A stretch of DNA of 64,000 nucleotides from Squalus acanthias (lineage: Eukaryota): positions 24,056,001 to 24,120,000 of the forward strand of contig CM059447.1 of assembly GCA_030390025.1 (NCBI GenBank). Reading direction: 5' to 3'. Below are positions 1 to 64,000 of this stretch, one piece after another. The notes beneath the pieces are model-generated. The model saw only the letters and a list, made by a program, of their open reading frames with translations, did no database searches and had not been told where the DNA came from. Positions within the stretch are counted from its first letter, which is position 1; each line of letters begins with the position of its first letter. Both the position numbers and the translations under genes were made by a program.

Positions 1-560
1 CGCCTGACCTCCCAACTTTGTTGCAGCCAATGTACTTACCAGCTGGAGAAGACAACGACAGGTTGAGGTGGCGTGCAACAGCAGGAAGCCGGTTCCAGCG
101 ATGCTTTTTAAAGGGATCATCAGCAATCACTCAGACCTGACAGGTTTTTGAAGTTTGAGTGGCTGTATGTTACTTCCTGCTACTGGAACAGTTTTCTTTA
201 TTCATGTCAAGGTTCTTTGGTATCAGGGAGTATTGTGGCAAGTACAAAACCCCATAATTATTTCTGAAAAGCTCCAACCTACAACACTTGCTAAAGGTCA
301 TGGGGGCTGTACTGGCAGTGGACCTCACCCTCCAGGATCTACGGTGGAGGGAGCAGAGGCAGCGAGACAGTCGGCCTTCCAGATGGGCTGTCCATGACCG
401 GCTCATCAGACTCCGATTTGCATGAATGAAACCTCAGATCCCCGTAGCTCACCACATCCCCATCATACAATCCCTGTCTCACGCCATATCACTGCGTCCT
501 CCTGTGTGCAAAGGTGAAATGAGAGAGACCACAAAATATTCCAAACACAATTAATAACCA
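1..560 (+). mobile_element. Degenerate Harbinger fragment (probable host element of the 562-2911 insertion)
   Basis: Positions 370-540 resemble the transposase 3' end and downstream region at 2160-2340 (GACCGGCTCATCAGACTCCGATTT vs GACCGCCTCATCAGACGTCGTTTT). Confidence 0.45.
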
Positions 561-561
561 T

Positions 562-2911
562 GGGCTCGAAATTGGGTTCCGTTGCACCTCCCGTTGGTGC
601 CTCCGGGGGTGCTAACGGGGTGCTAATGGGTTTAGCGACCGGGTGCGGCGATATCAACGCCTCCCACTAAATTCGGCTGGAGTTTTGGGGCAGCAGTAAG
701 ATGTTGCGTCCCGATCTCCTGCGCCCGGAGATCATGACGTCATTGCCTTGCGCAGCGCCCCAGATGAAAAATTCCCTCTCGCCCCCTGCTTGTGCATCTG
801 CCGTTAACAACGACAGGTCGAGGAGGCGGCTTTCAGTCGGATGTCCCTTGGAGGAGCGCTATTTAAAGGCGTCCACATCCGGTGTAGTTTTCGTTGGCCA
901 ACAATGCTGCGTTGTTAGTTTCACATAGGTAAAGAGGCCTTTTGACAGATTGGAGCGTTTTGTGTTTTAACGAGTGTTCTGGCACATAAAGATTCTTCAG
1001 TTTCATTGAGGGGAGATTTGAAAGTGCAATATTTGGATCCTTTCATGGGGGCTGTACTGGCACTGGACCTCGCCCTCCAGCGTCAACGTCGGAGGCAACT
1101 GAGGCACATAGAAAGAGTGCAAAATGTGGCCAGAGGTAGGAGGGCCAACAAGGCTCTCAACAGGAGGTCTTACCCACCCAGGGTATTCCGGCAGCAGTTC
1201 TCCAACATGAATTTCACTGAGGACCAGTGTGTTAGAAAGCTCCGCTTCAGCACGGATGTGTTCACAGAGCTCTGCCACCTCCTGCAGCCAGACCTCGAGC
1301 CTAAGATCAGGACCACCACGGCTCTCTCAGTGGCAGTCAAGGTCATCATCGCCCTCAATTTCTACACCAGCGGATCATTCCAGTGTGCGACAGGCGACAT
1401 CTCCAACATCTCCCAGTTTTCCGTCCATTGCTCCATCCGCCAGGTCACAGATGCTCTGTACAGAGAAGAGACTACATTTCCTTCCCCATGACCAGAGAGA
1501 AGCAGCGCGAGCGTGCATGTGGCTTTGCCAGGATAGCGGGCTTCCCCATGGTGCAGGGCGCCATCGACTGCATCCACGTCGCTTTTTGGGCACCGCATCA
1601 CAATCCTGAGGTATTCCGTAACCACAAAGGCTACCACTCACTTAATGTGCAGTTAGTGTGCGACCACACACGACGAATCCTGACCGTCAATGCCCGCTAT
1701 CCTGGCAGCAGCCACGATGCCTTCATCCTGCGCCAGACCAGTGTGCCAGATCTGTTCCAGCCACCACATGAAGCTTGTGACTGGCTGCTGGGAGACAAGG
1801 GCTATCCACTCTCCACCTGGCTCATGACTCCCCTCCGCAACCCCAACACTCCTGGCCAACACTCCTATAATGAGAGCTATGCTGCCACCAGGAACATCAT
1901 TGAGCAGACCATCGGAGTGCTCAAGCAACAGTTCCGCTGCCTTGACCGCTCGGGAGGAGCCCTCCAGTACTCGGCTGAGCGGGTGTCACTTTTCGTCATT
2001 GTCTGCTGCATGCTGCACAACTTGGCCATTATGAGGGCACAGCCATTACCACTAGGCATAGCCGCACCACCTCAGGAGGAGGAGAAGGAGGAGGATGATG
2101 AGGAAGAGGAGCAGGAGGAACAGGAGGACGAACAGCAGTGAGGTGGAGGAGGCAGCCACTCAATCGGCGTTCTGTAAGGTCGGTCCGTGACCGCCTCATC
2201 AGACGTCGTTTTCAGTGACTTTGAGACCTCATTCCGGTTGCTGAGCACTTCGCCATCATTCCATCACTTTGTGATTCCACCCCACACCCCAGAACTGAAA
2301 TGAGACACCGCACCAAATGTGCAACATTCCAGTAATAAATTTATCAAAAACCATTAATCACATATAGACAAGAACAATATTGACTAATCACCCGTGTGCA
2401 AACCCTGGCCTCCCCTCTTTACAGTGCCCTTTCCTAATCTAGTGCTCTTATGTAGTGTCTCCCCAGTGGCTGCAGCAGGGCTGGTGGAAGGCTGATGAGT
2501 GTCGGTGCCACAGACTACAGTTGGCCTTGCAGGATGCCCTCGACCAGCTCTGTCCCTGGGAGTGGGAACAGCCATAGCCATCAGAGGATTCAGTTGCTTG
2601 CAGGTCGCCTCAAAGCCAGCATTGCTGAAAATGAGCATCTGCCCAATGACGCAACCTCCCCTTTAAGAGCTGGAAGGAACCAGTGTGAAGGATCATTGCT
2701 GAATGCATTGCACCTGAAATTCATTAGCGCTCTGCTGGTAGCACCCCGTAGCGCCCCAATGAGGTCATTAGCGCTTGATTTAGTGCCCCACTACTTTCCT
2801 GGGGCGCTAACACCCAATTTAGTAGAAATTCAGAATCCTTAGCCCCTGGGGCTACATTTTCAAAATTTCAAAAGTTAGCACTCCAAACGGGGCGATAACC
2901 ACTTTCACCCC
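562..2911 (+). mobile_element. PIF/Harbinger DNA transposon carrying a frameshifted transposase
   Basis: Imperfect terminal inverted repeats (GGGCTCGAAATTGG... and ...CCACTTTCACCCC), subterminal GGGGCGCTAA-type repeats, and an internal HARBI1-like ORF. Ends are approximate. Confidence 0.8.
1045..2141 (+). pseudogene. Harbinger (HARBI1-like) DDE transposase with a frameshift near 1465
   Basis: ORFs 1006-1491 and 1383-2141 join into one protein with motifs GAIDCIHV, RKGYHSLNVQ-like, YPGSSHDAFI, LLGDKGYPL, RNIIEQTIGVLK and an acidic C-terminus. Confidence 0.92.
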
Positions 2912-2917
2912 CTTTAT

Positions 2918-3540
2918 CTATAAACATATCACATGAATTCTAATAACTAATGACCCTTGTGCCTGGCATAGTTGCATAGCTGTCATTGTGTGCATGGTGT
3001 GAGATGTGGGTGTGAGTGTTGCTAGGGAGAGATTGTTGATGGGTGAGTGCTGGGGGTATGGTGCATTGAGCAGTGTGTGAAGCCTGTGTAAAGATGGTGG
3101 TATGTAGCATTTGTTGAAGGCTTCACTCACCCTGACCACCCGTGTGACCTCTTTAACCTTCTTCCTGCACTGTGTGGGGGTCCTGGGGACCACAGTGTTG
3201 CCCGTAATGGGGTGTGCCACCTCCTTTCACATAGTACAACAGACTTGTGGTGAGGGCCTCCTGCCAGTTGGTGGGTATATGACCGCCTGCCTTCTCTCCA
3301 CTGCTAAAACCAGTGCCTCCAAATCTTCATCGGAAAACCTCTGGGCTCTCTCCATGGGGCGGCGATCTGGCATCAGGATTTTTAAATAAGTGCTCCTTCT
3401 GCTTGTCCTTCTTCTTATGGTTGTTGAGGCAGCTGCACACCCAACAATGCTGAGAATGAAGTGCTGCAGCATCGATGAACCTCCCCGTTAAGCAGTGAAA
3501 AAAGCCTGTGGCAATCATTACTTGCGTTTAGACTGCCCCC
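2918..3540 (-). pseudogene. Degenerate Harbinger Myb/SANT-like accessory gene
   Basis: RAQRFSDEDLEALVLAVERRQAVIYP ... PRTPTQCRKKVKEVTRVVR is split over two frames and followed by a GTGAGT donor. Confidence 0.75.
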
Positions 3541-4354
3541 GATATTGGTCCATCTTTTCAGTGTAATGCCAATAAGCTTGGGTTTTTAGACGAGAATCAT
3601 GACTACAATCATTTTAATGAGGAGTGAGGACAAATTTTGCATGCAGCCTAGAAGATTTTCAACTGATGCTACTTAACTATTTTCCATTTCTTGGCTATAA
3701 CAAATTTCTAGTCCAAGATTCTTAATGAGAATGTGCTCAAAGTAACAGATCAGGACAGAGTTGTTGAGATTTTGTTGGGTAAATTGTCAAAATCATCTGT
3801 CAGTGCTTCCAGACAGTGAAGAAAGAAAATCAAATATTAAGTTGTATAGCTGAGGCCATGACTTGTATTGTATCTTGTCTTGTACTCACATCTGGAGTAC
3901 AGTGCTAAGTTTTGGTCTCAGATCGCCAGAGGACAGCTATGAGACTGATTCCCGAATTTAGAGGTCTGAGACAGTCACAAGGAAAGATCATCAACCCTGG
4001 GACTTTACTCTCCATAGGGAAAGAGGATGAGGGGGACAATTGATACAAGTCTTCAAGATTTTCATGGAAAATGTAGCTCCAGAAAGTTCTTCCATCAGGC
4101 ACAAGATTCAAGGACTGAGAGACACAATTTAACGTTAAAGGTGCCAAAAGAAAATAGGAAATTTAGGCAACTGTTTCCTATAAGAGGGTGATAGAATTCT
4201 AGAACAGATTACCAGCAGGAGTGGTGGAATAGAAACTCATGGCTGGTTTTAAAAAGAATGAATTTCGAATAAGAAAGGAAAAACAGTGTTATTTGTTCCA
4301 GAATCACAGAAAGGAAACTGATGGGGCGTTTGGAAATGCAGGATCAATAAAAGA

Positions 4355-4800
4355 AACAGGTAAGAACTTAAATTTATATCGTGCCTTTCATGACTTCAAG
4401 ATGTCCCAAAGCACTTTACAGCTAATGAAGTACTTTTGAACTATAGTCACTGTTGTAATGTAGGGAAATGCGGCAGCCAGTTTGTGCACAGCAAGGTTCC
4501 ACATACAGCAATGAAATACATGACCAGATAATCTGTGGGTTTCGTTTACTGATGTTGATTGAGGGAGGACACCATGAGAGCTCTCCTACTCTTCTTTAAA
4601 TAGTGCCATGGGATCTTTCATGTTCAGCTGAGAGGGCAGATGGAATATTGGTTTAACGTCTCATCCAAAAGATGATACCTCCTGACAGTGCAGTACCGAA
4701 GTGTCTGCCTGGATTATGTGCTCAAGTCTCTCTGGAGTGGGGCTAGAACCCACAACCTTCTGACTCAGAGGCGAGAGTGCTACCAGTAAACCATGGCTGA
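4355..4800 (-). mobile_element. tRNA-derived SINE (DeuSINE-like)
   Basis: Reverse complement of the SINE family at 51088-51545: tRNA-like head, central domain and GCTTTGGGAC...GGCGCTATATAAAT-type tail. Confidence 0.75.
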
Positions 4801-5706
4801 AACCAAGATAGACCAATAGTCTTCTTCTGTCCTAATCATTAGTACATTACTGTGTTATAATGTTTTTTTCAGACCTCCAAAGTGAATTATAGATCCTAGG
4901 AGGTGAGAAATGCCATTCATAAGAAAGAGAACATTTGCTCAACTTTTAACGGCCAGTATAACTGTTAGCATCAAGCACTCCTACAACAGCCCACAACAAT
5001 ATGAAATAACCCCAAAGAAAGAAAAGTACCCTCTGCTGGGTTAGATGAGCACTGGCTCCCAGGATAAAAGGACAATTTTTTAATTCACTGCATCACCCAG
5101 TTTCCCCAACTCGTAATGTTCAATTTACTCAATCTCGCATAATATCAGTGGGATTCTGCCTGAATAAAGAGAGGGAAAGGATAATGCTGGGCAATGCTCC
5201 CCCTAAGGTATGCGGGCACGCACCAACCACGAGGTCCTGTGCAGGCCGCTCAACAGCTCCTGCCCCTGGAACAGATACCATGCATGAGGCAAGGCAAATT
5301 TAAGGGGCCCGCACACGAAAAAAAAATTAGAGGGAACATTAATGCCAGGACAATATCCTTTTGTCTTTTCTCCCTGGCATGTCTATTTTCACAACAGTGA
5401 CATCTCCAACCAATGCGCCGTACAATGGCAATAAGATCCCTGTAGCATTTTGGGATTTTTACCATGACCTGGAAGGAATTTTGTTTTGATTTAAAGATGA
5501 GATTCAACGTACAAAAGGGTTAAGATACAACTGATGAACACAATTGCAGTCATTTTTCAGGAAGTAAAGCTTAAAAGATGCTGAATATACAAACTGATGG
5601 AATTGTTCAGGGACAAATGATCAGAATGGATGGAATTTTTATTTGATTTGGATTCCTGTACACACAAAATGAATGAAAACCAACAAAATGACACATGCCC
5701 TCACAT

Positions 5707-6526
5707 AGCCTGGATTTTGCAGTCAGCAGCGATGCAAAGGTGTTCACTGCTGGCCCTGAAGTACACTTTGCACAAGGATCTAGCAATCCCTGTGTCGAGA
5801 ATTTGGGGTTTTCCGACCCTCAATTGAAATCAACAGAAGTTAATGGGGATTCCCTTGTGTGAGCTGCTGTGACATCAAGAGGCTGTCTAAGCAGTCGATC
5901 AAAATGCAGAAGTCTCACAGACAGCGAACAAGGAAATGAGTGAGCTCTTAAAATTTTAAACTTTTTAAAAATGTTAGAGAGCAAAACAAAGATTGGGGCT
6001 GTCACATTGGGGAAAAGGCAAACCTGAAATAAAGATGGAAAACTTATAAAAAAAAAGTAAAAAAACATTTTTGAAAAGTTTCTTGAAAAACTTGGGCGAG
6101 AAATTGGACACCTTAGCTCCTCCCGTTAGCACCTCCTGGGGGCGCTAACGTGGCGCTAAGCAATTACTGACCGGGCGTGGCAAGAAGATTTCCAGGCCCT
6201 TAACATTTGTTTAGCAGTAACAACGCTGTTAAAACCCCAGTTACACCTAATCCCTTTGGGTCTAACTTTTAGTGGGGAATTTAACAGCGTAATTAATGAG
6301 GAAGAGCCAAAGTTTTTGTCAGCTTCCTTGATTTGGCTGATTACACAGATTGCCGGCTGTGTCGGAAGGGCACAGAGCAGCCTGTTTCGGAGCTGTCAAT
6401 GACCGACCGTAACTTCGGGACTTCCGCAAGCGCCTGCGCCAAATCCCGAAGGTGCGGTCAGTTTCAAAGGCGGATTGACGGCGATCGTTGCCAGTTCACC
6501 GTCATCTCGACCGCAAATTCTGGGAC
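5707..6526. mobile_element. Non-autonomous Harbinger-type element (MITE), same family as 30595-32849
   Basis: Inverted ends (GCCTGGATTTTGC / GCAAATTCTGGGAC) and colinear similarity to 30595-32849. A nested piece at ~6093-6190 resembles the left end of the 562 element. Confidence 0.7.
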
Positions 6527-6594
6527 ATCGTTTTTAAGTAGAAGTTTTATTTCAGTAAATTATGTCAGATGAATATTTGAAACATTAAACATAC

Positions 6595-6933
6595 CTGAGA
6601 CAAAAAGCATTGTTCCTTGTCCGAATCGGTCTGATACTTTACCATGTCTTAGTCCAAAGACACAGAAGTAAATATCCGTGTCACTTTCCCGAAGATCTTT
6701 GAGGGTTATGGTGAATTTTTTCGCATCTCCTTCATACACAAGACGACTCTTGTATGACTCGTTTATCGTATTATTTAGTTTGTGGACATAGATCAGATCA
6801 ATAGGATTTGAAATGTTCCTTTTTAAATAGGTGCCTACAAGGATCACTTCTGTGGATGAAAATTCACAGTTTATTGAAACTGATTCTCCATTTTTCACTT
6901 GTTTAATGAGAGGAAACTGGGAAACATGGACAT
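6595..6933 (-). CDS. CD7: CD7-like gene, IgV exon (VJ-type V domain)
   Basis: 339-nt phase 1-1 exon bounded by TTTACAG and GTATGT. It encodes DVHVSQFP..GESVSINC..LVGTYLKR..PIDLIY..RLVYEG..FTITLKDLRESDTDIYFC..FGQGTMLFVS, which follows the CD7 pattern as I recall it (GxYL with no C-strand Trp, PxDxIY, SDTxxYxC, GxGT). Confidence 0.8.
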
Positions 6934-7142
6934 CTGTAAAATACACAATTGAAAATATAGTCAGTACAGTCAGAAAGCTCTGAATGCGATCATCAATTAT
7001 CAAACAAAACTTTCCCTTTGTGTAAATATTTCTTTAATTAAAAGAAGAATAGAGGTGAAGTAAGAGGGGACCATTGAGTGTAATCTCTAACATTTCATGT
7101 CACTGGAGAAAGATGGCTCCCTTGCATCATCTGAGTGTCCAG

Positions 7143-8442
7143 GGGCACGATTTTAATTCCCGAGGCGGGTTGGCGTCGGGTTGCGTGGTGGGCGGGTTCG
7201 GGAGCCGCTTCCGGCAGGATCAGCTGCAGAGTTGCGATTTTTATTAAACTAGCTTGTTAATTTCATGGAGGTGCGCTGGCCGGTCCAATGAGTGGGATTG
7301 GGTAGGCTGGCCGCCACTGATGATGTCATAATAGCAGCTACTTTTAAAGCTGCCATCCAGCCTGAGCCTTTCCATTGTGGATTCCTGCACTTCTTTTCAA
7401 AGCTATGACTTCTTTCAGAGGCAAGGCAGCTCCTCGGTTTAATGATGATTCCCTCCATGTTCTTGTGGATGCAGTCAGAGAGCGCAGGGAGATTCTCTTC
7501 CCCCCTGATGGCCAGAGGAAGCCTCCTCAGCAGACCAAGGCAGCCTGGCTGCACATTGCTCAGGAGGTGAGCGCAAGGTCCATATGTTCACGCTCATGGA
7601 TCCAGTGCCACAAAAGGTTTAATGATCTTGTGAGAACATCAAAAGTGAGTATCCCATCTCACTTGCCTTCACTCTGCTTCCCTTCTCTTCTCATCACCAG
7701 CACTCTGCTTAGTAAGCCTCCTCCTTCACATCCCACCTTACTCTTACTTCCCTTGCACCCTTTCCTATCCATCTCTGTCTCTGTACTAAATCACTTCAGC
7801 ATCCTGCCTATGCACCCTTTAGACTCGCTCTCACATGCAATGACAACAACTAACAACGCACAGGGAGCTTTCTTCCTCTTGGCACCTTACCCCATCTTCG
7901 TCTCCCACAAAGCTTCTATGGTAGGGATTAATCACACTCACTCCATCACTGTGGCTGAAACACCGCTTGTGTCCCTCCTTGCAGGAAAAGATAGCCCACA
8001 ATAAGAGGGAGGGAACATTGACCAGTGCTGAGGAGGCAGCAAACGAGAGTGTTAGAGGTGGCGAGGACCTGGAAGTGGGCGATGAAGAGACGGGCACACT
8101 AGAGGAAGCTGGCGACATAATAGATTTTCATCCCTCTCAGAAAGCAATGCAATATGATGTTCATAGAGAATCGCTTTGTAACATCTGCTCAAAAGGATGT
8201 GTCTGCTACATCAATGTCAGATGTTTAATTCAAGCCTTTACTCTCTCACAGGACCATCGAGCGCCTTAACTACCTGTCCCACCGGTTGGAGACGGGTCAG
8301 TTTGGGAGCGGCTAACCAGACACTCAGGAAAATCGGGTGGGAGCGGGATGGAAGCGGGTTGGGTGTCTGAAGCCATTTTTCCCGATTTTCCCAACAGACC
8401 CGCCTCCAAACCCGCCTCCTCAGGGCTATTAAAATCAAGTCC
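7143..8442 (+). mobile_element. Harbinger derivative encoding only the Myb/SANT protein, antisense in CD7-like intron 1
   Basis: TIR-like ends GGGCACGATTTTAAT / ATTAAAATCAAGTCC with flanking CAG/TAG. Myb exon 7405-7644 (PRFNDDSLHVLVDAV...AAWLHIAQEV...RSWIQCHKRFNDL) ends at a GTGAGT donor; exon 2 starts at 7985 (EKIAHNKRE). Confidence 0.8.
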
Positions 8443-8747
8443 TAGGTGTCACTCCACTCCATCGCATAATGAGGGGCACGGCCAAGGCAGATGCTAAAAT
8501 GCCTCATGGCCACACATCAAAGGGTAGTAATCTTGACTGACAGCTCAGTGAGTTAAACCCCCCTTCATCTCACAGACTTAAGGCAGAGGATAGAAGTGTT
8601 TCCTTGGTGCTCTCTCTATCCCTCCAGTTGTTTCTCTGCCGAGGTGTGATGAAAGGCAGTCAGATAGATTAACTGTAGTCGTCTGAGATTGTACGCTACA
8701 CAGGCATTGTTCTCTGTCTATATATGCTTTGCCGATTCGTATTCCTT

Positions 8748-8845
8748 CACTTCACCTGACGAAGGGGCAGCAGCTCCGAAAGCTTGTGATTTCAAATAAA
8801 ACTGTTGGACTATAACCTGGTGTTGTGCGACTTCTCACTTTTGTC
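8748..8845 (+). mobile_element. Penelope-like element terminus with minimal hammerhead motif
   Basis: CTTCACCTGACGAAGGGGCAGCAGCTCCGAAAGCTTGTG followed by AATAAAACTGTTGGACTATAACC; related copies at ~46600, 54645 and 59265. Confidence 0.7.
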
Positions 8846-11706
8846 TATCCCTCCAGCCACAGAGGAAGCAGTGTTCTAGCATGTCTGCATGTTAAAAAGG
8901 TTCTGAACCAACTAGTTTTGTATAGCTCAGCTTTAGAAGATTCCTATATTTAGCTGATAGTTGCATCTTTATTATTTTCTATAACTGAGGAGCATAAGAA
9001 ATTGGCTGTCCTCACTGTAAAAACTCTATACTATTCATTCAATATAATTGATCTAAAATAAACCAGTTGATGGCTTCAAGATGTCTCTCGTCTCGATAGC
9101 TTTTCTACCCGTCTTCTGTAAAGAGGGGAATACCCGTAGCAGTACTGAATTGTATTTCCGTGACCACTATATGGGGCAAGGGTGCTCTGTTATCATCCCT
9201 GGGTCGTACTATCTTTTAAGTAGATATTTGGGTAGTAACACGTACATTGCAGATTGTAGGGAACACTAGGGCCCCGGTTTTAAATCAGGGTGGGATTGGT
9301 CTGTGCGAGAGGCCTGGGCCAGCAACAAGCTCACATGTCAAGGCCCGGAGAGATTTTAACTCCCAGGCCTCATTTCCACATCCAGGCCCCGATTTTCACC
9401 TGGACCCAGCAGAAATCACTGAATTGGCGCCGGAAGGGAATGGAAATTAGGACGGCAGGAGGTCACTGCCAGGGACCCACGAGAATGATTCCTAGAAGTG
9501 AAGTATGTGGTGAGGGGCAATGGCAAAAGGGGCAATGGGGTGGGGGCGGGGTGGGGGGGGGGGGCAGCGGTGTAGGCACACAGAAGTGCACTACTGTTCC
9601 TCCTGGCCCCACAAGGAAAGCGAAAAAATATTTTTAAAACTTTCCTGCCTGGGCCTTTTCTGACCCACGATCCCGTTCCCGACAGGTTTGGTCTGGTGGG
9701 GAAGCCATCATTGATCCCCCGCTCAGGCCTCTAGTTAAAATAGCAGATTGGACCCCGATGACATCAACAGAGCTTGATCTGCATATTTAAAGAGGACCCC
9801 GCCAGCTTGGAGCCATTAGAGATGGTCAGTAAAGGTCAACTTTGCCAGTGAGGCCCGTATCCCGAAAAATAATATTGAAAATTAACTTTGCTTATGTCTA
9901 GGTGGTCTGATTACTCTCACCCCATATACCTTCTCTGTCCAAGAGGGAAGGGCAGGTACCCTACTCTCATACAGCTACCAATGACATCCTTGGCCAGCCA
10001 CTAGGATGTGCGCAAGAGCAGCCGTGCCAAAACTACCTTCTCAATTACCTTCCCATTCCTGCGCAGCTTTTGAAACAATCATGACCTTCGCATTTGAAAA
10101 TGAGTCATTTAACAAATATTCTTAGGTTTCCACTAAACTGCAGTTTGGTGGAAAGATTATAAGAATATTTGCTGTATGGCGGATTTCAAATGTAACACAC
10201 TCTTAGTTATTTCAAGAGCTGTGTGCCACATGCCCAATAATAGTGTTGGGTTAACTGATGGTGGTTTTGATTTTCGGAAACACATTTGGCTGGAGCTTCA
10301 ATTATTAGAAAGGCAAAAATAGAATATTCTTGGTTCAAAATAAAAGAGTTTGCTCACTTTTGAGATTGCACGTTAAAAAAAAACCTTGAAACGGGGCAAA
10401 TAGTACGGTGCACTGAAAACCTTTTCAGTTTTTCAAATTAATCACAGTTTTTCCGATAGTGCATAATCTGCAATGGGTGTTTTGTCTGTACTTCTAATCA
10501 GGTATTAAGTGAGCAAGACCTAACTATGTTTTAGCATTTGAGGGAAAATGTGGTCAAATAATTTTTTTTTGCAGTGTGTTGTTTGTCATATACTCCCCAA
10601 ATTTTCTGATGCAATGTAAGATCGTGGTTTAGTTGTCAATTTACTGACAAATTCTGAAAGTTATACAGTTCAATCGGCGCCATCATTGCTGCTGAGCTGA
10701 CAGTCAGGCATTTAATAGTATTCCTATAAAGTACATTAGGACTTAAGAATGTATTCACGGTGTCAAAGAAATTGTGAATTTAATCAAAATTATTTTGAAG
10801 AGACTTAGCAATATATCTGTGGCAGTACACACATAATGCTCACTTCTGCTCTCCAAAAATCATTACACCTGAAAATACTTTTTAAATTTATATATGGAAA
10901 ACAAAAGAATTTTGAGTAAGTTTTATTGAACCTCTTTATCAACAAATGCCAGGTTGAGGGCAAATGTGCTCGACTAGTAAAAAGTCTGCTTAGTTTCAGT
11001 TGAATCACTTCAGTTGAAATGCAAATGATTTCTATAAATTATCCATTGCAGGATTGAAATACGGAAAGAGTGTTTCATATCTTAGTCTATGAAAGCTGGC
11101 TGTTTTATACCTACTGATTGCAGTTTTCATATTTAATAAGCTAAAAAGTCCTGCCAGGGTTGTTGAAGCATGTCCTATGTTTAAGCTTCTTCGTCACACA
11201 GAGATTTTCATTTGTTCAACGCTGTTCTGCCAAGAACTCTATTTGTAACGTTTTACTTTTGGTATGTAAATAAAAATACTTTAATATTAAAATAGTTCTA
11301 TTTCATCATTCTAAGTTTTAATCAAAATCACAATCAAGTTATCACATCGCCACATAATAGTACAACAACTTGCATTTTTATAAAGTCCTTCTAACGTAGA
11401 GAAATGTCCCAAAGTTCTCCAACAGAGGTGTGAGGGAATTCAACACCAAGCCAATGAGCAGAGATTAGGAGGAATGATCCAGAACTTGGTTAAAGAAAGA
11501 GCCTTAAAGCAGAAGAGAGTAGTGGTGACAGGGGGCTTTCGGAAGAGAATTCCAAAGACAGATTGAGTGCGTCAGATAACTTTAGACTAATATAATTTTT
11601 AAATGGATCTTGAACATTTTCTTTGTGCTGAAGCAACAGCGGCACGTGTATAATATACCGCAATTATTAAACATTTGAAAGATTTCACAGCAAAGCCATT
11701 TCCTAC

Positions 11707-11773
11707 CTGTCTGTTCTCCAGAAATCATTAAAAAGAAAAGGAACTGAAGAAGGTGGAATATTTGTGCAGCCAT
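11707..11773 (-). CDS. CD7: CD7-like gene, signal-peptide exon
   Basis: ATG at 11773; MAAQIFHLLQFLFFLMISGEQT plus one G before a GTAGGA donor. The 67-nt exon is phase 1 and splices in frame to the V exon (G|AT = Asp). Confidence 0.8.
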
Positions 11774-11819
11774 ACTTATTATTCACAGTTTACTTCTGTC
11801 AACACATTTTGGAAAGCAC

Positions 11820-11985
11820 TGGTATATATCTATCTAAATTTCCGCTTAAGCGTCAGTCCAACCCACACACCAGAAACCACAATGTTACAACACATTTTAT
11901 TAAAAATACTTGCAGAAAAATTCACTGCTTAGTATTCTATGCCCTGCGGTAACAATGCTTGTGCATAATCACATCAGCTGGAATC
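11820..11985 (-). promoter_or_regulatory. Putative CD7-like proximal promoter
   Basis: TATATA ~50 bp upstream of the ATG, RUNX consensus TGTGGTT at 11875-11881, and E-box CAGCTG at ~11975-11980. Confidence 0.35.
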
Positions 11986-13618
11986 AATATACAGCTAATA
12001 ATGTTGTTAAGCTGAAAATTGTGAATCTTGTAATTATTTGTGAGCCACATTTCCAGTAAACACAGAACTTAACCAAGTGCATGAAACTTAGCTTCAAGAA
12101 TGTATGGGCTTGACAGCTGTTAAAATGCAATGAGCTGCTCCTTTGTACAAGGCTTGGAAACATGATTTCACACAGGTTGTAAAAGAGAATGAGAGAAAAG
12201 AACCAAGGCACAGAGCAGCTTATTCTAACATTCTTGAGTAAATAAAAATATTTAGGGCTAAATTGTCATCTTCAGCGCCTGGCTGGTAAGCTGGTGGAAC
12301 AGTTGTAAAATCTGCCTGATTTTCATTCCATTGAAATCAATGGAAGTATGATTTGCATTAGATATATAAGGGAAAAAGTGAATGTTTGACGCATTCAGGA
12401 GTTCACAGTGTGCTAAAATAAGCCTTTTGCTGTGGTGGAGATAGCCATTAGGCATCAGGAGAGAATCTTAAAATCAGAAACCATCCAAAAACTTTAATGC
12501 TGCACCTAAACTCAAAATGGAGTGAATGCAGTACAGTGAATATTTTTAATAAATCATTGAACCCACCTCCCCCTATCTCCTCCCCCTCCCCCATCTCAAA
12601 AATTAAGTCCCAATAATACTTCAAAACCACAGGTGGTGATCCGACAACTTGCAACAATGCAGACGGCTGCTTAGCACGCAAACAGGAGGCAGCAACAAAA
12701 CTGAGGTTTATCATAAAAGAACCCACAAATGAGTAAAACTGCCATGTTAATCATACAGGGCTTTACTTACTATTTTCCCGAGGCAGTCTATCATTTGGTA
12801 AACAGGATTAAGCGGTGTCAAACTTATTTACATTTGTTACTGGTACAAAATTGCTCCAACCAGACTGTCAAAAGCACAAATTTCTGCGTTAGGTACAAAA
12901 GCCTATGTTCAAGCACAAATAGGAATTAACATTCGGGCCTGCCCTTAACTCACTCCAGTGAGTCTCTATCCCTGGATGTCCTCTCACCCTCTTTCTTCTT
13001 CCAACTCCCCATATGCAGATTACAGTAAGTGTAGAATTGTGTGACGAGGTAACTAGGGTTAATTCTCAGATTGCCAGCAGCCTCAAGGGATTCGGTGCTT
13101 CCTGGTTCAAACAGCTTTCCTTTTTATAAAAAAATTCAGCTGGTGCACCATGATGCTGAGAAATTCTCTGTTAGGGCCATAATGTCACTCAAATGTCAGC
13201 AGTAGCTTAATCATTCTGATAAGCTATATTTCTGAAATAGACACTGAAAAACTTAAATACAAATTTTACTTATTTTTATTTTCAGTTTCCTGCCCCCCAC
13301 CTTTTTGTGCAACCATTTCCTCGTCTTTTCTATTTTCATCATTTTAACTCTTGTGTTAGTTCGTACTTATTTTAACATTTATTATACCTTATTTCTTATT
13401 GACTTTACTTTTAAGATTTTAGCCTGCCTCTTTTGCACTTCCTACACAGGTATGGTGTCCATTCCTGAGGTCTAGCTCACATCGATTAATCTTAGCTCCA
13501 AAGACTGTTCCTTTCAGCCAATCAAATCACAAGATATTACAAATTAACCTGGGCATGTTATTAAAGCAACTATCTCAATCTTACGATGATCATCTTGTGT
13601 TGATGTTAGGCACTAAGT

Positions 13619-13892
13619 TAGAACATAAGAAATAGGAGCAGGAATAGGCCACTTGGCCCCTCGAGCCTGCTCCGCCATTCAATAAGATCATGGCTGATCT
13701 TGGGCTCAGAACTACTTCCCTGTCCGCTCCCCATAACCCTTCACTCCCTTATCTTGCAAAAATCTGTCTATCTCCGCCTTAAATGTATTTAATGACCCAG
13801 CCTCCACGGCTCTCTGGGGCAGAGAATTCCACAGATTTACGACCCTCTGAGAGAAGAAATTCCTCCTCATCTCAGTTCTAAAAGGGTGACCC
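13619..13892 (-). mobile_element. CR1-type LINE 3' fragment
   Basis: Starts with the TAAGAACATAAGAAATAGGAGCAGG tail, the reverse complement of the 3' end type seen at ~15800-15885. Confidence 0.75.
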
Positions 13893-15039
13893 TAAAAGTT
13901 AGCTTGAAGACCATAAGTTGCTGGCTATCCAGCAGACCAGGCACTGCCAAAACACGTTATATTCATCTTTGTTGTGACATACACTACTTAACAGGGAACT
14001 GAAAGAGTGTCATTTTTTTCTGAAGGAGTTTCTCACGCTTACTTTTTCAGGTCTTTATAGGATGATTTTCTCTCAATGGATTCAACAGTAGGTCCCATAA
14101 ACCTGTCCTTCTCCATATAATTTAGAAGCTGTATTTCTTGAGCAATCTATTTTTGCAGAACTGCATAACCCAGAAGATTTACTTAAAAGTGTTTTTCTTC
14201 TTTATTTCTTGAGGCTTGACCCCCTTCATCAAGCAAGTGTTAACATTTTCATATCATCCTTTCATAAACATTAAACACACCCATAGCTCAGAGGCAGCAG
14301 ACTAAATGTAAAGTTCATGCTAAATGATATTGCAGAGAGATCTATGTGGTCGATGAATGGCAACACCGCAACAACTACCACCATCATGCTTGTGCTGAAT
14401 GTGACATTTTAAGAATAGTTACCACAAGTCTTGTCCATTCGCTCGCTTCAGCTTCCACCCGAGATGAGGCAGTTGTTATTAATGTGGTAATGCTTCATAA
14501 TCTCCTTGCAGATGTATGTCCTCTGGCAGCAAAGAAGAGGCAAGACTCAATCCCACAGGTCCAGGTACTGTTCATCTACAAAAGCAAGGAAGACAATCAA
14601 GCAGGAAGATGGCCGGGTAAAGTGGCACAAGACGACAGCACAAAATTTATATAGTGCCTTTAATGTAGAAAAACATTCCTAAGTGCTTCACAGAGGTGAA
14701 AATTGAAACCAATGAGGATGAGGTGTCGTTCAGGGAGGAAAGGAGGGAGGATATGTTGGGGAGAAACTCACGCTACACAAGTTTGTTCTCCCCCATCCCA
14801 TGTCCATCATTCTTATAATGGGCAAGATTTCAGATTTAACGTCAAATTGATGCTGAATTATGATCAATTTTGTACGATGGATTTTGATATATTCATTTAC
14901 AAAAAAGAGTATTGCAGAGAAAGACAGAGAGCGATATAGCAAGAAGGCAAACACAGAGATAGAGAGAGAGGAAACATTCATCCTACCAACTTGAAATCAA
15001 ATCTAATTTTCAGTGAATGGAACTTGTATTCATGATTAA

Positions 15040-15885
15040 GTGAGTGGCCAAAATTATGGCAGCTGGAATTTAATGTGGGCAAGTGAGAGGTCATCCATCC
15101 ACCTTGGAACAAAGAAAGATAAATCGGAGTAGTTTTTTTTAAAAGGTAGAAATTAGAACATCTGGAGGATCAGAGATTTGGGAGTCCAAGTGGACAAATC
15201 AATTAAAGCTAGTAGACAGGTACCAAAAGCAATCAAAAAGGCTAATGGAATGTTGGCCTTTATCTCAAGGGGCTGGATTACAAAAGGGAGGAAGTTATGC
15301 TTCAGCTGCATAGAGCCTTGATCAGACCCCGCCTGGAGTACTGCGTTCAGTTTTGGGCACCACACCTCAGGAAGGATATATTGCCTTGAAGGGGGTGTAG
15401 CGCAGATTCACCAGAATGAAAATGGGGCTTAGAGGGTTAAATTATGAGGACAGGTTGCATAAACTTGGTTTGTATTCCCTTGAATATAGGAGATTGAGGG
15501 GTGATCTGATTGAGGGGTTCAAAATGTTAAAAGGATTCAATAGAGTAGATACAGAGAAACTATTTCCTCTCGTGGGGGAATCAATAAAAGGAGGGCATAA
15601 TCTTAAAATTAGAGCCAGGCCATTTAGGCGGGACATCAGGCAGCACTTTTTCCACACAAAAGGGAGTAGAAATCTGGAATTCTCTCCTCCAAAAGGCTGT
15701 GGATGCTGGGACAATTGGAGCTTTCAAAACTGAGATCAATAGATTTTTATTAGGTTAGGGTATCCAGGGATATGGAACAGAGGTGGGTAAATGGAGTGAG
15801 GTACAGATCAGCCAATGATCTAATTGAATGGCAGAGCAGGCTCGAGAGGCTGAATAGCCTACTCCTCTTCTTATGTTCCTATGAA
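15040..15885 (+). mobile_element. CR1 LINE 3' fragment (RT C-terminus and 3' UTR)
   Basis: YEDRLHKLGLYSLEYRRLRGDLIE...KGGHNLKI motif followed by a CTTATGTTCCTATG tail. Confidence 0.88.
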
Positions 15886-16452
15886 ACAGCTCCTCACTCA
15901 ATACATTTGTGAACAACTAATGATTGCAATTAGTTTGTTGATGCGTCTTGATGCAAATGGAACACTCTTTTCATACGCCTTTGTGCATTAGCAAAACAAT
16001 ATTGAATGTTGCAAACGTTTACTCTGATGTGGTGTAAATTTTCTCTGATGCTAATTTGATGGAGGTTCTGTACTTTTTTTTCCCGGCACATTCTGTTCCA
16101 GGAAGTTACCCTACCTGAAAATGCCCCCAACCACATTGCAATCCCCCAGGGTTATTTTATGATAAACAGAAGCAGAATAATAGTCGGCATTTGTTCTATT
16201 TTTTAAAAAAAAGAACAGTTCACTGTGTTGATGTTTAGTTCCATGAAAGAACAGTTGCAGTGCACAAAATATCAGACTGTCCACAACCCTCCAGCGATAC
16301 TGCAATCCCAGTGAGGAATAGGAATGCAGTTCCTCAGGCTGGATGGGAGCTGGCACTTTAGTTACCGAGTGCACTAAACACTCAAACACTTATATTTTTT
16401 TAATATTAATTTGAACTCATTCAATAAAACAGTCCGTGGAATAAACACCATT

Positions 16453-17213
16453 GGGCCAGAAATTCGGCTCTCCGGCTTCCCGCGGGTGCAAGGATCGCGC
16501 GCGTACTTACATACCGCGCCTGCCGTTGTGCTTCAGGCCCGCGTGGACTTCGGGTCCTGGGCCTCCTGCAGCTGCCGGCGCGTTGTGCTTGTGTATCCCA
16601 GGGGCGCAGTTAGTTCGAAGCGTCCCCTGGGATCACGTGGGCCATGGAGAGCCATGGAGAGCAGGGAATCTCCATTCATAGATTTTGACAGAAAGACCTG
16701 TCAAATCTATGAATAGAGATCGGCCCCAAAACCTCAGTAAAACTTCAAATAATTTTTTTTTAAATCACATTTTTAAAATAACTATAAATTACATAAATTA
16801 ACTACATTAAACAAAAATTTAATTTTTGAAAAAAATAATTACACTTTTTAACAGCGCTAAAAATAAACTTACCTTTCTTTAAAGTATGTAAAAAAGATAA
16901 ATCTGTTGAAAAAATGTTTAAATTGTATTTAATTCACCACTTACCTTGTTAAAAGCAGGCCTTGCGCCTCCTTTTTTCCTGCGCAGCTTCTCCGTACTTA
17001 CCCTCACGGAGAAACCTGAAAAAAAAAACGAAGTTCGCTGCGTGCGCGCTGCCTCTCCGGCGCATGCGGTTGACCCTCGAACCCCTTCTTTCACGAGACT
17101 GGAAGTTCCGGTTTCCCGTGCATGCGCAGTGCATGCGCAAAACCGGCACTTCCGGTGGCCCTACAGGTGAGTACACAGCGCGTACTCACCCGTGAGACCC
17201 GAATTTCTGCCCC
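16453..17213. mobile_element. Harbinger-type MITE (~760 bp)
   Basis: TIRs GGGCCAGAAATTCGG / CCGAATTTCTGCCCC, GC-rich arms and an AT-rich core; shares internal blocks with 35687-36424. Confidence 0.8.
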
Positions 17214-17399
17214 AATATCACACGACTAGATGGTAGCTCATTACTGGGTTTATTTTACTTGCGAGAAAGAACCCTTCCTTATCTATCTACGAATTGTGGA
17301 TCTTGTGCAGTTATTACAGACTATTCGATTGTTGAACTTGTCACCTGATATTCACATATAAACATGTTCCACCAGGGCTCAGTTGATAATTATTAGGAG

Positions 17400-20046
17400 C
17401 TAGGTGAGGAAGCTGAAGTCAATTCTAGTGCTACCACCGCTACCCCGAGATCAGTTAATGCAGCACAAAAGAGGAATTAAGCGGAGTGCTTCTAGACAGA
17501 GTGCTAAAGTTGTGAATTTGAAGAAAGTGGGAATTCGGAGCAGAGGGAGAAGGATGAGAGTGCAAGAGGAGTGGCCGGAGATAAAGGTAGGCCCGAGAGC
17601 CCGGAGCCGGAGGGAGCATGAGCGTCAGGGAGTGAGGTTAAAAAAAAACGAAAGTGACATCAGCACAAGGGAAGGAGCTGAAAAGAAAAAAAATTGGTGA
17701 GTAGCTGGTGATTTTTTCTTTAAGTCTTGAGTTTATTTCTGTTAAGTTAGTTGATAGCCTATTAAATAGAGGCATGGCAGGGCACCTCAGTCCCATGGAA
17801 TGCTCATCTTGTGCCATGTGGGAACTCCAGGACGCTTTCCGTGTCCTGGACAACCACATGTGCAGGAAGTGTCATCAGCGAGCTCCGGGTTTCGGAGCTT
17901 GAACAGCAGCTGGTGTCACTGCGTTGCATCCGTGAGGCTCACAGCTACGTGGATAGCACGGTTCAGGGTCTGGTCGCCCCGCAGATTAAGAGTGTGCAGG
18001 CAGAGAGGGAATGGGTGACCGCCAGACAGACAAGGAGGACCAGGCAGGTAGTGCAGGAGCCCCAGAGTGTATCTCACTCTCTAACCGGTATTCAGAATAC
18101 TGGTGAGGGCGATGGTTCCTCTGGGGAGTACAGCCAGAGCCAAGTCCACAGCACCACAGGTGGCTCAGCTGTACAAGGGGGGAGGAGGAAGATCAGGAAA
18201 GCAATAGAGATAGGGGATTCCATAGTTAGGGGAACAGACAGGTGTTTCTGTGACCGCAGACGTAATTCCAGGATGGTATGTTGCCTCCCTGGTGCCAGGG
18301 TCAAGGATGTCACTGAGTGGCTGCAGAACATTCTGAGGCGGGAGGGTGAACAGCCAGAGGTCATGGTCCAGATCGGTATTAATGACATAGGTAGAAAGAG
18401 GGATGAGGTCCTACAGGCAGATTTTAGGGAGCTAGGAAAGAGATTAAAAAGCAGGACCTCAAAGGTAGTAATCTCCGGATTACTCCCGGTGCCACGAGCT
18501 AGTGAGTATAGAAATAGGAGGATAGAGCAGATGAATGCGTGGCTGGAGAGATGGTGCAGGAGGGAGGGCTTTAGATTCCTGCGACATTGGGACCAGTTCT
18601 GGGGAAGGTGGGACCAGCACAGGCCGGATGAGTTGCACCTCAACAGAGCCAGGACCAATATCCTCACTGGGGGGTTTGCTGGTGGTGTTGGGGAAGGTTT
18701 AAACTAATTTGGCAGGGGGGTGTGCACCAGGATGTACCATTAGAAAGGAGAAACAAGGTGCACAAAGGATTGGGAGAGACAGATAGCACTAGAGTAAGAC
18801 ATAGTACGGTATTTGGTGGGATCAGACTAAGAGAGAATACAAGAAGGTCTAAGATAGGTTTACAGTGCATGCATGTGTGTAAACGCACGAAGCGTGGTAA
18901 ATAAGGTTGGTGAGCTGCAGGTGCAAATAGCCACATGGGAATATGATGTCGAGGCAATAACGGAGACCTGGCTCAAAAAAGGGCAGGATTGGGTACTAAA
19001 TATTCCTGGATATAAGGTGTTCAGGAAAGATAGGGAAGGAAAGAAAGGAGGTGGTGTGGCACTATTGATTAAGAAGAATATTACAGTGCTGGAGAGGGAG
19101 GATATTCTGGAGGGGTCAAGGACAGAATCTATATGGCTAGAGTTGAGAAACAATAGAGGTGCCATTACACTACTAGGTGTATTCTATCGGCCACCAACAA
19201 GTGGGAAGGATATAGAGGAGCAAATTTGCAGGGAAATTACAGAGAGTCACGAGAACTATAAAATAGTGATAATTCGGGACTTCAACTATCCTAATATAGA
19301 CTGGGATAGTAATAGCATAAAGAGCAGAGAGGAGGAAGAATTTCTGAAGTGTGTCCAGGAGAACTTTCTTGATCAGTACATTTCTGGCCCAATGAGGAAG
19401 GAAACATTGCTGAATCTGGTTCTGGGGAATGAGATGGGTCAAGTGGAGCAAGTGTCAATAGGTGAACATTTAGGGAACAGTGATCATAGTATCATAAGGT
19501 TTAGATTAGCTATGGAAAAGGACAAGGAGCAATCTAGAGTAAAAATACTGAATTGGAGGAGGGCCAATTTTAGTGGGTTGAGAACGGATCTGGCCCAGGT
19601 AATTTGGAATCAAAGATTGGCAGGCAAAACTGTAATCGAACAATGGTTCGATAATGGTAAAGAGGAGATGGTTCGGGTACAGTCAAGGTATATTCCCACA
19701 AGGGGGAAAGGTAGGATAACCAAAGCCAGAGCTTCCTGGATGACGAAAGAAATAGAGAGTAAGATGAAGCAGAAAAAGGGGGCCTATGACAGATGTCAGG
19801 TTGAGACTATAAATGAGAAGCGGGATGAATATAGAAAGTTCAGAGGTGAAGTGAAAAAGGAAATAAGTGGGGCAAAGAGAGAGTAAGAGAATAGACTGGC
19901 AGCTAACATAAAAGTGAATCCAAAAGTTTTCTATAGGCATATAAGTAATAAACAGGTAGTAAGAGGAGAATGGGGCCGATTATGGACCAAAAAGGTGACC
20001 TACGCATGGAGGCAGAGGGTATGGCTGAGGTACTAAATGAGTACTT
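17400..20046 (+). mobile_element. CR1 LINE 5' portion: ORF1 (Zn finger, coiled coil, SGNH esterase) and ORF2 APE endonuclease
   Basis: ORF1 ~17774-18707 with CSSC..CRKC and IGDSIVRG/CLPGARV/GINDIG/DELHLN (frameshifted). ORF2 ~18870-20046 with NARSVVNK, ITETWL, GGGVAL, DFNYP, SDH. Interrupted at ~20046. Confidence 0.92.
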
Positions 20047-22845
20047 TTTCTTTATTCATACATGGAATTTGGGCGTCGCTGGCAAGGCCAGCATTTATTG
20101 CCCATCCCTAATTGCCCTTGAGAAGGTGGTGGTGAGCCAGCTTCTTGAACTGCTGCAGTCCGTGTGGTGAAGGTACTCCCACAGGGCTGTTAGGGAGGGA
20201 GTTCCAGGATTTTGACCCAGCGACGATGAAGGATCTGCGATATACTTCTAAGTGAGGATGGTGTGTGACTTGGAGGGGAACTTGGAGGTGATGGTCTTCC
20301 CATGTGCCTGCTGCCCTTGTCCTTCTAGGTGGAAGAGGTCGCGGGTTTGGGAGGTGCTGCCGAAGAAGCCTTGGCGAGTTGCTGCAGTGCATCTTGTAGA
20401 CGGTACACACTGCAGCCACGGTACGCCAGTGGTGGAGGGAGTGAATGTTTAAGGTGGTGGATTGGGTGCCAATCAAGCGGGCTGCTTTGTCCTGGATGGT
20501 GTCGAGCTTCTTGAGTGTTGTTGGAGCTGCACTCATCCAGGCAAGTGGAGAGTATTCCATCACACTCCTGACTTGTGCCTTGTAGATGGTGGAAAGGCTT
20601 TGGGGAGTCTGGAAGTGAGAGACTCGCCACAGAATACCCAGCCTCTGACCTGCTCTTGTTGCCTCAGTATTTATGTGGCTGGTCCAGTTAAGTTTCTGGT
20701 CAATGATGACCCCCAGGATGTTGATGGTGGGGGAGTTGGTGATGGTAATGCCATTGAATGTTAAGGGGCGGTGGTTAGACACTCGCTTGTTGGAGATGGT
20801 CATTGTCTGGCACTTGTGTAGTGCAAATGTTACCTGCTACTGAATGTCGTCCAGGTCTTGCTGCATGCTGGCATGGACTGCTTCATTATCTGTGGAGTTG
20901 CGAATGGCGCTGAACACTGTGCAGTCATCAGCGAACATCCCTACTTCTGGCCTTATGATGGAGGGAAGGTCATTGATGAAGCAGCTGAAGATGTTTGGGC
21001 CTAGAACACTGCCCTGAGGAACTCCTGCAGCGATGTCCTGAGGCTGTGATGTTTGAGCTCCAACCACCACAACCATCTTCCTTTGTGCTAGGTATGACTC
21101 CAGTCAGTGGAGAGTTTTCCCTCCGATTCCCATTGACTTCAGTTTTACTAGGGTTCCTTGATGCCACACTCGGTCAAATGCTGGCTTGATGTCAAGGGCA
21201 GTCACTCACACCTCACCTGTGGAATTCAGCTCTTTTGTCCATGTTTGGACCAAGGCTGTAATGAGGTCTGGAGCGGAGTGGTCCTGGCGGAACCCAAACT
21301 GGGCATCAGTGAGCAGGTTATTGGTGAGTAAGTGCTGCTTGATAGCACTGTCGATGACACCTTCCATCACTTTGCTGATGATTGAGAGTAGACTGATGGG
21401 GCGGCAATTGTCCGGATTGGATTTGTCCTGCTTTTTGTGGCCAGGACGTACCTGGGCAGTTTTCCACATTGTCGGATAGATGCCAGTGTTGTAGCTGTAC
21501 TGGAACAGCTTGGCTAGAGGCACAGCTAGTTCTGGAGCACAAGTCTTCAGCACAACAGCCGACGTGTTGTCGGGGCCCATAGCCTTTGCTGTATCCAGTG
21601 CGCTCAGCCATTTCTTGATATCACGTGGAGTGAATCGGATTGGCTGAAAACTGGCTTCTATGATGGTGGGGACCTCAGGAGGAGGCCGATATGGATCATC
21701 CACTCGGCACTTTTGGCTGAAGATGGTTGCAAACACTTCAGCCTTGTCTTTTGCACTCACGTGCTGGGCTCCACCATCATTGAGGATGGGGATATTCATG
21801 GAGCCTCCTCTTCCCGTTAGTTATTTAATGGTCCACCACCATTCACGACTGGATGTGGCAGGATGCAAAGCTTTAATCTGATCTGATCTGTTGATTGTGG
21901 GATCACTTAACCTTGTCTATAGCATGCTGCTTCTGCTTTTGAGCATGCATGTAGTCCTGTGTTGCAGCTTCCCCAGGTTGGCACCTCATTTTTAGGTACT
22001 CCTGGTACTGCTCCTGGCATACTCTTCTGCACTCCTTATTGAACCAGGGTTGGTCCCCTGGCTTGATGGCAATGGTAGAGTGAGGGATATGCCGGACCAT
22101 GAGGTTACAGATTGTGGTGGAATACAATTCTGCTGCTGCTGATGGCCCGCAGTGGCTCATAGATGCCCAGTTTTGAGCTGCTAGATCTGTTCTGAATCTA
22201 TCCCATTTAGCACGGTGGTAATGCCACACAACACGATGGAGGGTGTCCTCACTGTGAAGACAGGACTTCATCTCCACAATGACTCTAATTGACAGATGCA
22301 TCTGCGACAGGTAGATTGGTAAGGACGAGGTCAAGTAGGTTTTTCCCTCGTGTTGGTTCTCTCACCACCTGTCGCAGGCCCAGACTGGCAGCTATGTCCT
22401 TCAGGACTCGGCCAGCAGTAGTGGTGCTACTGAGCCACTCTTGGTGATGGACATTGAAGTCCCCCTACCCAGAGTACATTCTGTGCCCTTGCTACTCTCA
22501 GTGCTTCTTCCAAGTGGTGTTCAACATGGAGGAGTACTGATTCATCAGCTGAGGGAGGGCGGTAGGTGGTAATGCTTGACCTGAAGCCATGAGACTTCAT
22601 GGGGTCCGGAGTCAATGTTGAGGACTCCCAGGGCCACTCCTTCCCGACTGTATATCACTATACCACCACCCCTGGTGGGTCTGTCCTGCTGGTGGGACAG
22701 GACATACTCAGGGATGGTGACGGAGGAGTTTGGGACATTGGCTGAAAGGTATGATTCTGTGAGTATGACTGTGTCAGGCTGTTGCTTGACTAGTCTGTGG
22801 GACAGCTCTCCCAATTTTGCACAAGTCCCCAGATGTTGGTGAGGG
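20047..22845 (-). mobile_element. Non-LTR retrotransposon (APE + RT ORF2, several frameshifts) inserted antisense into the CR1
   Basis: LTESYL..DRPTRGGG endonuclease, KAMGPDN, RPISLLSIISK, QFGFR, GVPQGSVLGP, MFADDC and the C-terminus HHHLLKGN with its 3' tail. Confidence 0.92.
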
Positions 22846-23066
22846 TCTGAAAGGGTGGGGGAGGCACTGCCTGAAAGGGTGGTGGAGGCAGATTCGATCG
22901 TGGCATTCAAAAAGGGAATTGGATAAGTAGCTGAAGGAAAAATATTTGCAGGGCTACGGGGAAAGGGCGGGGGCGTGGGACTAGCTGAAGTGCTCTTGGA
23001 GAGAGCCGGCACGGGCTAGACCTGCTGACTGGCTTCCTTCTGTGCTGTAACCATTCTATGATTCTA
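22846..23066 (+). mobile_element. CR1 3' end fragment
   Basis: Closely similar to 24150-24350 and ends in ATTCTATG repeats. Confidence 0.8.
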
Positions 23067-23504
23067 TGAAATGTAGATACCTTCTCGATCTACATGGCTC
23101 AATAACACTCACACAGTGCGTTGGCTGTATGAGAGCAATAACCCACTCAAATTTCACTTTTATAGTTGAACTGATAAGATTACTGCTTTTAGTCACTGGT
23201 ATTATTATTCTCAATTATGAGGGCGAATTGCAGGCAATCATTTCATTTCATAACAACACAAGTTCTGTCCCACCCAGACTTACAGTAAAAGCGTAGTTGA
23301 AGTGCTCCATGGTAACATTTGACCAACCTGTGTGCCACCTGGAACACAGCCCACAGACATCAGTTTCACTGTTGATCAGTGGAGAAATGATTCAAATCGA
23401 AAATAGAAAAGAAAAACAGGGTGAACAGTCATTACACTCAGGAAAAGCTTGTGTGGATGTTTCTCAGAACCATTCATAGGAAACAATATGTGAAAAGCAT
23501 AAGC

Positions 23505-24365
23505 AAAATTAAAATGGAAGATTTAATGTGGCAGATGAAATTTAACACAGAAAAGTACGAAGTGATACATTTTGGTAGCACGAATGAGGAGAGGCAATAT
23601 AAACTAAAGGGTACAATTCTAAAGGGGATGCATGAACAGAGAGACCTGGGGATATATGTGCACAAATCGTTGAAGGTGGCAGGCTGGTTGAGAAGGTGTT
23701 TAAAAAAGCTTACGGGATCCTGGAATTCATAAATAAAGCCATAGAGTACAAAAGCAAGGAAGTTATGATGAACCTTTATAAAACACTGGTCCGGCCTCAG
23801 CTGGAGTATTGTGTCCAATTCTGGGCACCGCACTTTAGGAAGGATGTGAAGGCCTTAGAGAGGGTGCTGAAAAGATATACAAGAATGGTTCCAGGGATGA
23901 GGGACTTCAGTTACGTGGATAGACTGGAGAAGCTGGGGTTGTTCTCCTTAGAGCAGAGAAGGTTGGGAGGAGATTTGATAGAGGTGTTCAAAATCTTGAG
24001 GGGTCTAGACAAAGTAGATAAAGAGAAATGGTTCCCATTGGCAGAAGGGTTGAGAACCAGAGGACACAGATTTAAGGTGATTGGCAGAAGAACCAAAGGC
24101 GACAGGAGGAAAAACATTTTTACGTAGCGAGTGGTTATGATCTGGAATGAACTGCCTGAAAGGGTGGTGGAGGCAGATTCAATCACGGCTTTCAAAAGGG
24201 AATTGGATAAGTACCTGAAGGAAAAAAAATTGCAGGCCTACGGGGAAAGGGCGGGGGAGTAGGACTAGCTGAAGTGCTCTTGCAGAGAGCCAGCACGGGC
24301 TCGACGGGCCGAATAACCACCTTCTATGCTGTAACCATTCTATGATTCTATTCTGTGATTCTATG
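23505..24365 (+). mobile_element. CR1 LINE 3' fragment
   Basis: [34 protein letters not shown] motifs and an (ATTCTATG)n tail. Confidence 0.92.
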
Positions 24366-24834
24366 TGCCCAGGGGAACAACAAACACCTCAATTGAAACA
24401 CAAAACTGGAGAAGTGAAGGATAAAGTGAGATGGGCTCTACCATTCTGTTCTGTGCTTTAAGATAGCTGTGCTTTTACTGTTGGAAAAGTCTGTTAACAG
24501 TTTACCACATCTGATTTGGTGGGGGAAGAAGTACTTGTTGATGTCTGCATCAGCTTCCAGCGTCGAACGCCTTTTATTTCAGTTGTAGATGCTGCAGCAT
24601 AACCTCAAGAAATGTGAAAATGTATCTCGGGTCAGAGAAACACTTCTGATGTAAACAATTGTTCCATAATCTATTCGCTGGTAATACTGCAGTAACAATA
24701 TCACAAAGGAGGGTAATTCATTGCCAGTCCTTGTTTAAACTGGATTTGCACCATTAGCACCGAAGTATTGGGAGTATTCAGACAATGGTAAGAAAAAAGT
24801 TGTAATTTTAACTTGGAAATGCCTCAACAGTAAA

Positions 24835-25010
24835 GAAAGAACGTGCATTGACATAGTGGCTCTCACAATCTCAGAATGCCCAAAGCACTTCATAGCCAAT
24901 GAATGATTTCTGAAGTATAACCACTGTTGTTTTGTAGGCAAATGTGGCAGTCAATTTGTGCACAGCAAGGTTCCACAAATGGCAATGACCAAATAATCTG
25001 TTTTAGCGAC
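24835..25010 (-). mobile_element. SINE 3' fragment (DeuSINE-like)
   Basis: Similar to 4360-4540. Confidence 0.6.
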
Positions 25011-25189
25011 ATTGTTTAATATCCTTACATCATACAAAACTACTGGAAACAGGATGGGAGTCAAAGACTACATTCTGACAGCAGAAATTTGAATCTGAAT
25101 TAGAATTAAACATTGTAACTCATAGTTAGCTGTCCATTATTGTAGAGAGCACTGTTCATGAAAAATCTGCAGAAATGAGACAGCAAATG

Positions 25190-25605
25190 TGGAGAGATTA
25201 GAGAAGCTGGGATTGTTCTCTTTAAAGCAGAGAAGGTTATGGGGAGATTTAACAGAGGTGGTCAAAATTATGAAGGCTTTTGATAGAGTAAATAAGGAGA
25301 AACTGTTTTCACCAGAGGACATAGATTTGAGGTAATTGGCAAAAGAACCAGAGGGGAGGTGAGGAGAAATTATTTTATGCAGTGAGTTGTTGTGATCTGG
25401 AATGCACTGCCTGAAAGGGTGGTGGAAGCAGATTCAATAGTAACTTTCAAAAGGGAATTGGAGAAATACTTGAAAAGGAAAAATTTACAGGGCTTTGGGG
25501 AAAGAGCAGGGGTGTGGGAGTAATTGGATAGCTCTTTCAAAGAGCTGGCACAGGCACGATGGGCCAAATGGTCTCCTTCTCCGCTGTACGATTATATGGT
25601 TCTAA
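25190..25605 (+). mobile_element. CR1 3' fragment
   Basis: Colinear with 23920-24350. Confidence 0.8.
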
Positions 25606-28069
25606 TTCCCTATCACAACATGGATTAGGTAATGAAGCTTTCATTCTGCTGTATCTTTTAAAAATTATTTTGTGACATACGCAATAAAATGTATGCGTCT
25701 TTCTATAATAGTATGACTAAAGGATGTGATCTGTTTTGCCACGTTGTAAAAAAACTTGCAATGTAATCAGTTTATTGGCAACTTGCATTTCCGGAAGGCT
25801 CGTCACATATAAGAAATATCTCAGAGCATTTAAGACAGGGCAGAGGTGGACACTGAACAGAAAGACAAACTGCTGGAGCATCGGGGACAAATGGGTTTAC
25901 GGATGGTAGAAGAAAGACGGATTTGAAGGAAAATTCAGGAAACCAGGGACACAGTAGCTAATTGTAGAATAGTCTCTAATGGTGGAGCAGTGACGCCGCA
26001 TTATAACGGAATCAGAGTAAGGGTGAGTGAGCTGGGATACATTGATCGGATAGAGATATGATAATTTTACAGCAAATGCTGTCACAAAATTACATTAGGA
26101 TTGCAATTAAATATTTTCTATCAACTATTGAAATGTAGGGCTTTGATTTTAATTTTTTAAATTGTGTATTGGGAAGTTGGGTGTATAAAGAGAAAATGTT
26201 GCAAATATACAGCATGTTGGTCAGCATCTGAAAGTGAAAATGGTTAATGTTTTAGGCAGGAACTGGCCAGTTATGATAAAAGGTCCCAGTTAAAGTGCCA
26301 TTGTTTCTGTTTGACACACTAACTGGAACTTCGGAGCGAAGATTAGAAATTTGAAAGTTATTCAAGATTGAGACTTCAGTTGAAAATTGAGCGTCTGTAA
26401 TTATTGGAAGAGCAACAACCCACCTTCAATAAGCTTGCAGCAAACACATTTTATCTTGTGTGTTCATTCTAATCCAGTTTTTTTAAATGTTAAATTTGGA
26501 TCCGAGAGCGGATTGCTCAAGTTATGGTTAATTTATCTTCAAGAGGATCTAATCTGAACCATTTTGCCATTGGAAGTAAAAGTAGATGTTGAGCTCTTTG
26601 AAAACCTGCTGGGTGCCCAATATTGCAGGTATGTTTGTGAATGTCGAGTTTATTTTTCCAGCAGGTGCTCTGTGTACAAATGCAATCTGTCCTCAAATCA
26701 AACATTTCAGAAAATACCAACTCATGTCAATATTAACAATTACAATTGTCTTTCTGCTACTGCATTTAGATGGGTGATTTTTTTTAAATGCACATCTAAA
26801 TATTCTATTTCACCAACATGGCCAGATTAATGCACAGGATATTTTGTGAAATATGTTCATCTGAAGCCAAATGAGGTCACCAGTGTATGCACTCCTGGCT
26901 GAAATAAATGACCAGAAACAGAACAAACAAAACCAAACATTCTTATGAACTCCACTTGCATCTACAGAATCTATTGTACAGAATAACAAAGATGGGGGTG
27001 TAATTTGTTCTTAGAAAAAAAGGCACGTTGAGGTGAGATAATGCTAGAAAAATAAAGTTGGAGCAATAGAATTCACAGCAATATCGGAACGCTCAGTGAG
27101 TTGCTGGTTTTCTGCACACTCCAGCTTATATGTATGAAAATATTCCAGGATAATACAACATGGGGGGATGGGTGAAACAAAAGTTTAGGACTGATGTCAG
27201 GAAGGACTTCTTACGCTAAAGAATGACCAACATTTGGAATAATATCCAGGTAGAGTAGTGGAGATGAAAACCTTGGACTCATTCAATGGTCAATCCAATG
27301 ATATCAAGGAGGGAACATAGATTTTTAAATTCTGTATCAATGAGCTGAATCGTTTTCCTTGTCCGTATGGTCTTGTGATGTCTGGGCACTTCAGAATGGT
27401 CTTTAGTATATCTGTCGCCCTCTATTGGTGATTCACATTACTGCGTTTCCTTGGAACAATAGGCTTTTCATGAAGCTGCTACCCTCTGCCTGCTGTTCAT
27501 GTTACTGCAGCCACGTCAAAGTACAGTGATGAGATTTTGATTGAGTTGCAATCTTCTGCTGGTCATCTATAGTACTATACCTCAGTTTGAGTTATGTACA
27601 AAAGCACATGAATTTTTAAGAACAGACCTGTGCCTTTTTGATTCATGCAAATCTTACCTTTTCTTTCCAGGAACACATTTTGTTACCTCTTTAACTTGTG
27701 TTTAGGATTTGCTTTGATATCATTTGCATCAATGGTAACTTATTCCACAACATCTAATGCAATTTAGGTGGAGTTCTCCATTGTGAACAACTTGCCTGGA
27801 TCTCCTTCATAACCTTTGGTGATGCCACCTCAAATTCTCCTCTTTTCCAAAGAGATGAAGCTTAAGTTTCTTAATCTTTCCTCATATCTTAGAATCCTGA
27901 TACTGAGACACTTGGTCACTTATTTCAGCAGAGGAAGGAGGGAGCAACATAGATGGTGGAGGGACTGAGCAGGATGGGAGCTTGAGGCAGACATGAAACA
28001 GGCAACGAGGCCTGAAGCAGTTCGGAAGCTGGAGACGAGAAGCAGGGGAAGGTCACAGGTGGATTCATT

Positions 28070-29165
28070 AGGGTGTGGCAGTGTAGTGGTTACGGTAGTG
28101 TACTAGCAACCCAGAGATTTTGAAAATGCATTCAATAAATCTGCTAAACTGCTGGGTTACCACCGCAAACAAGATAATCACAAAGGTGCCAGATTGTTGT
28201 AAAAATACAACTGGTGGGAAGTACTACCCTGATCTGGTTTAGCCAATGTGTGATTCCTGTCTCACACTGTCTGGTTGACTCTTCAGCCACCTCAGTTGTC
28301 AGGGAAACGAGGGATAGGCCATTTTGCCCACAAATTGAGATCAATTGAAGAAAATAGAGAATTACGGATTCAAAAACATGTAAACCAACAAAAATATTAG
28401 TGCCAGAGAGGCAGTGACCTGAACAAAAATGATTGAACACCAGAAATCTATCACAAGGTTTTTCTGTCCTACCTTTCAGATCACTCTAAGCTCAAATCCT
28501 CCGGGGACACAGCTTAAGTGTTCTTACAAATATGAACTTCTCAGAAGTCAAGTGAAGAAGGACATTGTGACTCAGGAGCAAGTGCTGAGAAGAGTAACAA
28601 GCATGATATCCAACTTGAGAGCATTGAACTACGAATATATACTTGATGCTTTAGGTTTGTACTCGCTAGAGAAAGGAGACTTAGAGGGGATCTAACCCAG
28701 ATATTTATGATTTTTAAAATAAAAACAGCATGAAGACCAACAGTGAAGTGGTTGTGTTACTGGACGAGTAATCAAGAGACATGGACTAATAATCCAGATA
28801 ATGCGGTTTACAGATAATGCGGGTTCCAATCGCACCATGGTAGTTTGAGAATTTGAATTCAGTTTTTTTTAAATCTCTATAATGCTGGTACCAGTAAAAA
28901 TGACCATGAAGCTGTTGGATTGTTGTAAAAACCCAACTGGTTCAGTCATGTTCTTTAGGGAACCTGACATCCTTACCTGGTCTGATCTATATGTTACTCC
29001 AGTCCCACACCAATGTGATTGACTCTTGACTGCCCTCTGACCTAGCAAGCCACTCAGTTGTATCAAACTGCTTCAAAGTGGTTCAAGAAGAAGGCCCACC
29101 ACCATCTTCTCAAGGGCAACTGGGATGGCCAATAAATGCCCACATCCCAAACAAGAATTTTTAAA
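28070..29165 (+). mobile_element. Two copies of a tRNA-headed SINE bearing the 3' tail of the 20-kb LINE, nested with CR1 remnants
   Basis: Heads ..GTAGTGGTT..GGACTAGTAA..CCAGAG..GGTTC; tail GGCCCACCACCATCTTCTCAAGGGCAACT..AATAAATG matches the LINE 3' end. Confidence 0.6.
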
Positions 29166-31131
29166 AAATAGTGTGTTTGTGGTGTTGAGGACAGGAAGGA
29201 CTCGGAGCCACCCATATAAACTGAGGAAGCAGGGACTGCAAGTAATCGGTGTCCACTACCTTGCTAGGAATTCTATTCCACAGATTCCGAAGGAGGGAGT
29301 GAACATTAATTACTTAAAAGCCTTCAAAAAGTTGATAGATTGAGGTGATCACAGCATATGGAAGGTAAGAGTAATCCATTTTCGATTAGAATTATGTCAG
29401 GGGTACTTTATGTTTGTTTATTTATATATTAAGGATGAGACAAGACCATCAAGCCCATATGTGCTCGCCCTCCAATATCAACTCTCTTTTCTTCCTTGGC
29501 TTCAGGCCTTCTGGGGGCTGCCTGATTGACCATGAGAGGTCAGAGAGGAATGTTTTACAGAAGATTAGGGGAAAGAAAGGTTGGGATGTGGCAATTAATC
29601 CAGCCAAGAACAGGGGTAAGTTTATATGGGCCGCAAAGATCTTTACTCCTCATAAATACATAAGTCTAAACACAAAGTCAGCCCTGGTATTAGGCGAATT
29701 CCTAATATATTTTCTGCATATTACTTGAGCCAGAACTTCCCCAGAAAGCTACAGAATTAACTATTAAGATATTTTGAGCCAAGCTGTATGTATGTGCATG
29801 AAAAAACAAAAAGCATACAAGAGATTCTAGTTCTTTTGATCTTGTTGAGATGCAGAGGGAGAATTACACAGTAATTCTGAGGCTGAATGGGTATTTGACA
29901 ACAGGAACACTACAAATTGTTATGACTGCCCAATCAGCGCCAGACTGTCAGCACCATTTGTTGTGTTTTACTAATTGGGGTGCAAGGTGTTTCAGGATTG
30001 AGCAATGCTACCATAATTCAAACAAAGGTTCTGACATAGGTGGAGATCCATAATCGCATGGAAAATTCCTCCCCACACTCCAAGAAATACACAAAAAGTA
30101 AACTTCCAAGATAAAGGGCTCTTCTCCATTAAGAAAGCACACAGCCCTAGGAAAGCCACATAGCTCTGGTCTCCGTGCAAGACAGTTCATTTAGATACTA
30201 TCCAGATTTCTGAAGATAAAATAAAAAGTCCCATTGAGATGCATACAGTGTTCACTAAACAGCGAGGCTCCTGTCAGAACTAACAAAGTCTTCTCCACCC
30301 TAACATAGCCAATAAGGTGACCCAGGTGACAGAGAGAAGTCCCATTCATAGAACACAATACCTTCATTATATAACGCCAGATGTTCAATGAGCGTCAATA
30401 TGTGACAAGGCTGAAAGCATCTCCCTATTCCAATCATTTGATAACCACTTGAGCTTTGCTCTTGATGTTGACCTTTTCAGAATCTCCAAATCATATTACA
30501 GACGTTGTAGCAATCTTCCTAGCAACAGCAAGTTATAAATGTTTCGAGTAATAAAGACATCAGTATTTTAGTTTCAGTACACAATCAATACATCGGCCCG
30601 GAATTTGTGGTCAGTGGCGAAGCGAAGGTGTTTGCCGCCAGCCCTGAAGTATGCTTCACACAAGCATCTTACAGAACTTCGGGTTTTCCGACGTTCAGTT
30701 CAAATAAACGGTGGTTAGTGGGGATCCACTTGTGCGAGCTGCTGTGACATCAACAAGCTAAGCAGCCAATCAAAGCGTAGAATTCTCACAGGCAGCGAAC
30801 AAGGAAGTGAGTGAGCTCTTAAAATACTAACTTTTTAAAATTGTTAGAGAGAGCTAAACAAAGATTGGGGCTCTCACATGAGGAAAAGACAAACCTGAAA
30901 TAAAGATTAAAAAAACCTTTTTTTTAAAATGTTTTAAAGTTTCTGAAAATTTTTAATTAAAAAAAAAAGGATATATTTCACACTGCACAAAATTAAAATG
31001 AGTTTTTCAGGGCCATAACCTTTGTTTAGCAGTCAGTACGCTGTTTAAACCCCAGTTACACCTAATCTCTTTGGGTCTAACTTTTAGTGGGAAGCTTTCC
31101 GTCCGTTTCCCTGATTTGAGAGATTACACTG

Positions 31132-31363
31132 NNNNNNNNNNNNNNNNNNNNNNNNNNNNNNNNNNNNNNNNNNNNNNNNNNNNNNNNNNNNNNNNNNNNN
31201 NNNNNNNNNNNNNNNNNNNNNNNNNNNNNNNNNNNNNNNNNNNNNNNNNNNNNNNNNNNNNNNNNNNNNNNNNNNNNNNNNNNNNNNNNNNNNNNNNNNN
31301 NNNNNNNNNNNNNNNNNNNNNNNNNNNNNNNNNNNNNNNNNNNNNNNNNNNNNNNNNNNNNNN
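31132..31363. other. Assembly gap (232 N)
   Basis: Run of N characters. Confidence 1.
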
Positions 31364-32698
31364 CGAGGGGGGAGGGGGGAGGACGAAGGGGGAGGGGAGG
31401 GGGAGGACGAAGGGGGGGAGGGGAGGGGGAGGACGAGGGGGGAGGGGAGGGGGAGGACGAGGGGGGGAGGGGGAGGGCGAGGGGGGGAGGGGGAGGGGGG
31501 GCGAGGGGGGGACGGGGAGGACGAGGGGGACGGGGAGGACGAGGGGGACGGGGAGGACGAGGGGGACGGGGAGGACGAGGGGGGGAGGGGGGAGGACGAG
31601 GGGGGAGAGGGGGAGGACGGGGGGGGGAGAGGGGGAGGACGGGGGGGAGGGGGAGGACATGGGGGGGAGGGGGAGGGGAGGACGAGGGGGGGGAGGGGGA
31701 GGGGGGAGGAGGGGAGGGGGGAGGAGGGGAGGGGGACGGGAGGAGGGGGAGGGGAGGGGGGAGGAGGGGGGGCAGGAGGACGAGGGGTGGGAGGACGAGG
31801 GGAGGAGGGGAGTGGGAGGGGGAGGACGGGGAGGTGGAGGACGGGGGGGGAGGGGAGTGGGAGGGGGGAGGACGAGGGGAGGGGAGGACGGGGGAGGGGG
31901 AGGACGGGGGGGAGGGGGAGGAGGATGACGGGGGGAGGTGGAGGATGGGGGCGAGGGGGAGGACGGGGGGAGGGGGAGGACGGGGGGAGGGGGAGGATGG
32001 GGGGGAGGGGGAGGACGGGGGGGAGGGGGAGGAGGGGGGGAGGGGGAGGACGGGGGGAGGGGGAGGACGGGGGGAGGGGGAGGACGGGGGGAGGGGGGAG
32101 GACGAGGGGAGGGGAAGGACGGGGGGAGGGGGAGGACGGGGGGAGGGGGAGGACGGGGGAGGGGGTGGACGATGGGAGGGGGTGGACGGGGAGGACGGGG
32201 GGAGGGGGAGGATGGGGGGAGGGGGGGACGGGGAAGGGGAGGACGGGGAGGGGGTGGACGAGGGGAGGGGGTGGACGAGGGGAGGGGGTGGACGGGGGGA
32301 GGGGGAGGACGGAGGGAGGGGGAGGACGGGGGGAGGGGGTGGACGAGGGGAGGGAGAGGACGGGGGGAGGGAGAGGACGGAGGGAGGGGGTGGACGATGG
32401 GAGGGGGAGGACGATGGGAGGGGGAGGACGGGGGAGGGGGAGGACGGGGGGAGGGGGAGGACGGGGGAGGGGGGGGACGGGGAGGGGGAGGACGGGGAGG
32501 GGGTGGACGAGGGGAGGGGGGTGGACGAGGGGAGAGGGTGGGCGAGGGGAGGGGGAGGACGAGGGGAGGGGGTGGACGAGGGGAGGGGGTGGACGAGGGG
32601 AGGGGGGTGGACGAGGGGAGGGGGAGGACGAGGGGAGGGGGTGGACGAGGGGAGGGCGTGGGCGAGGGGAGGGGGAGGACGAGGGGAGGGGGTGGACA
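31364..32698 (+). repeat. Polypurine G-rich minisatellite of GGGGGAGGAC(G/GA)-type units
   Basis: About 1.3 kb almost entirely G/A, made of degenerate 11-18 bp units. The Pro/Gly-rich ORFs here are artefacts of the repeat. Confidence 0.95.
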
Positions 32699-35686
32699 GC
32701 ACAGCCTATGGAGGAGCACTGAATGACAGAACGCAACTTCAGGATTTCGGCATGCGCCTGCGCCAAATCCCAAAGTTGCGGTCAGTTTCAAAGGCGGAAT
32801 GACGGCCACACTGCCAGTTCACCGTCATCCCAACCACAAATTCTGGGCCACCAAATTGGTTTGGAAGATTTTAATTTGTTGAGTGCAACATAATATTGAC
32901 AGCCACCTGCTCTTATTTGAATGCCTTTTGTTTGAACCTGTGAGAAACTATTTTGATCATGAGTATTTCATGTTGCCAATATCTTCAGTATTTGTGCCGT
33001 TATTTTCAATTTTTAAAGTCCAATCTAGTTACATTTTTACAGCATGCATCGAAGTCAAAACTGTCTTTCAACTATTAACAGTGTTTCAGCCCATCATCTC
33101 AAAGCAGTTTGGTCCCATTAGACAAGCAATCCTGTTATTAACCAGTTGACCATACAGGCAGCTAGCAGACTTTCTGATATTCTGGTGCACGACTTGCATA
33201 TCAGATCAATCAGTTCTGAGAATAGCTCCAGAGTGTTAGACAAGCATCTGCAAGTGTTGCATACATTCAACAGGTCACAAACATGCAGACATTTTTATAG
33301 AATATAAATGTGCGTGACAGATTTCTGCTTCTATCACAAGCAAATTAGGAATGTTTTTCAATTAGTCTCAGTTTCAACAATAGAATTCAGTTAAAATCTT
33401 CTAGCCAAACTAAAGAAGAAAACTTACTGCCTCAAAAAATTAAAATAACTACCTCTTTAATGAATGCTCTTAAATATAACTTAATATTAATAGGCAGCTT
33501 TCTGATTGAGTATGCCCCCTCTCATTTAAAGAATTACTCATTCATAATACAATTTACTATCTCCCTTAATTAATTTTTATCAATGCAGCATACAAGCCTG
33601 CTTTAAATTTAGGAAGGAAACCAATATTAATATGATACATCTCAGATGGAAGTGATAACGTTAAGGGCAATGGCGCAACTGTTTGATGTGCTCCAGGTGC
33701 AGGATGATCACTTGTGCTGATTTTAAAGTTCCACTTCTACTGTTAAAGAATTATCAAGTTTAAAATTAGATTTACTTCACAACAGATTTTTTTTCAAACT
33801 CGATGAACAACTGTAAGAATTTGAATGCTCTTGACGAATGATTGAACTTTAGCAAAAGAAATCCAGAACTGTGCCTGTCTATATTACCATCTTCATTCCA
33901 ATCATCTCCCACACACCAGCACAGCCCTTCAGCTGAAACAAGAGTCGGCCATTCTGTCCATTGGGCTAACTGCCATTTTTTGTTAACTTTTAACAACTCT
34001 ATCTGTTTAATTCCAATTCCCTGTCTTTTTGCTGATATATCTTAATACCCAAGTAAGCACCTTTCTCCATTTGAAATACCTTAATTGACGTTGCTTCTGT
34101 ACCAGGGCAGTGTGCTCCAAACTTCACTCAAAGCAGATCTTTCATATCCCGGTACTCAAAGCTGACTGTAAAGGTTTTGCCGGCAAGATCTAAATCTGAG
34201 AATATTTAATGTATTATTGTTTTGTTAATTTTGCATCTATTTTGTTTTGGTAGATGTTCATGTCAGTCTGTGCTTCAAGGGATCCTATTATAACCAGCAA
34301 TCCACAGGCTCACCTTGGGACTGTGAATCACAGTCTGCACCCAGAAAACAGCAACTCCATTTGTGATCCTAGACTAACTTCCTCATGACCCAAGTCTCTT
34401 AGCTGCTCAATCATTCAGGGAAACCTAAATGTGGAGAGGTGGGGAAGGAAGATATTTTTAGTACAAGAAGAAAAATGGCTAGATGTGATTGATGTGCATA
34501 AGGGTATATTACACTCATTTGAAGGCAATGACATTTATATTGATTTGGACAGAGGAATGGAATAATTTATTTGGTATTTGAGTAAGATAGGTTTAGAGAC
34601 TGTCTAATTGTCAACATTATCACAGGCCTTTTTTTCTTACCTAGCTTTCTGTCATAGAGCATGCTCTAAAATTATATCTTTTCCTTTCTCTCTCTTTATT
34701 TTATCCTTACTCTCATTTAGGTAGGCAGATTTATGATCACCTCCTCTGCTACTACCAATCTTACATTGCTCTGAACCCCAGTACAAACCACAGCAACAAA
34801 AGATTTTATATCTTATACTTTGCTAATTGAAATATAATTACTCATTGGTGCCCTGCTCCTTTAATCATGACAACAACTTAATATAGAAGTGAAAGGTCAA
34901 TCACTTCTTAATGTGAAGCTTATAAAGAGGTTCCCTTGTCACAGATTCAATATAAATTATTGTTTATGCAACTTTTCCCTAAACAAGAGATGTAAAACTG
35001 AGAAGAGTAAGGAGATCTCCTAGTGTCCTCTAAACATTCCTCTGTCAACTATCCCCACTGAAAACAAGTCATTTATCTAATTTGCTCTTTCTGTGATCTT
35101 ATTATGCACAATTGGCTACATAATAACATAAAGGCAATGATTGGGATTGTGCAAAAGTAATTAATTGGTTGTGATGCACCTTGAAACACCCAGAAGGAAG
35201 TGATGAGGTGCTATACAATTAAAACTTCTTTTTAAACACATTTAAATTGCATAATTTTGTGAATTGAATTTGATATTTAGATTTCATTCCAGCAAGGGTA
35301 GCTATTTTCTCACATTGAAGAAAGTCTAACGGTTCCTTTACTGAAAACACTAGATGGAGTGCAAGCCCAATGCAGCCATATCATTAGCTGGAACAAAATC
35401 TAGCAATATAAAAAAAGACAATTTTAATTCGACTGAAAATAATCTTTATTGTATTCTTTCTACAAGTATTTTTGCTTGAAGTGAAAAATTTCTGTTTGGT
35501 ACTTTCTTATAATCCAGAGAGTCTCACTCTGCATCACTATGGAATCACCTCAGGCCCAACATCAGAATTAGGAGCTGAGTTGAAACAAGTCACGGCAGTC
35601 CCACAGACCTGGACAACAGAGGGGAGGCAGTGGAGGAGGGTGGTATGGTTCACTGTGTCGAAGGCTGCAGATCGTGAAGGAATAAT

Positions 35687-36424
35687 GGGCCGGATTTTCC
35701 GATCGGAGGCTTCCTGCGTGCAGATGCCTCCAATCGGGAAAAATCTACAAACTTACCTGCTGGCTCCGTAGGTCCCGAGACTTCCAATCCTGGGCCTCTC
35801 CTGGTCCGCGCGCGCAGGGGTCCAGGTATCCCAGGGGCGCAGGCGGTTCGCAAGCGTCCCTGGGATCACGTGGGCCATGGGGAACCAATGAAAGAAGGGA
35901 ATCCCCCTGCACACTTTTGACAGGTCTCTCCGCATAGATCTGTCAAAAGTATGAATGGGGATCACATTAAAAACACAGTTAAACATTAAATACATTTTTT
36001 TTAAATCACGTATTTAAAATTAGTTAAAATTACATTAAATTAAATATTTTAAACAAAGTTTTTTACGGGGCTAAAGTAATCATACCTTTTGTAAAAAGTA
36101 TTTTGAAATTATAAATGAGTGAAAAAAAAAATATTTTTTTACATTTTAAACTCTTATGCTGGTAAAAGCAGGCCTCACGCCTGCTTTTACCAGGCGTAAG
36201 ATTTTTAAGGGTTTTCAGTGGGCGGAAGTTCTGCAGAAAGCGGAACTCTGCCCGCGGAGGCCCTTCTGCAGGGTAGGCGGACGATCTGTCAAGAGGATTA
36301 TTGACAGATCGGAAGTGCCGGGTTTTAGCGCATGCACTTCGCATGCCTGAAACCGGCACTTGTGAGGCCCCTACGGGTGCGTACACACCTCGTACCCACC
36401 CGTGGGGGTCGGAAAATCCGGGCC
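35687..36424. mobile_element. Harbinger-type MITE with a 3-bp AAT target-site duplication
   Basis: TIRs GGGCCGGATTTTCCGA / TCGGAAAATCCGGGCC flanked by AAT on both sides; the empty site is visible in the paralogous flank at ~47015-47030. Confidence 0.88.
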
Positions 36425-37174
36425 AATAATGCACTACAGTCACAGAAAATGTCATTCGTGATTTTGGTTAGGGCCACAGAGCTGGGAGGTGACAATGCTT
36501 TCAAGGACCTTTGAGTGAATAGGGAGGTTGGAGCGGGTCAAGGGTGAGTATTTTGAGAAGGTGAGTGATGACAGTGGTTTGAGAAGGAAGTGGGTAGGAG
36601 GGTGGAGGGAGGGGAAAGGGGCAGTGCTTGAACTAAAAGTAGAAGATGTGATGCTGAAGAGATGTAAATATTTACAATGTTAACCAAAATGGGGCAGGAA
36701 GGGAGACTGGGTGGACAGGAGTTTAATGGGATGGAGTTAAGGGAGGGAGCAGCAGGTAGGTCTCAGCTGAAATGAGCTTGGATAGAGCAGGGGGGCGGAC
36801 ATGAGGGAGAAAGTTTATGCTCAGTTAGCTAATCTCAGCTGGGGAAGGAGTGGGCAGATCACAATTGACCTCAGCACCTCTGCACTATTGTGGTGAGAAT
36901 TGGCCAGGACTGCTGCTAGAAGTGCATCAGGGCTAGATTTGAACTATTGAGCAGTCGACCGGTGGAGCACGCCAGCTGCAGCTTGCTGGATTTGGACTGG
37001 TGCAATATCATGTAGCCCAGCCAGCAGCCAAGGTAAGCCCTGGACAGACAGCAATCACGGGGCAGGGTGGAAAGAGAGAGAAGCACAGGGTGGCAGCAGC
37101 TCAGATTATTTTTGTCTGGCCTGGAAGAGCTCTCCTGCTCCTCATTGCCCCACAAAAATTATTCAAAACTTACC

Positions 37175-38222
37175 TTTTTCAGACCTCTTCGACTGTGCAC
37201 AAGATCTCAGGATTGTTATACAGCGCCTGCAAAGCCACATGGGTGCAGTCGATGGTACCCTGCACCATGGGGAAGCCCGCTATCCTGGCAAAGCCACATG
37301 AGCGCTCGTCCTGCTTCTCTCTGCTCAGAGAGAAGACATCGTAGTCCCTTCTCCTGGTGTCGAGAGCCTCAGTGACCTCCCGGATGCAGTGATGGACGGC
37401 AAACTGCGAGATGTCAGCTATGTCTCCTGCTGCAGACTGGAAGGATCCACCGGTGAAGAAAATGAGGGCCACGGTGACCTTGACTGCCACTGGGAGAGCC
37501 ATGTTCGCCCTGCTCTCCCTGCTCTCAGACTGCTGGTCTGGTTGTAGGAGGTGGCAGAGTTCTGTGACCACCTCCTTGGTGAAGCGGAGCTTCCTAATAC
37601 ACTGCTCCTCGCTTAAATGGATATAAGGGAAATGCTCTCAGAAGATCCTAGGTGGGTAAGACCTCCTGTTGAGAGCCCTCCTCCTCCTCCTCCCTCTGCG
37701 TACATCTTCTCCCCTTCTTCACTGCCTCCACTCCCTCTTCCAAAGATACTCAAGCATGAGGGGGACTCCCAGTAGAGCCCCCATGATTGTGAGAAAGTGT
37801 TGTGAACAGAAGCCTTTAAATTAGAATGGAGGCGTTCTCCACTTGCAACAACACTTCCTGTTACCTTAGAACCTTGAAAGAAGTTTAGAAAGCTGCTGGA
37901 GTTGCAGAAAGTTGCACAGAGCCAGTCAAACTGAACAAACATGTGAGGTGCAAGTAGCTGCTGTTTACATCACTGCTGGAGCCTCTTTCCTGCTTGTCAA
38001 TGCTTGCTCAGCTCGTCGAACTTAAGGCATGCCAAACTCGCAGATCAAGTGAGCATTGCACACTCACTGACGTCATGATCTGCACCGTTTCCATGAGTTT
38101 AGCGATCGCTGATATTGGCAGTGCAAAATTGGTGGACGTCGCGAGACCCGCTGGCAGCTAGCGTAAGAGTTCGCCCGAATCTAGCGGTAATAGGTGGCGC
38201 TAAGCCCCCGAATTTCTAGGGC
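37175..38222 (-). mobile_element. Truncated Harbinger element (one end plus N-terminal transposase) immediately 3' of SECTM1/B7-like gene A
   Basis: ELCHLLQPD..ALPVAVKVTVAL.FF..GSFQ..GFARIAGFPMVQGTIDCTHVAL; terminus GCCCTAGAAATTCGGGG at 38222. Confidence 0.85.
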
Positions 38223-38250
38223 ATTAATTTCAATCGCTATTAAGCATCGG

Positions 38251-41200
38251 TCACTTGGCATCTGTTAAAAGAAAAAAATAAATTATGAAAACAGTGACAC
38301 AAGTGCTTCAAAAAATAAGCTAATGCTTGAAATCACACCTACCATTGGCATTTCGGGTTCTCTCCTAATTGCTGAAATTAAAGCAAAAAAAATTAATTAA
38401 TTATTTCTGGTACACAAAATTTTATTTGAATTAACATTTCTAACTGTGAAAATTTGCAGTTAATTATTTCTTATAGTTCCAAATCTTCTAATCATGTACA
38501 AGAAAGACAGTAATCTCTGTACAATTGTGATAATATTGACAGTTATAAACAATGCTTACATTTTCATGAATTAAAATTCTAATAATTTCTCCTACTCCAT
38601 AGTCCAACCATAAAATTGATTTTAGAATCTATGGATCCAAAATAAGTGTAATCACCCATCCTATATGTAAGATTTCAGTCCTCTGGACTAGCAGGGTACA
38701 GTATTGTCGTGTTATGTTACCAAACTACTAATCCATAAAACCTGGACTATAATTCAGAGGATAGGAGTTCAAATCCTAACCATCGCATTGTGAGAATTTG
38801 AATTCAGTTTAAAAAAACGCTGGTACCAGTAAAGGTGACCATTGTCATAAAAACCAACTGGTTCACTGAAGTCCTTTAGGTCTGTCCTATATTTGACTCC
38901 AGTCTCACGCCAATGTGGTTGACTCTTAACTGATCACTGAATTAGCTTAGCAAGCCAATCAGACAACAAAGGAGAAGGCCCACCAGCACCTTCTCAGGGC
39001 AACTAGGATGGGCAATAGATGCCAGTTTTGCCAGTGGCGCCCACAACTAGAGAACGATTTTTTTGAAAGTTCCAGTTCTTACTTAAAGAATGTTTCCTTC
39101 CTTCAAACTTCCCCATCTGCCTTTCCATGTACCAAACACCATAACTTGGTACTTGAGACACCACAGGGGACTTTTTCCCACATCTCTTCCAACGCTGCTC
39201 GATGGCTGGATATGGCTCAATAGAAGGTGCACCAGAGCAGCTCAGTGTGACTCATCTGCGGCTGTTCTTCCTTCTCTCGGTGGGAGAGAGGTCGTGGGGG
39301 GGGATGCGTGGCTTGTATTGGTACATTACCTACTCCCTCTTCACCCAACTACTTTATCCAACTATGACATAAGGAAATCTGAAGATTGTAACTAATTCGG
39401 CAACATTCTTAGCTTTAGACGCCTCTAGATTTTACTTGAGCAAACTATTCAGCAAACGTTTTCCTGCTCAGTAAGATAAGGGTATTGAACTTCCAGTGGT
39501 TCAGCCAACAGCTTATCTAAGTCACACAACTCTGGGAAGTGAATTAGAATATCAGAAGCCGTTCAGAGTGTTTCAGATTCTGTTGCATCTTTCTTTTTAT
39601 TAAGCCTTGGAACTTGCACGGTTGGCACAACATATGGTTAAACTGAATTGTCAGGTTGCCAGATGATGGGCTTATTCAAAAAAAGCACCAACCAAAAGTA
39701 TTTTAAAACATAAGATGATGTCATAATTTATGTAATAAAGACTCAAAAAGTTTTAAAAGGAACCAGAAACATTTACACAACCATCATACCTGGACTGAAT
39801 TTTCTCCTGAATCGCAAAACCACCAAGATGGCTATTACAGATAAAAGTGCTCCAACAATGACAAAGACTGCTGTGGGGACCTTATTCCTTTTCTCTTCAT
39901 AATTAGGTAGATCCAAGACTGGAACTGAAAATTTGGAAAATGAAATTTAATTGTAAATTCCAGCTTCAACCTTTGTATGCATAATAATGTCATTTATTTC
40001 TACTCTTTTTTGACTATTAATTAGCAATAGATATGTTGAAGTTCAAACAACACTGTGAGGAAAAGGATTTGAACAGTTTAAAAAGAAGGCCCATAACCTT
40101 CTCTTGGAAAATAGACATGAGCATTAAGTACGGTCTTGTAGCATTGCCCACATCTTGAGAACAAATAAAAACAATATCAATTCTTTAAACAGCCATTTTC
40201 TGAGATTGTTTTGAATAAATACTATGAACTTACTTGGAAAGTGTTTCTGCACCTCGTATTTCTCCTCTTCCACATTCCACACGGCACAAGTATAATTACC
40301 TTCCAGGGCACATTCTGCTACTTTGATTGGAAGCGTGCTGGTGATCTTGAGCAGCCCCTGTCTGGTTTTCACACTACTACTTTTAGCCTTGAATGTGAGA
40401 TTCCTTTTATCATAGACAAACCAATGAATCTGAGCCAGTGGGTATCCAGTCGTTTCACAAGTGAGCTTTGTTGTTCTCATTGTTCTTGTGAGATTTGGGA
40501 ATAAGGTCACTTCTGGCAAACTGTATGGGGCTAAAAAAGACAATTACGTTGATATTAATGTAATGAGAGAGAGCTGTAGAATAATACAGGGGCGGCTTTT
40601 ACACTGCCCCGCCCAACCCAGCAAAAAATAACAACAGTTCTTGGTAAACAATAATTCCCAGATTTATGACATTAGTCTGGTTATATTCAGGTTACCTTAG
40701 GCTAGGGCTGTGATAGAGGAAAACATTTCATGGTACCAATTTGTCTTTTTGATTTGATTTCTGAATACCTGAATTTGAAACTGTTCAGGGAGCTTCAGAT
40801 TAGGCTGCACCTTTCTCTTTATCATTTTTGTCTTATTTAGAAAGTAGCTTATTCATTCATCTTGCATATTTTTCTGGTGTACATCTGTGTCCTCTGCCAA
40901 TCTAGTGATGGATTTGCACTGATATTATTGCTTAATTAGTATGGATAGGTAAGGAATGAAGCAGGATTTTATAAACCCCAAACCCACCATAATTTAATCT
41001 GGTACAGTCTAACGCCCACGTTAACTAACACACGTGCAATGTTTGAACAATATTAAAAATGGAGAATAAGAAATTGAATTTTTATACTGCAATACCCAGA
41101 GTAACAATAATTCATTAAAAATATATACTTATATTAATCCCTCTCCACAGCACTGCTTAGCACCATTAAAAACATCATCTGATTGAAAGGGAGGTTATCA

Positions 41201-42259
41201 CGTTTCAATGTTGCTGCTGATTGAAAATATATAAAAGTATTAGCTTGACTCAGTTTGGACCAATCCCACTCTGAGTGGGTTCAAGCCCCAGAAGGAGCAT
41301 GCATTGTTGAAAATGTTGTCTTTCAGATGAGAAATTAAATTGAGTCGCTCATCTACCTGCTCAGGTGGATAGAACAGTGGCGCTTTTCAGGGTGTTCTCC
41401 AGGTATCCTGGCCAACATTTGTTGTCCAACTATCACCACCAAAAAACAGATGAGCTGAGGATTCATTCAGTCATTTGCTGTTTGTGGAACTTTTCTATAT
41501 GCAAGTTGGCTGCTGTAATTGATTACATAACAGCATTGGCTGCACTTCAAAGCAATCAGTTGCTGTAATAGGTTTTGGGATGTTCTGAGGATGTGCAAGG
41601 TGCTATACAAATGCACAATCATTCTTTCTTTCCTCCCCAAACATTATAACATTCTGTTTGCCTAATGCACATGTCAAGCTTTTATAGGACTGGAATAAAA
41701 CTGGAATTTGTTGCCAATTAGAGGCAACCAATATTCTACAAGAAAAACTAGCAGAGAAAGTACAATTTAACCCACCTTTAACCTTCAGTGTGATGTATTG
41801 ACTGGCGTAACCAGCAACAGTTTCCAAATAATATTGATAGCTTCCACTATCTGACAGTTGTGTTTTCTCGATTACCAGTGATATATCTTGTGAATCTTGA
41901 TGAAGGAATTTAATTCGACCCTGAGCTCCTCCGACACTTCCCTCTGAGTTAAAGACAGGTGTTATTTTTTCACCTTCTCCATATTTACTCAGTTCGATGA
42001 AACTAAACTTGTTCACCTTTGTTGATTTGAATGTGCATGGTAGTATGGTGTCTTCATTAAATATTCCTGTCACTGAATGGTCACAATCTAAAGTCACGTA
42101 CTCTGAAAAACAATCATTTTCATTAACTCAGATTACCTCAATGACAATCGGTGTTGAATGAGTTATATACTGAGACGCACTTCAGTACTTACTTTGTGCA
42201 GAGGATGTGCTTGTGTATAAGATGACATAAAGAAGACATATTGTATGGTATGAACCCAT
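38251..42259 (-). CDS. SECTM1-like / B7-family IgV-IgC type I membrane protein, copy A (~289 aa)
   Basis: Exons: leader 42193-42259 (MGSYHTICLLYVILYTSTSSAQ), V 41776-42102, C 40234-40530, TM 39790-39924, cytoplasmic 38339-38371, terminal 38251-38261 (DAK*). All junctions are AG/GT, phase 1, and the frame is open (870 nt). An alternative donor after 38343 would change the tail. Confidence 0.85.
38695..39065 (+). mobile_element. tRNA-headed SINE in the copy A TM-cytoplasmic intron
   Basis: Same family as 28740-29165; only a ~40-bp remnant persists in copy B (~52868-52905). Confidence 0.65.
39790..39924 (-). CDS. Copy A transmembrane exon
   Basis: IPVLDLPNYEEKRNKVPTAVFVIVGALLSVIAILVVLRFRRKFSP; a hydrophobic run followed by a basic stop-transfer segment. 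Confidence 0.88.
40234..40530 (-). CDS. Copy A IgC exon (B7/PD-L1-type)
   Basis: APYSLP..LTCETTGYPLAQIHW..GLLKITSTL..NYTCAVWN; 297 nt. Confidence 0.9.
41240..41630 (+). mobile_element. DeuSINE-like SINE in the V-C intron (paralog at ~55860-56300)
   Basis: Similar to 51088-51545 and shared by both gene copies. Confidence 0.6.
41776..42102 (-). CDS. Copy A atypical IgV exon (SECTM1-like)
   Basis: KYVTLDCDHSVTGIFNEDTILPCTF..FIELSK..PVFNSE..GRIKF..ISLVIEKTQLSDSGSYQYYLET..QYITLKVK; Tyr stands where the DxGxYxC Cys would be. Confidence 0.9.
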
Positions 42260-43753
42260 TTCCAGACTTCAGTTCACCTGCTGATACAAGGACAATACAG
42301 AAAAATTAAAAGCTCGCGGATCTAATCAAACCTGATTTCATTCTTCTTGTGTATCATAAGTTAGGTTTCGTCAAGAACTTTAAACAACCATATATCACTG
42401 ACCTAAAACTCACATCAGATGCATTTATATTGTTAGAAATTATTGAATTATTTTGCATGTTATTGTTAAAACTAACATACATTTTGTTGTGTTTTCCTAC
42501 AATTCTCACTGCGAGAATCACAGAATCTGTGAACTGGCAGCAGTATACAAATGAAATCGGTAATAACTCCCTATTTCATTTATTATTAGTACTTCTTTTC
42601 TTGCTAATGTTCTCCCCTGCCCTCCTCCTCTGCAGCCATTGACTCTGAGAGAGAGAGAGAGAGAGAGAGAGGATACAGTTCCACTGGCACTGGTTGGTTT
42701 CTGATAGTTCACCCAAATGGCCTTTATTCATTGTGCGAGCCCTGATATAAAATGGTAGAATATCCATGGAGGTTCCCTGATTTCCCACCGTAACTTCAGT
42801 GGAAGATCTGTGGAAACCCTGGAGAAACAGCGTAAATTCCAGGAGTGAGCTATTCTGACACAGGGTGCATCGCAACTGAATAATTAGGACAATTCTGGAG
42901 CTCCACAATCAGGGATTAAACCCCAGACCTTCCTGGTCTTGCTACAGCTCAGCTACTTATTGGATAAACACAATGAACAATCAGGAAAGACACATTTAAG
43001 TATCCTAATACTTTTCTAGTTTATCTCTAAATGTTTCCACGCGTACAAAATTTATTTTTCGGCCATTCTTTCAGCAAACATATCACCATTTGCACCGACA
43101 CAATCTCTAATGTTCCACATATCAGCATAGGAATCTTGAAAATGCTTTAACGCTCCAGGCAATTCAAAAAAATCCGTCCGAGAAAGTTTTGTTTTAATTT
43201 GGCAATCTCCTCCAAAAATAAGAAATTGGCAAGCAATTCAGGTAAAGAATTAAATTTACATATTTTTGGAAGTAACTTAAATATATTTTTATATTATATT
43301 GTGTGGCTAGATTACAGTATAATAGGAGGTTTCTGTTTCCTTGACCAGATTTTGTAGACAATAAAAAACATCTTTTACATGTTCTCACACATTAAGGCCA
43401 TTCTTTCCCACTGCCAGTGAATATTAACGTACAAAGCTGACAGAAAATTGCAGTTTTTAACCAGATCCCACAGAAATGAATCTTCTGCATTAGTCCCTGA
43501 TTCAATGGGCTGGATTTTCTCAATGGAGACGTGCTGGAGGCGGGAATTCTGGTTTCCGGGTTTCAGTCCCGCCCCCAGCGACGTCTGACCAACGCACGCT
43601 ATTTTCCCTTGATTGGCCTGGTTAAGCCCGCCCCTGCGGGCTTACCGGCTAATTAAGGGAAAGCCGGTGACAGATGACGTCAGCGTATGACACTTAATCT
43701 GTCGAAAATTTTTGGACAGCTGAATTGTCAGCGTTTGACAGCTTTGAGAAGCT

Positions 43754-44445
43754 GAAACAACAACAGAAAACGCTGGAAAAACTCAGCAGGCCAGGCAACA
43801 TCCGTGGAGAGAGAAACAGAGTTAACGTTTCAGGTCGAAACCCTTCGTCACAACTGAGAAAAAAGCAGGAAATGAAACAGATAAAAAAGCAAGGGGGAGG
43901 CTGGGGGGAGGAATAAAAGAACAAAAGGGGTGGTCTATGGTAAGTAGAGACATTAAGAGATGCTCAAGGCAAGACGAGATGGTAATAGGACAGGTTAAGA
44001 AACAAAAGGTGGCTCAGAAGTGTGAAATGCTGGCAGAATGAGAGACAGCTGCTGTGGGGGAGAGAGAGAAAAAAAAGGGAAAAGGCACAAACCAAAAGGG
44101 TGGATAAAATGTATATATATGTCTCTCATTCTGCCAGCATTTCACACTTCACACTTCTGAGCCACCTTTTGTTTCTTAACCTGTCCTATTACCATCTCGT
44201 CTTGCCTTGAGCATCTCTTAATGTCTCTACTTACCATAGACCACCCCTTTTGTTCTTTTATTCCTCCCCCCAGCCTCCCACTTGCTTTTTTATCTGTTTC
44301 ATTTCCTGCTTTTTTCTCAGTTCTGACGAAGGGTTTCGACCTGAAACGTTAACTCTGTTTCTCTCTCCACGGATGTTGCCTGGCCTGCTGAGTTTTTCCA
44401 GCGTTTTCTGTTGTTGTTTCAATTTTCCAGCATCCGCAGTATTTT
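43754..44445. mobile_element. Penelope-like element 3' ends in inverted orientation (~295-bp arms, ~70-bp spacer)
   Basis: 43754-44048 is the near-perfect reverse complement of 44120-44420; contains CTGACGAAGGGTTTCGACCTGAAACGTTAAC. Confidence 0.85.
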
Positions 44446-44529
44446 GCTATCAAACTAATAAACTGTATTGTGCTTTTTTTTTCTTTCTTTTTAGCATTCC
44501 ACTTGCCAGCCTGTTCATCCTTTCCTGAA

Positions 44530-45310
44530 AAGTATAACTTCACAGTTCTGGTATCATCCTTGTAAATCTTTTTTGCACCCTCTGCAGTGCCTCTATGTTA
44601 TTTTTATAATATGGTGACCAGAACTGCACACAGTACTCCAAGTGTGGTCTAACCAAAGTTCGATGCAAGTTTAGCATAACTTCTTTACTTTTCAATTCTA
44701 TCCCCTAGAAATAAACCCTAGTGCTTGGTTAGCTTTTATTATGGTCTTATGGATCTGTGTTGCAACTTTTAGTGATTTGTGTATTTGTACTCCCAGATCC
44801 CTTTGCTTCTCTACCCCATTTAGTTTCTTATTTTCTAAGTAGCATGTGACCTTCCTTATTTTTCTTACCAAAATGTAATACCTCACACTTATCTACGTTG
44901 AAATTCATTTGCCAAATTTATGCCCATTCTGCAAGTTTATTAATGTCTTCTTTTCATTTCTTGCAGTCCTCCTCAGTGTTGACTATCGCTCCCATCTTAG
45001 TGTCATCCACAAATTAAAAAATTGTGTTTATGATTCCAAAGTATAAATCATTGAAATAAATTGTGAACAACAGTGGTCATCCCTTGTTGTGCTCCACCTC
45101 CACTTTTCTCCACTCTATCTTTTCTAAATATGGTATACCATGCAATGTTTAATTCCCAGTTTTGATTTTTCTGTAGCCATGTCTCAGTAATCCCGACTAT
45201 ATCTGGTTCCTCGCAATTTATTATTGCCTCCAGTTCCCCTGTTTTATTATGGACACTGTGTGCATTGCTGTACAGTTTTAACTCACTTTTGATAGTAGTT
45301 CCTCTCACTT
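44530..45310 (-). mobile_element. Internally deleted CR1 ORF2 fragments
   Basis: NAHSVHNK..GITETWL endonuclease piece joined to a QRDLGV..KANQALGFI RT piece. Confidence 0.8.
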
Positions 45311-45766
45311 TATTTTAACCATCTTTTTACTCTCCTGTTCTACAACTCTATTTATTCCCTGGCCATTTATGTCCCCCCCTTAGTTTAGTCTGTCCCATGC
45401 TCTCCTTTTCTCTGTTTCATTTATATTTAAGCTTGTTTCATTTCTTGTAGATCCCTCCCCAGTCTGTTGAACCAATACTTACCTCCCCCCATTCCATTAT
45501 CTAATTTTCCTCAATTATTTTGCGAGGGTAAGAGGCAGTTACTCTTTCCAAACATCCAGGCGTTTTAACTATTAAAAAGTTAAGAGAATTGCAACCTTTC
45601 ATATATTGCAGTGAAAGTAACAGTATGTCAGAGATTGCTGAGAGATAGTTTGCTCACAGATGCTTATTTGTTTGATGTGAGTTACTGTTTTAAAGTCCAA
45701 AATGTAGGGGCTCATTTATCTCTGATTTTAGTACAGCGACCTTCCCAAAGCAAGCCACAGAGACCG

Positions 45767-45843
45767 ACACACACACACACACACACATAGACATCCATAC
45801 ACACACACACAGACACATATAACTGTACATACACACACACACA
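45767..45843. repeat. (CA)n-type microsatellite in intron 1 of copy A (shorter in copy B, ~58483-58509)
   Basis: Direct inspection. Confidence 0.85.
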
Positions 45844-45989
45844 ACGATGTTTTACACAAGTATCAAGGAAGCAATATGCTTTAAGTTTTTGAATGTCAGA
45901 CTGTACCTTAGTTCCAACCACAATGCGGAGATCCAGCCAGCTCAACACGAAACAGGGGTTCAAATTGACCCAAGAAAAGTCACCATTCA

Positions 45990-46380
45990 AATTCCGAGAA
46001 TTTGACATATGTTGCGAATGATTCCGGGATCTCGGCGCGGAGTATCTGCTCAGATGAATTGGAACCAAGCGCTGGGATCTGCGAGGAGCGAGTGGGACTG
46101 TCGGCTCGATCCACTCTCCAGTCTGGGAGAGCGACCAGCGCCTGTTACCTTGTGTCAGTACAAACAGTGACCAAGGTTGTCTGGCGCTCCTCCACTGTCT
46201 CTCTGCACACCTGTGCTGTTGAAAATGAACACAGAAAACAGCTGGCTCTCCCGTTTTCCCCCCTCCTTAAACTTTCTGTTTCGATATGAGTGGATAGCAG
46301 CCAAGTTGGCAAAGGAAGAGTTTCGATGGAAAAATAACCCAAATGTGCCTGAGGTGTCACTGAACTTTCCCCACCAGCAC
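45990..46380 (-). promoter_or_regulatory. Putative promoter and non-coding exon 1 of copy A with interferon-response motifs
   Basis: Donor CAAG|GTAAC at 46149; the leader exon has an acceptor at 42277 and so needs an upstream exon. ISRE/IRF-E GAAACAGAAAGT at 46271-46282, GAS TTCCGAGAA at 45992-46000, and locally CpG-rich sequence. Confidence 0.6.
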
Positions 46381-47112
46381 TGTTGGTTGTGATAAACCTT
46401 GAATTACCCAGATGAATATGATAAATAAAACATCCTTCGAAACATATTTCAATAACAGAATTTGATAGTTTTCATTCCAGCAAGGGGAGCTATTCTCTCA
46501 CGTTGAAAAAAGTCGAACGGTTCCTTTACTGAAAACACTAGATGGAGTGCAAGCCCAATGCAGCCATATCATTAGCTGTGTAATAGATTCCCTCATTGTA
46601 CCTTTACCTGACCAAGGGGCAACAGCTCCGAAAGCTCGTAATTTTAAATAAAACTGTTGGACTATAACCTGGTATTGTGCGACTTCTCATTTATATCATT
46701 AGCTGGAATGAGATCTGTCAATATAAAATATAAAAGACAATAATGTTCGTTCTAAAATTGTAACTTTCCTACTGAAAATAATCTTCATTGTGTTCTTTCT
46801 GTAAGAACTTTTGCTTAAAGAGAAAAAATAAAGTTTTGCTGCTTTTTTATAATCCGGGGAGTCTCTCTCTGCGTCACTGGAGTCAGCTCAGGCCCGAAAT
46901 CGCAATTAGGAGCTGTGTTGAAACAAGTCAGGACAGTCGCACAGCGCTGGACAACAGAGTGGAGGCACTGGAGGAGGATGGCAAGGTTGACTATGTCGAA
47001 GGTTGCAGGTCATGAAGGAAGAATAATGTACCACAGTCACAGTCAGAGAACGTCATTTGGTGATTTTATTTCCGGAAATAAAACTAGAAGATTTGATTGC
47101 TGAAGAGAGATA

Positions 47113-49501
47113 AAAAACAAAATTCATTTACGAGATGTGGGCGTCGCTGGCAAGGCCAGCATTTATTGCCCATTCATAATTGCCCTTGAGAAGGTGGTGG
47201 TGAGCCGTCGCCTTGAATCGCTGCACTCCGTGTGGTGAAGGTACTGTAAGGGATTTGCGGCTCTGTGCTTCACCTGGGTGCTAGTGCGGGGTTAGGCCTT
47301 ATTGCCTGCTCTGGTCTCCAGCCAGCCTTGTAGCACTAGACACCTGTGAGTGGTTCGACCCACTCGCCCTTACAGTTCTGACACTGGACTTAGGTGCGAG
47401 AGCAGTAATGCAGAGAAAACTCAGGTAGACTCGGTTGAATAGTACGAAATGGAAAATCTTTATTGCATATTGTTCAAGATTACGAAATACATGTCATAAA
47501 CACAGATTAATGACAGTACAAGCTTACATAAATCTATAAAACTAGGTTTAGGGAAATGAGGAGCGCACGACACATCGTAAAAGGGGACACACATTATAAT
47601 TATCCTTAATAAAATCACCCTCCCCTATCAATGCCTGCTCTAATCTAGATCTGTAGGATCGAGAAACATGCTCACCACTCGTGACACCTCGGAGAATTCT
47701 ACAACGGTGCTCGGCTGTTTTCGCCACAGCACCTGACTATTCACGTGTTGATCAGGGGTCTCTGTACCCCACTTATTTACTCGCTCTGCTCCGGCTAGCA
47801 GGCTGGAACGTCTGCTGTCATGAAGATCTGTGTTGACCTCGGATTCCTGATAGAATTCGAAGGAGAGTTCTCCTGTGCCGACACCGGTTGTCGGTAGAAC
47901 TCGAAGAAAAGTCTTCTTGGGCCAGTTCGTGTAGTAACCTATAGAGTTCAAAAATGGTCAATGTATTTTCGGGCGCGGTCGGGGTTTACTGACCGCGGCG
48001 GCACGTGTAGTCGTCTTCTTCTTCTTGTCTTGTTTCGTTTCGTCGGGCCTTCGAGTCCCTACACCGTTTACCGACCCTCGGGATGGTGCACCCGCTTACT
48101 GGCCTTCGCAGTCCAGCTCTTCACAGATCTTCGCGGCAAGCCACGAGGTCGACTCCAGAAAAGATCCGTGGAACAAGAGTTCGATGGACAGCAAGAGCAC
48201 GCGAGTTCGGCCCGAGTCGATAGTCAGCAGAGATAAGAGTCGAGAGGATAAGAGAAAGATGGACGTTTGTTCACTACAGTTATAGTACTGTAATTCTTTA
48301 TCTCCCGCCCAATCTTAATGTTCATCTTTTGTCATGTTTTGGCGCTCAAACTTCTTGTATGGGGTGGTTCTTGTCTTTAATGGGTTTCGGTGATACTTGT
48401 AACTGGCTAAATACCCGTTAATGTGTCTCCCATTGTGGAACCGGCTAGGAGTCTCCCTGGAGGGGTTTTGGGGGCCTCCAAATTCTTGTGTAAGCACCCG
48501 CAAATGGCTCTCTCATTGTAGAGCTGCGGGGAGTTTTTGGATTAATGTCTATGGATGGGCCTCTGATTGCCCAGTACAATAGTCTCTTGCTTGTGCCTGG
48601 AAAATGCTTCCAGCACTTATATTTCTTGCTTTTGTGTCAAAATGCAAATCGATCGCGTCTTGTCTTATATCAATATATGCTGAGTATTGTCCGATCTTGC
48701 TGAAATGTTTATTGGAACGCCATCTTGTCTGCCTACTGAAAAGTCTAGAAACTTCTGCCACGAGGCGCGGCGGCCATTTTACAGGCTTCTTGTGTCCGTT
48801 TTGAAACCTGACAGCATTTTGCTGAAATAAAACTGTTTTAACGAATCTGTATCTCTCTTTCTCGTTATTTCAAAATCGCGATAATTTGTGAATTTTACAG
48901 TACTCCCACAGTGCTATTAGAGAGGGAGTTCCAGGATTCGGACCCAGTGATGATGAGGGAGCAGTTATATATTTCCAAGTCAGGATGGTGTGTGACTTGG
49001 AGGGGAACTTGGAGGTGGTGGTGTTCCCATGCACCTGCTGCCCTTGTCCTTCTAGGTGGTAGAGGTCGCAGGTTTGGGAGGTGCTGCGAAGAAGCCTTGG
49101 CAAGTTGCTGCAGTGCATCTTGTAAATGGTACACACTGCAGCCACGGTGCATGGTGGAGGGAGTGAATGTTTAAGGTGATGGATGGGGTGTCAATCAAGC
49201 GGGCTGCTTTGTCGTAGATTGTATCAAGCTTCTTGAGTGTTGATGGAACAGCACTCATCCAGGCAAGTGCAGAATATTCCATCACACTCCTGACTTGTGC
49301 CTTGTAAATGGTGGAAAGGCTTTGGGGAGTCAGGAGGTGAATACCCAGAATACTCTGACCTGCTGTTGTAGTCACAGTATTTATGTGGCTGGTCAAGTTA
49401 AGATTCTGCACAATGGTGACGCCCCAGGATATTGATGGTGGGGGATTCGCCAATGGTAATGCTATTGAATGTCAAGGGGAGGTGGTTAGACTCTCTCGTT
49501 G
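47113..49501 (-). mobile_element. 5'-truncated LINE (same family as 20047-22845) interrupted by a solo LTR
   Basis: STIYKAQVRSVMEYS..KKLDTI..HHHLLKGN; GAGATA flanks both ends; absent from the paralogous flank at ~36655-36670. Confidence 0.85.
47245..48899 (-). mobile_element. Solo LTR (1655 bp; TG...CA; 4-bp TSD GTAC)
   Basis: Begins TGTAA, ends TTACA, and is flanked by GTAC on both sides, splitting the LINE sequence GAAGGTAC/TCCCACAG. Minus-strand AATAAA at 47459-47464; orientation is inferred from it. Confidence 0.8.
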
Positions 49502-50989
49502 GAGATATTTACAATGTTAAGCAAAATGGGGCAGGCACGGAGTTTGGGTAGTCAGGAGTTTAGTGGGATGGAGTTAAGGGAGGGAGCAGCAGGTAGGTCT
49601 CAGCTGGAATGAGCTTGGATAGAGCAGGGGGGCGGACATGAGGGAGAAAGTTTATGCTCAGTTAGCTGATCTCAGCTGGGGAAGGAGTGGGCAGACCACA
49701 ATTGACCTCAGCACCCCTGCACTATTGTGGTGGGAATTGGCCAGGACTGCTGCTAGAAGTGCATAAGGGCTAGATTTGAACTATTGAGCAGGCGACCGGT
49801 GGAGCACGCCAGCCAGCTACCTGTTCCGGCAGTGAAGAGGATGGAGCCATTTTGAGGCAAGGCCCTCATTTAAATAGAAGCAACGTGAACGGGCTGCAGC
49901 TCGCTGGATTTGGCCTGGTGCAATATCACGTGGCCCAGCCAGCAGCCAAGGTAGGCCCTGGAGGGATAGCAATCACGGGGAAGTGGGGACAGTGTGGGGG
50001 GAAGAGAGTGAAACCCAGAGCGCCAGTTGACCAAATTATTTTTGTCTGGCTTGGAAGAGCACTCCTGCTCCTCATTGCCCCACATGCCATAATAAGGTTT
50101 TCCTGTCATACGAAAGAAGGAGTATAGCCCACAAAATTATTCAAACTTATGTTTTTGGACCTCTTTGGCTGTAGTGGCAATAAAACGTGCACACGTACAC
50201 TCAATCAGTTCTGTCATAAAATGGCAATCGGTGTCCTATGCCCGCCCCCGTCATCAGACCCCGATTTATATATTAAAACGGGCCAATTGTCTGAAACAGG
50301 CAGACGCTTCGACAACCCAGGAGTAAGCACTTGTAAAAATGGCGGGGTCCCAAAGCATCAGCATTAACGGGACGCTGACTACAAACCCCATTTTAAGGCC
50401 ACTACAGACCCAGTGACGCCAAGTTAAAATTGGCCCTTAAGTGTCAGGCATGGTTGTGAAGCATCCCATTGTTAAGTAGCCTGCTAACATTCATAGCCAA
50501 GGCCGACACAGGAGTAATAGAGCATGTTGGGCAACCATAGAACAATAATGCAGCAAGGAGTCAATGCCTTCTACAGAGGGAAGGGTAGAATCTGTTAAAA
50601 GGAAAGCTATTAACATACAAGTGACACTATGTATGAAATTAGCTATCCAAGTGTTTGTGCTAAGATAATGAGCTTCAAAGCACACATTTTCCAAAGGCAG
50701 GATGCAAGATTTGCATGAACTAGAACTGGTTTTATGGAATTCTTATTTGACAAACTCTGAATAATTAATTTCCTGTTCAGGAATATCTGGAAAGCACTAA
50801 CGATTGCTCATTCTGATACAGGTATGGGATCATCAAAGTTAGTTTATACTAAGAGCAAAACTGGGCTCAGACTCCATGATTTTAGTGGAGCTTTAACTTA
50901 AATCAGAGACTCTGTTATTTTGTAAATCTCTTCGTGATAAGGTTTTCCTCGAGATTCTTACACAGCATTTGCTGTAATTAGTGTACCGA

Positions 50990-51071
50990 GTAGTCATGGC
51001 CGAGTGGTTAAGGCGATGGAATAGAAATCCATTGGGGCCTCCCAGCGCAGGTTCGTATACTGCCGACTACA
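50990..51071 (+). pseudogene. tRNA-Ser(AGA)-derived pseudogene
   Basis: GTAGTCATGGCCGAGTGGTTAAGGCGATGGAATAGAAATCCATTGGGG..GCAGGTTCGTATACTGCCGACTAC follows the vertebrate tRNA-Ser pattern, but the B-box/T-arm is damaged (GTTCGTATAC). Confidence 0.8.
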
Positions 51072-51087
51072 ATTCCCATCAGTTTAA

Positions 51088-51545
51088 AGTGTCAGCTGTG
51101 GCTCAGTTGGTAGCACACTTACCTCTGAGTCAGAAGGTTGTGGGTTCAAAGTCCCACTCCAGATACTTGAGCATAAAAATCTAGGCTGACACTCCAGTAC
51201 TGAGGGAGTGCTGCACTGTCAGAGGCGCCGTGTTTTGGATGTGATATTAAACCGAGGCCCCGTCAGCCCTCTCAGGTGGCCATAAAAGATCCCATGGCAC
51301 TATTTCGAAGAAGAGCAGGGGAGTTATCCCCCGGTGTCCTGGCCAATATTTATTTCTCAATCAACATCACTAAAACAGTTTATCTGATCATTATCACATT
51401 GCTGTTTGTGGGAGCTTGCTGTGCGCAAATTCGCTGCCGCGTTTCCCACATTACAACAGTGTACTTCATTGGCTGTAAAGCGCTTTGGGACATCTGGTGG
51501 TCGTGAAAGGCGCTATATAAATGCAAGTCTCTCTTTTTCTTTTAA
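51088..51545 (+). mobile_element. Full-length tRNA-derived SINE (DeuSINE-like)
   Basis: A box TGGCTCAGTTGG, B box GGTTCAAAGTCC, central domain and GCGCTATATAAATGCAAGTCT tail. Confidence 0.8.
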
Positions 51546-51790
51546 GGAGAAAGATACATCTATTGTGGGAAAAATAGTCTAGAATTTTAGCAAATGAACA
51601 AAGCAGATAAACATGATAATCATGTTTATTAAACTTTACAAGGTATGTCATCTTTGCACATAATCTATAATACAAAACAGTGATAAAGTAAAAAAATTCA
51701 TACTTTTTAAAAATGTATTTACTTATGTTAGTCACCAAAAAATACGACCCAGCATCTCAGTCAAATCGGATTTTACAATAAAATTGTACA

Positions 51791-51796
51791 TTTATT
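51791..51796 (-). terminator. Candidate polyadenylation signal of copy B
   Basis: Minus-strand AATAAA ~820 nt downstream of the stop codon. Confidence 0.4.
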
Positions 51797-52618
51797 CGCT
51801 TGTATCGATTGGCTTCAACTGTGCCATAGGACAAAGCAGTAAATCAATATGTTGGAGGACAAAGTAGAAGATCAACTTGATTTACATTAAAGTGATTTAC
51901 AGTCATTATTAATATGTAAATATAATTGTCCATTTGCACAATTTTGAAAATAAGGCGATCCTCTCTCTACTTCAGTTTTCCCATGTAGCCGCCAGCAACC
52001 ACATTTCCCCTTTCACTGAGAGGGAAGTCCAGTCCAGCACACAAACCTTTTCACGATATTTCTGTAATCAACCAACAGGAAGCATATTCTCAAAGTACAA
52101 CTGGGCCTAAATTTTCTTCCCCTTTTACAGTGTAGTGATGTCACGCACTGATCCATTTACTATCCCAGCTGTAAAATAATGATACTCCTTGAATGAGACC
52201 AGCCAGGATTGAGGGCGAAGCTCTCTCGTGTGCAGTCTTCTGTTTGGGGACCCAGTGATTTACCAATGGCGCTAGTAGACAACCAATATGTGGCATTGTC
52301 TCTTTATAGACAAAACTAATAGTGAAGAGTTCAGCAAAGTGCCACAGGTCAATCAGGTTTACTATCCTGGACAGTAACTGCATTTAAAAAAATAGATGTC
52401 ATTGGAGAGGAAAGTGACAGTGCTTGAATTAATCGGTGTGATGTAAATTCACATTTCATTATTCACATGTTACAAAAAGGACATGGCTGGGCTGTACATT
52501 TGAAGCATCATGTCACAAAATGTTCTTAAAGTAGTCCATGACATTGATGTCAGTGCATTCTTCACAAATAGAAATAAGAATTATTCATTTCGATCACTAT
52601 TAAACATCAGCCTTCTGG

Positions 52619-55600
52619 TCACTTGGCATCTGTTAAAAAAAAAATAGAAATTATGAAAACAGTGACACAAGTCCTTCAAAAAATAAGCTAATGTTTGAAA
52701 TCACACCTACCATTGGGATTGTGGATTCTTCCCCAATTACTGAAAGAAAAAGCAAAAAAAAATAATTATTTCTGGTACACAAAATCTGATTTAAATTAAA
52801 GTTTCCAGCTGTGAAAATTTGCAGTTCATTATTTCTTATAGTTCCAAAACTTCTAATCATGTATAAGGATGTAATGCCGGCTTTGCCAGCGACACCCACA
52901 ACTAGACAATTCTTTTTAAGTTTCAGTTCCTACTTAAAGAATGTTTCCTTCCTTCCCCTCACCCATTTAATTTTCCCTATACCAAACACCATAACTTGGT
53001 ACTTGAGACACCACAGGGGACTTTTTCCCACATCTCTTCCAACGCTGCTCGATGGCTGGATATGGCTCAATAGAAGGTGCACCAGAGCAGCTCAGTGTGA
53101 CTCATCTGTGGCTGTTCTTCCTTCTCTCGGTGGGAGAGAGGTCGGTGGGGGGGGATGCATGGCTTATGTTGGCACATTACCTACTCCCTCTTCACCCAAC
53201 TACTTTATCCAACTACAACATAAGGAAATCTGAAGATTGTAACTAATTCGGCAACATTCTTAGCTTTAGACGCCTCTAGATTTCACTTGAGCAAACTATT
53301 CAGCAAACGTTTTCCTGCTCAGTAAGATAAGGGTATTGAACTTCCAGTGGTTCAGTCAACAGCTTATCTAAGTCACACAACTCTGGGAAGTGAATTAGAA
53401 GGACAGAAGACATTCAAAGTGTTTCAGATTCTGTTGCATCTTTCTTTTTATTAAGCCTTGGAACTTGCACGGTTGGCACAACATATGGTTAAACTGAATT
53501 GTCAGGCTGCCAGATGATGGGCTTATTCAAAAGAAGCACTAACCAAAAGTATTTTAAAACATAAGATGATGTCATAATTTATGTAATAAAGACTCAAATG
53601 TTTTAAAAGAAATCAGAAACATTTACACAACCATCATACCTGGACAGAATTTTCTCCTCAAGCGCAAAACTGTCAAGATGGCTATTCCAGATAAAAGTGC
53701 TCCAACAATGACAAAGATTGCTGTGATAACCTTATTCTTTTTCTCTTCACTTTGGCGACCATGATTAGGTAGATCCAAGACTGGAACTGAAAATTTTCGG
53801 AGGAAAACATAATAAATTGTAAATTCCAGCTTCAATCTTTGTATGCATAATGATGTCATTCATTTCTATTCTCTATGACTATATTAATTATCAATAGATA
53901 TGTTGAAGTTCAAACAACACTGTGAGGAAAAGGACTGCAACAGTTTAAAAAGAAGCCCCACAACCTTCTCAGGGAAAATAGTCATGAGCATTAAGTACAG
54001 TCTTGTAGCATTGCCCACATCTTGAGAACAAATAAAAACAATATAAATTCTTTAAAAAGCCATTTTCTGAGATTGTTTTGAATAAATACTATGAACTTAC
54101 TTGGAAAGTGTTTCTGCACCTCGTATTTCTCCTCTTCCACATTCCACACGGCACAAGTATAATTACCTTCCAGGGCACTTTCCGCTACTTTGATTGGAAG
54201 CGTGCTGGTGATCTTGAGCAGCCCCTGTCTGGTTTTCACACTACTACTTTTAGCCTCGAATGTGAGATTCCTTTTATCATAGACAAACCAGTGAATTTGA
54301 GCCAGTGGGTATCCAGTCGTTTCACAAGTGAGGGTTGTTGTTCTCATTGTTCTTGTGAGATTTGGGAATAAGGTCACTTCTGGCAAACTGTACAGTGCTG
54401 AAAAAGATAATTACATTGATATTAATGTAATGAGAGAGAGCTGTAGAATAATGCAGGGGCGGCTTTTACACTGCCCCGCCCAACCCAGCAAAAAATAACA
54501 ACTATTCTTGGTAAACAATAATTCCTAGATTTATGACATTAGTCTGGTTATATTCAGGTTATGATGCAGAGATGCCGGTGTTGGACTGGGGTGGACAAAA
54601 TTGAGAGGTCGCACAACACCAGGTTATAGTCCAACAGTTTTATTTGACTTCACCTGAGGAAGGAGCAATCGATAGCTCCGAAAGCTTGTGATTTCAAATA
54701 AAACTGTTGGACTATAACCTGGTGTTGTGCGACCTCTCAATTATATTCAGGTTACCTTAGGTTAGGGCTGTGATAGAGGAAAACATTTCATGGTACCAAT
54801 TTGTCATTTTGATCTGATTTCTGAATACCTGAATTTGAAACTGTTCAGGGAGTTTCAGAGTAGGCTGCACCTTTCTCTATCATTTTTGTCTAATTTAGAA
54901 AGTAGCTTGTTCATACATCTTGCATATTTTTCTGGTGTACATCTGTGTCCTCTGCCAATCTAGTGATGGATTTGCACTGATATTATTGCTTAATTAGTAT
55001 GGATAGGTAAGGAATGAAGCAGGATTTTATAAATCCCAAAATCCACCATAATTTAATCTGGTACAGTCTAACGCCCATGTTAACTCACACATTTGCCATG
55101 TTTTAACAATATTAAAAATGGAAAATAAGAAATTGCTTTCTTAAACTGTAAACTCAAAAAAAATATACTGTAGCATTCACTCGCCACAGCACTGTTCAGC
55201 AGCATTACAAAATCGTGTTATTGAATGGGAGTTTTTTTTTAATGTTGCTGCTGATTGAAAATAGATGAATGTATTAGCTTGAATCAGTTGCCATTTTAAT
55301 TCTCTGTTCCACTCGCACTCCGACCTCTCTGTCCTCGGCCTTCTACACGGTTCTAATGAAGCTGAACGGAAGCTCGAGGAACAGCACCTCATCTTTCGAT
55401 TAGGCACTTTACCGCCTTCTGGACTCAACATTGAGTTCAACAATTTCAGATCATAACCACCGCTGCCATTTTTTCGTACAGCAGGTAATGGTTCTGTTGT
55501 TGCCACTTACAGCTCCTCTAGACCCATCTTTTGTTTCTTTACTTGTCCCATTACCATCCCTTTTTACCTTGCACCATCATCCCTTTTGTCATTTAATCAC

Positions 55601-56942
55601 TCCAGCCTTCCACCCTATCACAGACCTTCCCTTTTGTTCTTTCCTCTCTCCTCCCACCCCCCGACTTTTCCTGCCTCTGTACTTGCATAAAACCTGTTGC
55701 ATTTGTAACATTTTCCAGTTCTGACGAAAGGTCAATGACCTGAACCGTTAACTCTGTTTCTCTCTCCACAGATGCTGCCTGACCTGCTGAGCATTTCCAG
55801 CATTTTCTGTTTTTAGTTCAGATTTCCAGCATCCGCAGTATTTTGCTTTTGCGTTGGAACCAATCCCACTTCGGAGTAAGAAGGCTGTGCATTTAATGTC
55901 CCACTATGCACTTAGGAACATCATCTCGCCTAGCACTTCAATGCAGTACTGAGGGAGCATGCATTGTTGAAAATGTCATCTTTCGGATGAGATATTAAAT
56001 TGGGATCCCCATCTACCTGCTCAGGTGGATAGAAAAGATCCTGTGGCACTATTGAAACAGGAGCAGGTGTTCTCCAGGTATCCTGCCCAACATTTGTTGT
56101 TCAACTATCACCACCAAAAAACAGATGAGCTGAGGATTCATTCAGTCATTTGCTGTTTGTGGAACTTTTCTATATGCAAGTTGGCTGCTGTAATTGATTA
56201 CATAACAGCATTGGCTGCACTTCAAAGCAATCAGTTGCTGTAATAGGTTTTGGGATGTTCTGAGGATGTGCAAGGTGCTATACAAATGCACAATCATTCT
56301 TTCTTTCCTCCCCAATCATGACCCACATTATAACATTCTGTTTGCCTAATGCACATGTCAAGCTTTTATAGGATTAGAATAAAACTGGAATTTGTTGCCA
56401 ATTAGAGGCAACCAATATTCTACAAGAAAAAACTAGCAGAGAAAGTACACTTTAACCCACCTTTAACCTTCAGTGTGATGTCTTGACTGTCGTAACCAGC
56501 AACAGTTTCCAAATAATATTGATAGCTTCCACTATCTGACACTTGTGTTTTCTCAATTACCAGTGATATATCTTGTGAATCTTGAAGGAATTTAATTCGA
56601 CCCTGAGCTCCTCCGACACTTCCCTCTGAGTTAAAGACAGGTGTTATTTTTTCACCTTCTCCATATTTACTCAGTTCGATGAAACTAAACTTGTTCACCT
56701 TTGTTGATTTGAATGTGCATGGTAGTATGGTGTCTTCATTAAATATTCCTGTCACTGAATGGTCACAATCTAAAGTCACGAACTCTGAAAAACAATCATT
56801 TTTTATTAAGTCAGATTACCTCAATGACAATCGGTGTTGAATGAGTTATATACTGAGAAGCACTTCAGTACTTACTCTGTGCAGAAGGTGTGCTTGCGTA
56901 TAAGATGACATAAAGAAGACTTATTGTATGGTATGAACCCAT
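52619..56942 (-). CDS. SECTM1-like / B7-family IgV-IgC type I membrane protein, copy B (~292 aa)
   Basis: Exons: leader 56876-56942, V 56461-56784, C 54101-54397, TM 53640-53786, cytoplasmic 52707-52739, terminal 52619-52629 (DAK*). Splice sites are canonical and the frame is open (879 nt). Confidence 0.85.
53640..53786 (-). CDS. Copy B transmembrane exon
   Basis: IPVLDLPNHGRQSEEKKNKVITAIFVIVGALLSGIAILTVLRLRRKFCP. Confidence 0.88.
54101..54397 (-). CDS. Copy B IgC exon (B7/PD-L1-type)
   Basis: ALYSLP..LTCETTGYPLAQIHW..ITSTL..NYTCAVWN; 297 nt. Confidence 0.9.
54562..54740. mobile_element. Short Penelope-type insertion with internal inversion and 14-bp TSD, specific to copy B
   Basis: TTATATTCAGGTTA is duplicated at 54548-54561 and 54741-54754 but single in copy A (~40681). 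Inverted arms of ~47 bp surround a hammerhead-like core. Confidence 0.85.
55287..55852 (+). mobile_element. Penelope-like element 3' fragment (GIY-YIG endonuclease C-terminus and 3' UTR), specific to copy B
   Basis: Encodes CHFNSLFHSHSDLSVLGLLH..RKLEEQHLIFRLGTLPPSGLNIEFNNF*, followed by CTGACGAAAGGTCAATGACCTGAACCGTTAAC. Confidence 0.85.
56461..56784 (-). CDS. Copy B atypical IgV exon (SECTM1-like)
   Basis: 324 nt; matches copy A except for 5 substitutions and a one-codon deletion. Confidence 0.9.
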
Positions 56943-58649
56943 TTCCAGACTTCAGTTCACCTGCTGATCTAAGGACAATACAGAAAAATCATTAAACACT
57001 CAGGGATCTAATCAAACCTGATTTCACTTTTCCTTTGTATCATTAGTTAGGTTTTGACAGGAATTTCAAATAACCATATATCACTGAACTAAAACTCACA
57101 TCAGATACACTTGTAGTGCTAGAAAATTTTGAATGATCAGAATTATTTCACGTGTTACTGTTAAAACTAAGTGCATTTTGTAGTGTTTTCCTACAATTCT
57201 CTAGCAAGAATCCCAGAATCTGTGAACTGACAACAGTATACAAATGAAATCGGTAATAACTCCAGACTTCATTTATTATTAGCACTTCTTTTCTTGGTAA
57301 TATTCTCCACTGCCCTCCTCCTCTGTAGTCGTTGACTCCATGAGAGAGAGTATTCAGTTCCACTGGCAAGAGTTGGTTTTTGATACTTCACTCAATTGGC
57401 CATTATTCATTGTGCAAGCCCTGATATAAAAGGGCAGATTTTTCGTGGAGGTTCCCCGATCTCCCACCATAACCTCAGTGGAAGATCAGTGGAAATCCTG
57501 TTTGGAGGAGTGAGTGTTGGCAGGTTATTCCATCACAGGTTGCATTGCAACTGAACAGTCAGGACAATGCTAGAGCTCCACAACCAGGGATTAAAACCCA
57601 GACCTTCCTGGTCTCTCTACAGCTCAGCAATTACTGGATAAACACAATGTGCAATCAGTCATGACTCATTTAACTAACCTAATACTTTTCTAGTTTATCT
57701 CTGTGTTTAACAATCTCTGAATGTTTCCCAGCAGTTCCATCGGCTGCCCGAGTTTATAATTTAAGGTGGTGCATGGTGCTAATGCAACAAGGCTACATTT
57801 TTCGGGCTATGTACCCAAGAAATTAAGCCAGTTCAGCAGTTTTATTGCACATCTTAAGTCAGTGAGGAGGCCAATGTCCACATTGCACCAATGCAAGAGG
57901 TAACTGGGGCATAAATCTGTTGATGTTTCTGGCATAAGAAGCAATACAGATTACTGATGAACTACTGCTCTCTAATGGAGCCACATAAACTAATGGACTG
58001 CACTTGAGATTGTTTTTTTTTAGCTTTCCACTTTCCAGCACGAGTTATTTGATAGAGACCAGCAGTGGGATCTCTGGCTGCTTTTACTCCTTTCTAGTTA
58101 CAGGAATACTGAGGCTGATTGTACTGAAAATGTTAAACTGTTTACTGCATTTATTTCTGTTGAACCAATATCCGCCCCCCCCCCCTCCCCTCCACCATCC
58201 CTTAACCCAATTTTCCTCAATTATTTTGCGGTTGCAAGAGGCAGTTTCTGGTTCCAAACATCCGGGCTTTTTAACTTCTAAATCTGAAAATAAAGTTAAG
58301 GGAATTGAACCCTTTCATATATTGCAGTGAAAGTAACAGTATGTCAGAGATTGCTGAGAGATAGTTTGCTCACAGATGCTTATTTGTTTGATGTGAGTTA
58401 CTGTTTTAAAGTCCAAAATGTAGGGGCTCATTTATCTCTGATTTTAGTACAGCGACCTTCCCAAAGCAAGCCACAGAGACCGACACACACACATATTCAC
58501 ACACACACAATGTTTTACAGAAGTATCAAGGAAGCAATATGCTTTAAGTTTTTGAATGTCAGACTGTACCTTAGTTCCAACCACAATGCGGAGATCCAGC
58601 CAGCTCAACACGAAACAGGGGTTCAAATTGACCCAAGAAAAGTCACCAT

Positions 58650-59045
58650 TCAAATTCCGAGAATTTGACATATGTTGCGAATGATTCCGGGATCTCGGCG
58701 CGGAGTATCTGCTCAGATGAATTGGAACCAAGCGCTGGGATCTGCGAGGAGCGAGTGGGACTGTCGGCTCGATCCACTCTCCAGTCTGGGAGAGCGACCA
58801 GCGCCTGTTACCTTGTGTCAGTACAAACAGTGACCAAGGTTGTCTGGAGCTCCTCCACTGTCTCTCTGCACACCTGTGCTGTTGAAAATGAACACAGAAA
58901 ACAGCTGGCTCTCCCGCTTTCCCCCCTCCTTAAACTTTCTGTTTCGATATGAGTGGATAGCAGCCAAGTTGGCAAAGGAAGAGTTTCGATGGAAAAATAA
59001 CCCAAATGTGCCTGAGGTGTCACTGAACTTTCCCCACCAGCACTG
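58650..59045 (-). promoter_or_regulatory. Putative promoter and non-coding exon 1 of copy B
   Basis: Donor at 58812, ISRE at 58934-58945, GAS at 58655-58663; nearly identical to copy A. Confidence 0.6.
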
Positions 59046-59911
59046 TTGGTTGTGATAAACCTTGAATTACCCAGATGAATATGATAAATAAAACATCCTT
59101 CGAAACATATTTCAATAACAGAATTTGATAGTTTTCATTCCAGCAAGGGGAGCTATTCTCTCACGTTGAAAAAAGTCGAACGGTTCCTTTACTGAAAACA
59201 CTAGATGGAGTGCAAGCCCAATGCAGCCATATCATTAGCTGTGTAATAGATTCCCTCATTGTACCTTTACCTGAAGAAGGGGCAACAGCTCCGAAAGCTC
59301 GTAATTTTAAATAAAACTGTTGGACTATAACCTGGTATTGTGCGACTTCTCATTTATATCATTAGCTGGAATGAGATCTGTCAATATAAAATATAAAAGA
59401 CAATAATGTTCGTTCTAAAATTGTAACTTTCCTACTGAAAATAATCTTCATTGTGTTCTTTCTGTAAGAACTTTTGCTTAAAGAGAAAAAATAAAGTTTT
59501 GCTGCTTTTTTATAATCCAGGGAGTCTCTCTCTGCGTCACTGTGGAGTCAGCTCAGGCCCGAAATCGCAATTAGGAGCTGTGTTGAAACAAGTCAGGACA
59601 GTCGCACAGCGCTGGACAACAGAGTGGAGGCACTGGAGGAGGAAGGCAAGGTTGACTATGTCGAAGGTTGCAGGTCATGAAGGAAGAATAATGTACCACA
59701 GTCACAGTCAGAGAACGTCATTTGGTGATTTTATTTCCGGAAATAAAACTAGAAGATTTGATTGCTGAAGAGAGATAAAAAAAACAAAATTCATTTCCGA
59801 GATGTGGGCGTCGCTGGCAAGGCCAGCATTTATTGCCCATTCATAATTGCCCTTGAGAAGGTGGTGGTGAGCCGTCGCCTTGAATCGCTGCACTCCGTGT
59901 GGTGAAGGTAC

Positions 59912-61566
59912 TGTAAGGGATTTGCGGCTCTGTGCTTCACCTGGGTGCTAGTGCGGGGTTAGGCCTTATTGCCTGCTCTGGTCTCCAGCCAGCCTTGTAG
60001 CACTAGACACCTGTGAGTGGTTCGACCCACTCGCCCTTACAGTTCTGACACTGGACTTAGGTGCGAGAGCAGTAATGCAGAGAAAACTCAGGTAGACTCG
60101 GTTGAATAGTACGAAATGGAAAATCTTTATTGCATATTGTTCAAGATTACGAAATACATGTCATAAACACAGATTAATGACAGTACAAGCTTACATAAAT
60201 CTATAAAACTAGGTTTAGGGAAATGAGGAGCGCACGACACATCGTAAAAGGGGACACACATTATAATTATCCTTAATAAAATCACCCTCCCCTATCAATG
60301 CCTGCTCTAATCTAGATCTGTAGGATCGAGAAACATGCTCACCACTCGTGACACCTCGGAGAATTCTACAACGGTGCTCGGCTGTTTTCGCCACAGCACC
60401 TGACTATTCACGTGTTGATCAGGGGTCTCTGTACCCCACTTATTTACTCGCTCTGCTCCGGCTAGCAGGCTGGAACGTCTGCTGTCATGAAGATCTGTGT
60501 TGACCTCGGATTCCTGATAGAATTCGAAGGAGAGTTCTCCTGTGCCGACACCGGTTGTCGGTAGAACTCGAAGAAAAGTCTTCTTGGGCCAGTTCGTGTA
60601 GTAACCTATAGAGTTCAAAAATGGTCAATGTATTTTCGGGCGCGGTCGGGGTTTACTGACCGCGGCGGCACGTGTAGTCGTCTTCTTCTTCTTGTCTTGT
60701 TTCGTTTCGTCGGGCCTTCGAGTCCCTACACCGTTTACCGACCCTCGGGATGGTGCACCCGCTTACTGGCCTTCGCAGTCCAGCTCTTCACAGATCTTCG
60801 CGGCAAGCCACGAGGTCGACTCCAGAAAAGATCCGTGGAACAAGAGTTCGATGGACAGCAAGAGCACGCGAGTTCGGCCCGAGTCGATAGTCAGCAGAGA
60901 TAAGAGTCGAGAGGATAAGAGAAAGATGGACGTTTGTTCACTACAGTTATAGTACTGTAATTCTTTATCTCCCGCCCAATCTTAATGTTCATCTTTTGTC
61001 ATGTTTTGGCGCTCAAACTTCTTGTATGGGGTGGTTCTTGTCTTTAATGGGTTTCGGTGATACTTGTAACTGGCTAAATACCCGTTAATGTGTCTCCCAT
61101 TGTGGAACCGGCTAGGAGTCTCCCTGGAGGGGTTTTGGGGGCCTCCAAATTCTTGTGTAAGCACCCGCAAATGGCTCTCTCATTGTAGAGCTGCGGGGAG
61201 TTTTTGGATTAATGTCTATGGATGGGCCTCTGATTGCCCAGTACAATAGTCTCTTGCTTGTGCCTGGAAAATGCTTCCAGCACTTATATTTCTTGCTTTT
61301 GTGTCAAAATGCAAATCGATCGCGTCTTGTCTTATATCAATATATGCTGAGTATTGTCCGATCTTGCTGAAATGTTTATTGGAACGCCATCTTGTCTGCC
61401 TACTGAAAAGTCTAGAAACTTCTGCCATGAGGCGCGGCGGCCATTTTACAGGCTTCTTGTGTCCGTTTTGAAACCTGACAGCATTTTGCTGAAATAAAAC
61501 TGTTTTAACGAATCTGTATCTCTCTTTCTCGTTATTTCAAAATTGCGATAATTTGTGAATTTTACA
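59912..61566 (-). mobile_element. Solo LTR within a LINE fragment (duplicate of 47245-48899)
   Basis: Same termini, GTAC TSD and length; host LINE spans ~59780-62170. Confidence 0.8.
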
Positions 61567-63656
61567 GTACTCCCACAGTGCTATTAGAGAGGGAGTTCCA
61601 GGATTCGGACCCAGTGATGATGAGGGAGCAGTTATATATTTCTAAGTCAGGATGGTGTGTGACTTGGAGGGGAACTTGGAGGTGGTGGTGTTCCCATGCA
61701 CCTGCTGCCCTTGTCCTTCTAGGTGGTAGAGGTCGCAGGTTTGGGAGGTGCTGCGAAGAAGCCTTGGCAAGTTGCTGCAGTGCATCTTGTAAATGGTACA
61801 CACTGCAGCCACGGTGCATGGTGGAGGGAGTGAATGTTTAAGGTGATGGATGGGGTGTCAATCAAGCGGGCTGCTTTGTCGTAGATTGTATCAAGCTTCT
61901 TGAGTGTTGATGGAACAGCACTCATCCAGGCAAGTGCAGAATATTCCATCACACTCCTGACTTGTGCCTTGTAAATGGTGGAAAGGCTTTGGGGAGTCAG
62001 GAGGTGAATACCCAGAATACTCTGACCTGCTGTTGTAGTCACAGTATTTATGTGGCTGGTCAAGTTAAGATTCTGCACAATGGTGACGCCCCAGGATATT
62101 GATGGTGGGGGATTCGCCAATGGTAATGCTATTGAATGTCAAGGGGAGGTGGTTAGACTCTCTCGTTGGAGATATTTACAATGTTAAGCAAAATGGGGCA
62201 GGCACGGAGTTTGGGTAGTCAGGAGTTTAGTGGGATGGAGTTAAGGGAGGGAGCAGCAGGTAGGTCTCAGCTGGAATGAGCTTGGATAGAGCAGGGGGGC
62301 GGACATGAGGGAGAAAGTTTATGCTCAGTTAGCTGATCTCAGCTGGGGAAGGAGTGGGCAGACCACAATTGACCTCAGCACCCCTGCACTATTGTGGTGG
62401 GAATTGGCCAGGACTGCTGCTAGAAGTGCATAAGGGCTAGATTTGAACTATTGAGCAGGCGACCGGTGGAGCACGCCAGCCAGCTACCTGTTCCGGCAGT
62501 GAAGAGGATGGAGCCATTTTGAGGCAAGGCCCTCATTTAAATAGAAGCAACGTGAACGGGCTGCAGCTCGCTGGATTTGGCCTGGTGCAATATCACGTGG
62601 CCCAGCCAGCAGCCAAGGTAGGCCCTGGAGGGATAGCAATCACGGGGAAGTGGGGACAGTGTGGGGGGAAGAGAGTGAAACCCAGAGCGCCAGTTGACCA
62701 AATTATTTTTGTCTGGCTTGGAAGAGCACTCCTGCTCCTCATTGCCCCACATGCCATAATAAGGTTTTCCTGTCATACGAAAGAAGGAGTATAGCCCACA
62801 AAATTATTCAAACTTATGTTTTTGGACCTCTTTGGCTGTAGTGGCAATAAAACGTGCACACGTACACTCAATCAGTTCTGTCATAAAATGGCAATCGGTG
62901 TCCTATGCCCGCCCCCGTCATCAGACCCCGATTTATATATTAAAACGGGCCAATTGTCTGAAACAGGCAGACGCTTCGACAACCCAGGAGTAAGCACTTG
63001 TAAAAATGGCGGGGTCCCAAAGCATCAGCATTAACGGGACGCTGACTACAAACCCCATTTTAAGGCCACTACAGACCCAGTGACGCCAAGTTAAAATTGG
63101 CCCTTAAGTGTCAGGCATGGTTGTGAAGCATCCCATTGTTAAGTAGCCTGCTAACATTCATAGCCAAGGCCGACACAGGAGTAATAGAGCATGTTGGGCA
63201 ACCATAGAACAATAATGCAGCAAGGAGTCAATGCCTTCTACAGAGGGAAGGGTAGAATCTGTTAAAAGGAAAGCTATTAACATACAAGTGACACTATGTA
63301 TGAAATTAGCTATCCAAGTGTTTGTGCTAAGATAATGAGCTTCAAAGCACACATTTTCCAAAGGCAGGATGCAAGATTTGCATGAACTAGAACTGGTTTT
63401 ATGGAATTCTTATTTGACAAACTCTGAATAATTAATTTCCTGTTCAGGAATATCTGGAAAGCACTAACGATTGCTCATTCTGATACAGGTATGGGATCAT
63501 CAAAGTTAGTTTATACTAAGAGCAAAACTGGGCTCAGACTCCATGATTTTAGTGGAGCTTTAACTTAAATCAGAGACTCTGTTATTTTGTAAATCTCTTC
63601 GTGATAAGGTTTTCCTCGAGATTCTTACACAGCATTTGCTGTAATTAGTGTACCGA

Positions 63657-63738
63657 GTAGTCATGGCCGAGTGGTTAAGGCGATGGAATAGAAATCCATT
63701 GGGGCCTCCCAGCGCAGGTTCGTATACTGCCGCCTATA
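63657..63738 (+). pseudogene. tRNA-Ser(AGA)-derived pseudogene, duplicate copy
   Basis: As 50990-51071, with additional acceptor-stem changes (GCCTATA). Confidence 0.75.
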
Positions 63739-64000
63739 ATTCCCATCAGTTTAAAGTGTCAGCTGTGGCTCAGTTGGTAGCACACTTATCTCTGACTCAG
63801 AAGGTTGTGGGTTCAAAGTCCCACTCCAGATACTTGAGCATAAAAATCTAGGCTGACACTCCAGTACTGAGGGAGTGCTGCACTGTCAGAGGCGCCGTGT
63901 TTTGGATGTGATATTAAACCGAGGCCCCGTCAGCCCTCTCAGGTGGCCATAAAAGATCCCATGGCACTATTTCGAAGAAGAGCAGGGGAGTTATCCCCCG

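What the first reader, a model, noticed from the sequence alone, without database searches (positions are those of the whole stretch)
6595..59045. Candidate ancient CD7-SECTM1 receptor/ligand cluster in a probable cartilaginous fish
Seen: a CD7-like single-V gene with, upstream on the same strand, a tandem array of membrane IgSF genes whose V domain has an unusual signature. Established: in mammals CD7 and its ligand SECTM1 (K12) are adjacent, co-oriented genes with SECTM1 upstream, and mouse has tandem Sectm1 duplicates. Inference: this window is the orthologous locus. If so, the linked CD7/ligand pair dates to the base of jawed vertebrates. To my knowledge SECTM1 is described mainly from mammals, and these genes would probably be auto-annotated as generic PD-L1-like or CD276-like.
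Basis: partly seen in the sequence, partly recalled or inferred. Interest (0 to 1): 0.92.

Follow-up and report, generated by a model that had tools for sequence, protein, structure and literature searches.

The report
Shark CD7-like gene beside B7-type ligands
A shark genome piece carries a CD7-like receptor gene next to tandem, expressed B7-type membrane genes whose outer domain shows the odd cysteine pattern of mammalian SECTM1, hinting that the CD7/SECTM1 pair is far older than thought, though this is not yet proven.

Summary
On the minus strand lie a CD7-like gene (leader 11707-11773, joined VJ exon 6595-6933; later exons not in the window) and, upstream, two full tandem copies of a V-C-TM gene (38.2-46.4 kb and 52.6-59.0 kb), plus the start of a third unit. 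Spliced contigs from three public runs confirm the exon borders. The C domain is B7-type (CD276 9.7e-17, PD-L2, PD-L1). The V domain lacks the classical disulfide and has a cysteine 15 residues before the B-strand cysteine. That pattern is conserved in 34 of 36 aligned fish relatives. It matches what a 2015 paper describes for SECTM1, which that paper calls eutherian-specific. Catshark relatives of both genes share a chromosome, and in one assembly their accessions are four apart. Orthology is not shown. No SECTM1 sequence could be fetched, so there was no direct comparison. The genes carry an extra C domain, the flanking genes are out of reach, and an assembly gap (31132-31363) separates receptor and ligands. 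This scan had already noted the same stretch (s1-889953, s1-890047, s1-890048). Verdict: real cluster, interpretation partly supported, about even odds of homology with SECTM1.

The parts
11707..11773 (-). CD7-like gene, leader exon (ATG at 11773, phase 1 donor)
   Evidence: tblastn of catshark P0002 gives 18 of 22 identical residues. The donor is gt.
6595..6933 (-). CD7-like gene, germline-joined VJ exon (339 nt, phase 1-1). Later exons were not found in the window.
   Evidence: V-set 3.1e-10. It is 63-65% identical to catshark CD7-like proteins. The FGQGT J motif aligns with antibody J.
45907..46359 (-). Ligand copy A, non-coding exon 1. The 3' end is fixed; the 5' end is only estimated from contig length. 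It carries an ISRE-like site at 46272-46282 and a GAS-like site at 45992-46000.
   Evidence: The loose end of a spliced contig at 42285 matches 45907-45935 exactly. The donor is gt.
42193..42285 (-). Ligand copy A, leader exon (ATG at 42259). The acceptor dinucleotide is gt here and ag in copy B.
   Evidence: tblastn of P0004 and P0006. Joint 42102|42195. Splice context.
41776..42102 (-). Ligand copy A, atypical IgV exon (Cys6, Cys22, YQYYLE in place of YxC)
   Evidence: V-set 6.9e-9. Joints 40530|41776 and 42102|42195. Signature table.
40234..40530 (-). Ligand copy A, B7-type IgC exon
   Evidence: Ig_3 7.9e-10. PDB matches: CD276 9.7e-17, PD-L2 9.2e-8, PD-L1 4.5e-5. Joints.
39790..39924 (-). 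Ligand copy A, stalk and transmembrane exon
   Evidence: Hydrophobic scan. Joint 39924|40234. tblastn.
38181..38371 (-). Ligand copy A, last two coding exons (38343-38371 and 38181-38261). An 8-nt deletion relative to copy B shifts the frame of the last codons.
   Evidence: tblastn hit AIRREPEMPMV. Reading frames.
58570..59022 (-). Ligand copy B, non-coding exon 1 (5' end estimated)
   Evidence: Exact match of the contig loose end at 58570-58598. This stretch is 99.6% identical to copy A.
56876..56968 (-). Ligand copy B, leader exon (canonical ag acceptor)
56461..56784 (-). Ligand copy B, atypical IgV exon (one codon shorter than copy A)
   Evidence: V-set 2.8e-9
54101..54397 (-). Ligand copy B, B7-type IgC exon
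   Evidence: Ig_3 6.7e-11 and C2-set_2 1.8e-4
53640..53786 (-). Ligand copy B, stalk and transmembrane exon (4 codons longer than copy A)
52600..52739 (-). Ligand copy B, last two coding exons (52711-52739 and 52600-52629), ending in the conserved MPSDQKADV stop
   Evidence: the same tail is seen in other sharks
62167..64000 (-). Start of a third repeat unit, which runs off the window
   Evidence: 45827-51333 equals 58491-64000 at 99.6%. Family D2 has three copies.
31132..31363 (.). Assembly gap, intergenic, next to a purine-rich low-complexity tract (31364 to about 32800). It separates the CD7-like gene from the ligand array.
   Evidence: It is the only N run. Flanks are and repeat family D1.

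Best explanation
The window holds a receptor/ligand-style immune gene cluster of a shark.

The tandem genes encode type I membrane glycoproteins of the B7 family. Each has a leader, an atypical IgV, a B7-type IgC, a transmembrane helix and a short tail. They are transcribed from a non-coding first exon that carries ISRE- and GAS-like sites.

Their IgV has lost the classical inter-sheet disulfide and has a second cysteine 15 residues before the B-strand cysteine. This is the same peculiarity published for mammalian SECTM1.

Downstream on the same strand lies a CD7-like gene with a germline-joined VJ domain. Its catshark homologues have an uncharged transmembrane helix and a YEDM (PI3K-binding type) tail motif.

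I infer that the ligands, on presenting or epithelial cells and probably induced by interferon, bind the CD7-like receptor on lymphocytes and co-stimulate through PI3K. I also infer that this B7 subfamily is the pre-mammalian homologue of SECTM1, which would have lost its IgC exon on the way to eutherians.

Shown: gene structures, splicing, domain types, signature, order and orientation. Inferred: binding, signalling, interferon control, and homology with SECTM1.
For: -
- Spliced contigs give joints exactly at the predicted borders in runs X1, X2 and X5 (two studies). There are none in the DNA-like run X9. Exon 1 is fixed.
- Cys6 and Cys22 are present in 36 of 36 aligned family members. An aromatic residue stands at the F-strand Cys position in 34 of 36.
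- PMC4603632 (section 18 read) describes SECTM1 as follows: invariant Cys-38 and Cys-55, no classical bridge, and the motif GxYxWxLxGxQ. Here the motif is GxYx[YF]x[LVM].
- The same paper and PMC3769348 (passages) place SECTM1 next to CD7, with tandem duplicates in rodents.
- V-TM forms without the C domain exist in a skate (P0044) and the basking shark (P0055).
- The catshark ligand P0012 is GCB61899.1 and the catshark CD7-like P0001 is GCB61903.1. The S. canicula ligands and CD7-like proteins are on one 131,918,509-bp contig.
- NCBI names the catshark homologues CD7-like, and two of the three have a YEDM motif. CD7's YEDM motif binds PI3K according to a title cited in PMC2193045.
- An Atlas structure search with P0001 gave 'CD7 molecule' and 'T-cell antigen CD7' as its first two rows. 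This is a lead only.
- ISRE-like sites: 2 of the 3 strict matches in the window lie at the two first exons.
Against: - There was no direct comparison with any SECTM1 sequence, because none could be fetched.
- phmmer of the V exon against 1.84 billion representatives gave 55 hits at E <= 0.001. Those I identified were elasmobranch or teleost B7-like proteins and long multi-Ig proteins. None was SECTM1, and about 30 long hits were not name-checked.
- A V-only profile against PDB gave only generic Ig matches.
- The motif matches at 4 of its 6 invariant positions only, one of them as Y or F for W.
- SECTM1 has one Ig domain; these genes have two.
- PMC4603632 reports no SECTM1 outside eutherians by tBLASTn.
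- The flanking genes are unknown.
- The assembly gap lies between receptor and ligands.
- The tail exons of the CD7-like gene are outside the window. One catshark homologue (P0002) lacks YEDM, and YEDM also occurs in CD28H and CD28X (PMC11599192 passages).
- Copy A has a gt in place of the ag acceptor of its leader exon and a frameshifted tail.
- The spliced contigs differ from the window by about 3%. They therefore show expression of a close copy or close relative, not strictly of these copies.
Confidence: 0.45

Rival explanations
1. The array is a fish-specific, fast-evolving B7 subfamily (a PD-L/CD276-like offshoot) with no descent relationship to SECTM1. On this view the shared cysteine pattern is convergent and SECTM1 arose later in eutherians. 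The neighbouring CD7-like gene may or may not be its receptor.
For: - The IgC is clearly B7-type, and NCBI names the relatives CD276 or PD-L-like.
- SECTM1 is reported as eutherian-specific (PMC4603632).
- No SECTM1 was identified among the 55 phmmer hits.
- Two motif positions do not match.
- Loss of the classical disulfide has happened in other Ig families. This last point is my own knowledge, not tested here.
Against: - Two independent coincidences would be needed. One is the same rare Cys arrangement with almost the same spacing (15 against 16 residues). The other is the same position, strand and tandem habit next to a CD7-like gene.
- tBLASTn negatives are weak evidence for fast-evolving immune ligands.
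- V-TM members show that the C domain is easily lost.
Confidence: 0.35
2. The single-V gene is not the CD7 orthologue. It would be another germline-joined VJ receptor (NKp30-like, or a fish-specific family), so the locus is a different B7-type receptor/ligand cluster, comparable to NKp30/B7H6.
For: - The V domain's best solved matches are simply antibody V domains.
- Atlas feature hits are generic V-set clusters and include ICOS, NCR3-like and CTLA4-like ones.
- The tail exons are missing from the window.
- The name 'CD7-like' is automatic.
Against: - The catshark homologues have an uncharged TM helix and a YEDM tail rather than a charged TM residue.
- The CDR3 region lacks the PPP and EIP motifs that define CD28X, CD28H and CD28HL (sequence compared with PMC11599192 passages).
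- The ligand IgC did not bring B7-H6 into the 60 best solved matches.
- The first two Atlas structure rows are CD7 clusters.
Confidence: 0.2

Closest known systems
Mammalian SECTM1 (K12), ligand of CD7
   Same: Both are type I membrane IgSF proteins. Both have an Ig-like domain without the classical disulfide but with two N-terminal cysteines (16 residues between them in human, 15 here). Both have an aromatic residue in place of the F-strand Cys inside a GxYx(aromatic)xL motif. Both lie upstream of a CD7(-like) gene on the same strand and occur as tandem duplicates in some lineages. SECTM1 is interferon-responsive, and here ISRE- and GAS-like sites lie at exon 1. Sources: PMC4603632, PMC3769348 and PMC13223139 passages.
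   Different: SECTM1 has a single Ig domain and a short stalk. These genes add a B7-type IgC. The G and Q at the end of the SECTM1 motif are not matched. No sequence-level comparison was possible. SECTM1 is published as eutherian-specific.
B7 family ligands CD276 (B7-H3), PD-L2, PD-L1
   Same: They share the V-C-TM architecture, one phase-1 exon per domain, the APYS junction between V and C, and significant IgC similarity.
   Different: The IgV lacks the classical disulfide and the Trp and is too diverged to match any B7 IgV strongly. The best full-length V matches were VSIG4 1.4e-6, VTCN1 9e-6 and BTN2A1 6.5e-5 with a profile. The inconsistent automatic names argue against one-to-one orthology with any of the three.
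CD7
   Same: Both have a single VJ-type V domain. The catshark homologues have an uncharged TM helix and a YEDM tail motif, and they carry an automatic CD7-like name.
   Different: The stalk, TM and tail of the window's gene were not seen. The catshark stalk is cysteine-rich, not proline-rich as I recall it for human CD7. No phylogeny was made.
NKp30 / B7H6 pair
   Same: Both are a VJ-type receptor paired with a B7-family ligand. Linkage of this pair in some non-mammals is my own recollection and was not checked here.
   Different: There is no charged TM residue in the catshark homologues. The IgC here resembles CD276 and PD-L rather than B7-H6.

Membership tests
B7 family | Extracellular IgV followed by IgC, then a TM helix and a short tail, with one exon per domain in phase 1 | tested here: met
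   spliced contigs
B7 family | IgC significantly similar to the IgC of known B7 members | tested here: met
   CD276 9.7e-17 (each domain about 6-8e-6), PD-L2 9.2e-8, PD-L1 4.5e-5
B7 family | IgV with the classical B-F disulfide and C-strand Trp | tested here: not met
   34 of 36 family rows have Y or F at the F-strand Cys position. The window copies read FIEL where Trp would be.
SECTM1 | [quoted passage not shown] | tested here: met
   Cys6 and Cys22 are present in 36 of 36 rows, 15 residues apart (14 in two teleosts). The classical Cys is absent in 34 of 36.
SECTM1 | Invariant motif GxYxWxLxGxQ (PMC4603632) | tested here: inconclusive
   G, Y and L match, with Y or F standing for W. The last G and Q do not match (T and A here), although an invariant G lies three places further on.
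SECTM1 | A single Ig domain joined by a stalk to the TM helix | tested here: not met
   The window genes have V plus C. V-TM relatives do exist: P0044 in a skate and P0055 in the basking shark.
SECTM1 | Detectable sequence homology with eutherian SECTM1 | not testable with these tools
   No SECTM1 sequence could be fetched. None was identified among the 55 phmmer hits. No SECTM1 entry appeared among the 60 best of 814 PDB matches.
SECTM1 | Lies next to CD7, on the same strand and upstream of it | tested here: inconclusive
   This is true for the CD7-like gene in this scaffold, but across an assembly gap. It is supported by the catshark accessions being four apart and by the shared chromosome. 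CD7 orthology itself is not shown.
SECTM1 | Binds CD7 | not testable with these tools
   This needs a multimer model or binding assays.
CD7 | Single V domain of the germline-joined VJ type | tested here: met
   V-set 3.1e-10. FGQGT aligns with antibody J.
CD7 | Uncharged TM helix and a cytoplasmic YEDM motif | not testable with these tools
   These exons are not in the window. The features are present in catshark P0001 and P0003 and absent in P0002. The motif is not unique to CD7 (PMC11599192).
CD7 | Conserved synteny with 17q25.3 markers and a phylogenetic position with tetrapod CD7 | not tested
The notes of this scan hold none of the eight marker names. No reference CD7 sequence was available.
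CD28 family (CD28X, CD28H, CD28HL) | CDR3-region motif YxCx6PPP..GxG or YxC..EIP (PMC11599192) | tested here: not met
   The window reads YFCVFGLRHGKVSDRFGQGT, which has no PPP or EIP (sequence against passages).
NKp30 | Charged residue in the TM helix for adaptor pairing (my own knowledge) | not testable with these tools
   The TM exon is not in the window. The catshark homologues have no charged TM residue.

The most novel reading that the evidence does not exclude
SECTM1 is not a eutherian invention. On this reading it is the remnant of an ancient B7-family ligand (IgV-IgC) that has sat next to its receptor gene CD7 since the common ancestor of jawed vertebrates. It acquired its atypical N-terminal disulfide early; eel-type relatives still keep both the old and the new cysteines. 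It lost the IgC exon on the way to mammals. CD7 would then be one more B7 receptor alongside CD28, PD-1 and NKp30.
Probability: 0.4. Interest if true: 0.8.

Novelty: new variant of a known kind. Interest (0 to 1): 0.62.

Why it matters
SECTM1 is published as eutherian-specific and of unknown origin (PMC4603632). It is not counted among the B7 ligands. If this B7 subfamily with the SECTM1-type V domain, sitting beside a CD7-like gene in a shark, is its homologue, three things follow:
- SECTM1 would gain a family and a history of more than 400 million years.
- The CD7 pathway would belong to the original co-stimulation toolkit of jawed vertebrates.
- About three dozen inconsistently named elasmobranch genes (CD276, PD-L1-like, PD-L2-like, hemicentin-like) would have one explanation.

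The question can be tested directly with public chromosome assemblies and one profile-profile comparison.

Tried and rejected
- Direct retrieval of SECTM1 failed by every route. Three word-based protein searches reached only elasmobranchs. phmmer of the V exon over 1.84 billion representatives gave no identified SECTM1. The Atlas gave only unnamed or generic clusters. Its first hit for skate P0044 is an unnamed 243-aa chordate cluster of 310 members without a Pfam family, which I could not identify. A V-only profile against PDB gave generic Ig hits. A scan of viral contigs for a poxvirus SECTM1-like gene found 84 pattern matches but no relative.
- PD-L1, PD-L2 or CD276 orthology is rejected as the filing. 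The IgC identity is modest, the IgV is atypical, and the automatic names disagree with one another.
- CD28-family membership of the single-V gene is rejected on its motifs.
- B7-H6 was not among the 60 best solved matches of the IgC.
- I searched the window for further family exons and for the missing CD7-like exons with tblastn at a permissive threshold. None was found apart from the two copies.
- The large ORFs between the genes are transposon remnants: DDE_Tnp_4, Myb, GDSL/endonuclease/RT of a LINE.
- Flanking synteny could not be tested. The scan's notes hold none of the eight 17q25.3 marker names and cannot be asked beyond the window.
- Papers. No paper in the held library describes SECTM1 outside mammals or CD7/SECTM1 in cartilaginous fish. 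I saw passages of PMC3769348, PMC2193045, PMC11599192 and PMC13223139; for PMC4603632 I read passages and all of section 18. The other papers I saw only in search listings.
- Supplements were not opened. The data sheets of PMC11599192 and the figshare SECTM1 alignment of PMC4603632 may bear on both orthology claims.
- The joined spliced protein of the window genes was never built or searched. All searches were exon by exon or used database proteins.


Full report
**What is there.** The window is 64 kb with one N run, at 31132-31363. Everything of interest is on the minus strand. Five open frames carry Ig domains. Pfam gives V-set 3.1e-10 for 6560-7003. It gives V-set 6.9e-9 and 2.8e-9 for the two frames at 41.6-42.1 kb and 56.4-56.8 kb. 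It gives Ig_3 7.9e-10 and 6.7e-11, with weaker CD80-like C2-set hits, for the two frames at 40.1-40.5 kb and 54.0-54.4 kb. A hydrophobicity scan found one transmembrane exon downstream of each V-C pair. A self-comparison shows a tandem duplication with a period of 12.7-14.7 kb. The gene bodies are 88-93% identical, but 45827-51333 equals 58491-64000 at 99.6% up to the window's end. A third unit therefore probably follows beyond the window. The long ORFs between the genes are transposon remnants: a Harbinger-type DDE transposase, a Myb-like domain, and the esterase, endonuclease and reverse transcriptase of a LINE.

**The gap.** The N run lies in no exon. Its left flank is unique sequence. Its right flank opens a 1.4 kb purine-rich low-complexity tract, which probably broke the assembly. 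It does lie between the single-V gene (6.6-11.8 kb) and the array (38.2 kb onwards). The adjacency claimed by the finding therefore rests on the scaffold join. I could not test continuity, because the single reads call went to the ligand gene.

**The single-V gene.**
- The V exon is 6595-6933 and the leader exon 11707-11773. Both have gt donors and phase 1 borders.
- Its end reads FGQGTMLFV, a J-like stretch that aligns with antibody J segments. The best solved matches are simply antibody V domains.
- A protein search found three relatives among six candidates, all catshark proteins 63-65% identical. Two are named 'T-cell antigen CD7-like' by NCBI.
- These relatives continue with a cysteine-rich stalk, an uncharged transmembrane helix and a tail. 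In two of the three the tail holds YEDM.
- A YEDM motif through which CD7 binds PI3-kinase is named in a title cited in PMC2193045. PMC11599192 finds YEDM in CD28H and CD28X as well, so the motif is not unique to CD7.
- The CDR3 region here has neither the PPP nor the EIP motif that PMC11599192 uses to define the CD28 family.
- tblastn with the catshark proteins found no stalk, TM or tail exon in 1-6594. The gene runs off the window.
- An Atlas search with catshark P0001 gave generic V-set clusters by features. By structure, 'CD7 molecule' and 'T-cell antigen CD7' were the first two rows, at TM about 0.5. This is a lead, not a test.
- I recall that human CD7 has YLRQ where other V domains have Trp, and the shark protein reads YLKR at that place. 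This is recalled and was not tested.

**The array genes.**
- Relatives gave the leader (ATG at 42259 and 56942) and the last exons.
- Copy A has seven exons: a non-coding exon 1 ending at 45907, leader 42193-42285, V 41776-42102, C 40234-40530, TM 39790-39924, 38343-38371, and 38181-38261. Copy B is co-linear.
- Contigs of three small public runs (X1, X2, X5; two studies, two coded organisms) join 39924 to 40234, 40530 to 41776, and 42102 to 42195. These are exactly the predicted borders, with GT..AG ends on the gene strand. The large DNA-like run X9 shows none of these joints.
- The letters that follow the leader exon in one such contig match the window exactly at 45907-45935 and 58570-58598. 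A gt follows there. This fixes the 3' end of a non-coding first exon in both copies.
- The contigs differ from the window by about 3%. They show that this gene type is expressed and spliced in a close copy or close relative.
- Copy A has gt in place of the ag acceptor of its leader exon. It also has an 8-nt deletion that replaces the conserved end MPSDQKADV by a longer unrelated tail. Copy B is intact in both respects.

**What family.**
- The C domain is B7-type. Its best solved matches are CD276 (9.7e-17 over two domains), PD-L2 (9.2e-8) and PD-L1 (4.5e-5), and the V-C junction reads APYSLP.
- The V domain alone finds nothing significant in PDB (best E 0.047).
- A profile search found 34 relatives among 2840 candidates, all sharks and rays. 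Their names are 6 CD276, 6 PD-L1-like, 9 PD-L2(-like), 6 assorted adhesion-molecule names and 7 uncharacterised.
- Accession numbers show tandem arrays in Heterodontus (XP_067914187 to 191) and Cetorhinus (XP_078427026 to 037).
- phmmer of the V exon against 1.84 billion representatives gave 55 proteins at E <= 0.001. Those with full V coverage are elasmobranch proteins, teleost 'CD276 antigen homolog' proteins (Hoplias, Brachyhypopomus, Prochilodus) and an eel protein. The rest are long multi-Ig proteins matched over short stretches.
- I name-checked 10 of the 55. Six more were already named. I read the sequences of 15 others. About 30 long hits were not checked. None that I saw was SECTM1.
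- Two relatives lack the C domain altogether: P0044 of a skate and P0055 of the basking shark, both V-stalk-TM.

**The signature and SECTM1.**
- In an alignment of 36 family members, Cys6 and Cys22 of the V exon are invariant. They are 15 residues apart, or 14 in two teleosts.
- The place of the classical F-strand cysteine holds Tyr in 32 members, Phe in 2 and Cys in 2. The local motif is GxYx[YF]x[LVM].
- The two members that keep the classical Cys (an eel protein and a fragment) also keep the C-strand Trp, and they already have the extra N-terminal Cys.
- PMC4603632 (passages, and section 18 read in full) describes the 58 known SECTM1 proteins. They have one Ig-like region (Trp-33 to Val-133) and two invariant cysteines, Cys-38 and Cys-55. 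These lie 'rather close in sequence' at the N-terminal side. No classical bridge is present. The invariant motif is G113xYxWxLxGxQ123.
- The distances agree. Cys to Cys is 17 positions in human and 16 here. The second Cys to the motif's Gly is 58 in human and 64 here. The motif's Gly to the domain end is 20 in human and 22 here.
- Four of the six motif positions match, counting Y or F for W.
- The same paper states that SECTM1 is absent outside eutherians. It places it beside CD7, with two copies in rodents. PMC3769348 says the same of the mouse.

**Linkage elsewhere.** In S. torazame the ligand P0012 is GCB61899.1 and the CD7-like P0001 is GCB61903.1. In the newer assembly both gene types are on the 170,482,615-bp contig. 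In S. canicula two ligand genes and two CD7-like genes are all on the 131,918,509-bp contig. This fits conserved linkage but does not prove adjacency.

**Regulation.** A strict ISRE pattern occurs three times in the window. Two of these are at 46272-46282 and 58935-58945, in gene sense inside or near exon 1 of the two copies. A GAS-like TTCCGAGAA lies at 45992 and 58655. SECTM1 is interferon-responsive with STAT1/GAS sites (passage of PMC13223139; PMC4603632 background). PD-L1 is too, from my own knowledge, so this does not discriminate.

**What could not be done.**
- No SECTM1 sequence could be obtained, so the central homology claim has no alignment or profile test.
There is therefore no model, no check that the two cysteines can bond, and no view of the neighbouring genes in other sharks.
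- The scan's notes hold none of the eight 17q25.3 marker names.
- A V-only profile made from whole, naturally V-only proteins gave generic Ig matches in PDB. The widest V matches were VSIG4, VTCN1 and BTN2A1.
- A viral scan found no relative.
- The joined spliced model of the window genes was left out on purpose. All searches were exon by exon.

**Verdict.** The array is a distinct B7 subfamily, so it should not be filed as SECTM1, whose single-domain architecture it does not share. It does carry the published SECTM1 V-domain hallmark, and it sits where SECTM1 sits relative to a CD7-like gene. Two independent and individually rare agreements make descent from a common CD7-linked ligand about as likely as not. 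I put that at 0.4-0.45, against 0.35 for an unrelated fish B7 subfamily with a convergent pattern. The scan's first stage had already noted this stretch three times (s1-889953, s1-890047, s1-890048). My checks agree with those notes as far as they go.

Noticed in passing
window 38181-38261 and 42283-42287 (copy A), compared with 52600-52629 and 56966-56970 (copy B): Copy A has an 8-nt deletion in its last coding exon. This replaces the conserved C-terminus MPSDQKADV by a 26-residue unrelated tail. Copy A also has gt where copy B has the ag acceptor of the leader exon. Copy A may be decaying, or these may be assembly errors.
   Followed up: partly
C-termini of P0005, P0008, P0010, P0011-P0013, P0015, P0022 and window copy B (52600-52629): The short cytoplasmic tails of most shark family members end in a conserved PMM(P/S)S..(A/T)D(V/A/I) stop. 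This looks like a PDZ-type C-terminal motif. Nothing comparable is described for SECTM1 in the passages I read.
   Followed up: no
window 45827-51333 compared with 58491-64000: The upstream and intergenic part of the repeat unit is 99.6% identical between copies, while the gene bodies are only 88-93% identical. This suggests recent gene conversion or unequal crossing-over confined to the promoter and intergenic part, or an assembly collapse.
   Followed up: partly
P0080 (eel) and P0084 (unnamed fragment): These relatives keep the classical B-F cysteines and the C-strand Trp and already have the extra N-terminal cysteine. They look like an intermediate state between a normal B7 IgV and the disulfide-shifted form.
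   Followed up: partly
P0038 (Rhinoraja) and P0017, P0018, P0020, P0021 (stingrays): Rays have variants with two atypical V domains and no C (V-V-TM) and variants with V-C-C. Domain shuffling is therefore active in this family.
   Followed up: no
window 31364-32800: A 1.4 kb purine-rich (GGA/GGGGA) low-complexity tract lies directly right of the assembly gap. It yields long spurious Gly/Arg/Glu and Pro/Ser ORFs on both strands.
   Followed up: partly
window 1006-2141 (+) and 37179-37677 (-): Two Harbinger-type transposase remnants about 79% identical to each other. One lies downstream of the CD7-like V exon and one just downstream of ligand copy A.
   Followed up: no
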